A stretch of DNA of 20,000 nucleotides. Origin: an uncultured virus (IMG/VR IMGVR_UViG_3300030109_002585) (taxonomy: Duplodnaviria > Heunggongvirae > Uroviricota > Caudoviricetes). Below the pieces are notes generated by a model, which saw only the letters and a program-made list of their open reading frames with translations, was not told the origin of the DNA and ran no database searches. Positions within the stretch are counted from its first letter, which is position 1. Each line of letters starts with the position of its first letter. Positions 1 to 20,000 of the stretch are shown one piece after another. A program made the translations under genes and the position numbers. The DNA lies in IMG/VR virus record IMGVR_UViG_3300030109_002585; one strand, given 5' to 3'.

Positions 1-197
1 AACATACCTTCTCCTGTGTCGCATTCCCAGTCTTTACCATTGGAATCTTTAGTAAACTCATGTAGTCCAAATTCTGAACCTGTGGAGTATTCTTCCTGCA
101 ATTTTTCGATTTTATCTAGTAATTCTTGTTCTTGACCTCTAAAAACTGTTTTTACTTCTTTTAAGCCGTTTTTCTCTATTATTATTCCATTAACCAT
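1..197 (-). CDS. Hypothetical protein, runs off the window edge (MVNGIIIEKNGLKEVKTVFRGQEQELLDKIEKLQEEYSTGSEFGLHEF...)
   Basis: Translated by hand and not in the ORF track. ATG at 197, GAGGGA-like RBS upstream, open to position 1, downstream of element E1. Confidence 0.7.
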   Translation of the reverse strand, partial: MVNGIIIEKNGLKEVKTVFRGQEQELLDKIEKLQEEYSTGSEFGLHEFTKDSNGKDWECDTGEGM

Positions 198-236
198 TGT
201 TAATCCCTCTTATATTGTAAATTATAGGTGCTTTAT

Positions 237-291
237 CTAGGGTATGTCAAAGTAGCATACCATATGGTTGCATCTTTGAATGTAACCCTAG
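237..291. promoter_or_regulatory. Repeated element E1 (TAGGGT-CAAAG-ACCATATGGT-CTTTG-ACCCTA)
   Basis: Palindrome 259-268. Left stem GGTATG 241-246/CATACC 256-261 around CAAAG. Right stem GGTTGCAT 266-273/ATGTAACC 280-287 around CTTTG. Confidence 0.75.
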
Positions 292-296
292 TTTTT

Positions 297-312
297 AAAA
301 AAAAGAGAAAAA
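297..312 (-). terminator. T-tract terminator (minus strand)
   Basis: A-rich tract on + strand downstream of gene 373..621. Archaeal terminators are U-rich tracts. Confidence 0.5.
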
Positions 313-372
313 TGCCGGTCTTTCCCGACTGTCACCTCTAGTCTAAGGGGCGAGGTTTACCCCATGTTTGCG

Positions 373-621
373 TCATGATTCAGCAGTGTCCTGTTCTGCT
401 GGGAGTGTTTCGTCTTCATCATCGCAAGCGTCTTTTAATTCTTTCCAATTGATGCAATTAAAATCCATCATGTCAGTATAGAAACCAGTATAGCCAATGT
501 CTTTAATTCCATGTAAAAAGACCGTTTCTATCGTTTCTTCGATATATTCAACATCGCTCACAGTTACGGGGTCAAACCAAAGGCTCACAAGCCAAGTTGC
601 TCTATTTGTCCAGCCATTCAT
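373..621 (-). CDS. Small acidic phage protein (NGWTNxxTWxVxLW...NWxE motif family)
   Basis: 82-aa ORF with GTGA RBS. The N-terminal motif resembles a widespread phage hypothetical family (recalled). Lies between E2 and a T-tract. Confidence 0.8.
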   Translation of the reverse strand: MNGWTNRATWLVSLWFDPVTVSDVEYIEETIETVFLHGIKDIGYTGFYTDMMDFNCINWKELKDACDDEDETLPAEQDTAES

Positions 622-653
622 ATTATCACTTAATAATATTATAAAATTATGAA

Positions 654-721
654 TATATAGGGTACTCCAAAGAGCGTACCATATGGTAGTAGTCTTCTTT
701 GTCTTTTGACTACTACCACAT
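654..721. promoter_or_regulatory. Repeated element E2
   Basis: TATAGGGT then CAAAG 668-672, palindrome 678-687. Left stem GGTAC 661-665/GTACC 676-680. Right stem GGTAGTAGTC 685-694/GACTACTACC 708-717 with CTTTG in the loop. Confidence 0.75.
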
Positions 722-743
722 AAAAAAATAAAAAAAAGAGAAA
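722..743 (-). terminator. T-tract terminator (minus strand)
   Basis: AAAAAAATAAAAAAAAGAGAAA on + strand, similar to the tract at 297-312. Confidence 0.5.
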
Positions 744-1198
744 CGCCGCCTACTCCAACACTCGAATCACCGCTTCATCAGTTTCCCGCCAATTCGCCAT
801 GGCTCCTTGGACTCTGTTTACTTTTTGAAGACTTACAACGCATGTTTCGGCTTTGTCTCTCTATGGTTTATTCCGGCTTACGCCATAGGAATGTAAAAGG
901 TGTTGGACGGGCTATCTTTTGGATTCCCGCATTGTGAGTGGATTATCTTGTACCACTAAGTTTGAAAGTGCGCTATGGCATTTCATATATGAGGTCACAA
1001 ACTACACAATCTATTCATTGACAGTCAATCAATGCCCTTTTGGGGAACATAGGTCAAGAGCCACTATTCTAACTCATTTGAGCATCGAATAATGGTTAAA
1101 CTCGCCACCACAGCGATTAGTGTATGCCTTACTCCCTTCCAAGAGCATTCGGCCACCAACTTATCCCAAGAACCCGCTAAAGTCGCTTGAGACAATAA
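740..1198 (-). ncRNA. Candidate ~460-nt structured non-coding RNA
   Basis: No ORF of 60 aa or more. GC-richer than its flanks, bounded by E3/TATA and a T-tract like the neighbouring genes, with several potential helices. Confidence 0.45.
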
Positions 1199-1210
1199 TA
1201 AGCACATAAT

Positions 1211-1286
1211 ACCCCTATATAGGGTCTTTCAAAGTTAATACCATATGGTTTGGTAGGTCACTTTGATGATGACCGGTACGAACCAT
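1211..1286. promoter_or_regulatory. Repeated element E3
   Basis: CCCTATATAGGGT, CAAAG 1230-1234, palindrome 1240-1249, imperfect right stem 1247-1260/1270-1284 with CTTTG loop. Confidence 0.7.
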
Positions 1287-1340
1287 AAAAAAAAAGAAAA
1301 TAAATGATGCAGGGCCAATGTAAGTCACCCTGCATCATTT
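1287..1340 (-). terminator. 13-bp hairpin plus T-tract, 3' of gene 1360..1635
   Basis: AAATGATGCAGGG 1302-1314 / CCCTGCATCATTT 1328-1340, loop CCAATGTAAGTCA, A-tract 1287-1300. Confidence 0.65.
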
Positions 1341-1359
1341 TTATGCCTAAATCTGAGAA

Positions 1360-1635
1360 TCACTCAGAAACATGAATTGATTCAATAGTCAATCCGTGTT
1401 CTTTGACTTCATCTCTAAGCATGTGTACTGTTGCAACACCATTACCACGGATAGCACCTTTCACAGTGGTCGCCGTTGTGATGTTTTGACAAGCAATCTC
1501 GATTATCTTATCTAACATGCGTTGCTGTGCTTTTTTCAGAGAAGTATATACTCCAATCTGCCTTGTCTGTTCCTTTCCTCTCCTATCAGTAAAGTTTCTG
1601 ATTAGTCTGAAAACTCGGTTATTCTCTATCCTCAC
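1360..1635 (-). CDS. Hypothetical protein (~91 aa)
   Basis: ORF track 1360..1683. Start moved to GTG at 1635, which follows an AGGTGA RBS. The longer start lies inside E4. Confidence 0.75.
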   Translation of the reverse strand: MRIENNRVFRLIRNFTDRRGKEQTRQIGVYTSLKKAQQRMLDKIIEIACQNITTATTVKGAIRGNGVATVHMLRDEVKEHGLTIESIHVSE

Positions 1636-1670
1636 TTTTTCACCTATTAATGTGAATAATACAGTATTAA

Positions 1671-1745
1671 ATAGGGTACTCAAAGTTCATACCATATGGT
1701 TGTAACTTTGTGCATTACGAAGTAACTTGACCCTATATAGGGGTA
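1671..1745. promoter_or_regulatory. Repeated element E4, between divergent genes
   Basis: ATAGGGT 1671-1677, CAAAG 1681-1685, palindrome 1691-1700, CTTTG 1706-1710, then mirrored ACCCTATATAGGGG 1730-1743. Confidence 0.75.
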
Positions 1746-1807
1746 TGTACCCCTAATAATTGCTTCAAAGGGATTGAAGTGGTATTAGGGGTTACTTAAT
1801 ACAGGAG

Positions 1808-2344
1808 ATGAAAAAAATGGACATGGAAAAATGGACTCAACGAAGCACAGATATTAGAGAATGGCTCAAGCACAATGATGCTGGGGCTATGGCTACACTA
1901 ATCGAACAAACCCTAGATGCGGGCGACAATTCTGACAACATGGAAGAATTAGACCGTTTTTGGGAGGCAGTAAGAGCAATATGCAAAACCTTACCAAACA
2001 CACCTATCAAGCAGGGCCGTGGCTCAACACTAGCACCGGCAATTCAGGCGTGTGTGGATGGTGTAGTGAATCGCATACAAACTGCCTTTGCAGTAATTGG
2101 TGACTCTGACCTAATTTTGGAAGTTATGCTTCCACACGGAAAGACAGGCGGCGCATATGCCGATATTGACGCTTTTGCAAACGATATGGCTACAAAAGCA
2201 CAAAGGGTACTAAAGGCGGCATTGAAAGATGGCCGTTGGAATGGTACAATGACTGAAGATGGACTAACCGGACTTACCCCGCCGGTCAAGCAAACTTCAG
2301 ACAATGAAGAAAGTGACGAGGACTCAACGGAGGAATCGCACTGA
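1808..2344 (+). CDS. Hypothetical protein with acidic C-terminal tail (178 aa)
   Basis: ORF with AGGAG directly upstream. It is the only clear + strand gene in the early zone. Confidence 0.85.
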   Translation: MKKMDMEKWTQRSTDIREWLKHNDAGAMATLIEQTLDAGDNSDNMEELDRFWEAVRAICKTLPNTPIKQGRGSTLAPAIQACVDGVVNRIQTAFAVIGDSDLILEVMLPHGKTGGAYADIDAFANDMATKAQRVLKAALKDGRWNGTMTEDGLTGLTPPVKQTSDNEESDEDSTEESH

Positions 2345-2453
2345 TACTCACTTCAATCCCTTTGTAGCCACAATCAAACTCCAACGGCGATTTGCACGGA
2401 TTGAAAAGTCAAGACAGTCGGACCGGCTCACTTGCGTGAAATGCAAATTAGGA

Positions 2454-2516
2454 GCAGGGTGGATTGATGGAAAATACCTAACGGACCCATCAATCCACCT
2501 TGTAGCCACTTTTTTT
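2454..2516 (+). terminator. Hairpin plus T-tract terminator
   Basis: GGTGGATTGATGG 2458-2470 / CCATCAATCCACC 2487-2499, followed by T7 at 2510-2516. Confidence 0.65.
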
Positions 2517-2520
2517 ATGA

Positions 2521-2592
2521 GGTTGTGTTCCCGATGGTGTTTCAAAGTACACACACAACCATATGGTATTGATTGCTTTGTGTCAATACCCC
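2521..2592. promoter_or_regulatory. Repeated element E5, between convergent terminators, no TATA arm
   Basis: Left stem GGTTGTGT 2521-2528/ACACAACC 2553-2560 enclosing CAAAG. Palindrome 2558-2567. Right stem GGTATTGA 2565-2572/TCAATACC 2583-2590 enclosing CTTTG. Confidence 0.7.
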
Positions 2593-2598
2593 GTCAAT

Positions 2599-2644
2599 AA
2601 AAAAAAATAATAGAGAGCCGATGTAAGTCACTCTCTATTATTTT
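2599..2644 (-). terminator. 14-bp hairpin plus T-tract
   Basis: AAAATAATAGAGAG 2604-2617 / CTCTCTATTATTTT 2631-2644, loop CCGATGTAAGTCA. Confidence 0.65.
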
Positions 2645-2801
2645 CTTTATTTTGGACACCCACTATGGCACTTTAGACGACCATGTTTCATCAGTTATCT
2701 TCAATACTATCTTCATGGAGATAACCTGATGAGTATTCGTTTCCCCGTCATTTTTCTGTACCAAACTATTCGGTCAGATTGTGCCACAGTGAGTGTGGAA
2801 T

Positions 2802-2978
2802 CTATTCATCCCATAAAGCGGCCCTGAAATGTTTTTCGCTGAATGTGTGGCTATCTTCCTTTAGCATAACGCACATCTCATCAATTAAGTCTTCATGGCG
2901 GATTAGGCCATCAGACATAGTAACATGATTGATTACTTTCACTAATGCGAGATAATGTCTTTTCTGAAACTTGCTCAT
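2802..2978 (-). CDS. Small phage protein (58 aa, MSKFQKRHYLAL...EDSHTFSEKHFRAA)
   Basis: Start moved to ATG 2978, giving an ATGA overlap with the upstream gene and a GGAGAGG RBS. Pattern resembles a widespread phage family (RKHF/Y...DNxxFxxxxF..A), recalled. Confidence 0.75.
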   Translation of the reverse strand: MSKFQKRHYLALVKVINHVTMSDGLIRHEDLIDEMCVMLKEDSHTFSEKHFRAALWDE

Positions 2979-3451
2979 TCTTCTTCCTCTCCTGATAGGT
3001 CCAAGTCCCGAATACACAATACAGCCGCATGGCGGTATTTATCGAATGCGTCGTCATTATCGAATAGCGTTTCAGCCATTTTATCCAATGAAACTGATAC
3101 TATCGGTTTTATGTCGTCATCCTTAACCTTAATCAAGTGAAGTTGTTTCTGTAACTTCAACAATTTATTGACTCTGCCTCTAATCCATGCACGGTCAATC
3201 ATTTTGTTTCCTGTGATACTAACTTCATCTATTTGGACGATTCCGACATCTTTTCCAAAATCAACATAATCAACGCATGTAATTGTTAATTTGTCAAGGC
3301 TCATAGTCCATTCAATATCAGTGCTTGTATCTCTTTCATTCCACATGCTAACCATTGTGTTAGTATCTGTGAATTGATATACCATTTGTTTCTTGATAGT
3401 GCCGTCATTATACACCGTATCTCCGTAGGTCGTTGTTATATCCATATTCAT
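2975..3451 (-). CDS. Hypothetical protein (158 aa)
   Basis: ORF with AAGGAG RBS, downstream of E6. Confidence 0.8.
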   Translation of the reverse strand: MNMDITTTYGDTVYNDGTIKKQMVYQFTDTNTMVSMWNERDTSTDIEWTMSLDKLTITCVDYVDFGKDVGIVQIDEVSITGNKMIDRAWIRGRVNKLLKLQKQLHLIKVKDDDIKPIVSVSLDKMAETLFDNDDAFDKYRHAAVLCIRDLDLSGEEEE

Positions 3452-3483
3452 TAACTCCTTTGAATAATAGCAATATTACTCTC

Positions 3484-3522
3484 TTTATAGGGTTGCACAA
3501 AGTAGCAACCATATGGTACTAT
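3484..3522. promoter_or_regulatory. Repeated element E6
   Basis: TTTATAGGGT, stem GGTTGC 3491-3496/GCAACC 3505-3510 around CAAAG, palindrome 3508-3517. Right arm TGGTACTAT 3514-3522 complements ATAGTACCA 3686-3694. Confidence 0.75.
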
Positions 3523-3705
3523 TATGAGATATTGTTGTCTATATAGATGGGGTATATGAGCATTGTTTTCTTTTAGAATGAAATGTTTCTATAATAAAAC
3601 ATAACACTTTAATTGAGTTGAAGGGATTATTTAGGTGATTTTCGCTTAAACTAAAACTCACCTATATATTTACAAATTTATCTATATAGTACCACATAGC
3701 ATTAT

Positions 3706-3730
3706 ACAACCATATGGCTTTGTCCAAATT
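3706..3730. repeat. Degenerate element E7 (ACCATATGG-CTTTG)
   Basis: 9/10 match to the palindrome at 3709-3718, followed directly by CTTTG. Confidence 0.45.
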
Positions 3731-3794
3731 TTTAATATTGCTATATCAGTCTTATAATGCCAACATTACATCATTAATTCATTAATATGAGCAT

Positions 3795-4112
3795 TTGAAG
3801 GTTAATTATCTCGCCATTATACCGGCATACTTATACCATAAACAGGACTCGCTTAATACGGGATTGATTGTGACTGATGCGGATGATGTATCTAAACTAT
3901 TAAAAGACATAGTTGATGCTATTACACCAATACTTTCGGATATTAAATCTAATACTAAATCAGCATTGAATATACAAGTAAGTCAGGCAAATAAGGTTAA
4001 ATTAAAAGAAATAGCAAAGAAACTTGAATCATTAAAGAGCAAGATTATACCATTATATCATTTAGATTATAAATCAGGTTCAACTACACAAACTTCATTA
4101 AATATAAAATAA
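3795..4112 (+). CDS. Hypothetical helical protein; start uncertain (GTG 3870 plausible)
   Basis: 105-aa ORF with a TTG start and no clear RBS. Confidence 0.5.
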   Translation: MKVNYLAIIPAYLYHKQDSLNTGLIVTDADDVSKLLKDIVDAITPILSDIKSNTKSALNIQVSQANKVKLKEIAKKLESLKSKIIPLYHLDYKSGSTTQTSLNIK

Positions 4113-4246
4113 CATTAAATCATTAAGATTTTATTCTGGGAATACATAAGTTAATTAAAAAAGGCTGACGCTAGTGCCAAAAAAATTCCGCCACAATTTT
4201 TCAAAAACAAATTCTATTTTAAGCAATTAACAGGAAAAGGGTTATT

Positions 4247-4516
4247 ATGACATGGAAAGATGAGATTAGAAAAGACGATGAAGAAGATAGAAAGTATAAG
4301 ATAATTGCACCTCTATTAGAAAAGTTAGAACAATATATAGAAGATAATAACTTAGACCAAGTATCGTCTATTAAGAAAGCCTTTGACGAGTTAGAATTTG
4401 AATTAATGTCTGATATTGGATATACCGGCAAATATGAAAATGAAGGCGATACTCCTATGGAAGACGCTATGTATCGTGAAAGAGAAGCACAAGGCGATAG
4501 ATATTCAATGATGTGA
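4247..4516 (+). CDS. W-tag small acidic protein (MTWKDEIRK)
   Basis: ORF track. First gene of the + strand operon. Confidence 0.8.
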   Translation: MTWKDEIRKDDEEDRKYKIIAPLLEKLEQYIEDNNLDQVSSIKKAFDELEFELMSDIGYTGKYENEGDTPMEDAMYREREAQGDRYSMM

Positions 4517-4521
4517 TTGAT

Positions 4522-4779
4522 ATGACATGGAAAGATAAAATACAGAAAAAAATGCCTAAAGGAGAATTATTGGGCGGTATGGGTATGAGAATTACTGTTG
4601 ATTCTCTTACCGCAAAAGAACGACTTTACAAAAGAATAAAAAGTGACGAAGCACAAACTTTGGCTGATTTTTTACAAGAGGCTAGAATTACCGCATTAGA
4701 ACTAATGAGTAAAATTAATGATGCAAATAAATATTATGAAGAAAATAAAGATGCGCTTGATAGAAAAAAAGGCGATTGA
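4522..4779 (+). CDS. W-tag small protein (MTWKDKIQK)
   Basis: ORF 4513..4779, start moved to ATG 4522 after GTGA. Confidence 0.8.
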   Translation: MTWKDKIQKKMPKGELLGGMGMRITVDSLTAKERLYKRIKSDEAQTLADFLQEARITALELMSKINDANKYYEENKDALDRKKGD

Positions 4780-4780
4780 T

Positions 4781-4948
4781 ATGACACGCTGTAATTACTT
4801 AGAAGACTGGTTCGATAATGAATCTGCTAAATTGGACAAAGTTGAAAATGACTATGGTAAGTGTTTAGTTACAGGTCAAAAGAAAAAGGCTACTACTTTA
4901 ACTAAGGCTCAAGCATGGGCTAAAGTGTTTAGGAGGAATAAAGAATGA
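4781..4948 (+). CDS. Small hypothetical protein (55 aa, MTRCNYLEDWFD...)
   Basis: ORF 4718..4948, start moved to ATG 4781 just after the upstream stop. ATGA overlap with the next gene. Confidence 0.7.
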   Translation: MTRCNYLEDWFDNESAKLDKVENDYGKCLVTGQKKKATTLTKAQAWAKVFRRNKE

Positions 4949-5226
4949 GTTGGGAAGATATAGTGAAAGTATCAATTACAGAGGGTCTATTCAATCAGAC
5001 AAAAGAAAAGATGAAAGACATAAAAGCAAAGTTAAGTAGTTTAGAGAAGAATAGTTATACGAAAACATCTTTAGAAAATATAGTTGATATTTATGAACAA
5101 GCAAAGAAGGCTCATAGGGAAAATAATAAAAAACTACTTGGATTTCATCTTAGAACAATGACAATAATAGGAAAAGAAATATCAGACTACTTTGATGCAC
5201 AGGATATAGGAGTTGTCAAGGAATGA
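4945..5226 (+). CDS. W-tag small protein (MSWEDIVK)
   Basis: ORF with AGGAGG RBS and ATGA overlaps. Confidence 0.85.
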   Translation: MSWEDIVKVSITEGLFNQTKEKMKDIKAKLSSLEKNSYTKTSLENIVDIYEQAKKAHRENNKKLLGFHLRTMTIIGKEISDYFDAQDIGVVKE

Positions 5227-5936
5227 ATTGGAAAAATATACTAAAGAGAGAGAAACCACCCCTTGTCCCTGATGAAGCGAGGTTTAATATTCCTACTGGA
5301 AATTTAAATAATCCTCCTGAAAGCAGGTATTTTGAAAATGCACAGGTGCATTGGATGGAATCTGTTAAATTTGTAGGAGAAGAGTTAGAAAAGCGATATA
5401 TACCTACTAAACAACACTTAGAAGCCATAAAAAAACCTTATAGGATAAAGTATAACGAAAGATTGCGTAGTAGCCAACCTGAAAATTTGTTTGACTTCCA
5501 TGCGACACTTTCAGATGAACAAGTGGAAAGCAGAAGGAAAGCGGCAACTGCGGCTTATAGAGTGGCCGAAGAAGCAATCAGAAAGGTTATTGACCCTTAC
5601 ATGGAGTTTTTGGGAAGTTGGGATAAAAAGAAAAACTTACAAGAAGCGAATAAAGAATGGGAATATCTAACCCATAGAGTTATGCTCACTGTTCACACCG
5701 CATTAAACAATTTATTCCCAACAGTGGAAGACGCATACAGGTCTAGAAAGTTAAATGGTTTCTTGCATTGGAAAGGTGAATACTATCAGAATCTAATGAA
5801 TAAGAAACTACCTGATACTATGGAACAAATTAAACCAGCGAAGAAACAACCATCGAAGAAAGAGCCTCCAAAGAAAAGAGACTATATGGCTGAAAGAAAG
5901 GAAAGAATAGAGCGTCTTAGGAGGGATAGGAAATGA
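5223..5936 (+). CDS. W-tag protein (MNWKNILK), 237 aa
   Basis: ORF with ATGA overlaps at both ends. Confidence 0.85.
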   Translation: MNWKNILKREKPPLVPDEARFNIPTGNLNNPPESRYFENAQVHWMESVKFVGEELEKRYIPTKQHLEAIKKPYRIKYNERLRSSQPENLFDFHATLSDEQVESRRKAATAAYRVAEEAIRKVIDPYMEFLGSWDKKKNLQEANKEWEYLTHRVMLTVHTALNNLFPTVEDAYRSRKLNGFLHWKGEYYQNLMNKKLPDTMEQIKPAKKQPSKKEPPKKRDYMAERKERIERLRRDRK

Positions 5937-6316
5937 GTTGGGAAGATATAATGAAAAAGAATCCTATGCGCTCAAGGTCGAATGCTGAAAAGAAAAAGAG
6001 GCGGGAAAACAAAAAGACTCTTGAAAGATTAAAAGGGGATTTAAGTTTTGATAAGGAATTGCTTCAGCAGTTGATAAGAAGAAGAGATGAACCTAATCGC
6101 AGAAAATCACAATATGGTGTAAAGTCAACTCATCGGTATTTAGATTCTGACGGAAGAGAGAAAGAGAGGTCTAAAACAGAAGCAGAAATGAAGAAAGAAA
6201 GGGCTGATAATATAAAAGAATACCAAGCCTTTTTAGATAAAATGAATAGTAAAATTAGACCTCTTGAAAAAGAGATTAAAGAAACCGAATCCCAAATCAA
6301 AGAATTAGAGGGATAG
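5933..6316 (+). CDS. W-tag charged coiled-coil protein (MSWEDIMKK)
   Basis: ORF, K/R/E-rich and helical-looking. Confidence 0.85.
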   Translation: MSWEDIMKKNPMRSRSNAEKKKRRENKKTLERLKGDLSFDKELLQQLIRRRDEPNRRKSQYGVKSTHRYLDSDGREKERSKTEAEMKKERADNIKEYQAFLDKMNSKIRPLEKEIKETESQIKELEG

Positions 6317-6319
6317 GAT

Positions 6320-6616
6320 ATGAGTTGGAAGGATTCACTAAAGAAGTATCGAACCAATGTAAGTGGTTCCGGTGCGGTCCCTTTACAAGATGTTCAGAAA
6401 GACCATAAAGAATTAAGTCTGAAACTTAGAGGAATTATGGGTGCAGTTGGTAGTCTTAGAAATAATATGCCACGAAGCGTTAGTAAAGTAATGGCTAAGT
6501 TAGATGAAATCAAAGAAGAAATATATAAAACAGAACAATTACTTGATTCTATGACTGAAGAATATGACAGTATAGATAGAGATAATTGGGACAAGACAAT
6601 GGAGGATTTACAATGA
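6320..6616 (+). CDS. W-tag coiled-coil protein (MSWKDSLKK)
   Basis: ORF track, operon spacing. Confidence 0.85.
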   Translation: MSWKDSLKKYRTNVSGSGAVPLQDVQKDHKELSLKLRGIMGAVGSLRNNMPRSVSKVMAKLDEIKEEIYKTEQLLDSMTEEYDSIDRDNWDKTMEDLQ

Positions 6617-6984
6617 ATTGGTTTGATGTAATCAAGATGTTAACTCCTAGAGAGTTTCTAGAAAAATTAAACTTGGATGGTGACATCAAAGGCACTACCG
6701 GTAAGAAAGGCACTAACATGTCGCTTCAGCACGATGCTGGTTTTGTTAAAGTCAATCAATCTAAAACAGGACCATACATAGTAAATGTTGATGGTGAGAG
6801 ATTTACTGATTATAGTTTAAGTAAGTTATTAACAGAAGTAATGGGCGCAGTTAAAAAGTCCCAAACTTCTTATACAGATGTCTTGCTAAGAAGAGCAGGG
6901 CAAGTCAATTCTGACACGGCCGGAATCATTAATGTGAGATATTCACCAAAAAAGGAGGATGAAGAATATGGCGAAGAGGACTAA
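6613..6984 (+). CDS. W-tag protein (MNWFDVIK)
   Basis: ORF 6586..6984, start moved to ATG 6613 (GGAGG RBS, ATGA overlap). Confidence 0.85.
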   Translation: MNWFDVIKMLTPREFLEKLNLDGDIKGTTGKKGTNMSLQHDAGFVKVNQSKTGPYIVNVDGERFTDYSLSKLLTEVMGAVKKSQTSYTDVLLRRAGQVNSDTAGIINVRYSPKKEDEEYGEED

Positions 6985-8065
6985 GAAAGCAACAACCACT
7001 GATGGTTTTGGTAATCAAGTACAATCAGAAACTTTGACCTTCAAACAAATGTACGATGATTGGGAGACAGATTGTAGGAAGTATTCTAGTGCAGACATAC
7101 AATCAGAAGGAAAAAAGGGGAAGACAACCCCGCCCAATTTATTAGAGCAAGTTAAGGAACATGTGACTCTAGCATACAGGCGACCTAATTCAAAGAATAA
7201 AGGAGGAACGGGCGCACATGTTGTTATTGATAAGATTCTAGAGTCATTAAAATCAGAGAAATTATTCCTTGCTAAAGAAGAGAAAGAACTCAAAAAATTC
7301 CAAAAAGAATTAAGAAAACTAAACAAGAAGGGTAGTAGTTTAAACCCTAGTAATATTGTTTTCAATAGGCCAGAAGACTACGATGTAGTGGATGGAAAGG
7401 TAGTTAATGAAAGTAAAGTACAGATTCCTATTTACGGGCATTATGTCGATAAATACTTTGTTGACAAATATCCAGAAAAGAAATATACTGTGAAAGAATC
7501 ATGGAGTGACACTTCAAAAAATGTTTCAAATCCTCCGCTTAAACAAGCATTATTTGGAAAGGGTGATTTAATAACAGTGGGTTTAGCCGATGTAGTGGAC
7601 AAGGCTATTGAAGAATTAGATAATAAAAAAATAAATCTCTATACTATTGGAATTAAAAGAGCATCAGCACTTGCAAGAATACCTTCTGTTCAATCTTGGG
7701 TTAGAAGAAATATAGTCAAGAAGAAATTCTATCCTGAAAATAGTGGTAAGATTAATCTAACAGAAATAGGTAATGCTTTGTTAATAGAAGAGTTTACAAT
7801 TAGAAATGAAATAGAACAGAAGATGTTGACTATTGCCGCCACTAATAAGAATATAGAATTTGCGCAAGAGATTGAAGCATTTAAGGTAGGTCAAATATCT
7901 AATGGAGTTATGGCTACTTTAATTAGAGAAGTAATTTCAAGAGGAAAGACAGAAAACATTAAGGTCAAAAATGGATATTATTTACAGTTAAGAGGATTGT
8001 CCGACCCTCCTTCTGAAACATGGAAAGAAATCAAAAAGAGTTGGATGCAACATTTATGGGCGTGA
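6968..8065 (+). CDS. Basic hypothetical protein (~365 aa) with a C-terminal W-motif (KKSWMQHL)
   Basis: ORF 6959..8065. AGGAGG spacing favours ATG 6968. Confidence 0.85.
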   Translation: MAKRTKKATTTDGFGNQVQSETLTFKQMYDDWETDCRKYSSADIQSEGKKGKTTPPNLLEQVKEHVTLAYRRPNSKNKGGTGAHVVIDKILESLKSEKLFLAKEEKELKKFQKELRKLNKKGSSLNPSNIVFNRPEDYDVVDGKVVNESKVQIPIYGHYVDKYFVDKYPEKKYTVKESWSDTSKNVSNPPLKQALFGKGDLITVGLADVVDKAIEELDNKKINLYTIGIKRASALARIPSVQSWVRRNIVKKKFYPENSGKINLTEIGNALLIEEFTIRNEIEQKMLTIAATNKNIEFAQEIEAFKVGQISNGVMATLIREVISRGKTENIKVKNGYYLQLRGLSDPPSETWKEIKKSWMQHLWA

Positions 8066-8069
8066 TTAA

Positions 8070-8330
8070 ATGGATTGGGTCGAAATCATGAAACGCAGTA
8101 ATTCTGATGAAATTGACAACATATTAGATTCTTACAGTCAATTGCAATCTATTCTGAAAGAAGTCTTTGCTGATATGATACCGCTTTCTGCTCTTTTAGA
8201 ATATGGAGATTACAGAGAAGCAAACGATACATGGAAAGAAATGCGTGGTAACATAATGGATTTAGAAGGAACGATGAATAGTATAAAAGATGTTAATGCG
8301 TTTATTACTAAATTGTTAGGTGATGCTTAA
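8070..8330 (+). CDS. W-tag small protein (MDWVEIMK)
   Basis: ORF track, GTGA RBS. Confidence 0.8.
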   Translation: MDWVEIMKRSNSDEIDNILDSYSQLQSILKEVFADMIPLSALLEYGDYREANDTWKEMRGNIMDLEGTMNSIKDVNAFITKLLGDA

Positions 8331-8986
8331 TGATAACTCGTAAAAGATGCGCTGTTTGTCAACATGAAGATAGAGAAGAATTAGAGGCCGCTTTAGAAGG
8401 CGCATTCATTTCCTGTGATGATTTAGATAATAGAGAAGGTTGGAGAAGCGGTACTTCCGCACAACATCTTAGAAATCATATGGGAGAATATACTAACAGT
8501 AGTAATCCTAAATGTAAATTGTGTGTTGACCCAATGAGGAAGCATTACGAAGAAGCACTTTCAAATGGTGACATATCAAGTGATGGTGTTTCACAGGCTC
8601 TCGGTATCACGAAAGAGCAAGTCCAAAGACACATGAAGCACCACTTAGCACCGTTGGTTCAGCAATCTGCCGCCAGCATTATAGCGAAAAAGGAAGTAAA
8701 TGAAATCGAATTACTAAGTGCTAACATACAAAGGTTAGATGATAAGTTAGATGAGTTATTCAGGAATACAGAATTAGAACCTAGAGAGATAGACAGCCTA
8801 ACTAAACTTGCTAAAGAAGTTAGAGAGAGTCTAAAGTATCTTATGGAGTTTAAGGGAAAACTTATTCACAAGCGACAAGATACAATTATTGTCGCACAAA
8901 TGCAGGTTGTTCAAGAAGTCCTTGCACAAAACAATCCTGAGATTTGGCTTGATATTAAGAAAAGAATGCAGGAGAAATTACAATGA
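8330..8986 (+). CDS. Tandem CxxC...HxxxH zinc/HTH protein with C-terminal coiled coil; candidate terminase small subunit
   Basis: CAVC...HLRNH and CKLC...HMKHH, with HTH-like VSQALGITKEQVQRH, followed by a helical region. Upstream of TerL in the same operon. The CDS is clear; the TerS function is inferred. Confidence 0.6.
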   Translation: MITRKRCAVCQHEDREELEAALEGAFISCDDLDNREGWRSGTSAQHLRNHMGEYTNSSNPKCKLCVDPMRKHYEEALSNGDISSDGVSQALGITKEQVQRHMKHHLAPLVQQSAASIIAKKEVNEIELLSANIQRLDDKLDELFRNTELEPREIDSLTKLAKEVRESLKYLMEFKGKLIHKRQDTIIVAQMQVVQEVLAQNNPEIWLDIKKRMQEKLQ

Positions 8987-9177
8987 ATTGGGAAGATACA
9001 ATAAAAAAATTAGATTATCCTGATAAACTAAAAGAATTAGATAAGGATATTCAAATGTATATTAGAATAATAAACTCTTACAAAAAACAGATAGAAGAAG
9101 CATTAGATAAAGATGAACTTGATAAAATATTAAAATCATTAATTGGTATGCTAAAGAGACAGGAGGAATCACAATGA
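8983..9177 (+). CDS. W-tag small protein (MNWEDTIKK)
   Basis: ORF with ATGA overlaps. Confidence 0.8.
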   Translation: MNWEDTIKKLDYPDKLKELDKDIQMYIRIINSYKKQIEEALDKDELDKILKSLIGMLKRQEESQ

Positions 9178-9641
9178 GTTGGAAAGATGTATTAAAATAT
9201 TTACCGAGTGGCAAACACCATGCCTATTTACCGCATGATGTATCAAATTCTTATGATGAAATATATGCTTATTTTGAAGACCCATTATTGAGTCATAGCA
9301 GGGATTGGGAAGATGCTTTGAATGAACTTTCTTTTAGTCAGCAAAAGTTAGCGAGTGATGTTAGAAGGGCTTTCCGAGATACTATTGTTCACAGTCTAAA
9401 ATACAAAGACGAATATGCTAGTAGGAAATATGATGCGAATAAAATTAAACAAGACTTAGATGAAATAAAAGAGTTAAAGACTAAAGTTGATGAATTAGGT
9501 TGGGGCGATAAGAGTATTAATTTTAATTTTCATTTTAATGTTCTCAAAGAGTTTTTGTTAGAAAAGTTACCTACTATCATGCAAAGAGATAAACAACCCG
9601 ACCCTACTCATTCGGAATTTAGAAGGCTTAAAAAGATTTAA
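9174..9641 (+). CDS. W-tag protein (MSWKDVLK)
   Basis: ORF with AGGAGG RBS. Confidence 0.85.
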   Translation: MSWKDVLKYLPSGKHHAYLPHDVSNSYDEIYAYFEDPLLSHSRDWEDALNELSFSQQKLASDVRRAFRDTIVHSLKYKDEYASRKYDANKIKQDLDEIKELKTKVDELGWGDKSINFNFHFNVLKEFLLEKLPTIMQRDKQPDPTHSEFRRLKKI

Positions 9642-9658
9642 CACAGGAGGCAACAAGT

Positions 9659-11680
9659 ATGAAGTGGCCTAGTGATTATCTTGGATTATTTATTATTCTA
9701 TCTGATGATAAAAGCACTAAGCAAATGCTTAGAATCAAAAGAGATGAAGATGCAAGAACTAGCACCGAAAGAAAATTTGTTGAAACTTTTGTAAGAGAAA
9801 TGAGTCCATATGTAGGAGAAACTGATTTTGATACAGATGCTTTTGATATAGATGACTACTTAGAAGAAAAGAATATTCTTGATAATCTTTTTACTATAAG
9901 AAATGCTAACACTACTGTTGCTCAAAGCGATGTAATTAACACAATAGAAGATAATATAGTAAAATTAGTTCAAAATATTGAAAATAGGTTAGGAAGAAGT
10001 AAATTCGATAAGGTAGTATCACAGACAAGAGAGGGAAAAGAAGAAATAAAGCCTCTTCTTATTGATATTCAAACTCAATTAGGGAAGTCAACAAAGGACC
10101 AAAGAGAAAAATTCCGAAATAGGTTTCTAAAAGGTAAAAAATCCTTAGATTTAATCAAATTGGCTGAAGAAAATCAAGATAGGATTACAGTAAGTAACTT
10201 TTCTAACCCAGAAAAAGTAAATATTAACAAATCTTTGCTTAAAATTACCATTAAAGGTAGTGCTTTAGAGAATAATGAAGCCACAGACTTAAAAAACGCC
10301 GCTAAAAATAAAAACTTTGTTGTAAATATGTCAGGAAAAGAATTAATTTTGAAAAAAATATTTAATTTTGCAGAAATTAACAATAAAATGAAGATTAAAA
10401 ACATTATGAACGAAATCTCTCCATTAATATTAGAAAAAGATAAACAATTAGAAGGAAAAGCGATAACTGTTGTAGTTGACCACTCACATTTAAGAAATTT
10501 TCTAATTGAAGAAGATAAAACTCTGAGAGATTTTGATTCAAGCGCACAAATTGAAGTTAAAACTGAATTTGACTTAGTAGCGGAAGAAGATATTAACGAA
10601 GCAAGAATAAAAGACTACTTTGCACTCCTATTACTCTCGGAAAACCCAATAGTTACGGGATATTTGACTGATTTTAAGATTAATGATAAAGAAATCTATA
10701 ATGTTATTTTAAACGGACCCAAAAACAAGAAAACATACAAGTCTTCTTTATATTTAACTAAGGTTCTAACTAATCCTAGCACTCAAAACATATTTGAGGA
10801 TGCTATGAAAAATATAGTTAAAGAAGAGGTTCTCCCTGAAAAAATGTATAGAGAATATATGAGACAACAGGGTAATTGGAAAGTAAATTACAAGGGTAAA
10901 AGAACACCTGATAGAACACCTAACACAGAGGCAGGTAAACAATACCTACAAAATTATGATGACTTAACTGCTAAAGGTACATTAACTATTCCTTTAATGA
11001 GATTCTTAAAAGAAGAGAGAAGAGTCAATTTTCCAGAAGGCTCATATGAAATATTAAATCCTGAAGCCGTTACTTCTGCCCAAATAGTAATACTTACTAA
11101 GAGAAATAAAAGAGTGGATGCTCTGCTAGAAAAACCAAGAACACAAAAACTATACAAAAGATGGCTAAAAGATAATAATATTGCAGACAGCAGAGAAGCC
11201 AAAAAGGGGCGTTTTGCTCCTTCGGTCCCGAAGGTTGAAGGTCTAAATCTAGAAAATGAAAGTAAGTTTGTGCAGACAGTATTCTCTATTATGGATGGAG
11301 GACTACAATCTTTCTTAGGTTCTAGAACAGAATTACCGAAACTTTTTGGAGCAATTAATATCAGAAATTCTCTGAAAGTTTACTACCATACCATTAATGA
11401 TATGACTAATGTTGATGTCAAATCAGCAGTAGTGAAGGTCGATAAATTATCAAAAGATTCAAAAGCAAAAAAGCAATCGCTTCTATCAGCAGTGAAAGAC
11501 CTTAGTGACAAATTCAACGAAGGGCTGATTCAATTTAAGCAATCATTTACTGAAGAACTAAAGAAAAGACTGAAAGATATAGAAGAAAATCCCAATAATT
11601 ATCTAACACTATACAAAGAAAATAGGTTCAAAAAACAATTAATTCTATTCAATTTATTCGATAAGAGGGATGATTCATGA
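9659..11680 (+). CDS. Large hypothetical protein (673 aa)
   Basis: Long ORF with AGGAGG RBS. No catalytic motif recognised. Confidence 0.9.
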   Translation: MKWPSDYLGLFIILSDDKSTKQMLRIKRDEDARTSTERKFVETFVREMSPYVGETDFDTDAFDIDDYLEEKNILDNLFTIRNANTTVAQSDVINTIEDNIVKLVQNIENRLGRSKFDKVVSQTREGKEEIKPLLIDIQTQLGKSTKDQREKFRNRFLKGKKSLDLIKLAEENQDRITVSNFSNPEKVNINKSLLKITIKGSALENNEATDLKNAAKNKNFVVNMSGKELILKKIFNFAEINNKMKIKNIMNEISPLILEKDKQLEGKAITVVVDHSHLRNFLIEEDKTLRDFDSSAQIEVKTEFDLVAEEDINEARIKDYFALLLLSENPIVTGYLTDFKINDKEIYNVILNGPKNKKTYKSSLYLTKVLTNPSTQNIFEDAMKNIVKEEVLPEKMYREYMRQQGNWKVNYKGKRTPDRTPNTEAGKQYLQNYDDLTAKGTLTIPLMRFLKEERRVNFPEGSYEILNPEAVTSAQIVILTKRNKRVDALLEKPRTQKLYKRWLKDNNIADSREAKKGRFAPSVPKVEGLNLENESKFVQTVFSIMDGGLQSFLGSRTELPKLFGAINIRNSLKVYYHTINDMTNVDVKSAVVKVDKLSKDSKAKKQSLLSAVKDLSDKFNEGLIQFKQSFTEELKKRLKDIEENPNNYLTLYKENRFKKQLILFNLFDKRDDS

Positions 11681-14226
11681 TATTAGAAGAATACACAAGT
11701 AAGCATAAGCAGGTCTTGAATGCTATCGAAAATAAATTTAATTCTTACAATGTTGGTGAAAACCAAAGTAAAAGAGAAAAGGCAATACGAGATATGGAGA
11801 AGTTCATAAGCGATTCTATTAGAAAGTTTGAAAAAGGCATTAAATCCAAGTGGAAAGAAATCAATGGTAGGGAAATGACTGAAGATGAGTACATTGATTT
11901 AGAAGATGAAATTATAGAAGAAATAGAAGAACATTTAGAAAGTTTCAAACCTACTCGACAAGAACCACAAACCCCTATGGAACAATTATCTAGAGATGTA
12001 TTAACTAAAATGAACCTATCTCACATCTTATATGATGGTAAGAATCTAAATACCGACACTCGACCTTTAACAAGCAAAAACTTTTCTGTTAATTTAATCA
12101 GTATTAAGCCAAATAAAACTATAAATGTTGATGCTTTGGAAACTGACATTAAAGCACTGAAAGGCTACGAAGCAAAAAAGGCTCAAGTACCTGCCCATAT
12201 CTTTACTAATCTAAGAAACCTAACTAAAAAATTAAGGAACCTTCAAGAAAGTAAAACTCAGAAGTTTAGAGTTAGAAAATTCGATTTACATTTAGATAAG
12301 ATATTTGGTTCCAAAACTAGAAAATACACAGACCTTGCAGATAGAGTGGTCGCATATGAGTATTGGGAAAAAATAGGCAAGCAAGAAGAAAAAATGGTTA
12401 AGAAGATAAGTGACTTAACTGACCTTCTAAAAAACGGCCAAAGTGAAGATGAGGATATATTGGAGTTTATTAAATTCGTGGAAGGTAAGCCTATCCATGA
12501 CTTGAAGTATGTTAGAAAGTTTGAAAATAAAGATATTGGATTACAAAGTCTTGATGCTAGAGCAGTAACTATTCTGAAAGATTTTGCTAATATGTGGGGT
12601 ACAGGTATTAGTTTGGATAGAGATGAGAGAGGAAAGGTTGAGGACTACAAAGATGATGAACCGGATTCCGAAGATGAAATGGATAGACTAGCAAGGGAAG
12701 CAGGTGAAGGCGGTTCATCAGGTAAAGACGATTCAGGTTCTATGATGATAGAAACTAGTGTAAAACAGAAAGAAGTTGAAAAGTTTAAGGCAGAAGTAGG
12801 TGAACCTGTATCATTTGACCCTTTAGGAATATTAGCCATTAAGGATGATTTGGGGGCTTTTGCATATAGGTATGGAGAAGTCGAACAGATGAAAGCAATA
12901 TTGGAAGAAGGTAAAGAAAAAATAGCCATCGACAAAGATGATGAAGATGCTATCTTTGACACATTTATTGATAGACTACAAGAAATAGAAGACTATACTA
13001 ATAGCCAAGAAGCCTACCTTCCAATCTTCGCCGCAAAGTTACCTTCTTTAAGAATACATTATCCTGACCTTAGAGGTGATTTTAACAGCACTGAACAGCA
13101 CATTGATAGATTCTTAGAACTGTTTGCTAAATTATTAGAAAAGGATAGAACCACTCTTCCTCAAAAAATAGTAGTTGATGCCGCAGGTGCAGGTACTACT
13201 AAACCAACAAAAGATGTAATGATGAGAGGCCGTTCAGTCAAACCGCAATTTCAATATGTTAAAAATGTAAAAGGTGGAAAAGGTTCTATTAGGGAACAAT
13301 TCTCGAAAGGGAAAGAATTAGATGATGACATAGGTGATAAGATAGATGAAATCACTAAACTTATGGCTGATGTATATTTAGAGACTCAAGACACTCCACA
13401 TCATATTGGTACTGATTTACCTTTCCAAGATAATTTTGCTATGAGAGTTATTGCTTCTCAAAAATCATTAGATTCTAAATATGCTGATTATGTCAATGCT
13501 ATGTCAAAACTAGCAGATGTCGGAGAGGCATTAATAACTGAAACAGAAGCCAAAAGAATGCTTCTATTTACTGAAATGCTAACTAAAGGAGATTCCATAG
13601 AAAACTTAGATGCTGTTAGAAGACAAGCAGAAGTATTTTCCAAAACTTTGATTAAGATTTTCAAGGACATAAGTGAAGAAGGCGACACAAAAACTCCGAA
13701 TAAAGCGTCTAGAAAACGCATTCAAAAGGAAGTGGCTTCCATAGTAGGTTCTATTCAAGCCCTATCGAATGTTGATTCTAACGAAAAAATATTTGGATTA
13801 GACCCTGTAAAAGAATATAACAAATTGCAGGTGGATAGAGTTTCAAGAATAGGGGCTATCAGAACATTGACTAATTTATTAAAGAGTAGTAATGCTGAAT
13901 CTTTACTAGGAGATAGTGCTACTAGTACAAAACTAATTGATAATTTCAGCCAACTGTCTAAGAGTGAAATTAGCAATAAGATTTTATTAGTACATGATAC
14001 TATTAGATTATTAAAGAACCAACCGGTATATCATTCTTTAAAGAATATTGATAGTATAGAACACATGGATATGATGATTACTAAGATGGAGAGGGAATAT
14101 AACTTAGATATAAGCGCAAGTGAAATAACAGGCGTTGTCAATGAAGTTGATTCTTTCGATAGTATCAGTAAAAGTTACGGTATTAGCCAAGAACATGTTT
14201 ATGTTATTAAAGCAAACTTTAGGTGA
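11677..14226 (+). CDS. Large hypothetical protein (849 aa) with an HTH-like C-terminus
   Basis: Long ORF with an acidic/Gly-Ser linker. Ends SFDSISKSYGISQEHVYVIKANFR. Confidence 0.9.
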   Translation: MILEEYTSKHKQVLNAIENKFNSYNVGENQSKREKAIRDMEKFISDSIRKFEKGIKSKWKEINGREMTEDEYIDLEDEIIEEIEEHLESFKPTRQEPQTPMEQLSRDVLTKMNLSHILYDGKNLNTDTRPLTSKNFSVNLISIKPNKTINVDALETDIKALKGYEAKKAQVPAHIFTNLRNLTKKLRNLQESKTQKFRVRKFDLHLDKIFGSKTRKYTDLADRVVAYEYWEKIGKQEEKMVKKISDLTDLLKNGQSEDEDILEFIKFVEGKPIHDLKYVRKFENKDIGLQSLDARAVTILKDFANMWGTGISLDRDERGKVEDYKDDEPDSEDEMDRLAREAGEGGSSGKDDSGSMMIETSVKQKEVEKFKAEVGEPVSFDPLGILAIKDDLGAFAYRYGEVEQMKAILEEGKEKIAIDKDDEDAIFDTFIDRLQEIEDYTNSQEAYLPIFAAKLPSLRIHYPDLRGDFNSTEQHIDRFLELFAKLLEKDRTTLPQKIVVDAAGAGTTKPTKDVMMRGRSVKPQFQYVKNVKGGKGSIREQFSKGKELDDDIGDKIDEITKLMADVYLETQDTPHHIGTDLPFQDNFAMRVIASQKSLDSKYADYVNAMSKLADVGEALITETEAKRMLLFTEMLTKGDSIENLDAVRRQAEVFSKTLIKIFKDISEEGDTKTPNKASRKRIQKEVASIVGSIQALSNVDSNEKIFGLDPVKEYNKLQVDRVSRIGAIRTLTNLLKSSNAESLLGDSATSTKLIDNFSQLSKSEISNKILLVHDTIRLLKNQPVYHSLKNIDSIEHMDMMITKMEREYNLDISASEITGVVNEVDSFDSISKSYGISQEHVYVIKANFR

Positions 14227-14753
14227 TTTATTTGACTAAACGCTTTGAATACACTATTAGCGATAGAAGTTTTAGTGAAAGCGAGACAAAGAAAATATTT
14301 GCTGATGCCGGAATTGATTGGCCTACAAGAGCAGAAAGATATGAACAACTAAAAGGAACTATATTTCAAGAAGTGGATGGTGAATGGTGGATTTCATATT
14401 TAGATGGAAAACCTGTTGGTTCATATGGAATTGCTAAGTTTGAAGGAGTTTATTTATCTTTAGGTGCAAGAAGTTATTCTGCTGGTGCAGGTGAATTTGC
14501 ATCAAGATATGTTGTGAATAAACATGGTGATAAACCAATTTTAGCGAATGGTGCAACTCAAGATGGAGTAAAACTATTGAATAAATTAAAATTTAAACCA
14601 ATAGAAGTGAAGAATGGATTAGTTCAAGGCAATACAGATATACCAACAGAAGTTAAATCAGCATTAGAAGTTGCTAAAGAAAGAGGCGGAACAATAGTCA
14701 GAAAAATATATTTGAAAAATTCAGACACATGGTTTGTTTTATTGAGGAATTGA
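14223..14753 (+). CDS. GNAT-like acetyltransferase fold protein (start may be TTG 14232)
   Basis: WWISYLDGKPVG beta-hairpin, RSYSAGAG resembling GNAT motif A, ATQDGVKLLNKLKF resembling motif B. Confidence 0.55.
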   Translation: MIYLTKRFEYTISDRSFSESETKKIFADAGIDWPTRAERYEQLKGTIFQEVDGEWWISYLDGKPVGSYGIAKFEGVYLSLGARSYSAGAGEFASRYVVNKHGDKPILANGATQDGVKLLNKLKFKPIEVKNGLVQGNTDIPTEVKSALEVAKERGGTIVRKIYLKNSDTWFVLLRN

Positions 14754-14754
14754 T

Positions 14755-16185
14755 ATGGAATTAGAACCGTTTAATTTTGAACATCAGATGGATATGGAGT
14801 TATCCAAAAACTCCTTTCCATATTTTTTTCAGAATGTATTAGGGTTTGATTTTCCATCGTATATTCAGGAATGGCATGACTTGATGAATGACACTCAAAG
14901 GACTGTTATTGTTTGTAGTCGTGACCACGGTAAATCTGTATTTATGCACTCATGGGTTGTATGGAAATTAATTTTTGAAGAACCCCCATACCAAATGCTA
15001 TACATATCTTCTAACCAAAAACAGACTCTTGTTCACATGAGAGACATTGATAAGATGTTTACTCATCCTATGTTAAAGAAGTTTAAACCTGCTAGGGGTT
15101 GGGCTATCGGTAACATTACATTAACTAATGGTAATCAAATCTTAGAGCGTTCCGTGGGTTCACAGATTCGTGGATTACACCCTCAAGAAATAGTAATTGA
15201 TGACCCTTTGAAGGAGTTTAGTATGACAGGTATTCAAAAGGTTACAGATTGGTTTTATGGTGACATGATACCTACTCTGCATCATACTGCATCATTGAGA
15301 GTCATTGGTACTCCGTTTAGTTATACTGATATTTACCAACAGTTAGAAGAAAATGATGCTTATACTGTTAGAACATATCCTTGTCTGAATGCTCTCAATG
15401 AACCCCTATGGCCTGAGAGATGGAATTATGAAGCACTGATGGCTAGAAAAGCAGAAGTAGGTTCATTGATGTTTACAAGAGAATACATGTGTGTGCCTAT
15501 ATCCACAGGTACTTCGCTATTCAATCCTGATTATTTAGAGAAAGCAAAGCATAAGGAATATGTCTTGAAGCCTCATAGAAGAGAGGGCTTCAAGTATTAT
15601 GTTGGGGTTGACCCTGCTATATCCACGGATGGAGACTACAATGTTATCACTGTATTAGAAGTTGATGAACATGACAATAAGACTGTGATATATGTTGACC
15701 GTTCTAAGAATGTCGAGTTTAGAGAGAACATAGAAAAGGTTCGACTAATAGGAAAAATGTTCCATCCTGAAGTAGTGTTGTTTGAGACAAATACATTCGC
15801 TAAGTCTTTCACACAAGAGTTAAGAAATGTGTCAGATTTAAATGTTCATGACTTCAATACTACTAGAAAAAGAAAGGAAGAAATTATTCTTAGTTTACAA
15901 ATGAATTTTGAGAATGAAAAGATTAGACTACCTTATGGTAATGAAGAAAGTCGCAGAGTATCTATGACATTATTAGAAGAATTATCCATGTTTGCTATTA
16001 CAGAAAAGGGCAAGTTTGAAGGGATAGGCGCACACGACGATATGGTAATGAGTCTAGCATTGGCTAATGCGGCTACCCATACTATGAGTGAAACATTCAT
16101 ACTGTTAGACGACATGGGCTTATTTGAGCCGGTTAAGACTAACAAGTATTCTAAACCTAGCGGCTACTTAGGAATAAACTTTTAA
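14755..16185 (+). CDS. terL: Terminase large subunit
   Basis: Walker A SRDHGKS, Walker B EIVIDD, motif III VIGTP, RNase H-like nuclease YVGVDPA, and HDDMVMSLALA. Confidence 0.95.
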   Translation: MELEPFNFEHQMDMELSKNSFPYFFQNVLGFDFPSYIQEWHDLMNDTQRTVIVCSRDHGKSVFMHSWVVWKLIFEEPPYQMLYISSNQKQTLVHMRDIDKMFTHPMLKKFKPARGWAIGNITLTNGNQILERSVGSQIRGLHPQEIVIDDPLKEFSMTGIQKVTDWFYGDMIPTLHHTASLRVIGTPFSYTDIYQQLEENDAYTVRTYPCLNALNEPLWPERWNYEALMARKAEVGSLMFTREYMCVPISTGTSLFNPDYLEKAKHKEYVLKPHRREGFKYYVGVDPAISTDGDYNVITVLEVDEHDNKTVIYVDRSKNVEFRENIEKVRLIGKMFHPEVVLFETNTFAKSFTQELRNVSDLNVHDFNTTRKRKEEIILSLQMNFENEKIRLPYGNEESRRVSMTLLEELSMFAITEKGKFEGIGAHDDMVMSLALANAATHTMSETFILLDDMGLFEPVKTNKYSKPSGYLGINF

Positions 16186-16195
16186 GGTGATTATT

Positions 16196-17554
16196 ATGGT
16201 AAATCCTACTACTGAAGAATTGGAAGAAGCCGAAGAAATCATGGGTAATATAGTTCAAATATCACAGGAAGAGGATGCAGAAACGAATAAGTTAGAAGAG
16301 TTAGGTATTAAGTTAAAGGGAATAAATGACTATGTTATGTCTGATTATGAAGCAATAACTAACTTATCCAAGAATCTAAACATTAATGCGAGTGATGCTA
16401 GAAAGCAATTAAATACATTCCCTTCAGAATATATTGTTGATGGTCAGAATATTCCAGACTTAGTGAGAAAGATGCGTAAAGCAAGAAGAAAACTAAAAGG
16501 CGATTCTAGAATGAGAATGGCTAAAACTATTGATACAGTTATTGAGGGATATGCAGACCATATAAACAAATGTATTGATTCTATTTATTGGATAACTCCT
16601 TACAAAATTCCACTACTTAAAATGAGATTTAATGAGAAAGATTTATCCAAATTAAATAAGATAACTGATGTTAAAAAGAGAAGAGATGTAGTTGATTCTC
16701 TTTGTAAGTTATGGGAAATTGATTTAAAAAAGACAGGAATGGTATATGGCACTGATTATGCTAAATTGGAAAAAGAATCTAGAATAGCAAAGAAAGAGTT
16801 TAGAAAAGAATTGAAAGATATTTCTGACCAATCATTAATTAAATCAAAGAAAGAAAAGTCATTAGACTTCATTTTAAAGGCAATATGCGAAAATCCCGGA
16901 ATTGGAATAGGAAAGATTCATGACTTAATGCCAAGTAATTTACATAAAGCAAATTCAACTAATACTATTTCTAAAATGGTTAAAAAACTAGAAGTAAGTA
17001 ATATAAATGGTTCTTATTATAAAATGCCTAATGAATTAAAAAAGAATGTTTGGGCTTATACTGCGGCATTTATTGATTCAGACGGCTATATTACTATGGA
17101 TAGAAACCATAACCCAAGAGTGGGATTGGTAGCAACAGGAGAAAGAGGGAAGGCATTCATGAATGAAATGCACAAATCTATTGGTTTCGGTAAGTTACAT
17201 CTAGACCAAAAATCCCCTCAAGATACACGGCCTGTTAATCGTCTAAACTTTTATTCACAAGCAGATGTAGTCAATCTATTGACTAAGTGCTTACCGCATT
17301 TCAGACTAAAGAAGGGTAATGCTGAATTATTATTAGAATTAATTCGTATGAAAAAGTCGTACAAGAAGGCTGATTGGTATAAGGGTCGTTGTGAAGAAAT
17401 ATTCAAGTTAATGAAGTGGGAGAATCACAAAGACCATGTAGGTTTTGATTTCCATAAAGAAGGAATATATTTAGATGATATTACTAAATTACAGGGTAAC
17501 TGTAAGATGTCTGTTATGGATGAGTTAGAAGGTATTGGAGGTATGATAGTATGA
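16196..17554 (+). CDS. Helical N-terminus + winged-HTH-like domain + single LAGLIDADG domain protein
   Basis: YTAAFIDSDGYI motif near 17057-17092 with downstream LLTKCLPHFRLKK. HTH-like ILKAICENPGIGIGKIHD...TISKMVKKL. AGGTGA RBS favours ATG 16196. Confidence 0.8.
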   Translation: MVNPTTEELEEAEEIMGNIVQISQEEDAETNKLEELGIKLKGINDYVMSDYEAITNLSKNLNINASDARKQLNTFPSEYIVDGQNIPDLVRKMRKARRKLKGDSRMRMAKTIDTVIEGYADHINKCIDSIYWITPYKIPLLKMRFNEKDLSKLNKITDVKKRRDVVDSLCKLWEIDLKKTGMVYGTDYAKLEKESRIAKKEFRKELKDISDQSLIKSKKEKSLDFILKAICENPGIGIGKIHDLMPSNLHKANSTNTISKMVKKLEVSNINGSYYKMPNELKKNVWAYTAAFIDSDGYITMDRNHNPRVGLVATGERGKAFMNEMHKSIGFGKLHLDQKSPQDTRPVNRLNFYSQADVVNLLTKCLPHFRLKKGNAELLLELIRMKKSYKKADWYKGRCEEIFKLMKWENHKDHVGFDFHKEGIYLDDITKLQGNCKMSVMDELEGIGGMIV

Positions 17555-17802
17555 GTTGGGAAGATATTATTCACAAGAAAGGAAAAGCCCGAAGAAAGGC
17601 CGGTTCTAAAAAAGCAAAGAAGAAGAAGAAGAAGTATAAAGCACCGAAGGGAGTTTATACTAAACCTAAATTAAGAGAAAGTATTCACGCCACTTTACTT
17701 GCTGAAAATACTCATGGAACCGCCGCCGATGAGTGGTCGGGGCGCAAATCTCAAGAATTGAATAGAAGATATAGAAAGAGAGGTGGGGGCTTTGTCAATT
17801 AA
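17551..17802 (+). CDS. W-tag highly basic protein (YTKPKLR...WSGRKSQ...YRKRGGGF; DUF5872-like N-half)
   Basis: ORF with GGAGGTATGA RBS. Family name recalled and unverified. Confidence 0.75.
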   Translation: MSWEDIIHKKGKARRKAGSKKAKKKKKKYKAPKGVYTKPKLRESIHATLLAENTHGTAADEWSGRKSQELNRRYRKRGGGFVN

Positions 17803-18058
17803 TTGGTTTTCTATTCTTAAAAAGAAAAACCTAACTGAAAAACAAAAGGACATGGTTGAATGGAGTGAAGAAGATTGGCAACCTTTAGGTGATGGAGAGG
17901 ATGATAGGTATGCTCCTAAAGCCGTAAAAGATTCTCTTACTTCTGAGCAAAGGGCATACGAGAATAAAAAGAAAAAAGAAGGTAAGAAGCAAGGAAAGCA
18001 ACATGTTAAGCGAGGAAAAACTGCAAAAAAAGTTTATGCTCGCATTGAAGGCAGGTAA
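17792..18058 (+). CDS. W-tag basic protein (WSEEDW...RYAPKA...GKQHV; DUF5872-like C-half)
   Basis: ORF 17783..18058. TTG 17792 after GAGGTG gives MSINWFSILKK. Confidence 0.75.
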   Translation: MSINWFSILKKKNLTEKQKDMVEWSEEDWQPLGDGEDDRYAPKAVKDSLTSEQRAYENKKKKEGKKQGKQHVKRGKTAKKVYARIEGR

Positions 18059-18062
18059 TATT

Positions 18063-18485
18063 ATGAATTGGAAAGAAACACTAAAGGCCCACTGCGGCAC
18101 AGAGAAAAAATTAGAAGACGATGACCCATTTGAAAAACTAGTCGGTAATCAAGATAGAATAGATGCCGATGGTGATGGTGAAATCACAGGAAATGATTTT
18201 AAGATTCTAGGAAGAAAGTCTAAAGTAAAGAAATCAAGAGACATGAAGCAAGTTCCTCTATCTAATGATAAGACCTATCCACAGAATATTAGAATATTTG
18301 AAGCCACTTTGAAAAAGGAAGGTGGTGCGGCTGGTATTAAGAATCTAGTTGATGCAAGCAAACTATCAGAAAAAGAAGTGAAGGCTGTTCTTGATATAAT
18401 GAAGAACATAAGGATTCACAAGTATGGAGACATTATTCTAATGGATGGATTACCTAAAGGAAAAGGGAGAGGGTTCACTGCATGA
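18063..18485 (+). CDS. W-tag protein with an EF-hand-like loop and a wHTH-like C-terminal domain
   Basis: Start moved to MNWKETLK. DADGDGEITGND fits the 12-residue EF-hand loop. Confidence 0.75.
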   Translation: MNWKETLKAHCGTEKKLEDDDPFEKLVGNQDRIDADGDGEITGNDFKILGRKSKVKKSRDMKQVPLSNDKTYPQNIRIFEATLKKEGGAAGIKNLVDASKLSEKEVKAVLDIMKNIRIHKYGDIILMDGLPKGKGRGFTA

Positions 18486-18889
18486 GTTGGCATATTATTC
18501 TAAAGAAACTTGTGTGTCCTACGGCAACACAAGACCTGAAACTCAACACTAAAAATAGAGATAGGGCAGTAAAAGAAAAACATATTCAATATGGCCCTCT
18601 CAATCTAAACGATGAAAAGTATTGGGAAGAATATGCTAAGAAGTGGAATACTACTGCTGATGTGGCTAAGAAATCTAATTGTAGTAATTGTGTTGCATTT
18701 GACATATCTCCAAGAATGGATGACTGTATGCCACTAAATACAGACGAAGATGGCCGACTAGGTTATTGTTGGATGCACGATTTCAAATGTCATTCTGCAA
18801 GAACCTGTTATACTTGGGCTAAAGGTGGACCTATTGATGACGATAAGACTTCTAAAGAAAACCAAATGAGAGGTGAAAAAGATGCCTAA
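18482..18889 (+). CDS. W-tag Cys-rich metal-binding protein (HiPIP-like Cys spacing)
   Basis: CSNCVAF...GYCWMHDFKCHSARTCYTW. Confidence 0.75.
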   Translation: MSWHIILKKLVCPTATQDLKLNTKNRDRAVKEKHIQYGPLNLNDEKYWEEYAKKWNTTADVAKKSNCSNCVAFDISPRMDDCMPLNTDEDGRLGYCWMHDFKCHSARTCYTWAKGGPIDDDKTSKENQMRGEKDA

Positions 18890-19166
18890 TTGGGAAGATG
18901 TTCTAAAGAAAAAACCTTTCAAGGGTTATAATAAAAAGATTCACGCAAAGACCGGAGGATTAAGTGCTAAAGGTCGTGCTAAGTTTAAGCGTGAAACAGG
19001 TGCTAATCTTAAAGCCCCTGTTACTACTAAACCAAGTAAATTGAAGCGTGGTAGTAAAGCCGCTAAAAGACGCAAATCTTTTTGTGCGAGGTCAAGAGGA
19101 TTTAAGCGTGATGATGGGACATACAGTGAAAAAGCAAAAGCCGCAAGAAGAAGGTGGAATTGTTAA
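18882..19166 (+). CDS. W-tag basic protein (GGLSAKGR...RRKSFCAR...RRWNC; DUF6321-like)
   Basis: Start moved to MPNWEDVLKK after GAGGTGA. Motif resembles a common phage family; the name is recalled. Confidence 0.8.
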   Translation: MPNWEDVLKKKPFKGYNKKIHAKTGGLSAKGRAKFKRETGANLKAPVTTKPSKLKRGSKAAKRRKSFCARSRGFKRDDGTYSEKAKAARRRWNC

Positions 19167-19633
19167 TGTGGAGAGATTTGCTAAAGGCTGATTTTGTTGT
19201 TAAAACAAATTACCCCGAAGCGGATTTTTGGCTACAAAAAAGAGGCTCTGAACAGAATGTTGGAAAGCCTATGCGAAAGTTTAGCAAGATACAAGGTCAA
19301 TATAACATAGGAATTAAGGTTCCCGAAGGAATGAATAAGGAATATGTGTATGCACAATTGGCGAGATTGTTTAGAAAAGGATATTGGCAAATACATTCTT
19401 ATGGTTCCCTTAATTTACAACATATTAGAGTTGATGATGTTAAGAAGATTTTAGAATCGTTTGAAGATAAAGCAGACTACAAAGATGTTACATCAGATAA
19501 AATAGAAAAGATATATGATAATTGGTTAAAAAGGTCTAGAGAAATCAGTAAGATATTAATGTCAAGTAACTCTCTAATTAGAGAAGGTCGAGAAATTAAA
19601 AGGTTCTTACAGAAAATGGAGGACATGAGATGA
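19166..19633 (+). CDS. W-tag protein resembling a stand-alone type I RM HsdS target-recognition-domain fragment
   Basis: TAATG overlap gives MWRDLLK. KEYVYAQL...SYGSLNLQHIRVDDVKKI resembles the TRD C-terminal pattern. Confidence 0.6.
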   Translation: MWRDLLKADFVVKTNYPEADFWLQKRGSEQNVGKPMRKFSKIQGQYNIGIKVPEGMNKEYVYAQLARLFRKGYWQIHSYGSLNLQHIRVDDVKKILESFEDKADYKDVTSDKIEKIYDNWLKRSREISKILMSSNSLIREGREIKRFLQKMEDMR

Positions 19634-19785
19634 AGCCTAATGAAGAGTGGGACTATTGCGGCAAATGCTATACCATCGGCTTCGGGACTTATCCCTTTGG
19701 TTATTGCCGAGAATGTTGGGTCAAGGCAGGTAGGCCCAAAGCCATGAAAGCATCTATAAGAGAGTCCAAACCTACTGAAAACTAG
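19630..19785 (+). CDS. 51-aa zinc-finger microprotein (CGKC...CREC)
   Basis: Translated by hand: MKPNEEWDYCGKCYTIGFGTYPFGYCRECWVKAGRPKAMKASIRESKPTEN. GGAGG RBS and ATGA overlap. Confidence 0.75.
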   Translation: MKPNEEWDYCGKCYTIGFGTYPFGYCRECWVKAGRPKAMKASIRESKPTEN

Positions 19786-19796
19786 GGGTGTAGTTT

Positions 19797-20000
19797 ATGG
19801 CTGATGATAAGAGGCGATTCTCATTTAGAAAGTTATTTCGGCGTTCAACGCCTAAACCTGCCGATAGGCAGATATTCAACATGGGTATTCAGGAAAGACA
19901 GAATAACTACATGATGACAGCACCTATCATTTATTCTATGGTTCAACAATCAGTTATTGTTAGAACCTGTATTACTCAATTAAAACAAGAAGTGTATAGA
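19797..20000 (+). CDS. Probable portal protein, 5' part
   Basis: GGGGTG RBS, open to the window end (MADDKRRFSFRKLFRRSTPKP...IIYSMVQQSVIVRTCITQLKQEVYR). The helix resembles portal N-termini and the gene lies downstream of terL. Confidence 0.65.
   Translation, partial: MADDKRRFSFRKLFRRSTPKPADRQIFNMGIQERQNNYMMTAPIIYSMVQQSVIVRTCITQLKQEVYR

Follow-up and report, generated by a model that had tools for sequence, protein, structure and literature searches.

What is the ten-nucleotide palindrome ACCATATGGT, which recurs between the small genes of this uncultured virus, and why is it bordered by hairpins? We propose that its copies join self-contained cassettes of accessory genes, which form an array in the genome of a magrovirus-like tailed virus. 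Taken together with its break-and-rejoin and folding steps, this account has in our view about an even chance of being right.

Copies of the palindrome and their distribution

A string search of the window, that is, of the whole 20,000-nt stretch of DNA analysed, placed exact copies of ACCATATGGT at 259, 678, 1240, 1691, 2558 and 3508, and a 9/10 copy, ACCATATGGC, at 3709, in agreement with the initial annotation. There are 10 matches with at most one mismatch against 0.52 expected, and none of 200 shuffles of the window reached 10. The remaining three 9/10 matches (6109, 15930 and 16037) lie within long ORFs. The sequence common to all joints comprises only about 10-12 bp, which is short for ordinary homologous recombination.

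The same arrangement was seen in other viruses. All copies (5-9 per record) are confined to one 2-5 kb stretch in each of 5 related records, and 3-9 copies are present in 19 of 23 further TerL relatives, including 11 of the 12 that are at least 90% complete. Seven arrays (39 kb) hold 46 exact centres, 43 of them with the arm motif described below, and 8 one-mismatch variants, of which 6 are the anchor. The anchor, represented in the window by E7 (Table 1), marks the border of the array with the conserved backbone; it is kept in 8 of the 9 arrays looked at, and the window copy scores 94% to that of relative L162 and 89% to that of L159. E6 is the last full cassette joint of the window.

Table 1. 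Joints, transcription signals and genes of the window discussed in the text
Feature	Position	Strand	Description
E1	241..287	none	Left arm 241-261, centre 259-268, right arm 266-287; left arm on promoter side of gene 3-197(-), right arm on terminator side of 373-621(-)
E2	661..717	none	Left arm 661-680, centre 678-687, right arm 685-717; left arm on promoter side of 373-621(-), right arm on terminator side of ORF-less cassette
E3	1223..1284	none	Left arm 1223-1242, centre 1240-1249, right arm 1247-1284; left arm on promoter side of ORF-less cassette, right arm on terminator side of 1360-1638(-)
E4	1675..1732	none	Left arm 1675-1693, centre 1691-1700, right arm 1698-1732; between diverging genes, left arm heading 1360-1638(-), right arm heading 1808-2344(+)
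E5	2521..2590	none	Arms 2521-2560 and 2565-2590, stems 8 bp each, centre at 2558; between converging units, both arms abutting terminator runs, no outgoing gene
E6	3491..3517	none	Left arm 3491-3510 heading 2975-3451(-), centre 3508-3517, no right arm
E7, array anchor	3704..3725	none	ACAACCATATGGCTTTGT; core CCATATGG with CTTTG directly abutting, no stems
TATA box	1733..1740	+	CTATATAG, flush with right arm of E4
TATA boxes, same layout	233-240, 653-660, 1215-1222, 1667-1674, 3483-3490	-	
Oligo-T terminator run	2599..2607	-	Incoming minus-strand unit, flush with right arm of E5
Equivalent oligo-T runs	297-304, 722-737, 1287-1295		
T-run	2510-2516	+	Ahead of left arm of E5
ORF-less cassette	718..1222	-	RNA contigs over 814-1184
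Cassette gene, 178 aa	1808..2344	+	In every array looked at, often twice; inverted in two relatives
Core gene adjoining large terminase	16187..17554	+	MarR-like winged helix and one I-CreI-like LAGLIDADG domain

Folding and covariation of the hairpin arms

The arms share the anatomy GGT-stem-RCTTTG tip-stem-ACC and are capable of forming hairpins, apart from the missing right arm at 3508 and the missing stems at 3709. The stems listed in the initial annotation are present, including the weak left arm of E3 and the imperfect right arms of E3 and E4. Watson-Crick pairs in the left arms number 6 (241-261), 6 (661-680), 5 (1223-1242, weak), 4 (1675-1693), 8 (2521-2560) and 6 (3491-3510). The right arms have 7 and one G.T (266-287), 10 (685-717) and 8 (2565-2590) pairs, and the imperfect ones 5 (1247-1284, nested) and 3 (1698-1732).

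Selection for this pairing, beyond the closing GGT/ACC, was assessed with about 130 arms from related viral contigs, using partner-swapped 3' halves as the control. The contiguous Watson-Crick stem measured 4.59, against 3.32 +/- 0.10 when 3' halves were swapped between contigs (120 arms); with one mismatch allowed it measured 5.81 against 4.18 +/- 0.13, the best of 100 swaps being 4.56 (123 arms). In 75 of 130 arms the motif by itself fixes the end; here Watson-Crick pairs at stem positions 4-8 amount to 77, 60, 68, 45 and 43%, against 42, 26, 35, 29 and 26% in shuffles. At each of these positions the share is higher than in any of 500 shuffles, and every position from 4 to 11 shows all four pair types. 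Promoter-side arms (stem 5.62, swap control 4.20 +/- 0.21) and terminator-side arms (5.78, control 4.07 +/- 0.39) behave alike. Sequence comparison thus supports selection of the arms for base pairing, beyond their linear motifs, and bears out the claim of the initial annotation that pairing is kept while stems change. The two arms within one element are no more alike (similarity 0.321) than arms of different elements (0.353 +/- 0.024), so that the element consists of two separate hairpins rather than one long palindrome.

Folded as single-stranded DNA, E1 (z -3.2), E2 (z -5.1) and E5 (z -2.0) have the two-hairpin form as their minimum-energy structure, E3 and E4 prefer pairing of CAAAG with CTTTG, and E7 gives no fold (z +0.76). 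Stems are 4-10 bp and loops 5-13 nt long, and whole single-stranded elements reach only -6 to -12 kcal/mol. Extrusion of a cruciform from duplex DNA is, in our judgement, unlikely with stems so short. Arm folding needs a single-stranded state.

Stems of this length would be ample for RNA. The two hairpins, with CAAAG and CUUUG loops and an AUAU linker, could be part of read-through or dedicated transcripts, where they might mark a site of processing, halt read-through or act as a kissing-loop switch. By construction the two loops can pair with each other, and G.T outnumbers A.C within stems by 26:8. However, swapped controls reproduce this excess (2.5:1), the joint lies outside the predicted transcripts, after the upstream oligo-T run and before the next TATA box, and Rfam searches gave no match at joints. 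The two-fold symmetry, the same on both strands, is moreover a DNA-level property. Judged by its layout, the element favours DNA over RNA folding, and we consider a function in RNA improbable.

In one complete relative, G022, the six joints are asymmetric and have no hairpins (..TATATA..AAATTGCCAAAGCATATGGTAAG..). They keep CATATGG, CTTTG and ACC-TATA at fixed spacing and look like a plain promoter repeat. Since these joints suffice in G022, a linear protein site made of the three motifs bears at least part of the function, and the fold, while selected, is dispensable. The initial contention that the element is not just a linear operator is therefore right as far as the arms are selected for pairing, but a linear site does part of the work.

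Promoters, terminators and cassette layout

At the 5' end of a gene the ACC of the arm is fused to the TATA box (ACC/CTATAWA, the slash marking the junction), and the start codon follows after 27-29 nt (leaderless) or after 39-45 nt (with GGTGA or AAGGAG). No -35/-10 pair was found at consistent spacing; the conserved box, 27-45 nt ahead of the start codon, is ACC/CTATAWA. At the 3' end an oligo-T terminator run comes first and then the arm. Because arms follow an oligo-T run and precede the next TATA box, the joint lies in the spacer between transcription units. Every cassette comes with a TATA box and a terminator of its own, and both strands carry cassettes; a convergent joint was clearly seen just once. 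The element is a joint between autonomous promoter-gene-terminator cassettes, not a promoter as such. RNA contigs from two runs of one study start at 1762, about 27 nt past the TATA box, a weak hint of a transcription start. The ORF-less cassette, which has no Rfam match, is 89% conserved in L163 and 68% in L327, where it is inverted.

A rival interpretation would make the sites a plain regulatory repeat, the operator or upstream activating site through which a dimeric transcription factor, viral or of the host, controls all cassette promoters jointly. CTTTG and ACC would be further promoter-proximal contacts, and shuffling a by-product of repeated DNA, as in halovirus HF2, whose intergenic repeats carry promoters (PMC8707807). 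The promoter-side arms are flush with the TATA box, and in five of the six in the window CTTTG keeps a constant distance of 6-7 nt from the box; both points are in keeping with this, as is the fixed spacing in G022. It leaves unexplained the stem covariation in both classes of arm, the variable distance from centre to TATA box (17-45 nt), the terminator-side arms, and E5, which has a promoter on neither side. We regard it as possible but rather unlikely.

Cassette shuffling between relatives

Alignments between related contigs showed that cassettes have been moved and flipped at the joints, with whole units deleted, moved or inverted, and that homology often stops at the palindrome. In L163, a single palindrome connects the left flank of E3 (window 885-1249) with the right flank of E5 (2555-3451), and the cassette at 1756-2381 is inverted and moved. 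In L327, this cassette and the ORF-less one are both inverted and the orientation of the backbone is kept. We counted 53 free ends in 33 alignments between contigs, each 100 nt or longer. In fourteen cases the end is no more than 25 nt from a centre in each of the two sequences (chance share 9.1%); the other 39 ends are away from the centre, twelve of them 26-85 nt off, at the outer edge of the arm/promoter. Arms stay with their own cassette across genomes, as alignments pass the near arm and reach the centre. Shared regulatory repeats would draw crossovers anyway, so the breakpoints are no proof of a dedicated recombination function. The initial annotation had missed this context, in which the sites are joints of promoter-gene-terminator cassettes, and shuffling points, in a probable archaeal virus.

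The arms are rich in hairpins, recur in many copies and differ in length, and 'empty' pairs of centres 19-40 nt apart occur in L045 and L062, and also in L162 (1744 and 1773). Such features might be expected of small mobile hairpin DNAs, miniature inverted-repeat or IS200/IS605-like parasites inserting at promoters, which would not be cassette parts. Against this, the arms travel with their own cassette across genomes, copies are confined to one array, and no transposase turned up, the search for a Y1 transposase (PF01797) giving just one 15-bit sub-threshold match, in 1 of 5 related records. We hold this origin to be very improbable.

On the cassette-joint account, each joint consists of the nearly invariant ACCATATGGT between two independent arms, and each arm is part of the cassette next to it. 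A dimeric, two-fold symmetric protein would read the palindrome, and DNA would be broken and rejoined, or the template switched, at its centre; as the core ATAT is symmetric, a cassette could re-enter in either orientation. The arms would fold while the DNA is single-stranded, for example in replication or recombination intermediates. The palindrome probably also acts as an upstream control site that the cassette promoters have in common.

Virus identity and host

The window is that of an uncultured, magrovirus-like tailed virus of the ocean, which makes a Marine Group II archaeon the probable host. Relatives of 84-97 kb are called complete, and magroviruses are defined as head-tail viruses of about 65-100 kb with a replication set of archaeal type. 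The closest solved relatives of the family-B DNA polymerase are Thermococcales PolB, and its best viral matches include Halorubrum viruses. The polymerase is split over two ORFs in 4 of 5 relatives, as described in magrovirus group B1 (PMC5434244). The MCM profile gave below-threshold scores only and Rad51 was not found by our search; in magroviruses both are detectable only by profile-profile methods (PMC5434244). Besides these MCM and Rad51 results, two observations cast doubt on the host: the nearest cultured TerL matches are Bacteroides phages (27%), and one array-bearing contig was binned to an Altibacter MAG.

Candidate enzymes

Tyrosine recombinases (PF00589) were found in none of the 5 related records, three of them complete, and in 14 of 14 control genomes. 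Serine recombinases (PF00239) and Hjc were each absent from the same 5 records. The core gene next to the large terminase (Table 1) encodes a product that is only a candidate as partner of the palindrome. Among the structure matches listed for it, the best are I-CvuI, I-CreI, I-MsoI and engineered forms, with 35 at E <= 0.001, a top E of 1.6e-4 and TM to target of 0.53-0.68 (single-domain chains). The motif FIDSDGYIT is invariant. The gene adjoins TerL in 80 of 80 loci and is also present in a genome without ACCATATGGT.

Homodimeric LAGLIDADG endonucleases of the I-CreI type cut a palindromic site to 4-nt 3' overhangs. Conceivably, the virus encodes a system that cuts and rejoins DNA at the joints, using a homodimer of this winged-helix protein and a viral ligase, a proposal that we rate as a long shot. 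The I-CreI-like homodimer would cut the palindrome across its central ATAT. The 4-nt overhangs left behind would be self-complementary and would allow religation of any pair of cut joints in either orientation. The viral ATP-dependent ligase, which magroviruses reportedly possess, would rejoin them; after resection, the arms would serve to cap the ends or to align them. If true, an archaeal virus would be shuffling its gene cassettes by a natural form of 'restriction-ligation'.

Comparison with known systems

No published description of the element was found in the searchable literature, as the initial annotation had supposed. The closest known system is the PeSL (promoter-early stem-loop) cassettes, regulatory cassettes in hyperplastic regions of T4-type phages (Arbiol et al. 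2010, PMC2839356). Both have one plastic region of small non-essential genes, each with a promoter and a stop signal, and in both the repeated intergenic modules are where relatives shuffled genes. That part of the proposed analogy stands; the sigma-70 promoter and terminator stem-loop of PeSL do not carry over. PeSL recombine via longer shared sequence, and the core here is a 10-bp palindrome. The promoters here are of TATA-box type, with no sigma-70-like early promoter in the modules, the hairpins are not terminators, because the oligo-T run precedes the arm, and cassettes are also flipped. Mini-circles excised between neighbouring modules are a further trait of PeSL; the RNA contigs placed on the window show no joints.

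Intergenic repeats of class I (58 bp) and class II (29 bp) occur in halovirus HF2 (Russ et al. 2021, PMC8707807). They belong to an archaeal tailed virus, have TATA-type promoters and keep their positions among relatives, and the hairpin-less joints of G022 resemble them most. The layout of the present joints is compatible with a promoter-bearing repeat of this type. The HF2 repeats are, however, linear motifs: the main text of that paper does not contain the terms palindrom, hairpin or stem-loop, and two-fold symmetry and cassette flipping are not described in its available text.

Integron attC and attI sites likewise belong to cassette arrays; their ends are conserved, while the middle varies in sequence and length but keeps its structure, and a distinct stem-less site stands at the array border (attI; here ACAACCATATGGCTTTGT). 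Unlike in integrons, an IntI-type tyrosine recombinase was not found here (PF00589, 0/5 records), and integron cassettes are promoter-less and served by one common promoter, whereas these have their own promoters and terminators. Integrons also use one folded strand, in contrast to two hairpins around a symmetric core, and the present cassettes lie in both orientations.

The hairpin promoters of coliphage N4 are read by the virion RNA polymerase. They share with our element a short, small-loop DNA hairpin adjoining the transcription start. In contrast to N4, the hairpins here also stand at terminator sides and at the promoter-less joint E5, which has no outgoing gene, and the hairpin is separated from the gene by a TATA box.

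The arms of the AAV inverted terminal repeat have AAA/TTT triloops. That repeat takes a T-shaped fold with two small arms, and CTTTG at one tip is the RBE' contacted by Rep (PMC5511163). It is terminal, not internal, and depends on GAGC repeats, a nicking site and a Rep of the HUH type. None of these turned up here, the nuclease search having covered PF01797. The likeness is one of shape only, namely two short hairpin arms side by side with CTTTG exposed at a tip, here accompanied by CAAAG in the mirrored arm.

Palindromic joints and their hairpin arms

The 10-letter palindrome ACCATATGGT is present without mismatch at the six joints (E1 to E6) named in the initial annotation, with ACCATATGGC in the seventh copy (E7; see table), and all exact copies lie between ORFs, as had been claimed. 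With up to one mismatch, the window holds 10 matches against 0.52 expected, a number reached by none of 200 shuffles. The hairpin-capable flanks (arms) described on either side of the centres are likewise present, and all arms follow, from the centre outward, the order GGT, stem, (R)CTTTG, stem, ACC. A purine stands directly 5' of CTTTG in 119 of 130 arms, and a TTT triloop can be closed by the C and G of CTTTG itself, often in register. In single-stranded DNA folding, E1 (z -3.2), E2 (z -5.1) and E5 (z -2.0) reach minimum energy in the two-hairpin form; for E3 and E4, pairing of CAAAG with CTTTG is favored over two hairpins, and the 3709 copy gave no fold.

Coordinates of joints and associated features (window positions unless a related locus is named)
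Feature	Position	Left arm	Right arm	Remarks
Joint E1	259	241-261	266-287	
Joint E2	678	661-680	685-717	
Joint E3	1240	1223-1242	1247-1284	
Joint E4	1691	1675-1693	1698-1732	
Joint E5	2558	2521-2560	2565-2590	
Joint E6	3508	3491-3510		
Array-end anchor (E7)	3704-3725			copy at 3709; stem-less, ACAACCATATGGCTTTGT; kept in 8 of 9 arrays examined
Oligo-T runs	297-304, 722-737, 1287-1295, 2599-2607			
Oligo-T run, plus strand	2510-2516			
GC-rich terminator hairpins	1305-1335, 2608-2638			
Leader of 178-aa gene	1761-1800			in related locus L158, about 1930-1965 and 4990-5025
455-aa protein gene	16187-17554			beside large terminase; MarR-like winged helix and one I-CreI-like LAGLIDADG domain
Starts of ORFs with common N-terminus	4247, 4513, 4945, 5223, 5933, 6320, 6586, 8070, 8983, 9174, 17551, 18482, 18873, 19154			6586 is internal

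Base pairing of the stems across related viruses

The pattern CAAAG-N3-12-ACCATATGGT was found in at least 157 IMG/VR stretches, many of which cluster on 60-97 kb contigs; in five of five such clustered records, all 5-9 copies are confined to one stretch of 2-5 kb. Among 23 further records (terminase similarity 80-95%), 19 carry 3-9 copies, as do 11 of the 12 that are at least 90% complete. Stem sequences had been said to change while pairing is kept, and this holds across the relatives: when 3' arm halves are exchanged between contigs, a control that preserves GGT, ACC and CTTTG and has relatedness among copies outside its model, the contiguous stem falls from 4.59 to 3.32 +/- 0.10 (120 arms) or, with one mismatch allowed, from 5.81 to 4.18 +/- 0.13 (123 arms). 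For the 75 of 130 arms whose end the motif ACC[CT][TCA]A alone sufficed to define, Watson-Crick pairs occur at stem positions 4-8 in 77, 60, 68, 45 and 43% of arms versus 42, 26, 35, 29 and 26% after partner shuffling, each observed value being higher than in any of 500 shuffles, and each of the four pair types is represented. Promoter-side and terminator-side arms each exceed their own swap control, in classes that for other genomes come from noisy automatic labels leaving many arms unlabelled. As a strand test, the ratio of G.T to A.C inside stems is 26:8; swapped controls show an excess too (1532:615), so the ratio does not discriminate. The two arms of one element are no more alike (0.321) than arms of different elements (0.353 +/- 0.024), so the element consists of two hairpins rather than one long palindrome. 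The paired stems seem to sit in an untranscribed DNA spacer, where selected base pairing is rare. Given their shortness, we judge cruciform extrusion from duplex DNA unlikely; folding of the arms probably needs single-stranded DNA.

A plain operator, in which the palindrome joint would be a linear regulatory site, must be weighed against this pairing. The complete relative G022 is without ACCATATGGT and carries six near-identical, asymmetric, hairpin-less joints (L313 4684-8968) of the form ..TATATA..AAATTGCCAAAGCATATGGTAAG.., with AAATTGCCAAAGCATATGGTAAG adjoining the TATA box. It keeps the usual anchor, all its cassettes (self-contained promoter-gene-terminator units between joints) share one orientation, and elsewhere in IMG/VR, exact copies of its joint form occur at most once per contig. 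These joints imply that part of the function resides in the linear motifs CATATGG, CTTTG and ACC-TATA, as an operator would have it. Set beside stems whose pairing exceeds that of motif-preserving controls, an operator alone appears rather unlikely to us.

Promoter and terminator layout

On the side from which a gene departs, CTATAWA follows immediately after the arm's ACC, and the start codon lies either 27-29 nt after this box without a Shine-Dalgarno sequence or 39-45 nt after it with GGTGA or AAGGAG before the codon. Archaeal TATA boxes that drive leaderless or short-leader mRNAs have this spacing. Metatranscriptome contigs from two runs of one study start at 1762, about 27 nt past the box at 1733-1740, which gives only a weak hint. 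Where a gene arrives at a joint, its oligo-T run precedes the arm. Promoter-side arms in the window measure 19-21 nt in five of six cases (35 nt for E4R, the right arm of E4), and terminator-side arms are longer, at 22-40 nt with stems of up to 10 bp. E4 is flanked by diverging genes, and E5 by two converging terminators with no departing gene; together with the placement of TATA boxes and oligo-T runs, this argues that the joint in itself is no promoter and lies, by layout, outside the transcription units. No assembled contig from four marine metatranscriptome runs covers or bridges a centre, which is uninformative as to the absence of RNA there.

Two other promoter readings were rejected. 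By eye, the left arm of E1 offers a sigma-70-like TTGACA-18-TATAAT and the other arms have no -10 box at the right spacing; a Bacteroidetes -7 box (TAnnTTTG), also judged by eye, fits only 2 of 11 window arms. Two GC-rich terminator hairpins that stand before oligo-T runs have a near-identical 13-nt loop (CCRATGTAAGTCA) on different stems.

Cassette shuffling and a candidate enzyme

In L163, the closest relative, one palindrome joins the left flank of E3 (885-1249, 89%) to the right flank of E5 (2555-3451, 87%); the cassette 1756-2381 is found in another place and in inverted orientation, and the backbone (3498-4274) is unchanged in orientation. In the related locus L327, both this cassette and the ORF-less cassette (718-1222, minus strand) are inverted relative to the backbone. 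Across all loci of the family, inter-contig alignments of at least 100 nt number 33 and together give 53 free ends, of which 14 fall no more than 25 nt from a centre in each partner (chance share of positions, 9.1%) and 12 more fall 26-85 nt from a centre, at the outer edge of the arm or promoter. Alignments ending at a centre include the near arm, indicating that an arm travels with its cassette. Some centres occur in pairs 19-40 nt apart that enclose a short AT-rich hairpin and no gene (L162 1744 and 1773, L045, L062/L104); these could be empty joints after cassette loss.

The sequence common to all joints amounts to only about 10-12 bp. A break-and-rejoin event or a template switch at the symmetric centre would allow either cassette orientation and would fit both the short common sequence and the symmetric core. 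Five records yielded no tyrosine or serine recombinase, Hjc or convincing Y1 transposase: the recombinase and nuclease families PF00589, PF00239, PF01870 and PF08423 were absent, and PF01797 and PF00493 gave only scores below cut-off. The only conserved DNA enzyme recognised is the 455-aa LAGLIDADG protein, in which the motif FIDSDGYIT is invariant. Its model (pLDDT only 62) has 35 Foldseek matches at E <= 0.001 (top E 1.6e-4), the best shown being homodimeric I-CvuI, I-CreI and I-MsoI and engineered forms. The gene is present in 80 of 80 related terminase loci and is thus a core gene; its constant place beside TerL (the large terminase) argues that it is domesticated rather than a roving homing-endonuclease gene. 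Since those loci include the genome without ACCATATGGT, co-occurrence of gene and array is uninformative. Nothing ties the protein to the palindrome, and we therefore consider it unlikely that this is where it acts.

Virus identity and host

Neither a near-identical phage record nor a close cultured relative was found. Relatives with 78-84% identical terminase have a family-B DNA polymerase split into two ORFs, a feature described by Philosof et al. (PMC5434244) for magrovirus group B1. Among solved structures the polymerase is best matched by Thermococcales PolB, and its best viral matches include Halorubrum tailed viruses. We infer that the host is a Marine Group II archaeon. Against an archaeal host, however, the nearest cultured terminases are those of Bacteroides phages (27%), and MCM and RadA did not exceed threshold. 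In cellular genomes the full pattern was found at 59 loci on 58 contigs, none from Poseidoniales, so that no direct host link emerges. One locus each was found on 57 of these contigs, from assorted bacteria and archaea, approximately the number estimated by chance. The remaining 14.7-kb contig, NZ_NZTP01000027.1 (L209, L210), from an Altibacter (Flavobacteriaceae) MAG bin, contains five joints, and its cassettes have homologues in G005. Mis-binning of a viral fragment is the most likely explanation; the contig is the only link to a cellular bin found, and it counts against an archaeal host.

Relation to known systems

The initial annotation knew of no description of this architecture, and a wider literature search likewise found nothing relevant. 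Among the matches listed for the 10-mer, no title or opening of an abstract concerned a DNA element of a phage or archaeal virus; the main texts of three magrovirus papers mention no palindrome, promoter, hairpin, TATA or intergenic element, and the searchable literature yielded nothing on magrovirus gene regulation. Of known systems, the PeSL cassettes of T4-type phages come closest; PMC2839356 describes for them a sigma-70 promoter and a stem-loop serving as terminator, both absent here. Intergenic repeats of HF2 also bear promoters but are linear. Integrons differ in having an integrase and promoter-less cassettes, neither of which was found here, and the AAV terminal repeat has only its shape and a CTTTG hairpin tip in common.

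The element supplies a readable promoter and terminator grammar for magroviruses, composed of a TATA box, leaderless or Shine-Dalgarno-led starts and oligo-T stops. It also makes visible a mechanism of accessory-gene turnover, in which accessory genes, likely for host takeover, and at least one abundant, probable non-coding RNA are gained, lost and flipped as whole units at joints. Should a dedicated enzyme act there, the cassette system would be of a new kind and possibly usable as a site-specific tool.

Contents of the cassettes and the rightward operon

Metatranscriptome contigs from two studies cover 814-1184 of the ORF-less cassette, which is conserved at 89% in L163 and 68% in L327. An Rfam search of the whole window gave one sub-threshold, unrelated match and none for this cassette, and a tRNA scan of the window found none. 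Folded as RNA, the cassette shows no signal from energy alone (z -0.83), and the matches of a 20-mer from it were the known relative and one contig otherwise sharing nothing. The probable content of the cassette is a non-coding RNA gene equipped with a TATA box and an oligo-T stop.

The 178-aa protein encoded in every array was tried as a binding partner; it belongs to no Pfam or PHROG family, and its all-helical model (pLDDT 77) matched no PDB fold at E <= 0.001. Its gene is preceded by a long leader in which a hairpin (GCTTC..GGGATTGAAG) is conserved, followed by AAGGAG/ACAGGAG and the start codon; neighbouring genes are leaderless.

At least 14 ORFs of the rightward operon (4247-19633, plus strand) share an N-terminus of approximately M-(S/N/T)-W-(E/K)-D-(I/V)-(L/I)-K-K. 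No family was found for this peptide, which could be a targeting or packaging tag.

Follow-up and report, generated by a model that had tools for sequence, protein, structure and literature searches.

A free-standing structured RNA gene, probably of the manA lineage, in an uncultured virus

The minus-strand segment 722–1249 of the window (the entire 20,000-nt stretch analyzed, from the uncultured virus IMGVR_UViG_3300030109_002585) is an ORF-free unit that carries its own promoter motif and a T-run. It almost certainly holds a structured RNA gene, and the explanation that best fits all of the evidence, which we regard as likely, is that the interval from ~1194 to ~722 is a free-standing structured-RNA gene of the manA lineage. 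The RNA would be ~450–470 nt long, with its first 304 nt forming a divergent and enlarged member of that lineage. The first-pass annotation had proposed a structured non-coding RNA in its own cassette on the minus strand; this was borne out, and contigs of the region are also present in RNA libraries. The features of the cassette are collected in Table 1.

Table 1. Features of the RNA cassette, in window coordinates
Feature	Position	Strand	Remarks
Palindrome ACCATATGGT	1240..1249	.	Cassette head; possible regulator binding site
TATA-like element CCCTATATAGGG	1209..1225	-	Purine-rich GAAAGA immediately upstream; putative archaeal-type core promoter
manA-type core RNA, 304 nt	891..1194	-	P1, P2, P3, P4 (enclosing P5-P6-P7), P8, P9, P2', tail ACCUUU
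P3 hairpin, manA-like GUGGCCGAAU...GUAAGGC	1126..1153	-	Aligned to manA positions 22-60
P6 long hairpin CCAUUAUUC/GAAUAGUGG with inner stem	1061..1095	-	Larger than in manA
P7 three-way junction	1011..1052	-	P7a CCC-CAAAA-GGG nearly invariant; P7b CAUUGAU...GUCAAUG
P8 domain	932..1000	-	Outer stem UUGUGA/UCACAA around P8a (964-985) and P8b (937-957)
P9 hairpin GCGGG...CCCGU, inner AUC/GAU	907..930	-	Aligned to manA P9 in L004
P2' CCAAC	902..906	-	Pairs with P2 GTTGG 1156-1160; closes core
Clade-specific 3' extension, ~145 nt	744..890	-	Hairpin 861-888; GUGUUGGA (754-761) complementary to P2'
T-run, UUUCUCUUUUUUUUAUUUUUUU on RNA strand	722..743	-	Putative termination signal

Outside the window, ocean viral and metagenome contigs yielded relatives of the RNA at 20 places (L001–L004, 15 of 16 metagenome loci, and L050); the distinct core sequences number 16 and fall into five clades. 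Matches to the family pattern at L006, L007, L010, L011, L029, L037, L048, L051, and L053–L058 were rejected as due to chance. The scan of genome contigs with the same pattern gave no matches, and therefore no cellular or prophage copy at that stringency. Nothing matched when positions 600–1400 were compared with 50,697 phage records by blastn ("distant"), and the neighboring protein, at 1360–1683, had no relative among viral contigs.

Among the relatives, 77 base pairs of the core (1194→891) are kept, in a structure derived from these same sequences. In A2, for which 14 distinct sequences were aligned with MAFFT, 93.0% of the cells were paired, compared with 31.8%–41.8% when the partners were slid, and 24 pairs had changed on both sides, compared with 2–7 in the slid controls; the observed value was reached by none of 500 shuffles. 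In the alignment of 16 sequences fitted to the model (A6; A3 was fitted likewise), the paired cells amounted to 94.0% against 32%–41%, and 46 of the 77 pairs had changed on both sides against 6–12, most of the two-sided changes being those that separate a few deep clades. Covariation thereby establishes the predicted core fold in the plan of manA: a hairpin P1, then P2 closing around P3, the P4 junction (with P5, P6, and P7), P8, and P9, followed by an ACCUUU tail. The closing helix P2/P2' is paired in 100% of the cells, with four of its five pairs changed on both sides, and exists in four versions (GUUGG/CCAAC, GUCAG/CUGAC, GGUGA/UCACC, and GAGUA/UACUC). Pairing is also complete in the P3 hairpin (helices 3 and 4; 100%), and reaches 98%–100% in P7 (helices 9–11), ~97% in P9 (helices 15 and 16; five of eight pairs changed on both sides), and 95.7% in P6. 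P1 is poorly aligned (60%–70% paired).

Four helices had been listed in the first-pass annotation, and all of them are found in the sequence where it placed them; three are supported by the relatives, while the remaining proposals are without such support. The helix 1061–1069/1087–1095 is P6, in which six of nine pairs covary with both sides changed. The helix 932–937/995–1000 is the outer stem of P8, covarying across clades (UUGUGA/UCACAA, ACAAUG/CAUUGU, and UCGUGC/GCACGA), and the AGTGG/CCACT pairing that it was said to enclose is P8b, where G-C becomes A-U in six sequences. The outer stem appears in the minimum-energy fold of seven of the 10 distinct clade A/B sequences and of clades D and E; the minimum-energy fold of clade C prefers a proximal P8 pairing. 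The latter, proposed by RNAalifold, was rejected for the family at large, as it has a U-U mismatch in 13 of the 16 sequences and is absent in clades D and E, and is kept only as an alternative for clade C.

The claim that the region has no long ORF also held, the longest within 740–1198 being of 57 amino acids (plus strand, 919–1092) and 47 amino acids (minus strand, 1064–1207), and stops of mixed types are numerous in all three minus-strand frames. The RNA gene is non-coding, because the indels are mostly not multiples of three (5 of 5, 8 of 9, and 12 of 16 indel runs). Substitutions by codon position (40/34/37) are without periodicity, and the indel lengths and substitution pattern of the relatives together speak against codon-type conservation, the possibility that the first-pass annotation had set against an RNA. 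One could imagine that three small ORFs in a row on the plus strand (842–937, 919–1092, and 1092–1190) are what is left of a protein gene, decayed or broken by frameshifts, since in L020, L021, and L030 the antisense strand is stop-free across the whole core (101 codons), and with flanks the frame stays open for 107–128 codons in L030 and L020. However, the translated open frames of L020 and L030 are without a Met, cross the promoter, and match nothing in Pfam or PHROG, the antisense frame is interrupted in the window and in clades C, D, and E, and both the indels and the missing codon periodicity count against such a gene, so that we find this alternative scarcely credible.

The identity of the RNA was sought in Rfam, where the whole window gave no match at gathering score. 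It had been described as of unknown class; when searched by covariance model, manA (RF01745) was the top match, with all scores below the cut-off, and is thus the closest Rfam family, the core being very probably a divergent and enlarged relative of it. The window itself scored 17.3 bits against manA (E 0.023; 936–1156, minus strand; model positions 22–183), a value not significant alone. Scores for clade C were 28.3, 26.2, and 26.2 bits (E 3e-4 to 1.4e-3), for L004 of clade D 50.4 bits (E 4e-12), and for L050 of clade E 48.1 bits (E 4.4e-10), and the alignments of relatives span model positions 1–192 (E 4e-12, 4.4e-10, and 3e-4). In every clade tested singly manA was the top Rfam match, and the manA model gave no matches on 14 control genomes. 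The gathering cut-off of 55.2 bits was reached by no member, while true manA RNAs score 181.6 and 96.6 bits.

A full-length model of the family, built without L004 and L050 (R1), finds these two at 58.3 bits (E 7e-18) and 43.5 bits (E 1e-13), respectively; it scores the core of the window at 362 bits, with the window itself among its training sequences. Neither of the two true manA RNAs (P-SSM2 and S-CREM1) was found by R1, with default filters or with filters off. A model of the 5' domain built solely from the enlarged family (R2) matches the manA of phage S-CREM1 in register (20.6 bits, E 4e-5), where it picks out the counterpart of the P3 hairpin, and misses that of P-SSM2, so one of the two true manA RNAs was recovered.

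The helix order supported by covariation agrees with that of manA, with the reservation that clade C may pair P8 differently. Both RNAs are marine and virus-borne, and both have P1, P2 closing around P3, P4 (P5, P6, P7), P8, and P9. They also share GUG.C.GAAU...UAAGG in P3, GUGGUG in the G/U-rich loop of P5, a GGU junction after P4, and an ACCUU tail after P2'; complementarity of the P5 loop to a P7 loop may be a further feature in common. For the manA nucleotides GUGaCUGAAUAA...UAAgG, GUGGUG, GGU, and aCcuu, the window has GUGGCCGAAU...GUAAGGC, UGUGGUG, GUAGUU, and ACCUUU; within the family the P5 loop also varies (GUUGUA, AGUAGUU). In L004, the manA model puts its own P8 outer stem on the equivalent of the P8 stem at 932..1000. 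In contrast to manA, the core is of 304 nt instead of ~192, with a long P6 and with three-way junctions at P7, which includes an invariant CCYCAAAAGGG hairpin, and at P8; some clades also bear the ~145-nt 3' extension. In addition, the gene has its own promoter and stop signal rather than lying in a 5' UTR, and, whereas manA is known from cyanophages and gamma-proteobacteria, the carrier here is probably an archaeal virus.

Taken together, these comparisons indicate that the RNA gene is very probably a divergent, enlarged, and free-standing relative of manA, in which P6, P7, and P8 are enlarged. It might instead represent a separate new class whose likeness to manA arose by convergence or chance, with short motifs on an unrelated fold; the scores below the curated cut-off (just 17.3 bits for the window), the failure of R1 on true manA and of R2 on the P-SSM2 copy, and the size of the core would agree with this. 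We consider it improbable, however, as two independent lineages score 48–50 bits over all 192 model positions (E 4e-10 to 4e-12) and are both linked to the window by R1, the helix order is shared together with the P3 motif, the P5 loop, the GGU junction, and the ACCUU tail, and the R2 match to the S-CREM1 manA is in register.

The nature of the carrier bears on how the cassette is read. The terminase large subunit (TerL) of the window is 95% identical to that of three genomes of 84–96 kb (CheckV 91%–100% complete), and the carrier is quite likely a magrovirus of group B, magroviruses being viruses that infect marine archaea. The related genomes agree with the genome size of ~100 kb and the caudoviral structural module given for magroviruses (PMC5434244). 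A DNA polymerase split into two genes is reported for this group (Philosof et al. 2017, PMC5434244), and PF00136 was found in two separate frames (551–556 and 297–305 amino acids) in all three related genomes, a region that the window stops short of. Cpn60/TCP1 (155–159 bits) and two PF01068 ligases are likewise present in all three. Searches of the three genomes for the archaeo-eukaryotic primase (PF01896 and PF09250) and for Rad51/RadA (PF08423) gave no matches, and the MCM helicase reached just 16–19 bits, under the cut-off; by the account in PMC5434244, most primase-, MCM-, and RadA-type proteins of magroviruses need profile–profile searches.

The palindrome at the cassette head recurs in the window, where ACCATATGGT has 15 matches with at most one mismatch on both strands (0.33 expected), and the composite ACCATATGGT..CTTTG..CCNANATA stands at the head of three successive minus-strand cassettes. 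Among the relatives, the ACCATATGGT motif is also found at the head of the RNA gene. The 17-mer ACCCTATATAGGGGTAT has exactly two copies in the 20 kb (0.01 expected), at 1209–1225 (minus strand) and at 1730–1746 (plus strand), the latter preceding gene 1808. The promoter arm noticed earlier was therefore correct as to the identical copy before this gene, but the element is better read as an archaeal TATA/BRE element. In all five clades, an CCNATATA-type element lies 21–23 nt upstream of a conserved TGTC, the conserved 5' end of the RNA, and provided that the virus is a magrovirus, as the gene content of its relatives suggests, the element of the RNA gene would be an archaeal promoter. A bacterial −35/−10 promoter, our first reading, was dropped because a sigma-70 promoter scan showed no enrichment (10 against 13.6 expected) and did not list the promoter of the RNA gene, and because of the gene content of the relatives. 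Transcription would start ~21–23 nt downstream of the TATA-like element, at the conserved U|GUC, and would end at the T-run. What had been described as a terminator of the same type as that of the protein genes is a bare T-run, a putative stop, and not a hairpin terminator; hairpin terminators were not enriched (3 against 2.4 expected), with none at this stop. The tRNA/tmRNA scan found none in the window.

Contigs lying on 814–1168 were present in all four marine RNA libraries examined, from four studies, and cover the core at 814–1168, 911–1161, 930–1145, and 927–1097; such contigs carry neither strand nor ends. In X1, the RNA contig had a depth of 359, compared with 14 for the contig of the neighboring gene, and the two are near-identical to the window (one and zero other letters, respectively). 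Between positions 1 and 2500, the intervals 1–813, 1169–1761, and 2310–2500 were contig-free in the four runs, which is uninformative either way.

A regulatory role in cis, with the RNA as the leader or riboswitch of the downstream gene 373–621 (minus strand) and regulated termination at the T-run that lies 3' of it, has some precedent, since Weinberg et al. 2010 (PMC2864571) suggested that manA, as an element of 5' UTRs, might be a riboswitch, and the true manA of phage P-SSM2 ends 16 nt ahead of purL. Yet in every clade the T-run is followed by a new ACCATATGGT motif, so that the RNA is separated from the next gene by a complete cassette promoter motif; which gene comes next varies by clade. 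In L001 the cassette is at a different place and on the opposite strand, moved and inverted relative to its neighbors, and the S-CREM1 manA lies flush between two genes of a tRNA array, not ahead of a gene. The RNA contig of X1, moreover, had ~25× the depth of the sole contig of a neighboring gene. This alternative is in our judgment quite improbable. The RNA would most likely not be the leader of the next gene, and it would very likely be a stand-alone molecule acting in trans, most probably as a stable and abundant RNA particle. The cassette has a copy number of one per genome in all three near-complete genomes.

Some phage replication origins use promoter-driven structured transcripts, and the cassette is located among shuffled small cassettes with conserved palindromes, which might suggest a role at the DNA level (as an origin, primer RNA, or packaging or recombination site) rather than a free RNA. 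Against this, there are compensatory changes that keep G-U on one strand only (for example at pairs 54/75, 118/142, and 189/196), as expected of RNA but not of duplex DNA. The RNA libraries contain the region in abundance, and the core is without iterons or AT-rich unwinding elements. Homology to an RNA family for which solved RNA structures are reported (bioRxiv 10.64898/2026.07.01.735769) also speaks for a free RNA, and a DNA-level role is very improbable.

How a free RNA of this kind could act is suggested by canonical manA RNAs, which are described as forming decamers and a 60-mer cage in vitro through loop–loop contacts (bioRxiv 10.64898/2026.07.01.735769). In the family studied here, every member has P5 and P7b loops with complementary letters. 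The complementarity is of 5 bp in clades C and D (four sequences) and in L023, and of 4 bp in the other ten A/B sequences, a length that with G-U allowed is near chance (rough p ~0.4 per loop pair). The letters differ between clades (UGGUG/CACCA in clade C, UAGUU/AACUG in clade D, and, by eye, UAGU/ACUA in L050), and the register is not kept within clades A/B. These loops may correspond to those of the published L5–L7' kissing contact. No consistent complementarity was seen between the P5 loop and the 3' tail or between the P8b loop and the P8 inner loops.

By analogy with canonical manA, self-assembly of the RNA is a tentative proposal that we hold to be somewhat doubtful; if it occurs, the self-association would probably proceed via the complementary P5 and P7b loops. 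The manA precedent is, in the cryo-EM preprint's account, one of assembly in vitro only, with RNAs of <200 nt (bioRxiv 10.64898/2026.07.01.735769). In a broader scenario, which we hold to be unlikely, one RNA fold would serve viruses of bacteria (cyanophages) and viruses of archaea (magroviruses) alike; in the magroviruses it would have grown to 300–470 nt and become an abundant free-standing transcript, from which an RNA-only shell or ring would form during infection. If this were correct, the geometry of the assembly would be determined by the extra arms (P6, P7, and P8) together with the 3' extension, and the result would be a virus-encoded RNA compartment or scaffold independent of the host's domain of life.

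The assignment matters because manA has for 15 years counted as a putative riboswitch that lacks a ligand, and a 2026 preprint reports RNA-only manA cages in vitro but offers no biology. The enlarged RNA of this study comes with a promoter and a stop signal of its own, is encoded once in each genome, and is apparently strong in ocean RNA libraries. Should our reading be correct, the family would act in trans as an RNA particle instead of switching one particular gene, its range would extend past cyanophages and gamma-proteobacteria to a virus probably infecting archaea, and its natural size variants could be used to test the effect of extra arms on assembly. The Rfam cut-off for manA leaves out this entire branch of the family.

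Large "ornate" RNAs of viruses and prophages, such as ROOL and GOLLD, assemble into RNA-only multimers. Like the RNA studied here, they are free-standing, highly structured, and carried by viruses, and the tRNA array in which the S-CREM1 manA sits is a setting also known for ROOL and GOLLD; unlike them, the present RNA is smaller and is without a nearby tRNA. No Rfam match to ROOL, GOLLD, HEARO, OLE, or raiA was obtained at gathering score anywhere in the window. The wcaG RNA (RF01761) is similarly an orphan structured RNA of marine phages and adjoins manA in S-CREM1, but neither it nor the other cyanophage RNA motifs had a match in the window or its relatives.

The 3' extension is present only in clade A, with clade D partially alike, and the folding of 715–905 is no better than that of shuffles (z = +0.70). 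Two of the pairings first proposed involve this part of the RNA. The helix 861–866/883–888 is present in the sequence, but being in a clade-specific extension it shows no variation and hence has no comparative support. The pairing 754–761/900–907 is also present, but only as an alternative, because it competes with the well-supported P2 (1156–1160/902–906). As such, GUGUUGGA can take the place of the P2 5' strand, and it might pair with the P2' of another molecule. The RNA contig of X1 extends into the 3' extension to position 814.

The candidate RNA gene lies between two genes of the same, minus strand, and its relatives were collected in three ways. The protein of the neighboring gene 1808–2344 led to four IMG/VR contigs of 84–96 kb, three of which carry DNA similar to 885–1296 (68–89% identity), located and oriented differently with respect to that gene. 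One degenerate pattern gave 16 metagenome loci, of which 15 were alignable; L029 failed to align and was dropped as showing no homology, and the remaining pattern matches besides the family members were judged to be chance. Finally, a search with the full-length covariance model of the family, R1, added two further divergent members, L004 (58.3 bits) and L050 (43.5 bits). In total, the family comprises 21 places, whose cores reduce to 16 distinct sequences and five clades: 11 sequences in clades A and B, three in clade C, and one each in clades D (L004) and E (L050). The count of distinct sequences leaves out L022, whose 5′ end is cut off, as well as L024, L026, L027, and L028, whose cores equal those of L001, the window, L002, and L003, respectively. 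The conserved region runs over 304 nt from a fixed TGTC to ACCUUU, beyond which the 3′ parts are clade-specific.

All four helices proposed in the first-pass annotation are present in the sequence exactly where it had placed them. In a plain MAFFT alignment (14 distinct sequences) scored against a hand-written structure, standard pairs occupied 93.0% of 1061 cells, versus 31.8%–41.8% with the partners slid by 1–3 columns, and two-sided changes were found in 24 pairs, versus 2–7 in the slid controls. On four of five measures, no shuffle among 500 came up to the observed value; on the count of further pair types, the fifth measure, 461 did. The model-fitted alignment of 16 sequences gave 94.0% of cells paired (31.9%–41.3% slid), two-sided changes in 46 of 77 pairs (6–12 slid), and no shuffle among 500 reaching the observed value on any of the five measures. 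The figures from both alignments are to be read with the tested structure being derived from the very sequences used, many pair changes falling between a few deep clades, and the model-fitted alignments A3 and A6 being biased towards the model. Helix P1 is poorly aligned, with 60%–70% of its cells paired.

As previously annotated, the stretch holds no long open reading frame (the longest have 57 aa, plus strand, and 47 aa, minus strand), and because stops of mixed type abound in all three minus-strand frames, no alternative genetic code opens one. Indel lengths and flat substitution phases ruled out a protein-coding reading: the length of the indel runs relative to the window was not divisible by three in 5 of 5 cases for the relative L015, 8 of 9 for L002, and 12 of 16 for L004, and the substitutions in L002 were spread evenly over the codon phases (40/34/37). 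The stretch encodes an RNA, rather than a protein or a DNA site. Antisense to this RNA, three relatives (L020, L021, and L030) have a stop-free frame over the entire core, a frame that neither the window nor clades C, D, and E keep open. The translated frames of L020 and L030 are without Met, extend through the promoter, and had no Pfam or PHROG match.

The RNA is present in RNA libraries: in all four marine libraries evaluated, from four studies and available as contigs without strand or end information, contigs fell on the core. The virus itself is present in one of these, X1, whose contigs show one other letter in 355 and none in 548. Word depth in X1 was 359 for the contig of the candidate RNA versus 14 for that of gene 1808–2344, a hint that the RNA is highly abundant. 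A second, diverged contig in X1 (record 2), with 13 differences in 131 nt, extends into the sequence of a relative, which indicates more than one variant of the RNA in the same sample.

The first-pass annotation had regarded this as an RNA of unknown class, a view that did not hold. Although no Rfam family reached its gathering score over the whole window, under permissive thresholds manA (RF01745, cut-off 55.2 bits) was the top-scoring family for each clade tested on its own. The manA model scored 17.3 bits for the window (E 0.055, then 0.023), 28.3, 26.2, and 26.2 bits for three clade C loci (E 3e-4 to 1.4e-3), 50.4 bits for L004 (E 4e-12), and 48.1 bits for L050 (E 4.4e-10), while true manA RNAs reached 181.6 (phage P-SSM2) and 96.6 bits (Synechococcus phage S-CREM1). 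The clade B loci L009, L015, and L018 gave no manA match at E up to 5, and none of 14 control genomes matched. By the model alignments, the parts common to both are the P3 hairpin GUG.C.GAAU...UAAGG, the P5 hairpin with a GUGGUG loop, the GGU junction after P4, the outer stem of P8 (the previously noted TTGTGA/TCACAA helix; ACAAUGG/UCAUUGU in L004), P9, the closing strand P2′, and the ACCUU tail. Three helices are larger than in manA: P6 is long, and P7 and P8 each form a three-way junction, that of P7 including a CCYCAAAAGGG hairpin that is nearly invariant. The reverse search was only partly positive: R1 missed both true manA RNAs, also with its filters switched off, while the 5′-domain model (63 positions, built from the candidate family alone) found that of S-CREM1 in register (20.6 bits, E 4e-5) and not that of P-SSM2. 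Taking these Rfam matches, shared parts, and reverse searches together, the candidate is classed as a divergent, enlarged relative of manA, below Rfam's own membership criterion. Within the literature searched, no publication was found on magroviruses and manA together, and, by titles and passages, none of those listed as citing RF01745 describes the enlarged form.

The large terminase subunit of the window is just 27% identical to its best cultured match (Bacteroides phages), and 95% identical to that of three genomes of 84–96 kb that are 91%–100% complete. These three encode a split family-B DNA polymerase (two frames), a Cpn60/TCP1 chaperonin, and two ATP-dependent DNA ligases; their MCM-like match is weak and stays under the cut-off. 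The same gene set is the signature of group-B magroviruses, assigned to Marine Group II archaea, in the published account (PMC5434244), and by these gene searches the carrier is probably a member of this group. Against this assignment, none of the three genomes matched the Pfam models of the archaeal primase or of RadA. In two of the three genomes (G002 and G003), the second piece of the polymerase match contains one in-frame TAA. Directly after the terminase gene of the window is a 455-aa ORF with a weak HNH-endonuclease match at residues 290–403 (PHROG 5046, E 1e-5).

Positions of the features in the window and in related records
Feature	Record	Position	Remark
Flanking genes	window	373–621; 1360–1683	minus strand
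Conserved region	window	1194 to ~891	minus strand
T-run, 22 nt	window	722–743	end of RNA unit
17-mer, proposed promoter arm	window	1209–1225 (−); 1730–1746 (+)	
Composite motif	window	234–268; 654–687; 1216–1249	minus strand
Palindrome (T/A)ACCATATGGT(A/T)	window	258–268; 677–687; 1239–1249; 1690–1700; 2557–2567; 3507–3517	both strands
Hairpin GUGGUAGUAGUC...GACUACUACCAU	window	682–720	
Comparable hairpin	window	1250–1290	
P2-complementary segment	window	754–761 with 900–907	GUGUUGGA vs UCCAACAC
P2-complementary segment	L004	~2325–2335 with ~2425–2432	GGUGAA vs UUCACC
RNA-library contigs	window	814–1168; 911–1161; 930–1145; 927–1097	
Second, diverged X1 contig	window	1006–1136	
Stop-free frame, 107–128 codons	L020; L030	512–898; 536–859	antisense to RNA
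455-aa ORF	window	16187–17554	
Second polymerase piece	G002; G003	71024–71482; 44810–45265	
Annotated manA, tRNA array	S-CREM1 (L031/L035)	10215–10429	

The promoter arm proposed earlier, a 17-mer, has exactly two copies in the window (0.01 expected), and the composite motif ACCATATGGT-N-CTTTG-N-CCNANATA heads three consecutive minus-strand cassettes. The palindrome alone has 15 matches in the window (0.33 expected); within the first 3.6 kb it lies upstream of six cassettes, with CTTTG and then a TATA-like element after it, and looks like a putative binding site of one regulator for the whole small-gene block. The conserved TGTC, read from the sequences, is 21–23 nt downstream of the TATA-like element in all five clades. 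Scans of the window for sigma-70 promoters and hairpin terminators gave no signal, as would be explained, if the magrovirus assignment holds, by a promoter that reads as an archaeal TATA/BRE element and a bare T-run as the terminator. A strong hairpin directly after the T-run overlaps the palindrome of the next cassette, and a comparable one also follows a T-run.

The proposal that the RNA occupies its own cassette was borne out. Across all clades, a T-run comes after the core (or the 3′ extension), a new ACCATATGGT...CTTTG...TATA motif lies between this T-run and the next gene, and the starts of the downstream genes vary between clades. This context differs from those of manA in P-SSM2, where it ends 16 nt before purL, and in S-CREM1, where it is flush between tRNA-Leu and tRNA-Asn, a placement that does not fit a 5′-UTR role. 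The S-CREM1 tRNA array also contains wcaG and abiF RNAs. Each of the three near-complete related genomes has exactly one copy. The candidate is a conserved base-paired RNA, present in RNA libraries, single-copy, and uncoupled from its neighbors, and it probably acts in trans.

According to a 2026 preprint (bioRxiv 10.64898/2026.07.01.735769), canonical manA RNAs assemble in vitro into decamers and a 60-mer cage via L5-L7′ and L8-L9′ kissing loops. In the candidate family, P5 and P7b carry complementary loops whose letters differ by clade: UGGUG/CACCA in C, UAGUU/AACUG in D, and, read by eye, UAGU/ACUA in E. In clades A and B, 10 of 11 sequences have only 4 bp, near chance and without a conserved register, and L023 has 5 bp. 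By analogy, self-assembly of the candidate RNA is conceivable, if somewhat doubtful. In the 3′ extension of clades A and D, a segment is complementary, with differing letters, to the 3′ strand of the closing helix P2; it is missing in clades B, C, and E. This segment might take the place of the 5′ strand of P2 or base-pair with a second molecule.

Follow-up and report, generated by a model that had tools for sequence, protein, structure and literature searches.

A short N-terminal tag on unrelated proteins of an archaeal-virus-like head-gene block: a candidate capsid-loading label

A shared tag at sixteen gene starts

The window, the whole 20,000-nucleotide stretch that was analysed, contains sixteen genes whose products start with variants of one eight-residue consensus, M-[SNT]-W-x-[DEN]-[IV]-[LI]-K, which we call the tag. 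No ORF on the minus strand starts this way. The tagged genes and their neighbours, all on the plus strand, are as follows.

4247–4516, +: tagged gene, 89 aa, MTWKDEIRK (loose form of the tag)
4522–4779, +: tagged gene, 85 aa, MTWKDKIQK (loose form of the tag)
4945–5226, +: tagged gene, 93 aa, MSWEDIVK; overlaps the upstream gene at an ATGA stop-start
5223–5936, +: tagged gene, 237 aa, MNWKNILK; no match to a Pfam or PHROG family
5933–6316, +: tagged gene, 127 aa, MSWEDIMKK; basic, coiled-coil-like
6320–6616, +: tagged gene, 98 aa, MSWKDSLKK
6613–6984, +: tagged gene, 123 aa, MNWFDVIK; cluster 10, 9 orthologues
6959–8065, +: untagged gene, 368 aa, C-terminal end ...KKSWMQHLWA (TWKEIKKSWMQHLWA); family motif S-W-x-x-[IVY]-L
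8070–8330, +: tagged gene, 86 aa, MDWVEIMK
8330–8986, +: untagged Cys-rich/HTH-like protein, 218 aa, C-terminus ...EIWLDIKKRMQEKLQ, weakly tag-like
8983–9177, +: tagged gene, 64 aa, MNWEDTIKK
9174–9641, +: tagged gene, 155 aa, MSWKDVLK
9659–11680, +: untagged protein, 673 aa, of unknown function; its positional counterpart in genome G002 is tagged (751 aa, MSWFEQLK)
11677–14226, +: untagged protein, 849 aa; candidate alternative receptor or core protein
14223–14753, +: untagged gene, 176 aa, adjoining TerL upstream; C-terminal motif ...DTWFVLLRN
14755–16185, +: terminase large subunit (TerL; phrog_38, E 7e-58), no tag
16187–17554, +: endonuclease-like protein, 455 aa (PHROG label HNH, E 1e-5), no tag
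17551–17802, +: tagged gene, 83 aa, MSWEDIIHKK; very basic
17792–18058, +: tagged gene, 88 aa, (L)SINWFSILKK; TTG start
18063–18485, +: tagged gene, 140 aa, MNWKETLK
18482–18889, +: tagged gene, 135 aa, MSWHIILKK; Cys-rich body
18882–19166, +: tagged gene, 94 aa, MPNWEDVLKK followed by a DUF6321 body; bacteriophage homologues lack the tag
19166–19633, +: tagged gene, 155 aa, MWRDLLK and DUF6943
19797–20000, +: first part of the portal gene, which runs past the end of the window; no tag

The sixteen starts had been listed in a sequence-only reading of the window, and all are present and read as written. An independent pattern (start codon, 0–3 residues, W-x-x-x-[ILVMF]-[KRQH] and at least 35 aa downstream) recovered exactly these sixteen on the plus strand and none on the minus strand. 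With all three frames of each strand read, there are 11 matches to the strict form, W-x-x-[ILVM]-[ILVM]-K, on the plus strand and none on the minus strand; ten are listed gene starts and the eleventh, at 7596, is out of frame with its gene. Six of the sixteen depart from the strict form (WKDEIR at 4247, WKDKIQ at 4522, WKDSLK at 6320, WEDTIK at 8983, WEDIIH at 17551 and WKETLK at 18063). At two starts the assignment is not ATG-first: 17792 uses TTG, with an alternative GTG at 17783, and 19166 has alternative starts at 19154 and 19160.

TerL, the LAGLIDADG-like protein and the portal had been described as free of the tag, which is true of their N-termini. For the TerS candidate the same description holds at the N-terminus but not beyond it. 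Three untagged genes of the block (6959–8065, 14223–14753 and 8330–8986) end in a related C-terminal motif. The gene of G002 in the position of 14223–14753 is unrelated to it, yet ends in ...DWFNMLKRRN. The C-terminus of the 8330–8986 product (...EIWLDIKKRMQEKLQ) is conserved in 36 of 37 orthologues, and this protein is also found in a tagless sister genome.

Complete genomes carry the tag only in a block of about 17 kb that is co-oriented and contiguous with the terminase and portal genes; pattern matches span 19,013–36,102 in G001 and 418–13,862 in G002, on the head-gene strand. Two further forward-strand matches near 70.8 kb of G001 are read as spurious. In G001, 21 tagged genes were called and none belongs to the replication module. 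The block is tightly packed: from 4247 to 20000 of the window, all intergenic gaps are 17 nt or less.

Conservation of the tag as a peptide on unrelated bodies

We compared the window with 80 related viral contigs of about 95 kb. Across this set, 729 of 3336 ORFs on the plus strand are tagged, versus 25 of 6808 on the minus strand, and the tagged plus-strand ORFs fall into 243 clusters by body sequence, at least two of which are false calls. Of 1317 distinct N-termini, 444 have tryptophan as the third residue (38.7-fold enriched). The frequency of the tag is far above chance expectation. Lysine is found at +5 in 94% of tags, and from +6 onward a logo of 683 tags shows only a Lys-rich bias, bearing out the proposal that similarity stops after the Lys. 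We found no paper in the literature describing the tag.

The four core columns of the tag are better conserved than the body in 12 of the 13 families with at least five distinct members. Among 31 distinct orthologues of the 18482 product, W3, I5, I6 and K8 are invariant; among 24 orthologues of the 17551 product, the tag is constant and is followed by a poly-Lys linker of variable length. The codons behave differently. All six Leu codons are in use at +4 (TTA.30, CTA.22, CTT.19, TTG.16, CTC.08, CTG.05), and the three Ile and both Lys codons appear at the frequencies of the gene bodies. The tag is thus conserved as a peptide and not as a nucleotide sequence, as its codon usage indicates. This argues against conservation for the sake of the DNA or mRNA, be it a context for translation initiation or coupling or a short homology for recombinational shuffling of cassettes, which we consider very unlikely. 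Several features do point that way: many tagged starts have ATGA stop-start overlaps, Ser is encoded by AGT in 84% of tags versus 26% in gene bodies, the first codons are biased to A or T at the third base, and the same tagged families lie upstream or downstream of TerL depending on the genome (e.g. 12/20, 10/18, 7/20, 6/5). However, the overlaps, which account for the A-starting second codon of tags, also occur in untagged genes of the operon, shuffling can be a by-product of common tags, and copies of the motif are found at C-termini, where a start context is impossible.

Tagged proteins are mostly short (median 104 aa, n = 241 cluster representatives), and a TM-like segment is present in 2 of the 241, versus 20 of 129 untagged ORFs of G001. 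By length and scarcity of TM-like segments, the bodies are cargo-like. A single old paralogous family, its bodies diverged past recognition and the N-terminus its best-kept remnant, would explain why the genes lie together in one orientation, why most are small and why most lack database relatives (no Pfam match at E ≤ 0.001 for 143 of 150 cluster representatives). Of the accounts considered here we find this one the hardest to credit. The proteins range from fewer than 40 to 755 aa with a bimodal pI, several known families are represented (DUF6321, DUF6943, PAP2 and zinc ribbons), and the motif can also stand at the C-terminus. Moreover, the DUF6321 body occurs in bacteriophages with a tagless start: in pelagiphage Eistla it is gp45, encoded between the scaffold and capsid genes, and in cyanophage S-TIP28 it is encoded beside TerL. 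For DUF6321 this supports the proposal that the tag sits on unrelated proteins. Pelagiphage homologues of the 17551 product match it only over residues 36–81. The tag is grafted onto existing domains.

Related tails on head proteins, and a tagless sister lineage

It had been proposed that scaffold and protease genes be scanned for the tag. The likeness lies in their C-terminal tails. The tail MDWSDIHKM (M[DE]WSDIHKM) closes the S78 prohead protease in 78 of the 80 loci, and a small scaffold-like protein of the head module (about 80–100 aa) has a near-identical end, M[DE]W[SK][DE]IHKMV.... When the G001 proteome was scanned with a PSSM of the tag, at 27,558 positions outside N-termini, these two tails ranked first and second, and the C-terminus of a 374-aa block protein ranked third and fourth; all four positions lie within 16 residues of a C-terminus. 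This likeness is modest: at 9.1 bits, the tails lie between the median (7.2) and the 95th percentile (13.2) of the maxima reached by shuffled proteomes; scored on the core from W to +6 alone they rank only 11th–12th, and the Leu position of the tag is H or N in the tails. Across lineages, tag and tail residues do not covary: lineages with the protease tail MDW[SN]DINAL or MSWGDIHNL keep I-L-K in their tags, of which 132 of 173 and 166 of 211 have K at +5. Related tails, [ML]-[SD]-W-x-[DE]-[IV]-[HN], picked by eye, end 21 of 150 diverse S78 protease representatives; the motif was not seen in the protease tail of the cultured halovirus HVTV-1.

C-terminal matches to the motif number 80 on the plus strand versus 1 on the minus strand. 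By placement, 523 matches are N-terminal, 80 C-terminal and 79 'internal', some of the last being mis-called starts. The motif may therefore work at either end of a protein. This near-restriction to termini tells against another account, which reduces the motif to a site of recognition or cleavage by the prohead protease or by a host protease; the motif would then be a timed degron or an activation switch and would play no part in encapsidation. Such a bare site could lie anywhere, and loss of 8 N-terminal or 0–8 C-terminal residues would rarely alter activity. The conserved Lys that closes the motif fits this account, as do the related ...DIHK-M... of the protease and scaffold-like protein, types that are usually processed themselves, and L27-K28 near the N-terminus of the capsid protein (...NALLKQAG...), invariant in 90 sequences. 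On balance we regard it as improbable. The best fold matches to a model of the capsid protein are weak, and include encapsulins and phage capsids.

Among cultured viruses, the protease matches haloarchaeal tailed viruses only, and a 78%-identical protease bears the NCBI label Euryarchaeota. On these grounds the virus is archaeal-virus-like, which agrees with the host first suggested. A sister lineage, with a 43%-identical protease, has this tail in two proteins, the protease itself and one of about 106–154 aa. Its 74 loci show no tags (18 pattern matches on the plus strand versus 24 on the minus strand) and no enrichment of N-terminal W, and its four genomes have 0, 0, 0 and 1 pattern match, the last spurious. 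The tail alone thus does not entail tags.

An 884-aa family, homologous to the 11677–14226 product, is present in G001, G002 and all five further tag-bearing complete genomes (G007–G011), and in none of four tagless ones (G003–G006), two of which are less than 90% complete. A BLASTP comparison shows that the 695-, 1109-, 374- and 257-aa proteins, too, are missing from tagless G006, though it has the capsid protein, protease, portal and TerL in common with the tagged lineage. These observations raise the possibility that the docking partner of the tag is not the capsid protein but another, lineage-specific hub. The most plausible candidates are the block's giant untagged proteins: 9659–11680, 11677–14226 and, in relatives, a protein of about 1100 aa after the portal, which itself has a tag-like start (MSWKAVLSG or MLWEAVLVG). 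If the hub were an inner core inside the head, the tagged proteins would still be virion cargo; if it were a separate complex in the infected cell, they would not. The independence of tag residues from the protease tail across lineages also favours a hub. However, the co-occurrence of tag and giant proteins may reflect one evolutionary event and thus counts as about one observation. The first-giant-protein position is occupied by a tagged gene in G002 and in 23 loci of cluster 6, a better fit to cargo than to a receptor. The giant proteins have no known family, fold or solved relative, and the likeness to the tails of the protease and scaffold-like protein implies a partner common to head assembly. 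We consider a hub of this kind unlikely, if less so than a bare cleavage site.

Known loading signals and a possible docking role

In T4, the capsid targeting sequence (CTS) of the internal proteins IPI–III and Alt is an N-terminal peptide of about 10–20 aa that directs incorporation into the prohead core and is removed by the protease; the proteins are ejected into the host (PMC7411985, PMC9958956). The tag is likewise a short N-terminal peptide on differing proteins of a tailed virus with a prohead protease. T4 has only a handful of CTS proteins, whereas the window alone has 16 tagged proteins and the 80 loci yield 243 clusters; the motif is also C-terminal here and resembles the protease's own tail, and the host is archaeal. 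The protease is of the S78/HK97 type rather than the T4 gp21 type. In phage P1, which has an HK97-like capsid protein, an N-terminal segment of DarB suffices to bring a reporter into the capsid, and this anti-restriction cargo reaches the host (PMC9024508); according to this source, Dar N-termini have no consensus in common. By contrast, one strict consensus is common to hundreds of families here.

Duda and colleagues reportedly assigned, in 2013, a prohead-targeting role to the C-terminal part of the HK97 gp4 protease. The protease-scaffold fusion and small head protein of the present lineage similarly bear a conserved C-terminal tail, but its N-terminal copies on non-assembly proteins are not described for HK97 gp4 or SPN3US gp245. 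For the latter, which has a C-terminal propeptide, a prohead-targeting role of the protease C-terminus was proposed (PMC7411985). The same source describes many protease-processed head proteins in SPN3US and phiKZ-like giant phages, with propeptides proposed to target them into the prohead; these propeptides have 111–130 residues and, as presented there, are unalike except for the cleavage motif, whereas the signal here is a common consensus of eight residues. Encapsulin targeting peptides offer another parallel: as outlined in PMC10960027, they are portable terminal peptides of 8–10 residues, with two to three hydrophobic residues followed by a basic residue or terminal Lys (e.g. GSLxIGSLK of DyP cargo), which bind a pocket inside an HK97-fold shell. 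The tag differs in its W-x-[DE]-I-L-K core without Gly/Ser and its mostly N-terminal position. Here the shell is that of a true virus, which has a terminase, a portal and a protease, and encapsulins usually take one or few cargo types.

The earlier interpretation of the tag as a cargo-loading signal gains from the peptide-level signal, the unrelated bodies, the confinement to the head block and the likeness to the tails; its simple version is strained by the missing covariation and the tagless sister lineage. Because of the likeness to the tail of the virus's own head protease, the tag is probably a capsid-loading label. As a full account, we propose that it is a portable docking label at a free end of the protein, recruiting a large and fast-changing set of small, soluble proteins into proheads being assembled by an ocean-derived, magrovirus-like archaeal virus, a proposal for and against which we see the case as evenly balanced. 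The T4, SPN3US, P1 and encapsulin signals are precedents in its favour. Counted as cargo, the tagged proteins would amount to 16–21 different species per genome, up to 755 aa in length, which is many for a virus of about 95 kb.

Under this docking proposal, the gene order and gaps indicate that tagged proteins would be made together with the terminase, portal and head proteins from one tightly packed operon, with the label mostly N-terminal and occasionally C-terminal. In a helical conformation, the peptide would have its W, I and L side chains on a single face. From the likeness and position of the tails, we infer that this face and the Lys may bind the interior site that holds the MDWSDIHKM tail of the S78 protease and the scaffold-like protein. 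A possible next step is removal of the tag by the prohead protease, conceivably by a cut after the Lys, and the cargo might stay in the head and enter the host along with the DNA.

The N-terminal tag and the proteins that carry it

The sequence-only reading had listed sixteen genes of the window (4247..19633) whose products share an N-terminal peptide, M-[SNT]-W-x-[DEN]-[IV]-[LI]-K, termed here the tag. All 16 starts read as stated. An independent pattern (a start codon, 0–3 residues, W-x-x-x-[ILVMF]-[KRQH] and at least 35 aa downstream) recovers exactly the same 16 starts on the + strand and none on the − strand, confirming the common tag. Within the window, the + frames contain 11 instances of the strict form W-x-x-[ILVM]-[ILVM]-K, of which 10 are at listed starts and one is off-frame at 7596; the − frames contain 0. 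The window is AT-rich (30–43% G+C), and from about 3.8 kb to its end it holds a single dense + strand gene array. Intergenic gaps are at most 17 nt throughout 4247–20000, so the tagged genes are likely co-transcribed with terminase and portal. The features of this array that are discussed individually are the following.

4718–4948, + strand: small untagged gene; the listed ORF runs 62 nt into the previous gene, and the likelier start is the in-frame ATG at about 4781 (MTRCNYLEDW...), just past the upstream stop at 4779
9659–11680, + strand: giant protein of 673 aa
11677–14226, + strand: giant protein of 849 aa
14755–16185, + strand: terminase large subunit, TerL (phrog_38, E 7e-58)
16187–17554, + strand: 455-aa protein with a PHROG HNH endonuclease match (E 1e-5, residues 290–403) and no Pfam match, read from sequence alone as LAGLIDADG
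17551–17802, + strand: tagged protein, family alignment A2
18482–18886, + strand: tagged protein
18882–19166, + strand: tagged protein with a DUF6321 body

TerL was used to fetch 80 related loci from viral contigs, many of the records being 94–96 kb long. Among ORFs of at least 40 codons in the window and these loci, 729 of 3336 are tagged on the + strand versus 25 of 6808 on the − strand; with a stricter pattern the counts in the same set are 602 and 1. The logo of 683 tags reads M (74%), S/N/T, W (100%), K/E/Q/F, D/E/N, I/V (82%), L/I (91%) and K (94%), and beyond the closing K it shows a Lys-rich bias alone. Residue 3 is W in 444 of 1317 distinct N-termini, a 38.7-fold enrichment. After removal of the tags, BLAST sorts the 729 proteins into 243 clusters. 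Two of these, clusters 19 and 213, are false calls that stem from positions inside the endonuclease and the 849-aa family. A short N-terminal peptide common to otherwise unrelated virus proteins, as in capsid targeting sequences (CTS) of the T4 type, is thus found on 16 of 16 listed window genes and across the body clusters of the wider set.

Conservation at the nucleotide level, which the earlier reading had named as an observation that would count against a cargo-loading signal, is not what we find. All six codons are in use at the Leu position of the tag, and Ile and Lys are encoded with the same codon frequencies as in the gene bodies. The sole strong codon bias, AGT for Ser in 84% of tags, arises because ATGA stop-start overlaps are frequent. 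Of the 13 families that have five or more distinct members, 12 show stronger conservation in the four core tag columns than in the body (mean 0.87 versus 0.71). Codon use and core-column conservation together therefore place the conservation at the level of the protein.

The bodies of the tagged proteins are small, with a median length of 104 aa, and either acidic or very basic; a TM-like segment is present in 2 of 241. Pfam matches (E ≤ 0.001) were obtained for 7 of 150 tagged cluster representatives (PAP2, DUF6943, zinc ribbons and weak others), and the PAP2 phosphatase is without hydrophobic segments. The proposed check on homologues of cargo domains in other viruses agrees with the earlier reading for the DUF6321 body: its homologues in marine bacteriophages, located in head or packaging neighbourhoods, begin without the tag. 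In alignment A2 the tag is fixed, and the poly-Lys/Arg run that links it to the body differs in length by over 15 residues. The AlphaFold2 model of the 18482–18886 protein with 31 orthologues has a mean pLDDT of 44.6 and is uninformative on the fold or on detachment of the tag.

Likeness to the C-terminal tails of head-assembly proteins

In the tag-bearing complete genome G001 (95,889 bp), the S78 prohead protease consists of 413 aa, with an S78 domain followed by an acidic, coiled-coil-like C-terminal half, and ends in ...ASMDWSDIHKMVNNI. An 82-aa protein encoded three genes upstream, a small scaffold-like protein of the head module, ends in ...SSMDWSDIHKMMEKVGGQ. The protease tail is M[DE]WSDIHKM in 78 of 80 protease loci (66–100% identity), and the tail of the small head-module protein is conserved to the same degree. 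Related tails, [ML]-[SD]-W-x-[DE]-[IV]-[HN], end 21 of 150 diverse S78 representatives, picked by eye from a set in which many are fragments or fusions. Similar endings occur on proteins encoded near the tagged genes. The 368/374-aa family of the tagged-gene block beside TerL and portal has no N-terminal tag and ends in ...KKSWQDILRW, ...SWHEYLWS or ...SWKMIL, and an untagged gene upstream of TerL ends in ...DTWFVLLRN in the window and in ...DWFNMLKRRN in G002, a second tag-bearing complete genome. Overall, the motif on the + strand is N-terminal in 523 cases, within 25 residues of the C-terminus in 80 and elsewhere in 79, versus 3 in total on the − strand.

A PSSM built from 192 cluster-representative tags was applied to the G001 proteome at 27,558 non-N-terminal positions. 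The two tails rank first, at 9.1 bits, with third and fourth places taken by the C-terminus of the 374-aa protein. For shuffled proteomes the highest score is 7.2 bits in the median and 13.2 bits at the 95th percentile, so the tails lie inside the shuffled range; with a PSSM of the W-to-+6 core alone (counting from W) they fall to 11th–12th rank, and at +4 the tags have L versus H/N in the tails. The unusual feature of the likeness is therefore its position, all four best matches being at C-termini, and not its score. A docking peptide would suit such a signal, which seems to act from either terminus of a protein and looks like the tail of the one enzyme that has to get into the prohead. We judge a head-loading label to be the best reading of the tag, about evenly balanced between right and wrong on the sequence data. 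The HK97 protease cuts after a Lys; that the tag is cleaved after its own Lys, and that the cargo is injected, are guesses.

Several other segments of the head proteins were considered. FDILK at the end of the protease domain was rejected as evidence of a cleavage site, being a conserved fold element in distant S78 proteases. An internal SGWRVLK of the capsid protein is conserved (K in 36 and Q in 10 of 46) but lies within a conserved structural stretch and was not accepted as a tag. Near the N-terminus of the capsid protein (related locus L086:7253–8587, alignment A1), L27-K28 in ...NALLKQAG... is invariant among 90 sequences of 66–100% identity; as a speculation, capsid maturation could involve a cut here, at a site of the [hydrophobic]-L-K type. 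The AlphaFold2 model of the capsid protein has a pLDDT of 57.6, with the N-terminal 95 residues unreliable, and a Foldseek search of the PDB with this low-confidence model found nothing at E ≤ 0.001, its best, weak matches being phage capsids and encapsulins. A search of PMC8229669 for statements on protease or scaffold tails yielded nothing of use.

Distribution over complete genomes and lineages

In G001 the DNA-pattern matches lie in one block at 19,013–36,102, with 18 on the head-gene strand; two further forward-strand matches near 70.8 kb are apparently spurious. The 17 matches in G002 (94,643 bp) are confined to 418–13,862. The 21 tagged genes obtained by ORF calling in G001 all lie in the stretch from a divergent intergenic region to the portal; one further call, at 80,682, is false. 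The order on the head strand is tagged genes, two giant proteins, TerL, endonuclease, tagged genes and portal, followed by a protein of about 1100 aa, small proteins, an 841-aa DNA-ligase-domain protein, the S78 prohead protease, the capsid protein and tail genes. No tag was found on the genes of the replication module on the opposite strand, which comprises a UvrD helicase, an RNR-like protein, Cpn60, a clamp-loader-like ATPase, a split PolB and an ERCC4 nuclease.

The side of TerL on which a given tagged family lies, upstream or downstream, differs between genomes. The tagged genes behave as movable cassettes, and common tag DNA could favour their shuffling. Upstream/downstream counts are 12/20 for cluster 2, 10/18 for cluster 3, 7/20 for cluster 4 and 6/5 for cluster 8, and families downstream of TerL in one locus or upstream of the giant proteins in another can be seen by comparing window 17551–18889 with the related loci L003:3244–4332 and L002:13091–15588.

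Other genes of these genomes have features of their own. The 841-aa protein of G001 (L081:8709–11234, − strand), between portal and prohead protease in the head module, has an ATP-dependent DNA ligase domain (PF01068, E 9e-30), a 976-aa homologue in G002 and a partial match to a 1857-aa ORF of G006, a genome of a tagless sister lineage. The family B DNA polymerase of G001 is two ORFs (L084:8275–9930 and L084:11039–11920) about 1.1 kb apart with small ORFs between them, and the Cpn60/TCP-1 family chaperonin (L083:17024–18541, E 8e-48) has a small ORF without a Pfam match immediately upstream. The giant protein of about 1100 aa after the portal (L081:12305–15634, − strand; L003:16534–19836) has a tag-like start, MSWKAVLSG or MLWEAVLVG, that has no Lys and precedes a conserved SFLLK; it could be assigned to no family.

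We compared lineages in which the protease has diverged. Two lineages with proteases 56–58% identical have the tails MDW[SN]DINAL or MSWGDIHNL, and I-L-K tags are still abundant in them (187 on the + strand versus 10 on the −, and 231 versus 50); position +5 is K in 132 of 173 tags of the one and 166 of 211 of the other, and each complete genome has 7–11 pattern matches on its head-gene strand. Covariation of the tag Lys with the Lys of the IHKM tail is ruled out by these lineages: because I-L-K tags are kept despite INAL or IHNL tails, the tag does not follow the tail residue by residue. In the sister lineage (L166–L239 and G006; protease 43% identical, G+C higher by eye), the protease tail is MSW[DE]EVH[QA]LA, and a protein of about 106–154 aa is also tailed, M[ST]W[AE][DE]IHEMAEQ. 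Tags were not found there: the counts are 18 on the + strand versus 24 on the − in 74 loci, the pattern gives 0, 0, 0 and 1 (spurious) in four genomes, and N-terminal W is not enriched.

The tagless sister lineage is also without the giant proteins, raising the possibility that these, and not the capsid protein, are the tag's partner. The 884-aa giant family is present in G001, G002 and five of five other tag-bearing genomes and absent from four of four tagless ones. This co-occurrence represents roughly one evolutionary event and is therefore weak evidence for that alternative. In G002 the first giant protein (751 aa) bears the tag itself; atlas and PDB sequence searches with the 849- and 673-aa proteins gave no match.

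Known loading signals and the meaning of a proposed head-loading label

In the surface ocean, magroviruses belong to the most abundant viruses, and most of their genes have no assigned function. The relatives of the window encode an S78 protease which, among cultured viruses, matches Haloarcula tailed viruses only, and a 78%-identical protease is labelled Euryarchaeota in NCBI. The motif was not seen in the protease tail of HVTV-1. Magroviruses, viruses of marine group II archaea, are described as having a genome of about 90–100 kb, a halovirus-like head module (MCP, portal, prohead protease, terminase) and their own replication module (PMC5434244). The window's relatives show the corresponding 94–96-kb contigs, head module, split PolB, clamp-loader-like ATPase, Cpn60 and ERCC4 nuclease. 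The virus thus appears to fit the published description in genome size and modules, with the host suggested by its relatives. A description of the motif was not found in the main texts of a few magrovirus papers, whose supplementary annotation tables could mention it, or in the titles and abstracts of literature on capsid targeting sequences in an archaeal context.

Read as a head-loading label, the tag would resemble several known signals. The internal proteins and Alt of T4 carry an N-terminal CTS of 10–20 aa that attaches to the prohead core and is cut off by the protease (PMC7411985, PMC9958956), the first 30 residues of P1 DarB are sufficient for loading (PMC9024508), and a C-terminal propeptide is proposed to target the SPN3US protease into the prohead (PMC7411985). 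Encapsulin targeting peptides, such as GSLxIGSLK, have 8–10 residues with hydrophobics and a closing Lys and are bound inside an HK97-fold shell (PMC10960027); the tag likewise comprises about 8–10 terminal residues with two or three hydrophobic positions and a closing basic one (W, I/V, L/I, K). In contrast to a cellular encapsulin, which is without packaging machinery, this virus has TerL, portal, protease and tail genes. The tag would work in the same way as these signals and differs from them in its consensus, scale, action at either end, likeness to a protease tail and host domain.

We tentatively suggest that, in an abundant group of ocean archaeal viruses, the capsid-binding tail of their own protease and scaffold may have been turned into a universal eight-residue label, usable at either end and grafted onto hundreds of unrelated, fast-exchanged genes, giving each particle a customised payload delivered into the cell, probably host-takeover or anti-defence factors. 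If so, no natural system known to load cargo into a virus capsid would be larger, and a ready-made, minimal tag of defined consensus would be at hand for protein packaging. Candidate injected proteins could also be picked out of metagenomes by a simple rule on their sequence. As a head-loading label, it would place about one-fifth of each genome's genes in the particle as a likely delivered payload (21 tagged genes called in the 95.9-kb G001). Capsid-targeting peptides would then extend from T4, P1 and encapsulins to archaeal viruses, where such a signal would be used on hundreds of protein families.
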